From: an uncultured Bifidobacteriaceae bacterium
GTDB lineage: Bacteria > Actinomycetota > Actinomycetes > S36-B12
Length of the DNA: 24,227 nt
Direction of reading: 5' to 3'
Assembly (NCBI GenBank): GCA_964343995.1
Contig: CAYFLO010000001.1
Coordinates: 4,129-28,355 of the forward strand
Shown here: positions 1 to 24,227 of the stretch, piece after piece
Position numbering within the stretch: position 1 is the first letter of the stretch
Layout of the letters: every line of letters starts with the position of its first letter
Made by a program: the position numbers and the translations under genes
Notes under the pieces: model-generated
Databases searched by the model: none
Seen by the model: the letters and a program-made list of their open reading frames with translations, nothing else
What the model was told of the DNA's origin: nothing

Positions 1-1154
1 TTCTCCAGCAGCCCGATGCCGATCCAGACGGCCATCATCGACGTGCCTCCGGACGACACGAAGGGCAGCGGAATGCCGGTGATCGGCATGATCCCCATGG
101 TCATGCCGACGTTCTCGAACATCTGGAATGCCAGCCATGCGGCGACGCCCGTGGCCACGAGCCGGCCGAACATGTCATCGGCGCGATAGGCGATGACGAT
201 CGCCCGCCACAGGATGACACCCAGAAGGAGGATGACGACCGCCGCGCCGATGAATCCGAGCTCCTCCCCCGCCACCGTGAACACGAAATCGCTCTCGTTG
301 ACCGGCACGAAGCGCCCCTGCGTCTGCGGGCCGTGGAACAGGCCGTAGCCGGTGAGGCCACCGCCGCCGATGGCGATACGCGCCTGCGTCGCGTTGTAGG
401 CCGCACTGCCCACGTCGGCCGTCGGATTGATGAAGGACGTGAGGCGCTGCACCTGATAGGACTGCAGCAGACCGAGCTGGATGGCCAGCAGGATGCCGAG
501 AACACCGGTGCCGATGATGCCGATGAGCCACTTGGTTGGCGCACCCGCCACCGCGATCATCGACACCGAGATCGCACCCATGATGAGGATGGTGCCGGTG
601 TCGTTCTGCACCAAAATGATGAGCATCGGCAGTGCCGCAGCACCCAGAGCCAGCCAGATGTCACGTGCGCGCGGCTCCTCCTCCACGTCGCGGCGCTCCG
701 ACAGCAGCACGGCGATCATCAGGATGACCGCGATCTTGGCGACCTCCGACGGCTGGAAGGTGAACCCGCCCGGCAGCGAGATCCACGCGCGGGCGCCGGC
801 GATGCGGGTACCCAGGCCCGGCACGAACGGCAGCAGGAGCGTGAACACCGACACACCCCAGATCACCGGGGAGTAGGCACGTAGCCATCGGTAGTCGACG
901 CGCATCGCCACGATGCCCAGCACCAGGCCCGCGGCCACGTTGATGAGGTGCTTGCGCAGGTACGACGTGGGGTCACCGGGTGCGGCCATATCGGCCAGCG
1001 ACGCCGACCACACCAGCAGGCAGCCCAGGATGGTGAGGCCGAGGGCGGCCACGAGGAGGAACCAGTCCAGGTCGCGCAGGATTCCCCGGCGCCCGTGCTC
1101 CAGCAGGTGCACGCGGGTGCGCTGCCGCACCCGGTAGCGGGTCATGAGCGACAT
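1..1154 (-). CDS. rodA: Rod shape-determining protein RodA (SEDS family), 3' end just beyond the window edge
   Basis: Translated by hand because it is absent from the ORF track (runs off the edge). It starts MSLMTRYRVRQ...DLDWFLLVAALGLTILGCLLVWSAS and contains the SEDS motifs QPSEVAK, PDTGT, GYNATQARIAIGGGG, VPVNESDFVFTVAGEELGF and PLVSSGGTS. ATG overlaps the pbp2 stop by 1 nt. Confidence 0.96.
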   Translation of the reverse strand, partial: MSLMTRYRVRQRTRVHLLEHGRRGILRDLDWFLLVAALGLTILGCLLVWSASLADMAAPGDPTSYLRKHLINVAAGLVLGIVAMRVDYRWLRAYSPVIWGVSVFTLLLPFVPGLGTRIAGARAWISLPGGFTFQPSEVAKIAVILMIAVLLSERRDVEEEPRARDIWLALGAAALPMLIILVQNDTGTILIMGAISVSMIAVAGAPTKWLIGIIGTGVLGILLAIQLGLLQSYQVQRLTSFINPTADVGSAAYNATQARIAIGGGGLTGYGLFHGPQTQGRFVPVNESDFVFTVAGEELGFIGAAVVILLLGVILWRAIVIAYRADDMFGRLVATGVAAWLAFQMFENVGMTMGIMPITGIPLPFVSSGGTSMMAVWIGIGLLE

Positions 1155-3310
1155 CAGCCGCCTCCCGCCGCGCCCTGGCTGCGAGCCGGATTCACACCCG
1201 CATCCTGACCCATGGGGCCCACCGGCGTGCCGTCCGGCTTGACGATCGGCAGGGTCTCCTTGGGCTTGCCGCCCACGAGCACGCTGCGCGCCGGATCCAC
1301 GCTCGTGCCACTGACCCCGAAGAGCGCCTCGTAGATCCCGCGCACGCTGGGGCCGGACGTCTTGGCGCCCGTGCCACCCTCGGTCACCATCATGACGACG
1401 GCGTAACGGGGGTTGTTGGCGGGCGCGAACGACGCGAACCACGACGTCGACACCTTGTTGCCGGTGACCTGCGCCGATCCGGTCTTGGCAGCGACCGGGA
1501 TCTGGCCCACCGGGAATCCGGCGAAGGGGGTCTTGGCGGTGCCGTCCGTCACCACGCCCTCAAGTGAGTGCACGAGGAAGGACTGTGCCGACTTGGTCAG
1601 CGGCACGCGCGACTTCACGACCGGGGGAATGTCTTTGACCACGGTTCCGTCCGCGCTCACGATGGCCTTGGCGATCTGCGGCTCGTAGACGGTTCCGCCG
1701 TTGGCCACCGCGGCGTAGACCATGGCGAGTTGAAGCGGGGTCACCGCCGTGTCGCCCTGGCCGATGGAGGCGTTGAGGGCGTCGCCCACGCGCCACTGAT
1801 AGCCGTCGGTGCAGTTCTCCGCATCGAGAGCGGTGAAGAAGTCGGCGAGCCCCGGGTTCGTCCGACGGGTCTCGGGGTAGCCCGCCTTGGCATTGGCGCA
1901 CCAGGTGTCCTTCATGGCGTTCCAGTTGGCCGACTTGAACAGGCGACTGGAAACCCGACCGCCCGCCTCACCCGGCAGGTCGACGCCCGACGGCGATCCC
2001 AGGCCGTACTGGTGGGCTGCCGTGGCGATGGGATCGGGTGACTCCTTGGTCGCCGTGACACCGCCGGCCTGCTGCCACATGCGGTCGGCAATGCCATAGA
2101 ACACCGTGTTGCACGACACCTCGATCGCGCGCGAGAGCGGGATCTTGCCGTAGCCGGAGGACTCGAAGTTGCGGAAGGTCTGGGTGCCGATGGTGAGCTG
2201 TGCGGGGCACGGGTAGGTGCCGTTGAGATTGAACCCGTCGTTGGCCGCGGCCGTCGTGCTGATGACCTTGTAGGTCGAGCCCGGCGCGAACAGGCCCTGG
2301 ATGGCATTGGACGACAGCGAGTCGGAGTCCATCAGCTCCTTGTACTGCTTGCGTGTGACACCGCCGACCCAGATGGCCGGGTCGTAGGTGGGGTAGCTGG
2401 CCATGGCCAGGACGTGGCCGTTGCGCACGTCGACAACCACGGCCGCGCCCGTTGAGCCCGGATACCCCTGCTGCTGCGCGCGGTGGACGGCCGCCAGCAG
2501 CTCGTCCTCCACCTTGGCCTGCAGCCGCGCGTCGATAGACGTCACTAGGTAGTCGCCCGCCTTGGGCTGCGTCGTCGACGTCGTGCCGACGACGTGCCCA
2601 GCCGTGTCGACGGCGAGCTGGGTGACGCCGGGAGCACCGCGCAGCACGGTGTCGTACGACTTCTCCAGCCCGTTGCGCCCGACCACGTCGGTGCGACGCA
2701 GGCGGTCGGGGGCGGTGGAGTCGGCCTGCGCCGTGATCTGCTCCTCGGTCACCGGACCGAGGTAGCCCAGGATGTGCGCGGCATTGACACCGAAGGGCTC
2801 GGGGTACTGGCGCACGGCGGTGAGCGTGGCGGCGACACCGGGGAAGTCGCTGCGTCGCTCCATGATCGACAGCGCGGTCTGGCTGTCGATGTCGCTCATC
2901 ACCGGGACCGGCTGGTAGGTCGATCCGTTCCAGCACACCGGCGGCGGCTTGGCCCCCTTGCTGCCGCAGGTGGCCAGGCGGTCGGAGATCTGCTCGACGG
3001 GAACTCCCAGGAGGTCGGCGAGCTTGGACAGCACCTGCGCGCCCTTCTGCGGCTGGCGGGTGAGCACCTGGCGGTCGATCGTCACGATGGTTGACGTGCG
3101 GTTGGACACCAGCGGCCGTCCGGCCTGATCGAGGATGAGGCCGCGGACGGCCGGGGTGACAATCTCGCGTCCGGTGTTCCGGTCGGCCTGCTGTCGGTAC
3201 TCCGCGCCGGTGACGATCTGCAGGTAGAAGGCGCGGGCGACGAGCGTCACCAGCAGCGACAGGATGAGGACGCCCAGGACGAGCAGGCGCGTGGTCGAGC
3301 GCTGGGACAC
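1154..3310 (-). CDS. mrdA: Penicillin-binding protein 2 (class B transpeptidase)
   Basis: N-terminal TM anchor, dimerisation-domain motif RGLILDQAGRPL, and catalytic motifs SxxK (PGSTYK), SxN (SCN) and KTG. GTG at 3310 is chosen because of an upstream AAGGGAG; the ORF track start is 3328. Confidence 0.96.
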   Translation of the reverse strand: MSQRSTTRLLVLGVLILSLLVTLVARAFYLQIVTGAEYRQQADRNTGREIVTPAVRGLILDQAGRPLVSNRTSTIVTIDRQVLTRQPQKGAQVLSKLADLLGVPVEQISDRLATCGSKGAKPPPVCWNGSTYQPVPVMSDIDSQTALSIMERRSDFPGVAATLTAVRQYPEPFGVNAAHILGYLGPVTEEQITAQADSTAPDRLRRTDVVGRNGLEKSYDTVLRGAPGVTQLAVDTAGHVVGTTSTTQPKAGDYLVTSIDARLQAKVEDELLAAVHRAQQQGYPGSTGAAVVVDVRNGHVLAMASYPTYDPAIWVGGVTRKQYKELMDSDSLSSNAIQGLFAPGSTYKVISTTAAANDGFNLNGTYPCPAQLTIGTQTFRNFESSGYGKIPLSRAIEVSCNTVFYGIADRMWQQAGGVTATKESPDPIATAAHQYGLGSPSGVDLPGEAGGRVSSRLFKSANWNAMKDTWCANAKAGYPETRRTNPGLADFFTALDAENCTDGYQWRVGDALNASIGQGDTAVTPLQLAMVYAAVANGGTVYEPQIAKAIVSADGTVVKDIPPVVKSRVPLTKSAQSFLVHSLEGVVTDGTAKTPFAGFPVGQIPVAAKTGSAQVTGNKVSTSWFASFAPANNPRYAVVMMVTEGGTGAKTSGPSVRGIYEALFGVSGTSVDPARSVLVGGKPKETLPIVKPDGTPVGPMGQDAGVNPARSQGAAGGG

Positions 3311-3425
3311 GCGCGCCGCTCCCTTCATCTGGCCGACGGCCCGGCGCCTGAAGTCCGGGCGATGACGGTCTCGACGGTATGTCAGGAGGTCCGACGCAGG
3401 ACAACCCGCGCGCCGTTCCCGGGGT

Positions 3426-3453
3426 GGTTATGTCCGGTTATGAGGTGAAATTA
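3426..3453 (-). promoter_or_regulatory. Candidate internal promoter for pbp2-rodA (TAATTT -10) with a CATAACC direct repeat
   Basis: Minus-strand TAATTT (3448-3453) fits TANNNT. GGTTATG occurs at 3426-3432 and 3436-3442 in the ~180 bp mreD-pbp2 gap. No clear -35. Confidence 0.35.
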
Positions 3454-3488
3454 CGACACCCGAACTCAGGTCCAGCCGCGGTCAGGGC

Positions 3489-3998
3489 TCACGAGACCTT
3501 GGCGACCGGCTCCAGTTTGCGGGCCAGCCACGCGATCCCCGGAACGACCCCCGGGGCCAGGATCGCGGCATAGATGGCCGTGCTCACCAGGATGACGAAC
3601 ATCCGGTCCCAGGGCACCTCCGGTCGGCCCAGGAGGGCATCGATCGCCGCCACCGCAAGAGTGCCCACGGCCACAGCGCCGGCGACCATGGCGATGGTGA
3701 GCGGAACCGTGCGGTCGCGTCGGTCGACCAGACGGGCGACAAGGAGTCCGATCACCAGGTACACGACGGCATTGACGCCCAGGGCCCCGGCGAACGGCGG
3801 AGTGAGGGCAACGAGGACGCCGCCGACAAATCCGCTCACCGCTCCCACGAGCGGACCGAGTGCCAGCGCAAGAGCGACAACGGTGACGAGCACAAGGTCC
3901 GGTGTCGCTCCCGGGAGGCCCAGGCGCGCGAGCACCGCGACCTGCAGCACGTCGGCGACGACGAGCGAGGTCACCACGAGCAGCCACTGGCGCCACAT
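3489..3998 (-). CDS. mreD: Rod shape-determining protein MreD
   Basis: 169 aa hydrophobic protein with LPGATPDLVLV...GxxxGFxGG signature, located between mreC and pbp2. Confidence 0.93.
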   Translation of the reverse strand: MWRQWLLVVTSLVVADVLQVAVLARLGLPGATPDLVLVTVVALALALGPLVGAVSGFVGGVLVALTPPFAGALGVNAVVYLVIGLLVARLVDRRDRTVPLTIAMVAGAVAVGTLAVAAIDALLGRPEVPWDRMFVILVSTAIYAAILAPGVVPGIAWLARKLEPVAKVS

Positions 3999-4001
3999 GA
4001 C

Positions 4002-5021
4002 CTAGCCCGCCGGCGTGGGATCGAGGGTCGAGGGACCAGGTGCCGGAGTCGCTGCCGCCGACGGCACGAGGGTATTGCCCTGCGCATCGGACGCCGCCGG
4101 TGACGCACCCGCCCCCAGCGGTGCCGGGAGCGAGCCGTCGGCGGCCGCCGCAGCGGAACTCGCCACACCGCTCGGCAGCACAGAGTCGCGCGGGTCGGTG
4201 CGCGGCGGGCGCGTGACGACACCGACGATGCTCAGCCGCGAGACATCGACATAGGGGCGCACATCGGCGATGCGGGTGAGCTGGCCCGCGGTGCCCTTGA
4301 CCTGGGTGACCTCGCCGATGGGAAGACCCGGTGCGAAGGGTCGACCACCCTTGCTGCCGAAGGTCACCAGCGCATCGCCGAGGCGCACATCGGCGCGCGG
4401 GTCAAGGAGCTGGTACTCCATCACGTCCTGGCTTCCGGTGCCGGCGACGATGCCGATCTCCTGCGAGCCGGCGATACGCGCACCCACCGCGGACGAGGAA
4501 TCGATGATGAGGACGACCGTCGCGGTCGAGGCCGTCGTCTTCAGCACGCGCCCCACCAGACCCTGACCGTTGATGACGGACATGTCCGGCTCCAGGCCGT
4601 CGTCGCGACCGGCGTCGATCGTGACCGTCCAGGTGAATCCCTGCGCGGGGCCGACGGCGATGACCTCGGCCGGGACCACGGTGTACTTGCCTACGCTGGC
4701 CACGCGCAGGAGACCGTCGAGTGCGGCGACGCGACCGGCGTCGTTGGCCTGCTCCCGCACGGTTGTGGCCAGCTTCTCGTTCTGCGCGGTGAGGTCGCGG
4801 ATCTGTTGCGATTGGTCGCGCATGGTCGACCACCACGACGACGCGCCGATCACCGGCGTGAACACCACAGAGGTCGCCTTCTCCAGGGCGCCGAGGGCGT
4901 TCTCCGCCACGCTGCGCACGCCGCTGAAGGGGCTTCGGCCGCCCCGCAGGTCGAGCAGGAGCAGCGTGAGCGCCGCCACCACGAGCACCGCGATAATCGC
5001 GCGGGTCCGCCGGGAGCGCAT
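4002..5021 (-). CDS. mreC: Rod shape-determining protein MreC
   Basis: TM helix, coiled coil, beta domains with TVTIDAGRDDG, VINGQGLVGRV and PGLPIGEV, Ala/Pro-rich tail, and synteny with mreD. Confidence 0.95.
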   Translation of the reverse strand: MRSRRTRAIIAVLVVAALTLLLLDLRGGRSPFSGVRSVAENALGALEKATSVVFTPVIGASSWWSTMRDQSQQIRDLTAQNEKLATTVREQANDAGRVAALDGLLRVASVGKYTVVPAEVIAVGPAQGFTWTVTIDAGRDDGLEPDMSVINGQGLVGRVLKTTASTATVVLIIDSSSAVGARIAGSQEIGIVAGTGSQDVMEYQLLDPRADVRLGDALVTFGSKGGRPFAPGLPIGEVTQVKGTAGQLTRIADVRPYVDVSRLSIVGVVTRPPRTDPRDSVLPSGVASSAAAAADGSLPAPLGAGASPAASDAQGNTLVPSAAATPAPGPSTLDPTPAG

Positions 5022-5110
5022 GGGCCTAGTCTCCCTGACCCCGATGGGACCTGTGCACAGGGCGCGTCCCGGAACTGTCCCGCATCCCCCTGATGCCTTA
5101 CGCTCACGAG

Positions 5111-5128
5111 GACGGTCACCTGACCGTC
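5111..5128. promoter_or_regulatory. Operator-like inverted repeat GACGGTCA-CC-TGACCGTC
   Basis: Perfect 8-bp arms in the 125-bp divergent mreC/HTH gap, just upstream of the HTH gene SD. Confidence 0.5.
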
Positions 5129-5146
5129 ATCGAGGAGGGAGGCGCG

Positions 5147-5698
5147 ATGGCCAACCGTTCGTCCTCCTCCCGCTCGGCTCGTCAGCGCCCCATCCCTCCG
5201 GAGCTGGAACCCTCCGCGGCGGGGGTTGCCGGAGCCGAGCGCGTGAGTGCCCGCGCCACCAACGTCCTCCTGGCCGCCATCGACCAGATGTCCACACTCA
5301 CGCACCCGATCGAGCGGGCGATGGGGGCAACGCGACTGCTGGAGGCCCTCACCGCGGTGATCGACGAGGTCAAGGACGTACGCCGCGACGCGGTCAAGGA
5401 GGCGTACGCCAAGGGAAGTGCACTGTCGGGCTGGTACGGCTACACCGCACTTGCCCATCAGCTGGGCATCTCGCCGTCACGCGTGCGCCAGATCCTCTAC
5501 GACATCACCACCGACGCCAGCGGCACACCGCAGGTGCGCGATGACGAGGCCGCCACCATCCGCTCGAAGGCGTCAGCGCGGCGCGAGGCACTCCGTCTCC
5601 TTCAGCGTGGCCTCCCGGTCGCGCAGGTGGCCGGCGCCACTGGCCTCAGTGCAGCCGAGACGAAACGTCTCGCCGGCACGGTCACGTCACACGACTGA
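5147..5698 (+). CDS. Putative DNA-binding protein with two helix-turn-helix motifs (183 aa)
   Basis: SD GAGGAGG before ATG 5147. YTALAHQLGISPSRVRQIL (sigma region-4-like HTH) and REALRLLQRGLPVAQVAGATGLSAAETKRL (second HTH). Confidence 0.75.
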   Translation: MANRSSSSRSARQRPIPPELEPSAAGVAGAERVSARATNVLLAAIDQMSTLTHPIERAMGATRLLEALTAVIDEVKDVRRDAVKEAYAKGSALSGWYGYTALAHQLGISPSRVRQILYDITTDASGTPQVRDDEAATIRSKASARREALRLLQRGLPVAQVAGATGLSAAETKRLAGTVTSHD

Positions 5699-5725
5699 CG
5701 CGCAGGTTCGGCGTCCCGTCGGGGG

Positions 5726-6103
5726 TCAGGCGCCGTCGAGAAACGCGATCTCGCGCAGCAGCCCCAGCTGAACGGACGTGCGCGGTGTGGTGTCGACCGC
5801 GGGGAGTACGACGATCTCATGCGGATCGGCCGTGCCGATGGAATCCAGAATGACCGCCGGCTGCTGCGAGAAGTGCTCGCGGAACTCCGGCGCGTAGATC
5901 TGCACCAGGTCGGCCTCGAGAGCCAGGTCCGGGCACTCCACGTCCTGGGCCAGGAGCTCGGGAGCCAGGGCGAGCACGTCGTCGGCCACCGAGGTGGCTG
6001 CGGCGGCGAACCACGTCGGGGTGCGTGCGGCCGGTGCCTGCGGGTCGACGACCACCCGCGGCTCGACCGTCGGAAGGGTGAAGGGCTCCTGCGTCATCGT
6101 CAC
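5726..6103 (-). CDS. Hypothetical acidic protein (~125 aa)
   Basis: GTG/ATG start (6103/6097) just after the ATPase stop with a purine-rich SD-like tract. Normal codon usage. This is the C-terminal part of track ORF 5726..7264. Confidence 0.65.
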   Translation of the reverse strand: MTMTQEPFTLPTVEPRVVVDPQAPAARTPTWFAAAATSVADDVLALAPELLAQDVECPDLALEADLVQIYAPEFREHFSQQPAVILDSIGTADPHEIVVLPAVDTTPRTSVQLGLLREIAFLDGA

Positions 6104-6107
6104 TCCC

Positions 6108-7670
6108 CTATCTCCGGAACAGTCCGCGTCGACGTCCGTCGGCGTCGGAGGCCTGCAACCCCGATGCCGAAGCGGCGGCCGATGCCCCCACGAGCTCGGA
6201 GGTGCGCCACGGCATGAGGTCGCGCCCCGGCAGGCAGACCCGGGCCAGCTCGTTGTAGGCCGGGCCCAGAAGGGGATGGTCGAGCAGGGCCGACATCCGG
6301 GTGAGGTTGGTGGCGGTGAGGACGTCCTTGGTGGCCAGCGGGATGACGCCGACGACCGGGACTCCGAGGCCCGCGGCCAGCACCTGGTCACGTTCCATGC
6401 CCACGTCGGCGACCGACTGGTTGACGACGATGCCGATGCGCTCGCGCGGAACGCCCATGCCGGACTCGTCGACCGGTGCCGTGATCTCGCGCAGAGCGCG
6501 AGCCATGCCCTGCACTGCCGTGGATGCCAGCGTCGTGACGAACAGCACCTCATCGGCCTCCGGCAGGCAGACATCGGCGATGAGCGGATCGAGGTACTGC
6601 ACGCTGGTGTCCATGATGACAACGTCGTACATACGCTTAAGTGAGCGGATGATCGCGCGGTAGAACTCCGCACCCACAGCATCGGCCGTGCGCGGCCGGA
6701 TTGGTGCGAGCACGGTGTCGATGCCCATGAGCTCGTCGCGCACGACGTGGCGGCGGATCGCCTCCTCGTCCCACACCGGCTGGACGCGAATGTTGAGCGC
6801 GGTCGGCATGAACCGCCCGATGAGGCTGGCCACCTGTCCGTCACGGGTGTCCATGTCGACCAGGCACACCGATAGCGGAGCACCGGCATCTCGGGACGAG
6901 GTGGCGATCGCACCGGCCAGGAGCAGCGCGCACGTCGACTTGCCCGAACCGCCCTTGCTCGACGTGACGGTGATGGTCGTCTGACCCGCGGGACGCGGCC
7001 GGGCGAGCAGGTCGGCACTCGCCTGGGCCGGGACGTCGGACTCCGGTACGACCGCATGCGCACCGACGTCGACTGCGTGCGTGGAGGCCGCCGGGGTCGT
7101 GACGACACTCGGTGACGATGGCAGAGTCGCTGCCGCCGCCTCCTGCCACAGTCGCGAGCCGGAGAACCCCTCGCGGGCAAGCGGCGCATCGATATCAGGC
7201 CGGTAGTCGTCGGGGAACTCAACCTCGCCGTCGAGCACCCGACGCATGGTGTCGAGCACCGCACGTCCTCCCTGCACTACCGGCAGGAACGTGTACGGGA
7301 GCCGCTGCGGATCCAGGCGCTGCGCAACCGCCGCCTGCGCGATGGCCGCCTGCAGGACCTCCAGTCCCTCCGGACGCCACAGCGCGACGAACACATGCGC
7401 GCCCGCTGCCGACATCGCCACGATCGCACGGGCGGTGGCGATGAGCTCGGTGTCCGCACTCGGCGTTCCGTCGAGCAGGGAGTCGGAGAAGACCAGGATG
7501 CGCGACTGGGCATCCAGGCGGCCGCCGGACAGCGCATCCCACATCGCTGCGATGGAGCCTTGACGGTCCTGCACCGTCCAGTGCACGCCGTGACCGGCGA
7601 GCAGGTCGCTCACCGTGCGCTCGGCGACGACGATGACCGCGGGGCCCGTACCCGACGACGTCGCGCTCAT
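6108..7670 (-). CDS. CpaE/TadZ-like MinD/ParA-family ATPase with receiver-like N-terminal domain (520 aa)
   Basis: Deviant Walker A KGGSGKST, VDMD, Walker B VVIMDT, IVVNQ, and a C-terminal RRGLFRR amphipathic tail. ATGA overlap at 7667-7670. Confidence 0.85.
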   Translation of the reverse strand: MSATSSGTGPAVIVVAERTVSDLLAGHGVHWTVQDRQGSIAAMWDALSGGRLDAQSRILVFSDSLLDGTPSADTELIATARAIVAMSAAGAHVFVALWRPEGLEVLQAAIAQAAVAQRLDPQRLPYTFLPVVQGGRAVLDTMRRVLDGEVEFPDDYRPDIDAPLAREGFSGSRLWQEAAAATLPSSPSVVTTPAASTHAVDVGAHAVVPESDVPAQASADLLARPRPAGQTTITVTSSKGGSGKSTCALLLAGAIATSSRDAGAPLSVCLVDMDTRDGQVASLIGRFMPTALNIRVQPVWDEEAIRRHVVRDELMGIDTVLAPIRPRTADAVGAEFYRAIIRSLKRMYDVVIMDTSVQYLDPLIADVCLPEADEVLFVTTLASTAVQGMARALREITAPVDESGMGVPRERIGIVVNQSVADVGMERDQVLAAGLGVPVVGVIPLATKDVLTATNLTRMSALLDHPLLGPAYNELARVCLPGRDLMPWRTSELVGASAAASASGLQASDADGRRRGLFRR

Positions 7671-8116
7671 CGTGCACCCCGGCGGCCGGCCGGGCCGTAG
7701 AGGACGAATTCGCGCTGCACGGGCGTGAGCAGCGATGTCGTTACCGGCACCGGTGTCGACGACCACTCAGGCGACGCAGACGAGGCGGATCCGAAAGCGG
7801 CGGGAGCGGGCGTGGGATCCACCAGCATCGTCGCACTCGCGGTGATTGCGGCGCCGACGGGCGCCGCCGGAGCGACGACCGGGTCGGCCATCGCATGCAG
7901 GCTGTCGCGGAAGATCTCCCGGGCCTGCTCGTCGATGACGGCGGCATGGCCGGCGAAGAAGTCGCTGCCGAGGTCGTCCTGGCTCACCGTCGACATCCGG
8001 GCGAGCAGGGCATCGGGATCGGTCGCTCCGAAGACGCCGGTGACCGTGGGCGTCGGGGTCGAGGTGCCACCGAACAGCTCCAGGCCTTCGCGCAGGGCGC
8101 GATCCTGATCGCTCAT
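7667..8116 (-). CDS. Hypothetical Ala/Pro/Thr/Ser-rich protein (149 aa)
   Basis: SD GGAGGAG and ATGA overlaps at both ends. Confidence 0.7.
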   Translation of the reverse strand: MSDQDRALREGLELFGGTSTPTPTVTGVFGATDPDALLARMSTVSQDDLGSDFFAGHAAVIDEQAREIFRDSLHAMADPVVAPAAPVGAAITASATMLVDPTPAPAAFGSASSASPEWSSTPVPVTTSLLTPVQREFVLYGPAGRRGAR

Positions 8117-8550
8117 GACGACTCCTCCAGCCACTCGGCGGGGACGAAGTCCGGGATCGCGATGTCGATGAGCCCGTCCTCGGTGCGCACGGTGAGGGCC
8201 AGCAGGGTGCACGAGGCATCGGTGACCAGATTGAGCGCGCTCACCGGAAGGTCGGCCGCGATCCACGCGTGCCGCGACCAGCGCGCCTGCCACTCGACCG
8301 GAAGCCCGTCGTGGTGCGCGGCCAGGGCGACGTCCAGGAGCGGGCTTCCCGCGCCGACGATCGGGTAGGCGGCGAAGCGGATCGACCCGGCCCGTCCGGC
8401 GACGACTTCGCAGGTGATGGTGATCCGATGGGACGTGGCCAAGCCGGCCGGATCGATGATTCCAACGGGGGCGACAGACGTCACCAGACCCCACCCGCGT
8501 CGCACGAGACACTCTCGTCCGGCGTCGTCGACCTCGATCCGGGTGTCCAT
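8113..8550 (-). CDS. Hypothetical beta-rich protein (145 aa)
   Basis: Strong SD AAGGAGG before ATG 8550 and an ATGA overlap with the next gene. Confidence 0.75.
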   Translation of the reverse strand: MDTRIEVDDAGRECLVRRGWGLVTSVAPVGIIDPAGLATSHRITITCEVVAGRAGSIRFAAYPIVGAGSPLLDVALAAHHDGLPVEWQARWSRHAWIAADLPVSALNLVTDASCTLLALTVRTEDGLIDIAIPDFVPAEWLEESS

Positions 8551-8581
8551 CGTCCTCCTTCGCGGGTCCCCTGTGAGGGCG

Positions 8582-8589
8582 GTATCGGA
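8582..8589 (-). promoter_or_regulatory. Near-consensus pil-regulon -10 element TCCGATAC
   Basis: One mismatch to GCCGAWAC, intergenic, 31 nt upstream of ATG 8550, within ATCGG-T-CCGAT. Confidence 0.55.
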
Positions 8590-8626
8590 CCGATTCGGGC
8601 CTCCTCGCCCCGTGAGCCACGGCATG

Positions 8627-9445
8627 TCAGGCAACGATCGCCCCGGAGGCAGCGCCGAGATACCAGGCGGCCAGGGCCGGTCCCAGCACCAGGCCCACGG
8701 CGGCACCGGCGATGAGGAACGGGCCGAAGGCGATGGCCTGGCGTCGTCGCGCTCGTCCGGCGACGAGCAGCACAACGGCCACGGCACCGCCCAGGAGGAA
8801 GGACGCGAACAGGCCCGAGGCCGAGGCACCGATGCCGACCCAGCCGACGGTGGCCCCCAGGACCGGGGAGAGCTTGACGTCGCCGAGTCCCATGCCGCGC
8901 CCGCGCGTGAGGACGTGGAGCACCCCGGTGACCGTCGTCCAGAGCACAGCGCCGATGAGGGCCCCGGTGACGTTGGACTCCCCCGAGATCAGCCAGGCGA
9001 CCACGAGGCCGACAGCGGTGATCGGGTAGAGCGGGTAGACGATCGCGTTCGGAAGTCGATGGACGTCGAGGTCGATGAGTGCCAGCGCCAGGCACGCGGA
9101 GGTGAGGACGAGGAGGAGTGGCAGGAGACCCGCAGGTCCGGACCCCACGAGGCACCACCACGCCATGGCCCCCCACAGCACACCGTTGGCCAGTTCGACC
9201 AGGGGGTAGCGCGCACTGATACTTGCGCGGCAGGAACGGCAGCGACCGCGCAGGAGCAGCCAGGACAGAACCGGTACCTCATCGCGCGGCGTGATGCCCG
9301 CACCGCACGACGGGCACGCCGACCGCGGGCGTACCACTGAGCGGCCCTGCGGCACGCGATGGATGACGACGTTGAGGAAGGACCCCACGATCAGGCCGAG
9401 GAGGCCGGCGGCCACCACGGCGATGAGCGCCAGGTCGGTGGTCAC
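8627..9445 (-). CDS. pilD: Prepilin peptidase / N-methyltransferase (A24A)
   Basis: GSFLNVVIHR, PRSACPSC, RGRCRSC, ISARYPLVE, catalytic IDLDVHRLP and GMGLGDVKL, and FGPFL. Confidence 0.96.
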   Translation of the reverse strand: MTTDLALIAVVAAGLLGLIVGSFLNVVIHRVPQGRSVVRPRSACPSCGAGITPRDEVPVLSWLLLRGRCRSCRASISARYPLVELANGVLWGAMAWWCLVGSGPAGLLPLLLVLTSACLALALIDLDVHRLPNAIVYPLYPITAVGLVVAWLISGESNVTGALIGAVLWTTVTGVLHVLTRGRGMGLGDVKLSPVLGATVGWVGIGASASGLFASFLLGGAVAVVLLVAGRARRRQAIAFGPFLIAGAAVGLVLGPALAAWYLGAASGAIVA

Positions 9446-10347
9446 GAGGAGCCGCCCACGCCGGCCATGACAGCACGCGCGAGGTCGGCACGTGCCTGCT
9501 CCAGTCGCGATTCCAGGTCGGCGATGAGCCGGTGCAGCTCGGCCACATCGGTCGAGTCAGGCGCACCGGTGTCCGCGGTCGTCGTGGCGCGCGGGGAACC
9601 GAGGTCGACCGAGCCGAACTGCTCGGGGACGACGTAGTGGTCGGACTGTTCGACCGGCACCGACACCGCCTCCGCGCGTCGCTGCAGGACGACGAGCGCG
9701 GCCAGGTGCACCGCCTCGGCACGCGTGAGACCCAGGCGTCCGGCGACCGCATCGACACTTCCGCCACGACCGGCCTCGGTGAGGAACGCCGCGACCTCGG
9801 GGGCGTCGCCGGACACGTGGCGTCCGGAGACCACCAGCCCGGTGTCGACCGGGCTGCCCTGCAGCGTGACGGTGCGCCAGGTGGCCTCCGTGCGCTCGCG
9901 ACGCACCTGCACCAACGCGCGAAGTTCGTCGAGATCGACCGGAAGGGCGCACTGCTCGCCGGTCGTCACGCCCTCCTCGAACTCCACGCGCACCGAGCGC
10001 AGGGTCGAGAGGGCCCCGACACCGGCGACGAGAAGCTCTTGATGGATCGCAGCGAGGGCATCGATGGCGATGAGTCCCCGCTCGACCGCGACGCGACCGA
10101 TCGGACGACCACTGTCCGCGGTGGAGAGGGCCAGGGCTCGGATGTCGTCCTCGTTCACCTCGCCCTGCGCGACGATGCGGTCGGTGATGGACGGGGCATA
10201 GTGGTCGAGCTCGACCGCGTAGGCGCAGCCGTCGACGGTGAAGACGCGTGCCCGATGTCCGCTGCGCCGATCGGTGACGACGATCGCCCCGGTGCGTCCG
10301 CGTGCCACATCCCACAGGGCCTGCCCCGACGTGCGTCCGATCCTCAT
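9442..10347 (-). CDS. DUF4388-like protein with MshEN-like helical repeat and C-terminal coiled coil (301 aa)
   Basis: Pattern TGAIVVT...VFTVDGCAYAV...IGRVAVERGLI...VEFEEG recalls DUF4388. ELHRLIADLESRLEQARADL coiled coil. Overlapping start/stop codons at both ends. Confidence 0.6.
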   Translation of the reverse strand: MRIGRTSGQALWDVARGRTGAIVVTDRRSGHRARVFTVDGCAYAVELDHYAPSITDRIVAQGEVNEDDIRALALSTADSGRPIGRVAVERGLIAIDALAAIHQELLVAGVGALSTLRSVRVEFEEGVTTGEQCALPVDLDELRALVQVRRERTEATWRTVTLQGSPVDTGLVVSGRHVSGDAPEVAAFLTEAGRGGSVDAVAGRLGLTRAEAVHLAALVVLQRRAEAVSVPVEQSDHYVVPEQFGSVDLGSPRATTTADTGAPDSTDVAELHRLIADLESRLEQARADLARAVMAGVGGSS

Positions 10348-11051
10348 GAGGCGGGTATCGGCTGGCTGGTGACCCAGGGGGCCTGGCGCTCATGGATCGG
10401 GCAGGGGGCCGCTCCCCCGTGGTCGACGGTGCCCACGTCGAATCCGGGACGACCGGTGCAGCCCGGACTCCACTCCTGCCGCAGCAGTCGACCGCCGGAC
10501 TCCACGCTCGACAGTGACATGCCGCCACCGGGACCGCCAGGGCCGACATGGTCGATGTGGACAACATGCTCAGGGATGACGTCGCGGGCCACCGCGCCGT
10601 CACGCACGACAAGGGAGTAGTGACGTACCGAGAGGTCACCGACGACCATGACGGTGGCGGCGCCGGACTCGCGCACGGTGAGGCTGCAGCGCGAGCCGAG
10701 GTAGGACGCCAGGTCGCGACGCTCGCCGGTGCCGAGGGTGAACGTCGTCGCCTCGCCGCCCGCGTACGCCCGATAGCCCAGTCGCGGGTCATAGGCCTTG
10801 CCCACGTGCTCGCGCACGGCGCGTTCGGCCTCGTCGAAGGTCCCTGCCCGCCCTTCGATGAGCAGGCGTGGCAGTCCGTCGACCGCGGTCATGCGATCGC
10901 AGAGCTCCCACCCGTACGACGCCACATGGCGCTGTCCGTCGACCATGGCACTCGTTCCGCTGATCCGGGCCACGAGGTGGTCGGTCAGCCACGTCCACTG
11001 CAGGATCCCGGACTCGTCGGTGAAGACCCACGGGATGGGGGTCGCGGTCAT
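10344..11051 (-). CDS. Hypothetical multidomain protein (235 aa), possible Sm-like domain and C-terminal Cys/His motif
   Basis: ATGA overlaps at both ends and host-like codon usage. Product is unknown. Confidence 0.75.
   Translation of the reverse strand: MTATPIPWVFTDESGILQWTWLTDHLVARISGTSAMVDGQRHVASYGWELCDRMTAVDGLPRLLIEGRAGTFDEAERAVREHVGKAYDPRLGYRAYAGGEATTFTLGTGERRDLASYLGSRCSLTVRESGAATVMVVGDLSVRHYSLVVRDGAVARDVIPEHVVHIDHVGPGGPGGGMSLSSVESGGRLLRQEWSPGCTGRPGFDVGTVDHGGAAPCPIHERQAPWVTSQPIPAS
10355..10362 (-). promoter_or_regulatory. GCCGATAC -10 element, 7 nt before ATG 10347
   Basis: Plus-strand GTATCGGC with exact 7-nt spacing to a start that has no SD. Confidence 0.6.
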
Positions 11052-12208
11052 GCCGGCTGCAGGAGCGCGGTGAGTCCGTCGTCCGCGCCCAGGGCCCCGC
11101 CCAGGCTCTCGCCCATGGCCGATACCGATCGGGTGACGGCGGCGCCGACGGCCTTGGGCAGAACCCCCAGGGCCTGCGCCACGTCCTGGCGGGTGCGCTC
11201 GCCCCAGAAGGTGAGGTAGGTGCAGGCCAGCGCCATCGCATCGGCCCGCAGCGCGCCGCTGCGATCGCGACGCAGGCACGAGTCGAGTACGGCGCGGGTG
11301 AGCACCTGTGCGGTCGCCCGCGACAGGCACGCATCATCCGCTGTCTCCGCGGCGATCAGACCCACCTGGTCGCACGACACTGACTGCGCATCGTCGTCGT
11401 CGGCGCGGCTCACCAGGGACCTCGGCACGCGCAGGGCGTGGGTGGTGGCCACGGCCTGGCGGCGCTTACGGACGTCACCCACCGTGGTGCCCGTGAGCTC
11501 GGCGAGCTCGGCGTCGGTGGTGCGGCGATGCTGGGTCGCCAGCGACTCGTCCTCCAGCCGGCGGAAGCGCAGCTGGTCATCGATCGTGGTGCGACCGTAC
11601 GCGGCCCGCGCCGCATCCTGCGGCCACTTGCGCAGCTTGCCCAGCATGAACACCAGGAAGGTGAGAGTGCCGTTGCGACCGAGCCGGTCGGCGTCATAGC
11701 GGTCGGCGTGATCGCTGATGAACAGGTACATCATCGAGCGCACGTCGTCGTCATCGATGAGATCGAGGTCGGCCATGAGCTTGCGGCGAATCGCGAAGGT
11801 GCGCGGGTACAGCCAGTCGACCGCGGCCATCACCAGCTCACCGAAGAGTCCGTCCGGGATCGCGTCCACGTTGCGGAAGGGCACACCGGTCTCCACCCGC
11901 ATGTTGTGGGCGGCGACGTCGTTCTCCTGGCACCACTGGGCAATGTCGTCGCGCGCCTGCGCACCCATGCCCTGCGGCACCCAGATGCGGTGCTGGCCAT
12001 CGCTCCACCGCCGGGTCGCAGCCTCGTAGGGAAGCGCGGTGACGATGTCGTGCGTCGAGACGGCCGCGTCACCGTCCCAGTGCACGCGATCGCACACCAT
12101 CGCGGGAGCCAGCGCGAGGATCTCCCCCTCGTCCATGCCGCGGACGACCAGGCGCGGGATCCGGCGCCCCTGCCGGTTGCTCGCCGTGATGAGCAGGTCC
12201 TCGCTCAT
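11048..12208 (-). CDS. Divergent group-3 (WhiG/FliA/SigF-like) sigma-70 factor with extra N-terminal domain (386 aa)
   Basis: Region 2-like DVRSMMYLFISDHADRYD...TFLVFMLGKLRKWPQDAAR, region 3-like RRTTDAELAELTGTTVGDV, and region 4-like YLTFWGERTRQDVAQALGV. SD GGAGGAAG. Confidence 0.7.
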   Translation of the reverse strand: MSEDLLITASNRQGRRIPRLVVRGMDEGEILALAPAMVCDRVHWDGDAAVSTHDIVTALPYEAATRRWSDGQHRIWVPQGMGAQARDDIAQWCQENDVAAHNMRVETGVPFRNVDAIPDGLFGELVMAAVDWLYPRTFAIRRKLMADLDLIDDDDVRSMMYLFISDHADRYDADRLGRNGTLTFLVFMLGKLRKWPQDAARAAYGRTTIDDQLRFRRLEDESLATQHRRTTDAELAELTGTTVGDVRKRRQAVATTHALRVPRSLVSRADDDDAQSVSCDQVGLIAAETADDACLSRATAQVLTRAVLDSCLRRDRSGALRADAMALACTYLTFWGERTRQDVAQALGVLPKAVGAAVTRSVSAMGESLGGALGADDGLTALLQPA

Positions 12209-12528
12209 GCGGCTTCCTCCGACACCATCGGCGCCACGAACATCGGCTCCCACGGCTCGAGTTCGTCGAGAACGTCGACCAGACCGCCGACGGCCATCTG
12301 CGCCTCCGGCTCACCGGCGCGGATCGCCGCAGGGGCACCCAGGAGCGCGCCCAGACGAACGCTGCGCCCCTCCGGGCTCACTCGGTCGTCGATCACCCGT
12401 AGCCAGCCGAAGGTGGCCAGGAGCCGCTGGAGCCGCTCCTGCAGGAGAGCCGAGGACTGCTGGGTCGCCTGAACCGCCAGCACCACCTCGACGGGTGCCT
12501 CCACTGAATTCACCGCACTGCCGTTCAT
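12205..12528 (-). CDS. Hypothetical protein (~107 aa), first gene of the accessory operon
   Basis: High GC3 codons and an ATGA overlap with the sigma gene. Start codon uncertain (12528 or GTG 12513). Confidence 0.65.
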   Translation of the reverse strand: MNGSAVNSVEAPVEVVLAVQATQQSSALLQERLQRLLATFGWLRVIDDRVSPEGRSVRLGALLGAPAAIRAGEPEAQMAVGGLVDVLDELEPWEPMFVAPMVSEEAA

Positions 12529-12548
12529 GAAGAGCCCTATCTGTAGTC

Positions 12549-12603
12549 CCCTGTATGACAGGGAACACGAAGGATTCAACCCTGTCCAGTAGACCCCTAC
12601 TGG
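12549..12603. promoter_or_regulatory. Two inverted repeats upstream of the sigma operon
   Basis: CCCTGT-ATG-ACAGGG (12549-12563) and CCAGTAG-ACCC-CTACTGG (12586-12603) in a relatively AT-rich intergenic region. Confidence 0.45.
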
Positions 12604-12671
12604 CTTTACTCAGGCTTGGCCCACTTTTGTCGCGGCACTGGCTGCGGACGCCCCGGGTAAACCCGAGCGCG

Positions 12672-12721
12672 CAAAGAGCGACGGCGGCCGCTCCTCCCTC
12701 GCGGGGGGAACGACCGCCGTC
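12672..12721 (-). terminator. Intrinsic terminator-like hairpin after pilA
   Basis: Minus strand GACGGCGGTCGTTCC...GGAGCGGCCGCCGTC (15-bp stem with 2 GU pairs) followed by GCTCTTT, 16 nt after the pilA stop. Confidence 0.8.
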
Positions 12722-12737
12722 GGCGGTTCGCTGGGGA

Positions 12738-13199
12738 CTAGGCGATCGCGTACACGCCCGCCGCGCCGGCCGTGGCCGAGCAGGTGTTCGTGGTCGAGGT
12801 CGGATCCGGCTTCAGGCCGCCGTTCGCCGAGTCGTACGTGAACTGGTTCTTGGACTCCGCATTGCAGCCCACGATCGTGTAGGTGCCGGCGGAGGAGTTC
12901 ACCGTGATCGTGTAGGTGTTGCCCGTCGACAGCTTGGGCTGGTCGACCGAGGCGAGCGCCTTGGCCTGAGCGTCCGTGGGGTAGGCGCTCTTGGTCGTGT
13001 AGTAGGTCTCCATGAACTTGGCGATGCCGTTGATGTCGGACTTCACCGACGCGTCACGGGCGGCCGAGCGCTGGTTGAGGAACACCGGGATGGCGATGGC
13101 CGCCAGGATGCCGATGATGGCGACGACGACGAGGAGTTCGATGAGGGTGAAGCCCGACTCCCCGTCCTCCCGGCGCTGCTTGAGCGAACTGAGCATCAT
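12738..13199 (-). CDS. pilA: Major type IV pilin
   Basis: Class III signal peptide KQRREDGESG/FTLIELLVVVAIIGILAAIAIP, two C-terminal Cys, own promoter and terminator, and SD TGGAG. Confidence 0.93.
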   Translation of the reverse strand: MMLSSLKQRREDGESGFTLIELLVVVAIIGILAAIAIPVFLNQRSAARDASVKSDINGIAKFMETYYTTKSAYPTDAQAKALASVDQPKLSTGNTYTITVNSSAGTYTIVGCNAESKNQFTYDSANGGLKPDPTSTTNTCSATAGAAGVYAIA

Positions 13200-13260
13200 T
13201 GTGATCTCCACTGCGTCGAGCCCCTTGCGGGGGCGGCGGGCGCGACGCCCTCCGCGGTGG

Positions 13261-13268
13261 GTATCGGC
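13261..13268 (-). promoter_or_regulatory. GCCGATAC -10 element of pilA
   Basis: Plus-strand GTATCGGC in the pilC-pilA gap, 61 nt upstream of ATG 13199. Confidence 0.7.
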
Positions 13269-13284
13269 CCGAAATCCGCCCCGG

Positions 13285-14502
13285 TCACTTCACCAGGTCG
13301 AAGATCTTGAAGATCGGCAGGTACATCGCGATGATCATGCCGCCCACGATGGCGCCCAGGCCCAGGATCATGACCGGCTCAATGAGGGCCATGAGCTGCT
13401 CCGTGGTGGCCTCGACCTCCTGGTCGTAGAAGTCGGCCACCTTGCCCAGCATGGTGTCCAGGGCGCCGGCGTCCTCGCCCACGGCGATCATGTGGACGAC
13501 CATGTCCGGGAAGATCGGGTGCTTGGCCAGCGGCCGGGCCATGCCCGAACCCTGGCGCACGCTCTCCTTCACGGCCGCCACCGCATCGGCGATCACCACG
13601 TTGCCCGCCGTCTCGGCCACGACGTCGAGAGCCGACAGGATCGGTACTCCCGCCCCCAGCAGCGATGACAGATTGCGCGTGAACCGGGCCAGCGCCACCT
13701 TGGCGAACAGCGGCCCGAACACCGGGAGCCGGAATCGCAGCGGCTCCACGATGCGCCGGATGCGCTCACTGCGCCGGTTGCGCCGGTAGAGCACCGTTCC
13801 GACCACGATCGCGGTGATGAGGGGCAGCAGCACGAACGGGTTGCGCAGGGTGTCCGAGACCCCCACGAGGATCCGGGTCGGCAGGGGCAGCTCGCCGCCG
13901 AAGGACGCGAAGAGGCCGGCGAACACCGGCACGACGAACAGCAGCATGCCGGTGGTGATGATCACGGCGATCACCGCGACCGCCACCGGGTAGGTGAGGG
14001 CCGACTTGATGCGCGAGCGCAGTTTGACGTCGGCCTCGAGGGACTCGGCGACCTGCACGAGGGTGGCGTCCAGGAAGCCACCGACCTCGCCGGCCCGGAC
14101 CATCGAGACCATGACGAGCGGGATCTCGCGATGCTCACCGAGGGCATCGGACAGGGGCGAGCCCTCCTCGACCGCGCGTCGCACCTGACCCAGGATCTCC
14201 CCCAGCCGTCGACTGGTGACCTGCTCCTCCAGGATCGCCAGGCATCTCAGGATGGGCAGGCCTGCGGCGAGCATGGTCGCGAACTGACGGCTCACAACCG
14301 CGAGGTCCTTCGTCGTCACCCGGCCACGCCCGAAGCGGATCTCGCGCTTGAGGCCAACGTTCGCACGGTCGACGGCGATGGGCGTCAGCCCCAGGCCCTT
14401 GACGCGTGCGATCGCGTCGGACTCGCTCTGCGCCGCCATCCGGCTCTCGACGAGTCGACCGTTGCGCGCCCGCGCCTTGACGAGGTACTCAGCCTGTGGC
14501 AT
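13285..14502 (-). CDS. pilC: Type IV pilus platform protein PilC (T2SS F family)
   Basis: RQFATMLAAGLPIL, GEVGGFLD, SALTYP, GEDAGALD, EPVMI and YLPIF motifs. Confidence 0.96.
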   Translation of the reverse strand: MPQAEYLVKARARNGRLVESRMAAQSESDAIARVKGLGLTPIAVDRANVGLKREIRFGRGRVTTKDLAVVSRQFATMLAAGLPILRCLAILEEQVTSRRLGEILGQVRRAVEEGSPLSDALGEHREIPLVMVSMVRAGEVGGFLDATLVQVAESLEADVKLRSRIKSALTYPVAVAVIAVIITTGMLLFVVPVFAGLFASFGGELPLPTRILVGVSDTLRNPFVLLPLITAIVVGTVLYRRNRRSERIRRIVEPLRFRLPVFGPLFAKVALARFTRNLSSLLGAGVPILSALDVVAETAGNVVIADAVAAVKESVRQGSGMARPLAKHPIFPDMVVHMIAVGEDAGALDTMLGKVADFYDQEVEATTEQLMALIEPVMILGLGAIVGGMIIAMYLPIFKIFDLVK

Positions 14503-15751
14503 CGGGTGCCATCCCCAGCAGTTGATGGAGTTCGGCCGCATCCGAGCAGTGCTCGCGCGCGGTCTCGTAGGTGATGCGCCCCTCCGACACCAGCCCCGCG
14601 AGGCTCTGGTTGAGCGTGTGCATGCCGAACCGGGAGCCCGTCTGCAGCGCCGACGGCAGCGACGGAAGCTTGCCCTCGCGGATGAGGTTGCGCACGGCCG
14701 GCGTGGCGACGAGCACCTCGGTGGCTGCCACCCGCCCCTGGCCGTCGGCGGTGCGGCACAGTGCCTGACAGACGATGCCAGCGAGGGATCCGGCAAGTTG
14801 GGCCCGGATCTGCGCCTGCTGCCCGGCCGGGAACACGTCGATCACCCGGTCGATGGTCGACGGCGCCGACGACGTGTGCAGCGTGGCGAGCACCAGGTGG
14901 CCGGTCTCGGCCGCGGTGAGGGCGATGGCGATGGTCTCCAGATCGCGCAGCTCGCCCACGAGGATGATGTCGGGGTCCTGGCGCAGCGCATGCTTCAGCG
15001 CGTCCTGGAACGACAGGGTGTCCAGGCCGACCTCACGCTGGTTGACCACACACGAGCGGTGCCGGTGCACGAACTCGATGGGGTCCTCGATCGTGACGAT
15101 GTGACCCTCGCGGTTGCCGTTGGCGCGGTCGATGATCGAGGCAAGTGTCGTGGACTTGCCCGATCCCGTGGGCCCGGTCACCAGCACTAGGCCACGCGGC
15201 AGGTCGGCGAAGGTGCCCACGACCTCCGGCATGCCGAGGGACTCCAGCGGGGTGATCTCCCACGGGATCGCACGGAACACCGCACCGACGGCGCCCTGCT
15301 GCCACATGAGGTTGACGCGGAACCGTGCTGCGCCGCGCAGGGCGTAGGCGAAGTCAAGTTCGCGAGCCTCCTCGAAGCGCTGCTTCTGGCGCTCGGTGAT
15401 GATCGCGTAGACGCACGCCTGGATCTCGGTGGCGGTGAGGGCGGACATGCCCGGCAGCGCCAGCATGCGTCCGTGCACGCGCATCATCGGCGGGGCACCC
15501 GCCGACAGGTGCAGGTCTGAGCCCCCGCGGGCGACCAGCACGCGCAGGGCCTCGTCGAGGTCGAGGTCGTGGGCCGCGGCCTCGGCGACGCCGACACGAC
15601 TGGCGGCCGGCGGAGCCACCGGCGGCGGGACGGCAGCCGACACGGGCGCCGCCGGATGCATGACCGGGGGCTGCATGACGGGTGCCGGCACGACCGGGGG
15701 CTGCATGACCGGTGGGGTGACGGCGAGCGGATCGCTCAACGGGAGCGTCAT
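14489..15751 (-). CDS. pilT: Retraction ATPase PilT
   Basis: GPTGSGKSTT, TIEDPIE, LRQDPD, AAETGHLVLATLHT and an AIRNLIRE-type motif (AVRNLIRE). Pro-rich N-terminal extension. Confidence 0.95.
   Translation of the reverse strand: MTLPLSDPLAVTPPVMQPPVVPAPVMQPPVMHPAAPVSAAVPPPVAPPAASRVGVAEAAAHDLDLDEALRVLVARGGSDLHLSAGAPPMMRVHGRMLALPGMSALTATEIQACVYAIITERQKQRFEEARELDFAYALRGAARFRVNLMWQQGAVGAVFRAIPWEITPLESLGMPEVVGTFADLPRGLVLVTGPTGSGKSTTLASIIDRANGNREGHIVTIEDPIEFVHRHRSCVVNQREVGLDTLSFQDALKHALRQDPDIILVGELRDLETIAIALTAAETGHLVLATLHTSSAPSTIDRVIDVFPAGQQAQIRAQLAGSLAGIVCQALCRTADGQGRVAATEVLVATPAVRNLIREGKLPSLPSALQTGSRFGMHTLNQSLAGLVSEGRITYETAREHCSDAAELHQLLGMAPDATG
15662..15709. repeat. 18-bp direct repeat (GACCGGGGGCTGCATGAC x2) encoding VMQPPV twice in the PilT N-terminus
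   Basis: Copies at 15662-15679 and 15692-15709, 30-bp period. Confidence 0.85.
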
Positions 15752-17427
15752 GCGACCACCCGCAGCACCTCGGCCACGGTGGTGACGCCCTGCGCCACCC
15801 GAAGCCAGCCGTTGTCGCGAAGCGATCGCATGCCCTGATCGAGGGCGACGCGACGCAGCTCGTCGGATGTGGCCCGACGGGCGGTGAGATCAGCGAGCTC
15901 CGGTGACATCGGCATGACCTCGTGGAGGGCGAGGCGCCCGCGATACCCGGTGCCGGCACAGCTCACGCACCCGACCGGCTCGAAGATCGTCGGCGTGACG
16001 TCGGCGGGCACGACGAATCCGACCGCGGCGAGATCCGCAGGAGTCACCTGCGACGGGCGCTTGCACGTGGGGCACAGGCGGCGCGCAAGGCGCTGCCCGG
16101 TGGCGCACTGCAGCGCCGAGCCGACGAGGAACGGCTCGATCCCCATCTCGGTGAGGCGGGTGACCACACTCGGAGCGTCGTTGGTGTGCAGCGTGGTGAG
16201 GACGAGGTGGCCGGTGAGGGCGGCCTCGATGGCGATCTGTGCGGTCTCGTGGTCGCGGATCTCGCCGATGAGGATGACGTCGGGATCGGCCCGCAGGATC
16301 GCACGCAGCGACGACGCGAAGGTGAGACCGGCCTTGCCGTTGACCTGCACCTGATTGATGCCCGGGATGCGGTACTCCACCGGGTCCTCGACCGTGACGA
16401 CGTTGATCTGCGGCCGCGCCACCGCGTTGAGCGTTGCGTAGAGCGACGTGGACTTGCCCGACCCCGTCGGTCCGCTCACGATGAGCATGCCGTAGGGGCG
16501 CTGGTAGGCCGAGCGCCAGCGATCGAGGTCCGACGGAGTGAAGCCCAGGTCGGGCAGCCCCAGCTGTGCCGAGGAGTTGTCCAGGATGCGCATGACGATC
16601 TTCTCGCCCCACACGGTGGGCAGGCAGTTCACGCGCAGGTCGACCTTGCGGCCCTGCGACGACACCGACAGGCGACCGTCCTGCGGACGCCGCTTCTCCG
16701 CGATGTCCATGTCGCACATGATCTTCAGCCGGGAGATGATCGCGGTCTGGATCTCCTTGGGAGCCGGGGTCATCTCGGTGAGCACGCCGTCGATCCGGAA
16801 GCGGATGCGGATGCTGCTCTCGGTGGGCTCGACGTGGATGTCGGAGGCCTGGTCGGAGATCGCCTGGTTGAGCAGCAGGTTCACGTAGCGCACCAGCGGC
16901 GCGTCGGTCGTCGAGGCAACCGGTGCGGCCAGGTCGATCGTCGGCTCGTCGTCGAGCATGTCGCGCACGAGTTCGCCCAGCTCGGCCTCGGCCCGGTACA
17001 CCTGGTTGAGGCGGGTCACGAGGTCCTGCTTGAGCGCGCAGGCGAACCGCACCGACCGGCGCGTCACGGCCTGCAGGTCGTCGCGCACCTGCCAGTCCAT
17101 GGCCGTCGTGGTGTCGGAGGCGACGATGAGCACCGAACCCTCCGAGCGGACCGGAACGACGCCGTAGCGACGGGCCTGCTCCGGCGACAGCAGCGCCAGG
17201 CAGGCCGGATCCAGCGAGGCGTTGAGGATGTCGACGTACTCCATGCCCGCCGCGGTGACCGTCGACCGCAGGACGTCATGCGACGAGACCAGGCCGGCAT
17301 CGACGAGCGCCTTCACCGCACCCTGGGCACCACCGGTGGCGTGCGCGGCCTGCACCTGTTCGGGCGTCACGAGCCCGTCGCGCAGGAGCACGTCCAGTGC
17401 GCTGGCGGGTTGGTCCTGAATGGTCAT
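15748..17427 (-). CDS. pilB: Extension ATPase PilB (GspE/PulE family)
   Basis: ASDIHVEP, RRPQDGR, GPTGSGKST, EDPVEY, ALTGHLVLTTLHTN, and Zn tetracysteine CPTC...CVSCAGTGYRGR. ATGA overlaps at both ends. Confidence 0.96.
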   Translation of the reverse strand: MTIQDQPASALDVLLRDGLVTPEQVQAAHATGGAQGAVKALVDAGLVSSHDVLRSTVTAAGMEYVDILNASLDPACLALLSPEQARRYGVVPVRSEGSVLIVASDTTTAMDWQVRDDLQAVTRRSVRFACALKQDLVTRLNQVYRAEAELGELVRDMLDDEPTIDLAAPVASTTDAPLVRYVNLLLNQAISDQASDIHVEPTESSIRIRFRIDGVLTEMTPAPKEIQTAIISRLKIMCDMDIAEKRRPQDGRLSVSSQGRKVDLRVNCLPTVWGEKIVMRILDNSSAQLGLPDLGFTPSDLDRWRSAYQRPYGMLIVSGPTGSGKSTSLYATLNAVARPQINVVTVEDPVEYRIPGINQVQVNGKAGLTFASSLRAILRADPDVILIGEIRDHETAQIAIEAALTGHLVLTTLHTNDAPSVVTRLTEMGIEPFLVGSALQCATGQRLARRLCPTCKRPSQVTPADLAAVGFVVPADVTPTIFEPVGCVSCAGTGYRGRLALHEVMPMSPELADLTARRATSDELRRVALDQGMRSLRDNGWLRVAQGVTTVAEVLRVVA

Positions 17428-18554
17428 GCGACCTCCTTCGATCCGGCGCGCCGCAGCGCGACCCGCAGGTCCGTCGGCCTCGTCGCGACCTTCTCCGCCT
17501 CCGCCAGGGTCACGCGACCGGACATCACCAGGTCGACGAGGTCCTGCTGGAAGGTGCGCATGCCGTAGAAGCCGCTCTCGCTGAGGATCTCCTCCAGGTC
17601 GGCCGTCCGCTCGGCATCGGCGATCGCGTCCTGCACGCGGGTCGTGCCCACGCACAGCTCCAGTGCCAGGGCGCGACGACCACCCGTGGGCAGCAGGCGC
17701 TGGCAGACCAGGGCCCGCAGGGTCTCGGCCATCGACCGGCGCATCTGCTGCTGCTCGTCACGGGGGAAGAGGTCGACCACGCGGTTGACCGCGTCGACGA
17801 CAGTCTTGGCATGCAGGCTGGTGAGCACCAGGTGGCCGGTCTCGGCGGCCTGCAGGGCGGTGCGCATCGTCTCGGCGTCACGGATCTCACCGACGAGGAT
17901 GACGTCGGGGTCCTGGCGCATGCCGGCACGCAGGGCGCTGGCGAAGTCGACGGTGTCGGTGAGCACCTCGCGCTGGCTCACCGAGGCCTGGTCGTCATGA
18001 TGGACGAACTCGATTGGGTCCTCGATCGTGAGGATGTGGCAGCGGCGGGACCGGTTGATGCAGTCGACCATCGACGCCAGCGTCGTGGACTTGCCGGACC
18101 CCGTCGGTCCGCTCACGATGATGAGGCCGCTCTCCAGGAGCGCCAGGCTGCTCATGACCGGCGGGAACCCCAGGTCGCCGAGGGCGGGCACATGGGCGCG
18201 CACGTGACGCAGCACCATCGCGGTCGCCCCTCGCGTGCGGTACGCATTGCCGCGGAACCGCTCCCCGGTGTCGTCGACGTACGCGAAGTCGACCTGCCCG
18301 TCGCGCAGGAGGGTCTCGCGGTCCGCGGCCGCCACGAGCGCCTGCTCGACGAGGAAGGCGGCCTGCCGCTCGGTGAGGACGGGGAATCCGGTGGGACGGA
18401 GGTCGCCGTCCACCCGCACGGCCGGCACCGCCGACGCCTTGATGTGCACGTCCGAGGCACCCATCGCCACGGCCTGGGCCAGCAGGTCGGCCAGCCGCAC
18501 CGGGGCATGGGGCGCCGCGGCGAGGACGAGGTCGGGACCGGTGGGCAGCACCAT
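17424..18554 (-). CDS. Second PilT/PilU-family ATPase
   Basis: ASDVHI, GPTGSGKSTT, TIEDPIE, MRQDPD and AAETGHLVLTSLH. The AIRNLIRE position reads RVQDAIAD. Confidence 0.92.
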   Translation of the reverse strand: MVLPTGPDLVLAAAPHAPVRLADLLAQAVAMGASDVHIKASAVPAVRVDGDLRPTGFPVLTERQAAFLVEQALVAAADRETLLRDGQVDFAYVDDTGERFRGNAYRTRGATAMVLRHVRAHVPALGDLGFPPVMSSLALLESGLIIVSGPTGSGKSTTLASMVDCINRSRRCHILTIEDPIEFVHHDDQASVSQREVLTDTVDFASALRAGMRQDPDVILVGEIRDAETMRTALQAAETGHLVLTSLHAKTVVDAVNRVVDLFPRDEQQQMRRSMAETLRALVCQRLLPTGGRRALALELCVGTTRVQDAIADAERTADLEEILSESGFYGMRTFQQDLVDLVMSGRVTLAEAEKVATRPTDLRVALRRAGSKEVA

Positions 18555-18561
18555 GGATGGT

Positions 18562-18585
18562 GTTTCGGCTCGACCGCGCCGATAC
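18562..18585. promoter_or_regulatory. Back-to-back -10 elements GCCGAAAC (minus, 18562-18569) and GCCGATAC (plus, 18578-18585)
   Basis: Each lies exactly 7 nt before its ATG (18554 for pilT2, 18593 for pilM), and neither start has an SD. Confidence 0.75.
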
Positions 18586-18592
18586 GGACACC

Positions 18593-19780
18593 ATGAAGCT
18601 GCGCAAGCGCTCGACCCAGGCCTGGGAGCCCAGCCGTCGACGCCGGGCCGCCCGACCCGATCACGGGGCGGTCGTGGGTCTGGACATCGGTGCCACCCAG
18701 GTGAGCGCGGTGCGCCTGCGCAAGAAGGGCTCCGGTTACACGATCGCCCACGCAGCGCAGGTGCCGCTGGAGCCCGGTGTCGTGGTCAACGGCCAGGTCA
18801 CCGATCCCCGCGCCCTCGCCCGCGCCCTGCGCACCCTGTGGCGCAAGGGCCGCTTCGGCACCCGTCGGGTGTGCTTCTCCCTGGCCGCCCCCAGCGTCAT
18901 CACCCGTCAGGTCGACCTGCCGTGGATGCCCGAACCGGACTTCAGCCTGGCGCTGCGCTACCAGGTGACCGACGCCCTCCCCGTCGACCTGGCCACTGTC
19001 GAACTCGGTCACCACACCCTGGGTGACTACGTGCGCACCGAAGGGTCCGGCCAGTCGATGGAGATGAGCCGAACCCTCCTGGTGGCCTCCCCCACCGACG
19101 CGATCGTCGACACCGCCGAGTGCCTGCGCCGGGCCAACCTCGTGCCGATCGCCGCCGACTCCCCCGCCTTCGCGCTCATCCGTGCGGCCTGCGGAGGGAC
19201 GGTGTCCCAGACGGGCGCCCTCGCCGCGATCGTCGATGTCGGTCACGACACCGTGACCGTCGTTCTCCATGTCGACGGGCAGCCGCGGTTCCTGCGCAGT
19301 GTGGCGAGCACCGGAGCCGGATCGGCCACCGCGACCATCGCTGAGCGGTTCGGCCTGTCGGCTGCTGACGCCGATGAGCTCAAGGTCCGTATCGGTCTGC
19401 GAGGTCCGGTGCCGGTCATCACTCCGCTGCGAGAGTCGGGCATCTTCGGCGGTCTGCCGCTGGCGCCCGAGGCCGACGCCGATCCGCGCACGCAGGCCGT
19501 CATGACCCTGGCGTCGACGTGGGCCGGGCGCGTCATCGGCGAGGTCCGCAACTCGCTGGACTACTACCTGGCCGGCCACCCCGAGGAGTCCCTCTCCGAG
19601 ATCGTCCTCACCGGGCGCGGTGCCCTCATCGACGGCTTCGACAGCCGTCTGCAGACCGAGCTGCGCACCCCCGTCCGGGTGATCAGCCTGGACGACGTTG
19701 CCCGCGGCCCGCGTCGCGGCGTGCGCGTGGAGCATCCGCACTCGCTGGCGATCGCCGCCGGCCTGGCGATGGCCTCCTGA
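18593..19780 (+). CDS. pilM: Type IV pilus assembly protein PilM (actin/FtsA-like)
   Basis: VGLDIGAT, AAIVDVGH, EVRNSLDYY, IVLTGRGA and AIAAGLA. ATG 18593 is preferred over the track start at 18557. Confidence 0.93.
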   Translation: MKLRKRSTQAWEPSRRRRAARPDHGAVVGLDIGATQVSAVRLRKKGSGYTIAHAAQVPLEPGVVVNGQVTDPRALARALRTLWRKGRFGTRRVCFSLAAPSVITRQVDLPWMPEPDFSLALRYQVTDALPVDLATVELGHHTLGDYVRTEGSGQSMEMSRTLLVASPTDAIVDTAECLRRANLVPIAADSPAFALIRAACGGTVSQTGALAAIVDVGHDTVTVVLHVDGQPRFLRSVASTGAGSATATIAERFGLSAADADELKVRIGLRGPVPVITPLRESGIFGGLPLAPEADADPRTQAVMTLASTWAGRVIGEVRNSLDYYLAGHPEESLSEIVLTGRGALIDGFDSRLQTELRTPVRVISLDDVARGPRRGVRVEHPHSLAIAAGLAMAS

Positions 19781-19781
19781 C

Positions 19782-20672
19782 ATGGCCCTGTCCCTCACCC
19801 TGCGTCGCGGCAGCGCCGAATCCGACACTTCCCAGAGCGACGGCACCGCCCGCACTTCCGGCATGGGGCCGGCCACGGCTCGCGCGCAGCTGCCCGCGGT
19901 CAACCTGCTTCCCGCCAGCGTGAGCGCCGCGGTGCGCGTGCACCGCATCCGCCGATCGCTTGTGGCCGTGGCGATCGGCCTGGTGGTCGTCAGCGGCGTG
20001 GCGTGGTACCTGCAGGGATCGTCCATCGACCAGGCTCAGACCCTCGTCACGTCGGCGGAGGAGCAGAACGCCTCGCTGCGCGCCCAGGTCGACTCCTATG
20101 CGGCCGTGAGCCACCTGCAGGAGGCGATCGTGGCGCAGGAGAAGCTCGTGAGCACCGCGCTCGCCTCCGATCCCGATGCCGCCGGCATCGTCGACCGCGT
20201 GCGCACGGCTGCGGGCCCGGACATCACCCTCACCCAGGTGGCGGCCACGTACTCCGGACTTCCCGACCCCGCAGCCGTCCTCCAGGGCCAGGCCCACCTG
20301 TTCTCCTGCCCGGACCCGTCGCCGTTCACCACCAAGATCTCGGTGGGCTGTGTGAGTCTGTCGGGCAGCGCCACGACACGCGCCGCCATCTCGGAGTTCC
20401 TCGCTCGGGTCGACGCCGATCCGGTGCTGGACGGCCCGTTCCTGGAGTCGTCCGTCTTCGTCGCCGCCTCCACCGAGGCTCCCGCGCACGTGGACTTCAC
20501 CGCATCGTTCGGCATCTCCCCGGCCGGGCTGCGCACTCCGCTGGATCAGAAGGCCATCGACGACCTCATCGAGCGCGCCACGCCGCGCCCCGCCGCCACT
20601 GATCCAGCAGCCACTGCATCGCCCGGTGCACCCGCAGGCCAGGGCACCGTCACCCAGGGAGCCACGCCGTGA
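19782..20672 (+). CDS. pilN: PilN-like alignment-complex protein
   Basis: Conserved VNLLP motif, TM helix, coiled coil, ferredoxin-like C-domain (LSGSATT...FLARV), directly after pilM. Confidence 0.85.
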   Translation: MALSLTLRRGSAESDTSQSDGTARTSGMGPATARAQLPAVNLLPASVSAAVRVHRIRRSLVAVAIGLVVVSGVAWYLQGSSIDQAQTLVTSAEEQNASLRAQVDSYAAVSHLQEAIVAQEKLVSTALASDPDAAGIVDRVRTAAGPDITLTQVAATYSGLPDPAAVLQGQAHLFSCPDPSPFTTKISVGCVSLSGSATTRAAISEFLARVDADPVLDGPFLESSVFVAASTEAPAHVDFTASFGISPAGLRTPLDQKAIDDLIERATPRPAATDPAATASPGAPAGQGTVTQGATP

Positions 20673-21379
20673 GCACCATGACCGCCGCAAGTCCCGCCGG
20701 CCGCCGGCATCGGGCACCGATGTCGCCGCGCACCCAGGGCATCATCGGCGTCGTCCTCGTGCTCATCATGGGCGCGATCCTGTGGTTCGGAATTCTCGGC
20801 CCACGCTTCTCGCAGGCCGCGGACCTGCAGGAGCGTGCCGCGTCGGTCGACGCCAGCAACACCGCTCTGACGGCGCGGGTGGGGCGCCTGCGCACGCTGG
20901 CCGACCAGGCTCCCGCCGTCGCGGCGCGCGCCGAGGCGCTGTTTCGCACGATGCCGCAGCAGGCGGACCTGCCCGTCGTTCTCAATGACATCACCGCGGC
21001 GGCGCGTGACAGCGGCATCTCCCCCGACGGAATCCTGGCGATCAGCCCGGCCGCGCCGGTTCCCTTGACCGCTGCAACACCTGCGGGCGCTAACTCGGTG
21101 ACCGCCACGGCGGCGGAGTCGATCGGAGTGAAGATTGCCACGCTGCCGATGACGATCACCGTCGAAGGCGATCCCGCCGTGCTGGATGCCTTCGTCGGCC
21201 GCCTGCAGAACCTGCAGCGCGCCTTCGTCATCACCGGTACGCAGTACGCCACCGGTCCCACCGTGCCGGGCAAGCCCGCGACCACGTCGCTGACGGTCAC
21301 CGGAACGATGTTCGTTCTCGCCTCGCAGCTTCCCGACCTGGTCGCAGAGGTCACCCGGTCACTGCCCGCCGGACGCTAG
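20669..21379 (+). CDS. pilO: PilO-like alignment-complex protein
   Basis: TM helix, coiled coil, MPQQADLP...AA..SGI and ITVEG...FVGRLQNLQRAFVI patterns. GTGA overlap with pilN. Confidence 0.85.
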   Translation: MSTMTAASPAGRRHRAPMSPRTQGIIGVVLVLIMGAILWFGILGPRFSQAADLQERAASVDASNTALTARVGRLRTLADQAPAVAARAEALFRTMPQQADLPVVLNDITAAARDSGISPDGILAISPAAPVPLTAATPAGANSVTATAAESIGVKIATLPMTITVEGDPAVLDAFVGRLQNLQRAFVITGTQYATGPTVPGKPATTSLTVTGTMFVLASQLPDLVAEVTRSLPAGR

Positions 21380-21400
21380 CCGCGTCATTGCTCCCGAGGG

Positions 21401-21616
21401 TCAGGCGCCCTGGAGGAACGCGACGATGTCGGTGAGACCGTCGCCCTCCAGGAAGGTGCGGGCCCGCTCCACCGTCCACGCCATCGCGATGACGAGCGAC
21501 TGCACGCGTCGGTCGAGCATGGCGGCCAGGGAGTCCATGCTCGCCTCGATGCCCACCTCGCGCAGCCGCTGTGCGAGTGTGCGAGCGGTCACCGTCGACC
21601 AGTCGTCGCGGTCCAT
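21401..21616 (-). CDS. Small hypothetical helical protein (71 aa, MDRDDWSTV...)
   Basis: 3' part of track ORF 21401..22111 with strongly GC3-biased codons. Fills the gap between pilO and the DUF3846-like gene. Confidence 0.55.
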   Translation of the reverse strand: MDRDDWSTVTARTLAQRLREVGIEASMDSLAAMLDRRVQSLVIAMAWTVERARTFLEGDGLTDIVAFLQGA

Positions 21617-21634
21617 GCCGACGGCACCGAACGC

Positions 21635-21642
21635 GCCGATAC
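21635..21642 (+). promoter_or_regulatory. GCCGATAC -10 element, 7 nt before ATG 21650
   Basis: Shares CGCGCCGATACG (12 nt) with the pilM promoter. No SD. Confidence 0.7.
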
Positions 21643-21649
21643 GTCGATC

Positions 21650-22012
21650 ATGGCCGGCCTCCTCATCCCTGCGGACGTCCACGAGGACAGTTCCCTGGTC
21701 ACGCTGAGGGGTGCGTACCTGGATGCGGTCGGGGCCTTCGTCATGGCACCCGTGGACGTCATCGACGTGCTCGATGCCAACGGACATCCCAGCGGCATGT
21801 CGGTCTGGTTCACCGAGGACGGCGAGAGCCGTGCCCTGCCCCTCAATGTCGAGGTCTCGCGCCTCGTGGCGCCGTGGCGTGTTCATGGAGTGGCCCTCAT
21901 CACCCGTGGGGACGTCAATGACCCTGATGCCCTGGACCTGCCGGCATCCGATGTGGAGGTGCTGCGGGAGCTGCTCGCGCTCACCGAGCCATTGACTGCG
22001 CCGGAGGTCTGA
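21650..22012 (+). CDS. DUF3846-like protein (120 aa)
   Basis: Pattern ...MSVWFTEDGESRALPLN...SRL...VHGVALIT recalls the DUF3846 EEG..LP.N...I.G..L signature (recognised from memory). Confidence 0.6.
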   Translation: MAGLLIPADVHEDSSLVTLRGAYLDAVGAFVMAPVDVIDVLDANGHPSGMSVWFTEDGESRALPLNVEVSRLVAPWRVHGVALITRGDVNDPDALDLPASDVEVLRELLALTEPLTAPEV

Positions 22013-22154
22013 CGCCTCATGCCACTCCCTGTCCGCGCGCAAGGTCCCTGCGCACTCGCATTGCGTTGTCCTCGACGGTAGGCGGGGGACGGACAGGCCG
22101 AGCACTGGCACAGGTAAGGCCCGGGTAAGGAGCCGCCCATCCGGGCCCTGTCGA

Positions 22155-22162
22155 GCCGAAAC
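22155..22162 (+). promoter_or_regulatory. GCCGAAAC -10 element of the minor pilin operon
   Basis: 16-nt exact identity GTCGAGCCGAAACACC (22150-22165) with the pilT2 promoter (reverse complement of 18559-18574). Confidence 0.75.
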
Positions 22163-22230
22163 ACCCCGGGGAACCGCAATTCGACCCGGGTCCCCTGACG
22201 GTGTCGGACACGCGAGCGCAGGAGGCCCGG

Positions 22231-23541
22231 ATGCGGTCGGCGATCTCGCGCCCCGCCGGGGACCCCCGCCCCGACGACGAGGGCTTCACCCTCATCGAAG
22301 TGATGGTGGCTCTTCTCATCTTCGTCATCGTGTCGACGGCCACGGTCGGCCTGCTCATCCTCGGACTTCGCCTCGTCCGTGAGAACACCGCGCGGGTGCA
22401 GGCCGCTGGTATCGCGCAGACGCAACTGGACTCGCTGCGCCAGCGGGGCGCCGCGCTCGTCCCCGTCGGCGTCTCGACCACGGCGCCGCAGGGAACGAGC
22501 ACGCGATTCACCGTGCGCACGACGAGTCAGTGGGTGGGTCTGGGGCAGGGCACCGCCAGTGCCTGCCAGGCCGCCACCCCCGGACAGGCCTACCTGCGGG
22601 TGGCCATCGACGTGAGCTCCCCCGATCTGCGCGGTCCGCAGCACGTGGAGTCGGTGATCATCCCCGAGCCCGGGCAGGGTCCCGGTGCGGGCATCACCGG
22701 TCCGACCGGCGCGGTGGCCATCGCCGTCGCCGACCAGAACGGTCAGCCGGTGTCCGACGTCGTCGTCTCGGGCACCGACACCGCCGTCCCGCTCAACGCC
22801 TTCTCGGTGACGACCGGATCGGATGGTTGCGTCTACCTGCCGGCCATGCGGGTCTCCGGCTCGCTGGTCGTCACCGTGGCGAAAGCCGGCTATGTCGCCT
22901 CCACGCCGACGGGACGCACGCAGACGGTGCAGGTCTCCAGTGGCGGGCTGGCGCGCGTGGGATTCAGCTACGCCGCCTCGTCGAATGTGGCGTTCACCTC
23001 CGGTGTTCCCGGCTTCGCACTGCCCGGGGCCGCACCGATCACCTGGCAGCCCAACGCCACCGGGTCGGTCGCCACGGTCGTCACCACGGCCACTCCCCCG
23101 ACCGGCCTGTGGCCGGCGACGTCCGGGTTCTCCGCCTGGATGGGCAAGTGCACCGACAACGCGCCCAGCGCCTACGGCACCAGCGCCCCGTCGTTCGCCT
23201 TCACTGCGGGGGGCACCTCGAACGCCGGCATCGTCGGATCTCCGCTCATCCTCACCGGCATCACCCCAACCCTGCCGGTGCTGGCCCGCTATGCCGGAAA
23301 CGACAGCACCTGCGCCGGCTCGACGATCGACCTGGGCCGCGCCGATGCCCTCGGCACAATCAGCACGCTGGTGCCCTTCGGCACCTGGACGATCGTCGCC
23401 GGCACCCAGTCGCTGAGCACCGGTCGCCTCACACCCACCACCACGGTCACCCCGCTGATCTTCACGCTCTACTCGCCCACCGCCTCGCCGAGCGCCAGCC
23501 CGAGCGGGTCGCCCTCAGCATCACCGACGAGCACGCCATGA
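22231..23541 (+). CDS. PilV-like minor pilin with large extracellular beta-sandwich region
   Basis: DDEG/FTLIEVMVALLIF prepilin site and SD GGAGG. AIAVADQNGQPVSDVVV...TTGSDGCVYL...VTVAKAGY resembles a carboxypeptidase-regulatory-like domain. SPSAS-rich tail. Confidence 0.85.
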   Translation: MRSAISRPAGDPRPDDEGFTLIEVMVALLIFVIVSTATVGLLILGLRLVRENTARVQAAGIAQTQLDSLRQRGAALVPVGVSTTAPQGTSTRFTVRTTSQWVGLGQGTASACQAATPGQAYLRVAIDVSSPDLRGPQHVESVIIPEPGQGPGAGITGPTGAVAIAVADQNGQPVSDVVVSGTDTAVPLNAFSVTTGSDGCVYLPAMRVSGSLVVTVAKAGYVASTPTGRTQTVQVSSGGLARVGFSYAASSNVAFTSGVPGFALPGAAPITWQPNATGSVATVVTTATPPTGLWPATSGFSAWMGKCTDNAPSAYGTSAPSFAFTAGGTSNAGIVGSPLILTGITPTLPVLARYAGNDSTCAGSTIDLGRADALGTISTLVPFGTWTIVAGTQSLSTGRLTPTTTVTPLIFTLYSPTASPSASPSGSPSASPTSTP

Positions 23542-24227
23542 CGCGACGATTCGCGAGTCGTGACGCACATCGCCGCGCCAACAGCGACGACGCCGGTTTC
23601 AGTCTCATCGAGCTGGTGACGTCGATGGCGGTGTTCTCGATCCTGGTCATCATCGTGGGGGCGGCCATGCTCGCGGCGTTCTCCGCGATCCGTGACACCA
23701 CGGCACGCAGCGATGCCCAGGCCCAGGCGCAGAACGCCACCGAATGGTCGTCGCGCCTGCTGCGCTTCTCGACCACGCCGCTGGGCCAGACCGGCGCGAT
23801 CGTCGACGCCAGCAAGGCCTCGATCACCTTCTTTTCTGATGCCGGCCTGGCGGGGCGAAACGATGCTCCCGCCAAGGTGCGGCTGTACGTGCAGGCCAAT
23901 GCCGACGGGACGCAGACGGTGCGCAGCCAGGTCTGGGCCCCCACGCAGACATCCACGGGCTGGACGTGGGCCGCCACCGCCACCTCGCGCGACCTGCTCA
24001 CCGTCCCCAAGGGCGCCACGACTCCCCTGGCCGTCTCGGTGTACGTCTGCGACCCGAACGTCTCGTGCTACAGCCCCGAGACCTGCGCGGCCATGGTGCC
24101 CACCTGCACGTCCACCACGTGGCGCGATGCCACCCCGGTGACGTCCGGGGCGCTGGCCCTGGGAGCCACCGAACTGCCCAAGGCCGTGCGGATCACCGTC
24201 GGGGACTCCCGGTATCCGGAGCTCCAG
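23538..24227 (+). CDS. PilW/PulJ-like minor pilin, truncated by the window edge
   Basis: Translated by hand (absent from the track): MTRRFASR...DDAG/FSLIELVTSMAVFSILVIIVGAAM. ATGA overlap with the previous gene and open to 24227. Confidence 0.85.
   Translation, partial: MTRRFASRDAHRRANSDDAGFSLIELVTSMAVFSILVIIVGAAMLAAFSAIRDTTARSDAQAQAQNATEWSSRLLRFSTTPLGQTGAIVDASKASITFFSDAGLAGRNDAPAKVRLYVQANADGTQTVRSQVWAPTQTSTGWTWAATATSRDLLTVPKGATTPLAVSVYVCDPNVSCYSPETCAAMVPTCTSTTWRDATPVTSGALALGATELPKAVRITVGDSRYPELQ

Follow-up and report, generated by a model that had tools for sequence, protein, structure and literature searches.

The locus described here raises the question of which sigma factor transcribes a type IVa pilus (T4aP) gene set whose operons share an octamer, GCCGAWAC, and which encodes a sigma-like protein of its own, for which we coined the name sigL in the present analysis. 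The window, i.e., the whole 24,227-nt stretch of DNA that was analysed, comes from the MAG of an uncultured freshwater actinobacterium (78% complete; GCA_964343995.1, contig CAYFLO010000001.1). With somewhat better than even confidence, we read the locus as a T4aP regulon under the control of a sigma factor that it encodes itself, sigL; this protein most likely reads the operon promoters in place of the usual WhiG/FliA.

Gene content and synteny of the locus

The T4aP set claimed for this DNA in the initial annotation was borne out by NCBIfam and Pfam matches and is complete, with two PilT/PilU ATPases above the TIGR01420 cut-off and with PilN and PilO recovered through weak matches only. The features of the locus are as follows.

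5726-6097, minus strand: orf123, conserved, final gene of the run (synteny)
6108-7670, minus: ParA/MinD-type ATPase, CpaE/TadZ-like, with an N-terminal extension of ~230 aa (AAA_31, 4.4e-9; CbiA; weak MinD; synteny)
7667-8116, minus: orf149, conserved, ATGA-coupled (synteny)
8113-8550, minus: orf145, conserved (frame settled via homology to orf143 of locus L005 and orf157 of locus L006)
8627-9445, minus: pilD, prepilin peptidase (A24_N_bact, 6.2e-35; Peptidase_A24, 1.9e-13)
9442-10347, minus: DUF4388 (PATAN-like) protein, 301 aa (Pfam DUF4388, 24.3 bits, just below the cut-off of 25; synteny kept)
10344-11051, minus: orf235, conserved, ATGA-coupled to sigL (synteny)
11048-12208, minus: sigL, 386-aa divergent group-3 sigma-like protein (profile, fold, hhalign)
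12205-12528, minus: orf107, small acidic protein with ATGA translational coupling to sigL
12671-12731, minus: terminator-like hairpin between pilA and the sigL operon (-46.1 kcal/mol, z = -5.3)
12738-13199, minus: pilA, major pilin (N_methyl, 1e-8; GFxxxE domain)
13285-14502, minus: pilC, platform protein (T2SSF, 3.9e-60; PilC models)
14489-15751, minus: pilT1, PilT/PilU ATPase with a Pro-rich N-terminal extension (TIGR01420, 477.8 bits; cut-off, 319.1)
15748-17427, minus: pilB, assembly ATPase with MshEN domain (T2SSE, 7.9e-134; MshEN, 2.3e-14)
17424-18554, minus: pilT2, PilT/PilU ATPase, first gene of its operon, predicted leaderless start (TIGR01420, 398.9 bits; cut-off, 319.1)
18593-19780, plus: pilM (PilM_2, 1.1e-33; TIGR01175, 140 bits; cut-off, 133)
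19782-20672, plus: pilN, start inferred (weak PilN match, E = 0.0041; synteny)
20669-21379, plus: pilO (PilO, 3.3e-6; T2SSM, 3.2e-6)
21650-22012, plus: orf120, acidic protein (weak DUF3846 resemblance, E = 0.12)
22264-23541, plus: minor pilin with large C-terminal domain (N_methyl and GFxxxE domain; weak PilV match)
23538-24227, plus: second minor pilin, cut by the window end (N_methyl)

The top NCBIfam match of pilB is type_IV_pilB at 587 bits, below that model's cut-off of 675.65, and none of 200 shuffles reached the folding energy of the hairpin after pilA. The region 7667-8620, initially annotated as a single gene, proved to hold two conserved genes, orf145 and orf149, the former without a match in Pfam. 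Searches of Pfam, NCBIfam and the Atlas with orf235 likewise returned no match; its residues C198, H211, C217 and H220 are invariant and may form a zinc site. A contig of 38% GC also carries an orf235-like gene in the vicinity of a distant sigL-like gene. As for the DUF4388 protein, in Synechocystis the T4P motor is a binding partner of PATAN regulators (bioRxiv 10.1101/2021.06.11.447907).

The comparison covered about 50 related loci with protein identities of 40 to 70%, every one of them from an uncultured MAG. The order pilONM <> pilT2-pilB-pilT1-pilC-pilA-[small orf]-sigL-orf235-DUF4388-pilD-...-ParA-like-orf123 is kept in nearly all of them, and the place of sigL between pilA and pilD is constant. 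A search for linkage, suggested by the initial annotation, thus found homologues of the accessory genes tightly tied to pil clusters. Divergent counterparts of 136 to 145 aa occupy the position of orf107 in the relatives; a counterpart of orf120 was not found among these loci.

A shared predicted -10 box upstream of the operons

GCCGAWAC occurs seven times in the window (0.96 copies expected), a count equalled in none of 100 shuffles, and six of these copies, together with a one-mismatch variant, lie upstream of transcription units.

8582-8589, minus: one-mismatch box TCCGATAC, orf145-orf149-ParA-like-orf123 (post-pilD operon)
10355-10362, minus: -10 box GCCGATAC in the 3' end of orf235; N7, then the ATG of the DUF4388 gene
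11118-11125, plus: GCCGATAC, antisense in the 3' end of sigL, where the C-terminal tail varies among family members
13261-13268, minus: -10 box GCCGATAC, pilA; ATG at 13199 after a leader of ~60 nt that carries a GGAG ribosome-binding site
18562-18569, minus: -10 box GCCGAAAC, pilT2-pilB-pilT1-pilC operon; N7, then ATG at 18554; predicted leaderless
18578-18585, plus: -10 box GCCGATAC, pilMNO; N7, then ATG at 18593
21635-21642, plus: -10 box GCCGATAC, orf120; N7, then ATG
22155-22162, plus: -10 box GCCGAAAC, minor-pilin operon

The pilM and pilT2 boxes stand back to back, 8 bp apart. Within orf235, the copy ahead of the DUF4388 gene is a putative internal promoter for DUF4388-pilD, whereas the antisense copy in sigL, with no open frame downstream, is probably a chance occurrence. 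The T at the first position of the post-pilD variant is common among boxes across the loci, and relatives have an exact GCCGATAC at the equivalent site after pilD. The initial annotation had placed the octamer before most transcription units, which holds for the pil units and those of the uncharacterized genes but not for the sigma's own operon: orf107-sigL-orf235, behind the strong hairpin that follows pilA, is the sole unit without the motif upstream.

Spacing to the start codon is equally regular. N7 and then ATG or GTG follow five of the seven exact copies (binomial P about 2.5e-7), with ATG exactly 7 nt after the box in four (pilT2, pilM, DUF4388 and orf120). Genome-wide, the signature of box, N7 and start codon occurs 10 times in 2.05 Mb, five of them in the window; promoter-like copies elsewhere in the MAG precede unrelated genes. 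The sigma-28 -10 box occupies positions -15 to -8 relative to the transcription start (PMC12784957), so that +1 would fall on the A of the ATG; an ATG at this distance is the expected start of sigma-28 type, and these mRNAs would thus be leaderless. Among the related loci, KCCGAHAH with N7 and RTG precedes pilT2 in 26 of 28, and the motif is found upstream of pilM in 26 of 27, of pilA in all 32 (mostly as TCCGAAAC) and of the DUF4388 gene in 16 of 36; upstream of internal genes, it is present in 1 or 2 of about 30, against a background of 10.6%.

Distribution of sigL relative to WhiG

A different source of promoter recognition, which we consider unlikely but the most serious of the alternatives, is a canonical WhiG/FliA encoded elsewhere and missing from the MAG; sigL would then have another role, e.g., at a separate set of promoters that has escaped recognition, or together with WhiG in a cascade. 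For several actinobacterial families, WhiG control of T4P has been established or predicted (PMC8325347, PMC12871210), and some GCCGAWA boxes also stand before pilA or pilM in T4P loci of sister families, which have high-scoring canonical WhiG and lack sigL. Neither WhiG nor FlhA was found in the window's MAG, but at 78% completeness a WhiG gene could be unassembled, and a genome of the same genus (G204) carries a WhiG-like fragment. Moreover, WhiG is not invariably missing: genomes of genus g5 have a canonical whiG within the cluster itself, ~4 kb away from sigL. The promoters look alike whether or not it is there, and WhiG could thus be the reader wherever it is present.

Against this stands the distribution within f1, the GTDB family of the window's genome. 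sigL is present in all 16 PilM-positive genomes and absent from 29 of the 31 PilM-negative ones, while just five of the 16 have canonical WhiG. The other 11, with T4P and sigL but not WhiG, are 89 to 99% complete and include a closed chromosome (G112); in a further closed chromosome (G270), sigL and the pilT2 box are present, again without WhiG, so that both combine sigL and the promoters with absence of WhiG. In these WhiG-less genomes the boxes are kept, and the best TIGR02479 matches are SigF-like (~120 bits; cut-off, 189.6). Conversely, PilM and PilT are both missing from five f1 genomes that carry a WhiG-like gene and lack sigL; FlhA is present in two of these, including G204, which suggests a flagellar role for the WhiG-like gene there.

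sigL as a probable divergent sigma factor

The initial annotation described sigL as a sigma-70-like protein, divergent and extended by a domain. Searched alone, the window protein returned nothing at E <= 0.01 in Pfam and nothing significant in NCBIfam, scoring 13 bits against the FliA_WhiG model (cut-off, 189.6); profile, fold and hhalign comparisons nonetheless support the assignment. The family profile matched only sigma factors in PDB (top match, sigma-F 1l0o_C; E = 0.0017), and of 30 family members tested, 23 match Sigma70_r3, 24 match r4_2, 18 weakly match SigB/F/G and all weakly match FliA_WhiG. In the AF2 model (pLDDT, 80.7), residues 118-371 are matched by SigF, FliA, WhiG and SigD in Foldseek with a probability of 1.0, giving sigma2-sigma3-sigma4 from about residue 118. 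An hhalign comparison with the in-cluster WhiG spans regions 2.2 to 4.2 (E = 1.6e-4, with a probability of only 50%). The recognition helix of region 4.2, however, is atypical, which counts against sigL as the promoter reader. Residues 1-117 (nt 11858-12208) are the added part, a new ferredoxin-like domain (pLDDT, 90.1; best Z, 6.9, to ACT/acylphosphatase-like folds).

Could such a protein have ceased to initiate transcription, serving as a DNA-binding regulator through its sigma3/sigma4 helix-turn-helix or modulating, as a decoy or adaptor, either the pilus machinery or another sigma? The strongly altered region 2.1/2.2, which contacts core polymerase, the absence of a Sigma70_r2 match and the additional N-terminal domain would fit this, as would more distant relatives of 400 to 570 aa outside T4P clusters. 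We nevertheless hold it improbable. The prediction places all three sigma domains and the 3.2 linker in canonical order. In hhalign, six residues that are constant or almost constant in the family (F187, K191, R193, D198, R201 and R206) align at or beside sigma-28 Y76, R80, R82, D87, R90 and R97, a set that contains the residues stacking on -11A and reading -12G and the extended -10 GC (PMC12784957). Finally, the conserved boxes of sigma-28 type in WhiG-less genomes need some sigma, and sigL is the sole candidate whose distribution follows the locus. The resident group-3 SigF/SigB-like sigma on contig C113, although the MAG's best match to the FliA_WhiG model (101 bits) and represented in 114 of 120 other family genomes searched, is a very improbable reader, being a clear SigB/F/G member (268.5 bits; cut-off, 234) of a type present whether or not T4P is, and actinobacterial SigF promoters have a different consensus.

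Proposed mode of action

The suggestion of the initial annotation that the in-locus sigma drives the pilus locus is supported by synteny and, indirectly, by the scarcity of WhiG in locus-bearing genomes. Taking the observed motif, spacing, conservation, sigma fold, synteny and distribution relative to WhiG together, we infer binding of sigL to core polymerase and promoters, as well as all of its regulation, as follows. SigL would be a very divergent group-3 (FliA/WhiG/SigF-like) sigma fused N-terminally to a ferredoxin-like domain, made with orf107 and orf235 from a different type of promoter behind the pilA terminator. Its holoenzyme would recognise an extended -10 box, (t)GA-KCCGAWAC, with a weak upstream GGGCC..AA element, and start 8 nt past the box, yielding leaderless mRNAs for pilT2-B-T1-C, pilMNO, DUF4388-pilD and orf120 and leadered ones for pilA, the post-pilD operon and the minor pilins. 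Its activity may be gated by the N-terminal domain and perhaps also by the coupled orf107 and orf235. In f1, sigL may thereby have taken over the T4P role that in Rubrobacter and Actinoplanes, and probably in the sister families too, falls to canonical WhiG/FliA.

Comparison with known systems

Like CpaE/TadZ of Tad pili, the ParA-like protein is a MinD/ParA (AAA_31) ATPase that is extended at its N-terminus and belongs to a pilus locus, but its neighbors are T4aP genes (PilB, PilT and PilMNO) rather than Tad genes. Like cyanobacterial SigF (pilA, T4P motility), sigL would be a dedicated group-3 sigma for pilus genes, although phylum and promoter type differ and cyanobacterial sigF lies outside the pil cluster; the cyanobacterial PATAN pilus-motor regulators are likewise tied to T4P machinery, but the DUF4388 match in the window falls just short of the Pfam cut-off. 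With flagellar sigma-28 (E. coli and P. aeruginosa FliA-RNAP structures), the locus shares the box sequence and its position at -15 to -8, and sigL has residues aligned with Y76, R80, R82, D87 and R97 (PMC12784957). It differs in its upstream element (GGGCC..AA, not TAAA), in a region 4.2 helix without the usual Arg/Gln pattern and in having the pilus rather than the flagellum as its target.

Also close are RsiG-WhiG of Rubrobacter radiotolerans and the FliA paralogues of Actinoplanes missouriensis, in which sigma-28 control of T4P genes, correctly noted in the initial annotation, is described (PMC8325347, PMC12871210). Common to both sides are the group-3 sigma architecture, several promoters per T4P cluster (PMC8325347, PMC12871210) and an extended -10 box of GCCGATAA type that precedes several pil operons. 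Unlike WhiG/FliA, sigL falls below the FliA_WhiG cut-off (13 versus 189.6 bits), has a ferredoxin-like N-terminal domain of ~117 aa, is encoded in the cluster between pilA and pilD and occurs mostly in genomes without canonical WhiG; C is the last base of the box in its locus (GCCGAWAC, often TCCGAAAC), and a leaderless form is predicted for many of the mRNAs. WhiG control of actinobacterial T4P is thus already known, whereas an in-locus sigma replacing WhiG for T4P appears to be undescribed.

A type IVa pilus locus with conserved accessory genes

Genes in the window, whose base composition is 70% G+C, were called from third-position GC, start-codon context, and homology.

Features of the window (coordinates, strand, gene or product)
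1-5021, -, rodA/ftsW, PBP2-type transpeptidase, mreD, mreC
5093-5698, +, 201-aa double helix-turn-helix protein, between mreC and the pilus locus, on the strand opposite to both
5726-6097, -, orf123
6108-7670, -, ParA/MinD-type ATPase with a long N-terminal extension
7667-8116, -, orf149
8113-8550, -, orf145
8627-9445, -, pilD
9442-10347, -, DUF4388 protein gene
10344-11051, -, orf235
11048-12208, -, sigL, the sigma-like gene
12205-12528, -, orf107
12738-13199, -, pilA
13285-14502, -, pilC
14489-15751, -, pilT1
15748-17427, -, pilB
17424-18554, -, pilT2
18593-19780, +, pilM
19782-20672, +, pilN
20669-21379, +, pilO
21401-21616, -, 71-aa frame, between pilO and orf120
21650-22012, +, orf120
22264-23541, +, minor pilin 1
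23538 to window end, +, minor pilin 2

The type IVa pilus (T4aP) locus extends from 5726 to the end of the window and holds everything such a pilus requires, namely, the PilB assembly ATPase, the PilT retraction ATPase, the PilC platform, PilM, PilN, and PilO, the PilD peptidase, and pilins with a GFxxxE motif. These parts were confirmed by Pfam and NCBIfam, with both PilT proteins and PilM exceeding the curated cutoffs; the matches of PilN and PilO are weak, but their positions are syntenic. Many gene junctions are ATGA or GTGA overlaps, which points to translational coupling and, together with the family matches, bears out the initial annotation of a T4aP set contiguous with a coupled run of unknown genes. 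A frame across 8113-8620 that would give an Arg-rich nonsense product was rejected, the gene there being set by homology at 8113-8550. PilT1 begins with an N-terminal extension of ~60 aa (15560-15751) in which Pro-rich units (PPVMQPPV-like) recur, and the PilT core follows. The cell wall genes rodA/ftsW, PBP2, mreD, and mreC directly adjoin the pilus locus, with mreB not in view (1-5698), and the intervening double helix-turn-helix protein (5093-5698, +) has no NCBIfam match.

Related loci, about 50 in number, all come from uncultured metagenome-assembled genomes (MAGs) labeled Candidatus Nanopelagicales, Actinomycetes, or Actinomycetota. DNA of the window itself occurs in freshwater metagenomes, and when RNA sequencing runs with the locus were sought, freshwater DNA metagenomes alone were returned. 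In almost all of these loci the order is kept as pilONM, divergent from pilT2-B-T1-C-A, a small open reading frame, sigL, orf235, the DUF4388 gene, and pilD, followed further on by the ParA-like gene and orf123, so that the accessory genes are indeed linked to pil clusters in other genomes. On the strength of this conserved position, the products of orf107, orf235, orf145, orf149, and orf123 and the DUF4388 and ParA-type proteins are candidate pilus-associated proteins, as had been proposed from the sequence. The stretch between pilO and the minor pilins differs: orf120 and the divergent 71-aa frame (21401-22012) are absent from related loci, and they look like a lineage-specific insertion that gained a pilus promoter, orf120 (weak DUF3846 resemblance; E = 0.12) having the promoter box described below, 7 nucleotides (nt), and an ATG start.

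Searches of Pfam and NCBIfam, even at loose thresholds, gave no match for the proteins encoded by orf235, orf107, orf145, orf149, and orf123, and the last four have no known relatives outside these loci in those collections. The orf235 product, whose gene always adjoins sigL, has an invariant C-x12-H-x5-C-x2-H motif and yielded no usable match in an Atlas search; a predicted complex with SigL scored 0.21 against a mark of 0.32, a value that says nothing for or against binding. The DUF4388 protein reaches 24.3 bits on the PATAN/DUF4388 model (PF14332; E = 3.4e-5), just below the gathering threshold of 25 bits; in Synechocystis, the pilus motor is bound by PATAN/DUF4388 regulators. The ParA-type ATPase (AAA_31; 36.9 bits versus a cutoff of 27) resembles CpaE/TadZ and has an N-terminal extension of ~230 aa.

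A shared sigma-28-like promoter box

The octamer GCCGAWAC, a sigma-28-like -10 box, occurs seven times in the window against 0.96 expected, and six copies point at a downstream gene start (pilT2, pilM, pilA, the DUF4388 gene, orf120, and the minor pilins), in agreement with the initial annotation, which had placed one such octamer before most transcription units. A variant, TCCGATAC, precedes orf145, where relatives have an exact copy. Among the seven exact copies, five have ATG or GTG after a 7-nt gap (P about 2.5e-7), and four of these five are real gene starts without a Shine-Dalgarno sequence. The fifth, an antisense copy at 11118-11125 (+) inside the 3' end of sigL (GCCGATAC, 7 nt, GTG), has no open frame behind it and is probably due to chance, an antisense promoter being the alternative.

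In the open complex of Pseudomonas aeruginosa sigma-28, the box GCCGATAA spans -15 to -8 (PMC12784957). By analogy, transcription here would start at the eighth base past the box, which is the A of the ATG, and the resulting mRNAs would be leaderless. With this spacing, -10 boxes of the type read by FliA/WhiG are present, enriched, conserved, and correctly placed. Among relatives, counting variants with G or T in the first position, the box precedes pilT2 in 26 of 28 loci, always with the 7-nt spacing and a start codon, pilM in 26 of 27, pilA in 32 of 32, and the DUF4388 gene in 16 of 36; internal genes have one upstream in only 1 to 2 of about 30 loci (background, 10.6% per 290-nt window). 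The pilM leader is usually longer in relatives, with 7 nt and a start codon following the box in 4 of 27 loci. At -21 to -14 from the box there is also a weak upstream element, GGGCC..AA. In the window the start codons of pilT2 and pilM are 38 bp apart and their -10 boxes are 8 bp apart (18552-18595), which makes it unlikely that two polymerases can be bound to the two promoters simultaneously.

Across the whole 2.05-Mb MAG, the signature of box, 7 nt, and RTG occurs 10 times, 5 of them within the 24-kb window, and the density of the octamer alone is 6.4-fold higher in the window. The five matches outside are consistent with the number expected by chance. In the 78% of the genome that is available, the regulon seems restricted to the pilus locus. 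Further members elsewhere were sought and rejected, the promoter-like copies preceding only unrelated genes (RbpA-like, GlgE, and L,D-transpeptidase). One of these copies, GAGCCGAAAC followed by 7 nt and GTG, stands before a gene for a 125-aa protein (G000, the window's MAG, contig C51:135-527; L093:150-527) that, from motifs recognized by eye, resembles the actinobacterial RNA polymerase-binding protein RbpA; the match may be fortuitous or may tie the regulon to the transcription machinery.

The only operon without a box is orf107-sigL-orf235. It follows a strong hairpin 3' of pilA (-46 kcal/mol; z = -5.3 by folding), and scans of 12400-13350 for a consensus sigma-70 promoter and an intrinsic terminator found nothing. 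The sigL operon is likewise without a box in 24 of 32 loci, and KCCGATAC is found at the expected promoter position in one clade only (L050, L052 to L054, and L079).

SigL is probably a divergent sigma factor with an added N-terminal domain

The initial annotation had a sigma-70-like protein in the locus. SigL of the window alone has no Pfam match at E <= 0.01, and the claim stands instead on the family profile, the fold, and profile alignment. On the FliA_WhiG model (NCBIfam TIGR02479) SigL scores 13.3 bits (E = 0.051) and does not reach the curated cutoff of 189.6 bits; a whole-genome scan with this model at E <= 0.001 does not match the gene. The family comprises >227 sequences at 90% clustering, which share about 50% identity and almost without exception carry a hypothetical annotation. 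It is small, with 93 representatives reaching E <= 0.001 and 25 reaching E <= 1e-30 out of 1.84 billion. FliA_WhiG is matched weakly by all 30 members examined (best E = 3e-7), SigB/F/G by 18, Sigma70_r3 by 23, Sigma70_r4_2 by 24, and Sigma70_r2 by none. A profile of these 30 recovered from the PDB exclusively sigma factors (best, sigma-F; E = 0.0017), and an AlphaFold model (pLDDT 80.7) retrieved SigF, FliA, WhiG, SigD, and SigB over residues 118-371 with a Foldseek probability of 1.0. Secondary structure of the AF2 model, Foldseek, and the r3 and r4_2 matches together outline a group 3 architecture (sigma2, sigma3, the 3.2 linker, and sigma4, with no region 1.1), and hhalign aligns SigL to canonical WhiGs of related clusters from region 2.2 to 4.2 (E = 1.6e-4; probability, 50%).

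Identity to WhiG and SigF is 15 to 20%, regions 2.1/2.2 have changed strongly, and the recognition helix of region 4.2 is atypical. In the hhalign alignment, the invariant or near-invariant residues F187, K191, R193, D198, R201, and R206 would fall at or next to the WhiG positions equivalent to sigma-28 Y76, R80, R82, D87, R90, and R97, as mapped via the conserved WhiG pattern YAVTRIRGxxLDELRxLDWxPR. Among those sigma-28 positions are the ones responsible for stacking on the flipped -11A and for recognition of -12G and of the extended -10 GC (PMC12784957).

Residues 1-117 form a separate, confidently predicted domain (pLDDT 90.1) of ferredoxin-like alpha/beta fold with strikingly invariant polar motifs (CDRxHW and WSDGQxRxWV). 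Its structural neighbors are generic (ACT, acylphosphatase, and MzrA; best Z, 6.9; also DUF4162/ABC C-terminal domains with TM below 0.5), so no function can be read from them.

A distant tier of proteins of 400 to 570 aa (P0129, P0143, and P0162; loci L099, L100, and L101) matches both the N-terminal domain and the sigma part of SigL and is encoded outside T4aP clusters. One such gene adjoins a prepilin-peptidase-like gene and sbcCD; another, on a contig of 38% GC, has an orf235-like gene 2.6 kb away. A test of whether the latter contig is a phage gave no evidence for one, its PHROGs matches being only a sigma and SbcCD-like nucleases. Given these neighbors, sigL may have been paired with pilD and orf235 before it became linked to the full pilus cluster.

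Which sigma factor reads the boxes

We surveyed a 201-genome sample of the order, calling canonical WhiG by TIGR02479 at E <= 1e-45 and scoring T4P by PilM.

Occurrence of SigL, PilM, and canonical WhiG by GTDB family
f1 (the window's family, 47 genomes): SigL 18/47, PilM 16/47, WhiG 7/47
f10 (sister family): SigL 0, PilM 39/46, WhiG 42/46
f4 (sister family): SigL 0, PilM 21/39, WhiG 33/39
f5 (sister family): SigL 0, PilM 6/16, WhiG 12/16

All 16 PilM-positive genomes of f1 have sigL, and the T4P clusters of the sister families are colinear without the sigL module. Another candidate reader, a separate canonical WhiG, is present in 5 of these 16, all of one genus (g5), and is missing from the remaining 11, which keep the boxes and are 89 to 99% complete, the closed chromosome G112 included; a second closed chromosome, G270, likewise has sigL and the pilT2 box without WhiG. 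On these two chromosomes, box, 7 nt, and RTG occur barely above a reversed control (10 versus 5 in G112; 7 versus 3 in G270), only the pilT2 site being clearly real. In the window's MAG neither WhiG nor flhA was matched, and the best match to the FliA model is a clear SigB/F/G member. Within f1, then, the pilus cluster tracks sigL and not WhiG, and the boxes persist without WhiG. This distribution is the main, indirect argument that SigL would be the protein reading the boxes. The proposal that the local sigma may drive the locus is thus favored by comparative evidence that is strong but indirect, and we consider SigL the probable, by no means certain, driver.

Where both occur, the two sigmas may be redundant or may form a cascade, since the boxes look the same where WhiG is in the cluster. 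In g5 the cluster includes whiG at a distance of about 4 kb from sigL; in L005 (14862-15900; genome G156) this gene encodes a canonical WhiG of 284 aa (230 bits on FliA_WhiG), stands divergent between orf118 and a ParA N-domain gene, and is itself preceded by GAGCCAATAC, which suggests that SigL and WhiG are linked by a cascade or by feedback.

Neither PilM nor PilT is present in five f1 genomes that have a WhiG-like gene and no sigL; flhA, a gene of flagellar export, is present in two of the five, one being G204, which belongs to the same genus as the window. G204 thus holds flhA and a FliA-like sigma with no T4P or sigL, and the window's genome holds T4P and sigL with no flagellar match (noted for G204 and G064 of f1); the two sets have the look of alternative appendage modules, each served by a sigma of its own. 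Two further genomes with sigL and without PilM (genus g6; e.g., locus L102 in G172) have a reduced locus, orf98-sigL-pilD-orf147, next to TerC, which would be the remnant of a decayed pilus cluster or else a regulon in which SigL serves another prepilin-dependent system.

Implications and comparison with known systems

A broader reading, which we offer as possible but doubtful, is that SigL founds a new sigma subfamily derived from sigma-28/group 3 stock, in which a ferredoxin-like (ACT/acylphosphatase-type) sensor domain, fused to the sigma in cis, stands in for a separate anti-sigma that acts in trans (FlgM or RsiG), so that SigL is a one-component sigma; that it took over from WhiG/FliA as the driver dedicated to a mostly leaderless T4P regulon in an uncultured freshwater actinobacterial family; and that sigL with the always-adjacent zinc-motif orf235 and the prepilin peptidase forms an ancient core module. 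If SigL is the reader, it would be an example of sigma replacement inside a conserved regulon and would add a sigma architecture with a fused domain, perhaps one that responds directly to a signal, and it would give a first functional context to at least six conserved unknowns (orf107, orf235, orf145, orf149, orf123, and the DUF4388 protein). The near-universal box, 7 nt, and ATG at pilT2 would be a clean natural case of leaderless transcription from an alternative-sigma promoter. The hosts are abundant uncultured freshwater actinobacteria, in which pili matter for the uptake of DNA, for adhesion, and for susceptibility to phages.

That actinobacterial pili can be under sigma-28-type control has been recognized only recently. 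Control of T4P by WhiG/FliA is established in Rubrobacter radiotolerans and Actinoplanes missouriensis and predicted in Jonesiaceae, Sanguibacteraceae, Cellulomonadaceae, and Cryptosporangiaceae (PMC8325347, PMC12871210), and hence the promoter type and its link to the pilus are already known. Our literature searches returned no description of an in-cluster, N-terminally extended, model-negative sigma replacing WhiG. Whereas the known systems act via canonical WhiG/FliA only, here the same promoter logic is kept with the canonical sigma missing, and a protein in the middle of the regulon, unseen as a sigma by current family models, tracks that regulon across genomes.

Follow-up and report, generated by a model that had tools for sequence, protein, structure and literature searches.

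Putative sigma-28-type promoter boxes and a divergent sigma factor in the type IV pilus cluster of an uncultured actinomycete

The pilus locus and its boxes

The window analysed here, i.e. the whole stretch of 24,227 nt, carries a type IV pilus gene cluster with units on both strands. The genes pilT, pilB, a second pilT-like ATPase gene and pilC occupy positions 13285..18554 on the (-) strand (Pfam T2SSE, MshEN, T2SSF), and pilM, pilN and pilO run divergently from them at 18593..21379 on the (+) strand (PilM_2, PilN, PilO/T2SSM). A DUF4388 gene, the prepilin peptidase gene pilD and the genes of a 145-aa protein, a 155-aa protein, a ParA/MinD-like ATPase and a 125-aa protein are located at 5726..10347 (-), in an order that is kept in relatives. 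Besides pilA (GTG 13211), the (-) strand also contains an ORF of 386 aa at 11051..12208, a predicted divergent group-3 sigma factor, in which an additional alpha/beta domain (residues 1-115) precedes sigma regions 2, 3 and 4. A consensus scan of the interval between pilA and the sigma operon found neither a sigma-70-type promoter nor an intrinsic terminator.

A preliminary description of this DNA had proposed GCCGAWAC as a repeated promoter motif of the locus. Our string search of both strands found all the exact copies that it listed, seven being present in the window, as well as the near-match TCCGATAC at 8582-8589(-). Six of the seven, together with the near-match, lie upstream of pilus transcription units; the seventh, at 11118-11125(+), lies antisense within a gene and scores less than 10 when matched to the family matrix, being the one copy outside a promoter position. 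The chance expectation of about two copies had been set too high: dinucleotide shuffles of the window contain 0.96 copies on average and four at most, none of 100 shuffles reaching seven, and the 99 copies within the 2.05 Mb of the whole MAG predict about 1.2 per window, a rate at which the Poisson probability of at least seven copies is about 2e-4. Most of the 99 genomic copies are intragenic, for instance within Ala-Asp-Thr or Gly-Ile-Gly codons.

As the preliminary description had it, four boxes are separated by exactly 7 nt from an ATG without a Shine-Dalgarno (SD) sequence, namely at 10347, 18554, 18593 and 21650, and the remaining three are found 24-61 nt upstream of starts that do possess one (GAAGGAGG before ATG 8550, AAGGGG before GTG 13211 and AGGAGG before ATG 22231). 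The two central boxes are only 8 bp apart. One of them, GCCGAAAC at 18562..18569 (-), precedes ATG 18554 of the pilT-pilB-pilT2-pilC unit, for which a leaderless mRNA is predicted; it has a matrix score of 19.8, and [GT]CCGA[ACT]AC-N7-ATG/GTG recurs at 14 of 16 sites upstream of pilT that were collected from the window together with 15 relatives. The other, GCCGATAC at 18578..18585 (+), precedes ATG 18593 of the pilM-pilN-pilO unit, which is likewise predicted to be leaderless. The pilM start is ambiguous, with an alternative in-frame ATG at 18557, and the pilM box of the relatives has the form [GT]CCGATA[CTA], mostly with a leader and SD, and with a leaderless N7-GTG in the genomes G070, G080 and G090.

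The same octamer GCCGATAC is found upstream of pilA at 13261..13268 (-), where the predicted transcription start at 13253 would give a leader of about 42 nt with SD. The pilA promoters are the most uniform ones, since KCCGAWAC is present at the same distance in 16 of 16 cases, all of them with a Y-R step at +14/+15. A further copy of GCCGATAC at 10355..10362 (-) overlaps the last codons of a 235-aa gene and lies 7 nt before ATG 10347 of the DUF4388 gene-pilD unit, a predicted leaderless start; this box is kept in the relatives, with leaderless geometry in G070 and G080 and with leader and SD in others. The near-match TCCGATAC at 8582..8589 (-) heads the unit of the 145-aa, 155-aa, ParA/MinD-like and 125-aa genes (ATG 8550 with SD), is kept in nine relatives and has the top matrix score of the whole genome (23.4). 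On the (+) strand, GCCGAAAC at 22155..22162 precedes the minor-pilin unit starting at ATG 22231, and an equivalent box is found upstream of the orthologous minor pilin in two relatives. The last box, GCCGATAC at 21635..21642 (+), has a matrix score of 12.9 and is situated 7 nt before ATG 21650, the predicted leaderless start of a gene for a 120-aa protein that weakly resembles DUF3846; no counterpart of this gene was found in the relatives, so that its box stands without comparative support.

Leaderless starts appear to be widely used in this genome, as a TANNNT box begins at -12 for 221 candidate starts, and leaderless geometry of the sigma-A type is found at about 340. None of the four predicted leaderless starts in the window is preceded by such a TANNNT box. 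Among the public runs on record as RNA none contains this DNA, and the runs that do contain it are DNA libraries. Four metatranscriptome runs matched pilA only at 13064-13155, through the conserved N-terminal helix that it shares with pilins from other organisms, and are uninformative on the predicted start at 13253.

Conservation and identity of the box

In 15-21 related genomes, with PilM proteins of only 39-48% identity, the box recurs upstream of the same six genes (pilT, pilM, pilA, the DUF4388 gene, the 145-aa gene and the minor pilin gene). It is also kept in a cluster of 60% GC, the sigma factor of which is 39% identical. The strand of the motif is always that of the downstream gene, and the conserved form across the relatives is ATYGR-KCCGAWAC. 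The 69 aligned sites were collected with a search pattern that fixes CCGA and the A at octamer position 7, so that the invariance of these positions is given by construction, and orthologous promoters are non-independent observations. A Y-R step at +14/+15, 7 nt past the box, is present at 57 of the 69 sites, leadered promoters included, compared to 2-29 sites at other offsets.

With 13 nt the conserved block is longer than a usual -10 element. The TCGR that the preliminary description had noticed before the box is real and kept in the relatives as ATYGR; its interpretation as an extended -10 did not hold, since in this promoter class the extended -10 is the GC inside the octamer. ATYGR is therefore an element additional to the -10 of the sigma-28 class. 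The earlier failure to see a shared -35 agrees with the 69 aligned sites, in which neither TAAA nor T(A/C)AA nor CTCA was found 15-17 nt upstream and only a weak GGKCC bias is visible at -36..-32.

The genome-wide scan proposed in the preliminary description was performed with the 15-column family matrix: of its 13 top matches, 9 fall between genes and less than 100 nt ahead of one, coding sequence making up 93% of this genome. Additional candidate members of the regulon are the genes of a secreted 271-aa protein, a GH18/CBM2 chitinase and an ECF sigma factor on contigs C276, C86 and C240, respectively. In five relatives the strict 12-mer TYGRKCCGAWAC shows no genome-wide enrichment over its reversed control, yet it is concentrated at the pilus locus, where for instance four of the eight matches in G005 fall within 10.5 kb. 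Three Nocardioides-like pil clusters, obtained from a contig scan with PilT that yielded mostly distant phyla, showed no homologue of the 386-aa sigma factor within 10 kb and no clear box. We also considered rbpA as a regulon member, which has GCCGAAAC-N7-GTG upstream in the MAG. However, an SD and an ATG follow 6 nt later and the word CCGATA is present upstream in only 1 of 29 relatives; this box probably arose by chance and rbpA was rejected.

The -10 consensus of sigma-28 is GCCGATAA (PMC8325347, PMC12871210), and KCCGAWAC agrees with the sigma-28/WhiG consensus at seven of eight positions. In the open complex of Pseudomonas aeruginosa sigma-28 on fliC, the octamer is numbered -15..-8, with its GC in the role of the extended -10; A-11 flips out of the duplex, and position -7 lacks conservation (PMC12784957). 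The boxes of the window agree with this in their 7-nt gap and in lacking a T at -7. We are therefore strongly inclined to regard KCCGAWAC as a -10 box of the sigma-28 (FliA/WhiG) type, and the conservation, the N7 gap, the Y-R step, the intergenic bias and the leaderless habit of the genome all support the view that it is a promoter element with leaderless geometry.

According to this model, RNA polymerase with an alternative group-3 sigma factor would bind the octamer at -15..-8 and open the DNA at A-11, and transcription would begin at the purine 7 nt downstream of the octamer. For pilT, pilM, the DUF4388 gene and the 120-aa gene this purine would be the A of the ATG, giving an mRNA without leader or SD, whereas the transcripts of pilA, the 145-aa gene and the minor pilin gene would begin at about 13253, 8574 and 22170, respectively, with a leader of 24-61 nt that contains an SD. 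In this way the box would head seven transcription units of the type IV pilus cluster.

The cluster-encoded sigma factor and the reader of the boxes

The ORF at 11051-12208 is best described as a divergent group-3 sigma factor, the closest solved relatives of which are WhiG and FliA, judging from profile and structure comparisons. Its family profile has its best PDB matches with WhiG (E 6e-16) and FliA (E 2e-12), followed by SigF, and aligns to WhiG residues 41-276; hhalign against a WhiG alignment gives 99.0%. The AlphaFold model has a pLDDT of 79 and its top Foldseek matches are all sigma factors. Regions 2, 3 and 4, and with them the group-3 architecture, are present, whereas the N-terminal 115 aa or so are foreign to the FliA/WhiG family. 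The model TIGR02479 (FliA_WhiG, cut-off 189.6 bits) is matched by 36 of 40 family members, all of them below the cut-off (23.9 bits for the G070 orthologue), and the 386-aa protein of the window itself gave no match to TIGR02479 and none above threshold to any curated sigma model. In the hhalign register, which is based on approximately 19% identity, five of the seven residues that contact the -10 and extended -10 in sigma-28 appear to be kept or conservatively replaced (Y76->F187, R80->K191, R82->R193, D87->D198, R97->R206), the counterparts being conserved in the family, while D93 and R104 of P. aeruginosa are not kept.

None of the 21 PilM-positive relatives lacks the cluster ORF, which in most of them shares a contig with pilM at a distance of about 7-8 kb. 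A complex prediction for the sigma factor and the conserved 235-aa neighbour, a Cys/His-cluster protein and possible anti-sigma factor, gave a score of 0.00 and has no bearing on whether the two bind. Homologues are frequent in freshwater metagenomes, which yielded 223 matches at E ≤ 0.001, most of them unnamed and some labelled hypothetical by the source. Next to a homologue of 30% identity in an unrelated gene neighbourhood, 10 of 13 KCCGAWAY copies are found in the intergenic 8% of the DNA; two other loci with homologues of about 500 aa showed no clear motif enrichment.

A canonical sigma factor of the TIGR02479 class was not found in this MAG, which is 78% complete, has its RNA polymerase beta-prime truncated by a contig end and gives a SigB/F/G protein with 101 bits as the best match to the model. 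Such a sigma factor is present in 9 of 81 family genomes and in 4 of the 21 pilus-bearing ones. No such gene was found in G078, which is closed, or in G005, G012 and G038, which are 98-99% complete. SigB/F/G proteins match the FliA model with about 119 bits and were considered as readers as well; since genomes lacking pili possess them as well as pilus-bearing ones, we rejected them.

Three other explanations have to be weighed. The octamers might be ordinary WhiG/FliA promoters with a canonical sigma-28 reader that was not assembled here, the cluster sigma doing something else or sharing the promoters. The near-complete agreement of the octamer with the WhiG consensus speaks for this, and a canonical WhiG could indeed be missing from the assembly, because the MAG is incomplete and the sister genome G001 of the same genus contains a contig-truncated FliA/WhiG gene (134 bits over 133 positions); moreover, four pilus-bearing relatives possess both sigma factors, WhiG being encoded 14 kb from pilM in G068. 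However, the motif is kept without a TIGR02479-type sigma in 17 of the 21 pilus-bearing relatives, the closed G078 among them, neither PilM nor the cluster sigma was found in the WhiG-bearing G001, and the WhiG -35 (T(A/C)AA or CTCA) is absent, so that we consider this explanation unlikely.

Still less probable is that the motif is the operator of a regulator, such as the 201-aa double-HTH protein encoded at 5093-5698 or a partner of the DUF4388 protein, with nearby sigma-A promoters driving transcription. About half of the sites contain the short palindrome TCGG-N-CCGA, and the length of the conserved block would suit an operator better than a -10 element, but other sites deviate from it, TTGA-G-CCGA and ATGA-G-CCGA being equally common. 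The fixed N7 gap with its Y-R step is what a -10 element would show, as opposed to an operator; the strand constantly agrees with that of the downstream gene, and the predicted leaderless starts lack a TANNNT box. A mere accumulation of a GC-rich word by chance or codon usage, finally, could be suggested by the intragenic position of most genomic copies and of the window copy at 11118. This explanation is refuted by the shuffles, by the intergenic bias of the top matches and by the conservation of correctly oriented intergenic copies at orthologous positions in diverged genomes, and we attach practically no weight to it.

We thus prefer the explanation that sigma-28-type boxes head the pil units with the cluster sigma as their likely reader, which we regard as probable as a whole. 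Taken for itself, the assignment of the boxes to the cluster sigma and not to a canonical WhiG is an inference towards which we lean a little less firmly. If it is correct, the cluster sigma would read the boxes of its own cluster and the regulon would be self-contained. A more far-reaching scenario, the odds of which we judge to be about even, is that a highly diverged WhiG/FliA offshoot, in which region 4 is degenerate and some 115 aa at the N-terminus make up a new domain, replaced WhiG as the pilus sigma in this freshwater family and reads the -35-independent ATYGR-KCCGAWAC, while a cousin of about 500 aa uses the same box in a mobile-element-like locus. In that case the protein would stand for a subgroup of its own, new and self-contained, within the sigma-70 family.

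Known systems and significance

WhiG-type control of actinobacterial type IV pili has already been published (PMC8325347), and the pilus promoters described here would be a variant of it. In the WhiG regulon of Rubrobacter radiotolerans and R. xylanophilus several units of the pil cluster are headed by a -10 of the GCCGATAA type, as is the case here, and the transcription starts mapped in R. radiotolerans lie immediately after it (PMC8325347). However, the Rubrobacter promoters have a TAAA -35 and depend on a canonical WhiG that is restrained by RsiG and c-di-GMP (PMC8325347), whereas at our locus TAAA is missing, the box ends in C and follows an ATYGR block, a canonical WhiG was not found and the cluster itself encodes a divergent sigma factor. 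In Actinoplanes missouriensis, the FliA-family (WhiG1) promoters of flagellar and zoospore pilus genes, CTCA-N16-17-GCCGAACT, have the same GCCGA core and likewise connect pilus genes with a sigma-28-family factor in an actinomycete; they differ in the conserved CTCA -35, in the 3' half of the -10 and in the canonical, flagella-linked sigma factors (cited in PMC12871210 and PMC8325347). The sigma-28 consensus of E. coli is TAAA-N15-GCCGATAA, and these proteobacterial flagellar promoters, in contrast to the boxes of the window, have a strong -35 at -36..-30 and a leader with SD instead of leaderless transcripts. The leaderless mRNAs that start from sigma-A TANNNT promoters in Actinobacteria resemble the predicted ones in that the start codon is the transcription start, but here the -10 box is that of an alternative sigma class.

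The control of type IV pili by WhiG-type sigma factors has only recently become a theme in Actinomycetota, and the search pattern of published surveys combines GCCGA with a -35 of TAAA or CTCA. The lineage described here would escape such surveys, because its promoters are without that -35 and its sigma factor is annotated as hypothetical. With the motif as a guide, transcription units, leaderless starts and regulon members can be annotated in a simple way in organisms not yet in culture. The two divergent, predicted leaderless promoters at pilT and pilM, with their closely neighbouring boxes, offer a compact model for promoter interference. The cluster sigma may also show how promoters are recognised without a -35 element, and with its extra N-terminal domain it constitutes a testable case of a sigma factor captured by one gene cluster.

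Boxes within the type IV pilus cluster

The window holds a type IV pilus cluster. The minus strand carries pilT, pilB, a gene for a second pilT-like ATPase, pilC, pilA, three unknown genes, a DUF4388 gene, pilD, two small genes and a gene for a ParA/MinD-like ATPase, and divergent from pilT there are pilM, pilN, pilO, a 120-aa gene and the minor pilin genes on the plus strand. MreC, PBP2 and RodA flank the cluster, and the same DNA is present in freshwater metagenomes.

A pattern search returned exactly seven copies of GCCGAWAC, the total already reported in the preliminary description, and reproduced the positions listed there: 10355-10362(-), 13261-13268(-), 18562-18569(-), 18578-18585(+), 21635-21642(+) and 22155-22162(+). 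The near-match TCCGATAC is indeed present at 8582-8589. The claimed excess also holds, since dinucleotide shuffles give a mean of 0.96 copies per window and 0 of 100 reach seven. The guessed chance number of about two was too high, as the MAG, which comprises 2.05 Mb in 405 contigs and is 78% complete, has 99 copies in total and hence predicts approximately 1.2 per window, and the guessed G+C content of about 70% equals the measured 70%. Reading of the flanks confirmed the octamer-N7-ATG arrangement at four starts (10347, 18554, 18593 and 21650), and the three copies located farther upstream precede genes with a Shine-Dalgarno sequence (starts 8550 and 13211, and ATG 22231 with AGGAGG). The seventh exact copy, 11118(+), lies antisense within a gene and receives a low score from the family matrix. 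The interpretation of the boxes as promoters, in four cases of leaderless mRNAs, is supported by this geometry and by the comparative evidence; the transcription starts are predicted ones.

At window positions 18552-18595, the pilT and pilM boxes are situated on opposite strands only 8 bp apart, with start codons 38 bp apart, and a polymerase at either promoter would also cover the other one; most relatives have 30-100 bp between the two boxes. Between pilA and the 107-aa gene preceding the sigma gene lies an unusually A+T-rich spacer (12529-12737) that contains neither a pilus box nor a consensus sigma-70 promoter or terminator. One relative (G070) carries TCCGATAC in this spacer, the others do not. 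RodA, PBP2, an MreD-sized gene and MreC (1-5021) adjoin the pilus cluster with no mreB in view, and between them and the cluster lies a gene (5093-5698(+)) whose 201-aa product has two weak HTH matches.

Conservation of the boxes among relatives

Of 80 genomes sampled from the same family, 22 contain PilM (39-48% identity), and the divergent pilT/pilM arrangement is conserved among relatives. On the pilT side, the intergenic region mostly contains [GT]CCGA[ACT]AC-N7-ATG/GTG; on the pilM side, [GT]CCGATA[CTA] is usually followed by a leader and a Shine-Dalgarno sequence, with a leaderless form in three genomes. Fifteen relatives, compared over stretches of up to 20 kb, share the gene order, and their boxes precede the same genes, namely pilT, pilM, pilA, the DUF4388 gene, the 145-aa gene and a minor pilin gene. 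The box also occupies the same positions in a cluster of a lineage with 60% GC, the sigma of which is only 39% identical.

The 69 aligned sites, which as orthologous promoters are non-independent samples, yield ATYGR-KCCGAWAC and are weakly biased towards GGKCC at the -35 position. Of these sites, 57 have a pyrimidine-purine step at +14/+15 (2-29 at other offsets), and the leadered classes share it, e.g. pilA (16/16). This is the expected signature of a transcription start 7 nt past the box. Leaderless mRNAs also seem to be common in the MAG in general (2274 called genes, 93% coding), since TANNNT starts at -12 for 221 and at -13 for 94 candidate starts. With approximately 340 candidate starts having TANNNT 12-14 nt upstream, about 15% of the genes appear to be leaderless and to have a sigma-A type box.

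Two Nocardioides-like pilM/pilT intergenic regions (L054 and L057) have GCCGAGAC near pilT, and their clusters contain no cluster sigma within 10 kb. This motif may be a related box that a different sigma recognizes.

The box and its candidate sigma factor

The -10 consensus of sigma-28/FliA/WhiG is GCCGATAA, and a 2026 survey gives the patterns T(A/C)AA-N16-GCCGATAA and CTCA-N16-17-GCCGAACT (PMC12871210). In Rubrobacter, where starts were mapped, the pilus clusters are under the control of WhiG (PMC8325347), and in Actinoplanes the pili depend on FliA-family sigmas. In the sigma-28 open complex of P. aeruginosa, the octamer spans -15 to -8, with GC as the extended -10, a flipped-out A-11 and no conservation of -7 (PMC12784957). 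With the A of the ATG as +1, the octamers of the window's leaderless boxes have the same numbering, exactly -15 to -8, and no T at -7. The box belongs to a known kind of promoter already tied to actinobacterial pili. However, TAAA was not found at -35 in the 69 aligned sites, nor was a sigma of the FliA/WhiG class found in the 78%-complete MAG, and these promoters are best filed as a variant of the sigma-28/WhiG kind with a putatively dedicated divergent sigma.

The sigma inventory of the MAG includes SigH_actino, SigM and an actinobacterial principal sigma; together with the source names attached to homologues, it assigns the organism to Actinomycetota. The best match to the FliA/WhiG class is a SigB/F/G protein. 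This class was detected in only 9 of 81 family genomes and in only four of the 21 pilus-bearing ones; it was found neither in a closed genome (G078) nor in several genomes of 98-99% completeness. The sister genome carries a WhiG fragment, and canonical WhiG is present in 10 of 12 genomes sampled from other families of the order.

A weak FliA-model match 7 kb from pilM in G070 led to the window ORF 11048-12253(-), which has sub-threshold Sigma70_r3 and r4 matches. For its 386-aa form (11051-12208(-)), freshwater MAGs yield hundreds of homologues, mostly unnamed or called hypothetical, but a set of 1.8 billion representatives contains no more than 69 clusters. For a profile of 40 diverse members, the best solved relatives are WhiG (E 6e-16), FliA (E 2e-12) and SigF (E 4e-12); hhalign gives 99.0% against the WhiG and 98.5% against the SigF alignment. 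The FliA_WhiG model is matched by 36 of the 40 members, all below its cut-off, and the AlphaFold model (pLDDT 79) matches sigma factors only. Five of seven residues contacting the -10 element in sigma-28 are kept or conservatively replaced in the hhalign register. The gene occurs in all 21 PilM-positive relatives (21/21), mostly on the same contig, and in three further genomes. Within the order it was detected in this family only (10/20 genomes vs. 0/80 in nine other families). Judging from its homology, its co-occurrence with the pilus genes and the lack of WhiG, we regard it as moderately likely that the cluster sigma reads the box.

The 235-aa gene at 10347-11051(-), which shows translational coupling to the sigma gene, is kept in every relative. 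Its product has an invariant Cys/His cluster (GCTG...VDH...CP.HE) at the end and is a candidate partner or anti-sigma of the cluster sigma.

Cousins of the cluster sigma (approximately 500 aa, 26-30% identical) occur in a second conserved neighbourhood (L162, a metagenome contig of 20.9 kb, L165 and L168) with an SbcCD-like pair, a weakly prepilin-peptidase-like gene, many unknown small genes and a KTSC/amidoligase protein. Next to the 502-aa, 30% identical cousin of L162, 10 of 13 KCCGAWAY copies fall into the 8% of the DNA that is intergenic, several of them 7-10 nt ahead of a start; the loci of the two other cousins (L165 and L168) display no such enrichment. L162 additionally possesses an FtsK/SpoIIIE gene bearing intein-like matches. 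The neighbourhood could represent a mobile element, or else another pilus-like system.

Candidate regulon members outside the window

The genome-wide motif scan proposed in the preliminary description was carried out with the matrix: nine of the 13 best sites are intergenic and followed by a gene within less than 100 nt. Those outside the window precede, besides the two genes described below, an ECF sigma gene, a 2Fe-2S protein gene and rbpA; the rbpA site is not conserved and is probably a chance match. Contig C26 contains two inverted GCCGATAC copies (5697(+) and 7387(-)) with identical flanks of at least 70 nt, which may stem from duplication in the assembly or from a repeated element.

The second-best score in the genome (21.7) belongs to C276:1348-1355(-), upstream of the gene 484-1296(-) for a secreted 271-aa protein of unassigned family. 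Its sole orthologue is found in a pilus-bearing relative (G080), with GCCGATAC upstream, and the secreted protein is likely an extra regulon member. At C86:5298-5305(-), GCCGATAC follows CTCGG and lies 49 nt before a GH18/CBM2 chitinase gene (3451-5241(-)), which hints at a link between the pili and chitin.

Follow-up and report, generated by a model that had tools for sequence, protein, structure and literature searches.

A divergent group-3 sigma factor candidate encoded within a type IV pilus cluster of uncultured Actinomycetota

Introduction

The control of actinobacterial type IV pili by sigma factors of the sigma28 family is a recent finding (PMC8325347, PMC12871210). In Rubrobacter, several operons of the type IV pilus clusters are driven by WhiG-type promoters, composed of T(A/C)AA or CTCA, a spacer of 16-17 nucleotides (N16-17) and GCCGATAA or GCCGAACT, and the same WhiG-type control has been predicted for the pilus clusters of several other actinobacterial families (PMC8325347, PMC12871210). 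The two WhiG/FliA -10 elements, GCCGATAA and GCCGAACT, share a conserved central CGA (PMC12871210, PMC8325347). Contacts with the -35 element have been seen in the solved open complex of Pseudomonas aeruginosa sigma28, in which residues S224 and Q228 touch the DNA (PMC12784957).

Here, we describe a gene for which we use the label sigL, found in a stretch of 24,227 nucleotides (hereafter, the window) that carries a type IV pilus cluster. An earlier note, made from the letters of the window, had proposed that the gene codes for a divergent sigma factor. We compare its product with known sigma factors, examine the promoter-like boxes of the cluster and weigh the readings that the evidence allows.

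Results

sigL is a conserved gene of the pilus cluster

The gene and the two open reading frames (ORFs) that overlap it are:

11048..12208, minus strand: sigL, 386 aa
12205..12528, minus strand: conserved small ORF upstream of sigL, 106 aa, its stop overlapping the sigL start; almost every locus has it between pilin and sigL
10344..11051, minus strand: conserved 235-aa ORF (orf235), its start overlapping the sigL stop; downstream of sigL in 40 of 42 loci

The ATG of sigL overlaps the stop codon of the upstream ORF (ATGA). An alternative GTG start at 12253 would lengthen the protein by 15 aa, but we prefer the ATG because the nearest homologues start as the ATG form does. The gene order pilB-pilT-pilC-pilin-small ORF-sigL-orf235-DUF4388-pilD was kept in 40 of the 42 loci. 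Homologues of the small ORF elsewhere are about 136-150 aa long; no Pfam or PDB relative of the small ORF was found, the best PDB match (HPr, E 0.04) being not significant, and its product is a candidate partner or anti-sigma of sigL. Homologues of orf235 are 42-51% identical and present only in sigL-carrying genomes, and orf235 has no match in Pfam or NCBIfam and no PDB relative. In the family to which the genome belongs, sigL and a closely related PilC co-occur in the same genomes, a correlation drawn, like our other cross-genome correlations, among related genomes that are not independent.

The sigL family has more than 200 homologues, from uncultured Nanopelagicales-like Actinomycetota. 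They are recorded as 'hypothetical protein' in public sources, a label that, as the earlier note had remarked, automated annotation could easily give the gene. An alignment of 27 homologues with 47-68% identity (alignment A1) has 83 invariant columns, so the observation is not a matter of chance; columns are on average 59% identical, and region 2.2-2.4 is the richest in invariant residues. Judging from the number of homologues and the conservation of the columns, purifying selection acts on the family. More distant relatives, of about 500 aa, lie in quite different gene neighbourhoods. A few relatives have one in-frame stop.

Residues 119-373 match group-3 sigma factors in fold

Structure models support a sigma2-sigma3-sigma4 architecture, as in group-3 sigma factors, for residues 119-373, divided as follows:

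11531..11854, minus strand: sigma2-like helical domain, aa 119-226 (regions 2.1-2.4/3.0), from group-3 structure matches and WhiG/SigF alignments
11423..11530, minus strand: sigma3-like helix-turn-helix, aa 227-262, from Pfam Sigma70_r3
11324..11422, minus strand: sigma3-sigma4 linker, aa 263-295, acidic, of low confidence (pLDDT <50), occupying the place of the sigma finger
11090..11323, minus strand: sigma4-like domain, aa 296-373, with an Ala-rich recognition helix at aa 350-361, from structure and Pfam r4_2

Foldseek gave whole-length matches to WhiG, SigD, FliA, SigF and SigB with probability 1.0 and E values from 6e-6 to 1e-4. The structural comparison that the earlier note had proposed thus returned group-3 sigma factors over residues ~119-373, for which the E values were 6.5e-6 (WhiG), 1.1e-5 (SigD), 2.3e-5 (FliA) and 2.9e-5 (SigF). 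The PDB entries matched include sigma28/FlgM, WhiG/RsiG and SigB open complexes. In addition, VIA-align superposed the sigma4-like domain on domain 4 of SigH (Z 9.8, rmsd 1.8 A over 75 aa) and on region 4 of SigE bound to -35 DNA (Z 9.4).

Sequence models also recovered sigma factors, at much lower scores. In the PDB, the family profile matched chains of SigF, WhiG and FliA, and sigma chains only (HMMER), the best match being SigF (E 0.004); the best single-sequence hhalign score of the family was to a SigB/F/G sigma (87%, E 4e-6). sigL itself scored 13.3 bits against FliA_WhiG (TIGR02479), whose curated cut-off of 189.6 bits is passed by the WhiG encoded in the cluster of related loci (230 bits). 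All 27 family members matched this model, far under the cut-off in every case (best E 3e-7). The SigB/SigF/SigG model TIGR02980 (cut-off 234 bits) did not match sigL at E<=1 and matched 17 of the 27 members (best E 2.8e-8). Indeed, sigL fell far under the cut-off of every curated sequence model. The search for Pfam sigma domains that had been suggested for sigL was borne out in part: Sigma70_r3 and r4_2 gave sub-threshold matches, but Sigma70_r2 gave none. In the family, r3 matched 20 of 27 members (best E 8e-7) and r4_2 matched 21 of 27, both at E<0.1. Regions 2, 3 and 4.2 were recovered collinear by hhalign (to WhiG) and by HMMER (to SigF and WhiG chains), in alignments to WhiG, FliA and SigF that rest on ~15-20% identity, too low for a reliable tree; the sigma3-sigma4 linker is gapped and variable in alignment A1. 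Of the proposal that sigL is a divergent WhiG/FliA-like sigma, then, the group-3 fold stands, but sequence does not place sigL nearer to WhiG and FliA than to SigB/F; against the family profile, a SigB/F/G sigma encoded in this genome outscores WhiG.

We also co-folded sigL residues 116-232, using alignment A1, with the clamp helices of the beta-prime subunit (residues 300-440). The beta-prime sequence was that of a same-genus genome, because the genome's own rpoC is cut at the contig end inside the clamp helices. The complex reached 0.22, where the mark was 0.32, and neither chain folded well; this result counts neither way.

A separate domain precedes the sigma-like part

11855..12208, minus strand: N-terminal domain (aa 1-118), in which a beta-hairpin leads into a ferredoxin-like core of beta-alpha-beta-beta-alpha-beta order at aa 35-115 (pLDDT 90)

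The alpha/beta-looking extension of about 120 aa that had been seen at the N-terminus proved to be a separate domain of ~118 aa, which reached a pLDDT of 90 when folded alone. It has 29 invariant columns, many of them Arg or Trp. Among solved structures in the PDB, VIA-align gave its best matches at Z 6-7 (MzrA, acylphosphatase and ACT domains; best Z 7.0), and the best match among AlphaFold DB clusters was to the DUF4162/DrrA C-terminal domain (E 2e-3). No specific relative was found in the PDB, the AlphaFold DB clusters or the ESM Atlas (searched with sigL's own Atlas model). Since these searches returned a generic ferredoxin-like fold alone, we draw no function from them. As a guess, the domain may compensate for a lost upstream contact, or may gate the sigma via the two translationally coupled proteins. 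The sensory or auto-inhibitory module that the earlier note had imagined here is likewise speculative.

Residues of regions 2, 3 and 4.2

The assignment of residues ~155-200 to region 2 and of ~228-246 to the region 3 helix-turn-helix agrees with the alignments, in which residues 162-206 correspond to region 2.2-2.4/3.0 of a WhiG-family sigma and residues 228-247 to the helix-turn-helix of region 3. Region 4.2 corresponds to residues 331-366. Conservation in the family is highest between Met159-Met160-Tyr161 and Gly205-Arg206. Glycines that had been assigned to region 2.1 are indeed replaced in sigL, by Met160 and Phe163, but the label needs correction, as the invariant glycines of WhiG belong to region 2.2.

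The recognition helix of region 4.2 reads LPKAVGAAVTRS. At the positions of S224 and Q228 of P. aeruginosa sigma28, the alignment places Lys352 and Ala356, in keeping with the suggestion that the usual residues are missing from the -35 recognition helix, and the Arg and His that adjoin these -35-contact positions in WhiG are Ala and Val in sigL. For the residues of sigma28 that read the -10 element, the outcome depends on the anchor. In a WhiG-anchored alignment, Y76, R80, R82 and D87 correspond to F187, K191, R193 and D198 of sigL; when SigF is the anchor, the alignment moves by one residue and the Arg-x-Arg of the sigma28 -10 readers is lost. Because of this difference of one residue, a claim that sigL conserves the -10-reading residues of sigma28 was dropped.

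A sigma28-type -10-like box recurs in the cluster

A box resembling a sigma28-type -10 element, (G/T)CCGA(A/T)AC, occurs in the window and upstream of pilin genes. The occurrences in the window are:

13261..13268, minus strand: GCCGATAC, -10-like box of the pilin promoter
18562..18569, minus strand: GCCGAAAC, 7 nt before ATG 18554 (second PilT-like ATPase, then the pilB-pilT-pilC operon)
18578..18585, plus strand: GCCGATAC, 7 nt before ATG 18593 (pilM operon)
21635..21642, plus strand: GCCGATAC, 7 nt before ATG 21650 (120-aa ORF)
22155..22162, plus strand: GCCGAAAC, upstream of a minor-pilin-like gene at 22201
10355..10362, minus strand: GCCGATAC, 7 nt before ATG 10347 (DUF4388 gene, then pilD)
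8582..8589, minus strand: TCCGATAC, after pilD, upstream of an unknown gene and a ParA/MinD-like gene

Seven copies of GCCGAWAC were observed in the window, where 0.96 were expected; they belong to just 99 copies in the 2.05-Mb assembly (P ~2e-4), and four of them stand 7 nt before an ATG. Four of the genome's five best matrix matches to the box fall in the pilus cluster. Upstream of the pilin gene, CCGA[AT]AC is invariant in 33 of 33 loci. The box resembles GCCGATAA and GCCGAACT: a GCCGATAA-like -10 with the invariant central CGA is present at the seven sites of the window and at all 33 pilin promoters. In related loci, boxes were found in sense orientation 64 times and in antisense orientation 7 times. 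The box at the DUF4388 position is present in 6 other loci, and the position after pilD carries one in ~14 loci. GCCGAWA boxes just 5' of genes also surround the distant relatives of ~500 aa.

We infer from sequence that sigL reads the GCCGAWAC boxes. In 7 loci the box also precedes the small ORF-sigL operon, and the autoregulation that this would imply was counted in favour of sigL as the reader; no box precedes the sigL operon in the window. In 7 pilus clusters of sister families that lack sigL, no box was found between pilC and the next genes. A scan of positions 8000-13400 for sigma70-type promoters and terminators found none, and Rfam gave no match in the whole window at gathering thresholds. 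A look for RNA-seq evidence of start sites turned up no run for positions 11000-13400.

A -35 box accompanies canonical WhiG

Canonical FliA/WhiG was found in just 10 of the 45 sigL-carrying genomes. The other 35 had no FliA/WhiG match at E<=1e-40, and the same was true of 19 of the 28 carriers that are at least 90% complete (two of them single-contig). In the window's genome the best FliA_WhiG cross-match is a SigB/F/G sigma; as this genome is 78% complete, a canonical sigma28 could have been missed there. In one genus or subclade, the cluster itself also encodes a canonical WhiG, at a distance of 4-5 kb from sigL. An exact GGTTCA -35 box stands 16 nt upstream of the -10-like box in all 11 loci with a canonical WhiG in the cluster but in none of the 14 WhiG-less loci with enough flank; in a locus with both canonical WhiG and sigL, the promoter is GGTTCA-N16-TCCGAAAC. 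The earlier note had envisaged promoters with no conserved -35, and this description fits: the sigma28-like -10 is invariant, and a GGTTCA -35 box is seen only in WhiG-encoding loci and not in the window. In the one subclade, the cluster WhiG could be what actually reads these promoters.

Discussion

Taken together, the data suggest that sigL is probably a functional alternative group-3 sigma factor, of the sigma28/SigB-F lineage, dedicated to its type IV pilus cluster and largely independent of a -35 element. The sigma2 and sigma4 domains would dock on core RNA polymerase like those of other sigma70-family factors, and regions 2.3-3.0 would recognise an extended sigma28-type -10, with the consensus TCGG(T/G)CCGA(A/T)AC deduced from the promoters. 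Transcription would start ~7-8 nt 3' of the box, with leaderless mRNAs predicted for four units of the window (DUF4388-pilD, pilT2-pilB-pilT-pilC, pilM and the 120-aa ORF); the pilin mRNA would instead carry a structured leader. Region 4.2 has kept the sigma4 fold and lost the residues with which sigma28 touches bases of the -35 element. This loss, together with the lack of a conserved -35 in loci with sigL only, means that initiation is probably -35-independent.

A bolder version is possible, and we put it forward tentatively. sigL may represent a new sigma architecture, in which -35 reading by region 4.2 was abandoned and the N-terminal domain either makes up for it with another contact, upstream or to polymerase, or takes in a signal via the coupled proteins. 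In abundant uncultured freshwater Actinomycetota, it may have displaced canonical WhiG as the master of a type IV pilus regulon that is self-contained and largely leaderless, with the older relatives of ~500 aa running similar self-contained regulons in other gene islands.

It is unlikely, in our judgement, that sigL is a sigma-derived regulator that is no longer a sigma, acting as an anti-sigma-titrating mimic or as a DNA- or polymerase-binding accessory while the boxes are read by WhiG or another sigma. The lack of a match to region 2 models and the replacement of the 2.2 glycines and 4.2 contacts would suit such a regulator, as would the translational coupling of sigL to two proteins, frequent in partner-switching modules, and the genus in which WhiG is encoded 4-5 kb away and the promoters carry a full -35/-10 pair. 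However, the 35 of 45 carriers with no canonical sigma28 still keep the invariant pilin box, so some sigma must read it there. Moreover, conservation is strongest in region 2.2-2.4, which contacts polymerase and melted DNA and is where a mimic would be expected to have relaxed, and sigL retains all three sigma domains, and the linker, in the usual order.

We give little credence to a third reading, that sigL is a true sigma with other targets, GCCGAWAC being the site of another regulator or an RNA element and the position of sigL in the cluster reflecting co-regulation only. The boxes have the geometry of a -10 rather than of an operator: four lie 7 nt from a leaderless ATG, and 64 of 71 point in the sense direction. 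They are missing from sigL-less pilus clusters and also surround distant sigL relatives. These points weigh against the better profile score for SigB/F/G than for WhiG, the difference between SigB/F promoters and the box, and the box-less sigL operon of the window. Finally, a decaying or non-functional remnant (pseudogene) of a duplicated whiG, which the very low similarity to curated sigma models and the one in-frame stop of a few relatives might bring to mind, is so improbable that we regard it as ruled out by the conservation data: hundreds of metagenomic sequences have the ORF intact and at constant length, 83 columns are invariant, the AlphaFold domains are confident, and position and translational coupling are conserved.

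If sigL is indeed the sigma factor of its cluster, a widespread group of actinobacteria, uncultured and living in fresh water and soil, would have a pilus cluster run by a dedicated sigma through a promoter code of its own, and pilus and possible DNA-uptake genes could be predicted from sequence in these organisms. sigL would also be a natural example of a group-3 sigma devoid of -35 contacts and provided with an added N-terminal domain, and loci with both WhiG and sigL, beside loci with sigL only, would represent sigma replacement in progress, the -35 box decaying alongside. Surveys that seek recognisable WhiG homologues would probably miss the family, since it lies far under every curated sigma model and is recorded as hypothetical proteins.

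How does sigL compare with the systems already described? With WhiG of Streptomyces venezuelae and Rubrobacter radiotolerans (PDB 6PFJ, 7LQ4), the top Foldseek match, it shares the three-domain group-3 fold; GCCGA(A/T)AC stands at several operons of the sigL pilus cluster, as WhiG-type promoters do at several operons of pilus clusters in Rubrobacter. It differs in being ~15-20% identical, in scoring 13 bits against the 189.6-bit cut-off, in its extra N-terminal domain of 118 aa and in the replacement of the region 2.2 glycines and of the 4.2 -35 contacts. In addition, the sigL gene belongs to the pilus cluster, in the stretch from pilin to pilD, and has beside it two other coupled ORFs instead of a recognised RsiG-like partner. 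As both coexist in some genomes, sigL forms a family distinct from WhiG.

FliA/sigma28 (Escherichia coli, 6PMI; P. aeruginosa, 9WSM) has the overall fold in common with sigL. The boxes of the window carry the CCGA -10 core with the extended GC, and aromatic and basic residues of sigL can be aligned to Y76, R80 and R82 in the WhiG-anchored, alignment-dependent mapping. sigL differs from FliA in having no flagellar linkage and in carrying Lys and Ala in place of S224 and Q228. The SigB/SigF/SigG group (PDB 1L0O, SigF; 8X6G, SigB) provided the best sequence-profile and single-sequence hhalign matches. In contrast to this group, no adjoining anti-sigma kinase or STAS-type antagonist was recognised at sigL. 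The promoters associated with sigL have a CCGA core, unlike the SigB/F type of -10.

Lastly, PhyR is an ECF-like protein with two sigma domains and a C-terminal receiver domain, and its sigma-like domain acts by sigma mimicry, titrating an anti-sigma. sigL resembles it in joining a sigma-derived fold to an additional alpha/beta domain, and a non-sigma role would be possible on this likeness. Unlike PhyR, sigL keeps all three domains of a group-3 sigma, with region 2.2-2.4 the most conserved.

sigL lies within a conserved type IV pilus cluster

The sigma-like gene, sigL, is a minus-strand ORF (11048..12208) of 386 codons whose ATG overlaps the stop codon of a small ORF upstream and whose own stop codon shares bases with the start codon of a 235-aa ORF. 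The genes of the window place it in a type IV pilus cluster. The window derives from a metagenome-assembled genome (MAG) of 2.05 Mb, 78% complete and with about 70% G+C. In minus-strand order, followed by the plus-strand genes, the cluster comprises:

17424-18554, minus: second PilT-like ATPase
minus: PilB with an MshEN domain
minus: PilT, then PilC
12738-13211, minus: pilin
12205-12528, 11048-12208 and 10344-11051, minus: small ORF, sigL and 235-aa ORF
9442-10347, minus: DUF4388 protein; then, minus: prepilin peptidase PilD
minus: unknown gene; then 6108-7766, minus: ParA/MinD-like ATPase
from 18557, plus: PilM/N/O-like and minor-pilin genes

The DUF4388 protein stands alone and shows a weak match to the MshE-type c-di-GMP motif (E 0.046), and the ParA/MinD-like ATPase bears an N-terminal extension; both are kept in related loci. 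Immediately 3' of the pilin stop codon, before the small ORF-sigma operon, a G+C-rich hairpin followed by GCTCTTTG (12660-12737, minus) looks like a leaky terminator.

The order pilB-pilT-pilC-pilin-small ORF-sigL-235-aa ORF-DUF4388-pilD is conserved in 40 of 42 loci from species-representative genomes, all of them uncultured (Candidatus Nanopelagicales, Actinomycetes or Actinomycetota MAGs). Within the family of the window genome, sigL was found in 45 of 151 genomes and 10 of 16 genera. In a 24-genome sample of this family it was confined to genomes with a closely related PilC, and it was absent from the pilus clusters of sister families, whose PilC is 52-55% identical. Five MAGs (G020, G005, G058, G096 and G111) carry one in-frame stop (TGA, TAA or TAG) in an otherwise full-length sigL-like gene or pilC; these stops could stem from assembly errors or mark occasional pseudogenes.

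sigL is predicted to code for a divergent group 3 sigma factor with an added domain

All matches of sigL to curated models were below threshold and fell in the correct order, with Sigma70_r3 at residues 224-264 and r4_2 at residues 332-363; the FliA_WhiG model (residues 203-271) scored 13 bits against a cut-off of 189.6 bits. More than 200 homologues share 47-70% identity, and nearly all are named 'hypothetical protein', as the earlier note had anticipated for automated annotation. Among 27 homologues, r4_2 matched 21, r3 20, SigBFG 17 and FliA_WhiG all 27 (best E 3e-7). Searched against the PDB, the family profile returned sigma factors exclusively: SigF (0.004), WhiG (0.006), SigA1 (0.11), then FliA and SigB. 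In the AlphaFold model (pLDDT 80), an alpha/beta domain (residues 1-118) precedes helical domains, and Foldseek aligned residues ~119-373 end-to-end with WhiG, SigD, FliA, SigF and SigB (probability 1.0, E 6e-6 to 1e-4). The C-terminal domain superimposed on sigma4 domains with Z 9-10 and an rmsd of ~1.8 Å. Together, the sub-threshold matches, family profiles, Foldseek alignments and sigma4 superposition assign to sigL the sigma2-sigma3-linker-sigma4 layout of group 3. The main points of the earlier proposal of a divergent WhiG/FliA-like sigma are supported. That sigL is a sigma-derived regulator and itself no sigma factor seems to us unlikely; sequence and model support a cluster-encoded, predicted sigma factor derived from the sigma28/group 3 lineage. 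With hhalign, the sigL family matched eight WhiG proteins from related clusters with a probability of 38% (E 3e-4), a single WhiG with 5%, and the SigB/F/G sigma of its own genome with 87% (E 4e-6), and its group 3 subfamily, WhiG or SigB/F/G, is not separable by sequence.

The N-terminal domain, modelled by itself, gave a confident fold (pLDDT 90) with a beta-hairpin and a ferredoxin-like core, in line with the extra alpha/beta domain of unassigned kind described before. Its best matches, to solved structures (MzrA, acylphosphatase and ACT domains, Z 6-7) and among AlphaFold DB clusters (C-terminal domain of ABC-2 ATPases, at E 2e-3), are generic. Conservation in the N-terminal domain equals that of the sigma part: 29 of its columns are invariant, and Arg or Trp occupies many of these.

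Relatives of about 500 residues, identified in an exhaustive search, have the N-domain as well as the sigma part of sigL, at 25-30% identity. In two loci they are close to SbcCD-like, prepilin-peptidase-like and FtsK-like genes, and GCCGAWA-type boxes closely precede many genes of these loci; this supports a link between the sigL architecture and this putative promoter type outside the pilus cluster too. The relatives in these loci (P0130 and P0138, on L002 and L003) have a further N-terminal extension of ~140 residues, and the nearby FtsK-like genes bear inteins. On L002, ~9 of 13 boxes have the sense orientation and a called gene starting no more than 100 nt downstream. The gene set could be a self-transcribing island.

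A sigma28-like -10 box recurs at the junctions of the cluster

In aligned pilC-pilin spacers, CCGA[AT]AC is invariant in 33 of 33 loci, ~55-60 nt 5' of the pilin start codon, within the extended consensus TCGG(T/G)CCGA(A/T)AC. GCCGAWAC occurs seven times in the window against 0.96 expected, a count reached in none of 100 shuffles; these are 7 of the 99 copies in the whole assembly (P ~2e-4). Six are sense and closely upstream of genes: pilin, the pilT2-pilB operon, pilM, a 120-aa ORF, a minor pilin gene and the DUF4388-pilD unit. Four of these lie exactly 7 nt 5' of the ATG, with no Shine-Dalgarno sequence, a predicted leaderless-mRNA geometry. TCCGATAC is found 3' of pilD. When the genome was scored with a position matrix, four of the top five sites fell inside the cluster, and related loci gave 64 sense and 7 antisense matches, repeatedly at the same junctions. 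The box precedes the small ORF-sigma operon in seven related loci, unlike in the window, where none was found at that place. In sigL-less clusters of sister families (n=7), there was no box between pilC and the next genes.

At 18552-18595, 38 bp separate two divergent putative leaderless start codons (18554, minus; 18593, plus). A box precedes either start by 7 nt, with 8 bp between the boxes; the two putative promoters must physically overlap. One antisense copy of GCCGATAC within the 3' part of sigL (11118-11125, plus) is probably due to chance, an antisense start being possible. Outside the cluster, high-scoring boxes of the same genome (C51:136, plus; C276:1354, minus; C86:5304, minus) lie 14 nt 5' of a gene for an RbpA-like RNA polymerase-binding protein, in one case, and, in the other two, upstream of genes whose signal-peptide products have 271 and 596 residues; they could belong to the regulon too or have arisen by chance. 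In the pilin leader (13196-13260, minus; also L013-L052), two conserved hairpins lie 3' of the -10 box and 5' of the Shine-Dalgarno sequence. The sequence of the first stem is variable, its complementarity (judged by eye) being retained, and the second reads CACCCC...GAGGGG(T). RNAalifold recovered short hairpin parts only (6 pairs, 3 compensatory), and Rfam gave no match.

Region 4.2 is eroded and the -35 box accompanies canonical WhiG

The recognition helix of region 4.2 is Ala-rich in sigL with the fold retained (LPKAVGAAVTRS, against SESRACQVHGRA in the cluster WhiG). In the open complex of P. aeruginosa sigma28, S224 and Q228 make base-specific -35 contacts (PMC12784957), whereas sigL has Lys352 and Ala356 at the aligned positions (numbering checked); the earlier description of region 4.2 as eroded is therefore correct. 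The replacement of region 2 glycines was likewise confirmed, the two of WhiG region 2.2 being Met and Phe in sigL. A WhiG-anchored alignment places F187, K191, R193 and D198 at the -10-reading positions of sigma28 and a SigF-anchored one loses the Arg-x-Arg, so that the apparent retention of these residues varies with the anchor.

Canonical FliA/WhiG (E<=1e-40) was present in only 10 of the 45 sigL-carrying genomes (9 of 28 among those with a completeness of 90% or more), and two single-contig genomes have sigL with canonical WhiG absent. In the genome of the window (assembly 78% complete), the best FliA_WhiG cross-match was the SigB/F/G sigma. Mostly in one genus, canonical WhiG (230 bits on the FliA_WhiG model) is encoded in the same cluster, 4-5 kb from sigL. 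At the pilin promoter of these cluster-WhiG loci, exact GGTTCA was found 16 nt 5' of the -10 box in 11 of 11, and it is also frequent at their post-pilD promoter; it was found in 0 of 14 WhiG-less loci with at least 5.3 kb of flank, the window among them, as expected from the earlier suggestion of promoters with no conserved -35. Because the loci are related to each other, this co-occurrence is a pattern and not statistical proof. The simplest account is that canonical WhiG would read -35 and -10 elements, that sigL, with its degenerate 4.2 helix, would read the extended -10 alone, and that loss of WhiG would have led to decay of the -35 box. The promoters of the sigL cluster are probably -35-independent.

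Upstream of the canonical whiG genes themselves (L021-L049) lies a variant box, (G/T)CC(A/C)ATAC (e.g., L022 ~11700-11720, minus), in which the central CGA, invariant at pil promoters, is missing; this is a hint of either two classes of promoter or a hierarchy between WhiG and sigL.

A pilus cluster of Rubrobacter contains WhiG-type promoters (PMC8325347). The -10 elements published for actinobacterial WhiG-family sigma factors, GCCGATAA and GCCGAACT, in which the central CGA is conserved (PMC12871210), agree with the box of the sigL clusters.
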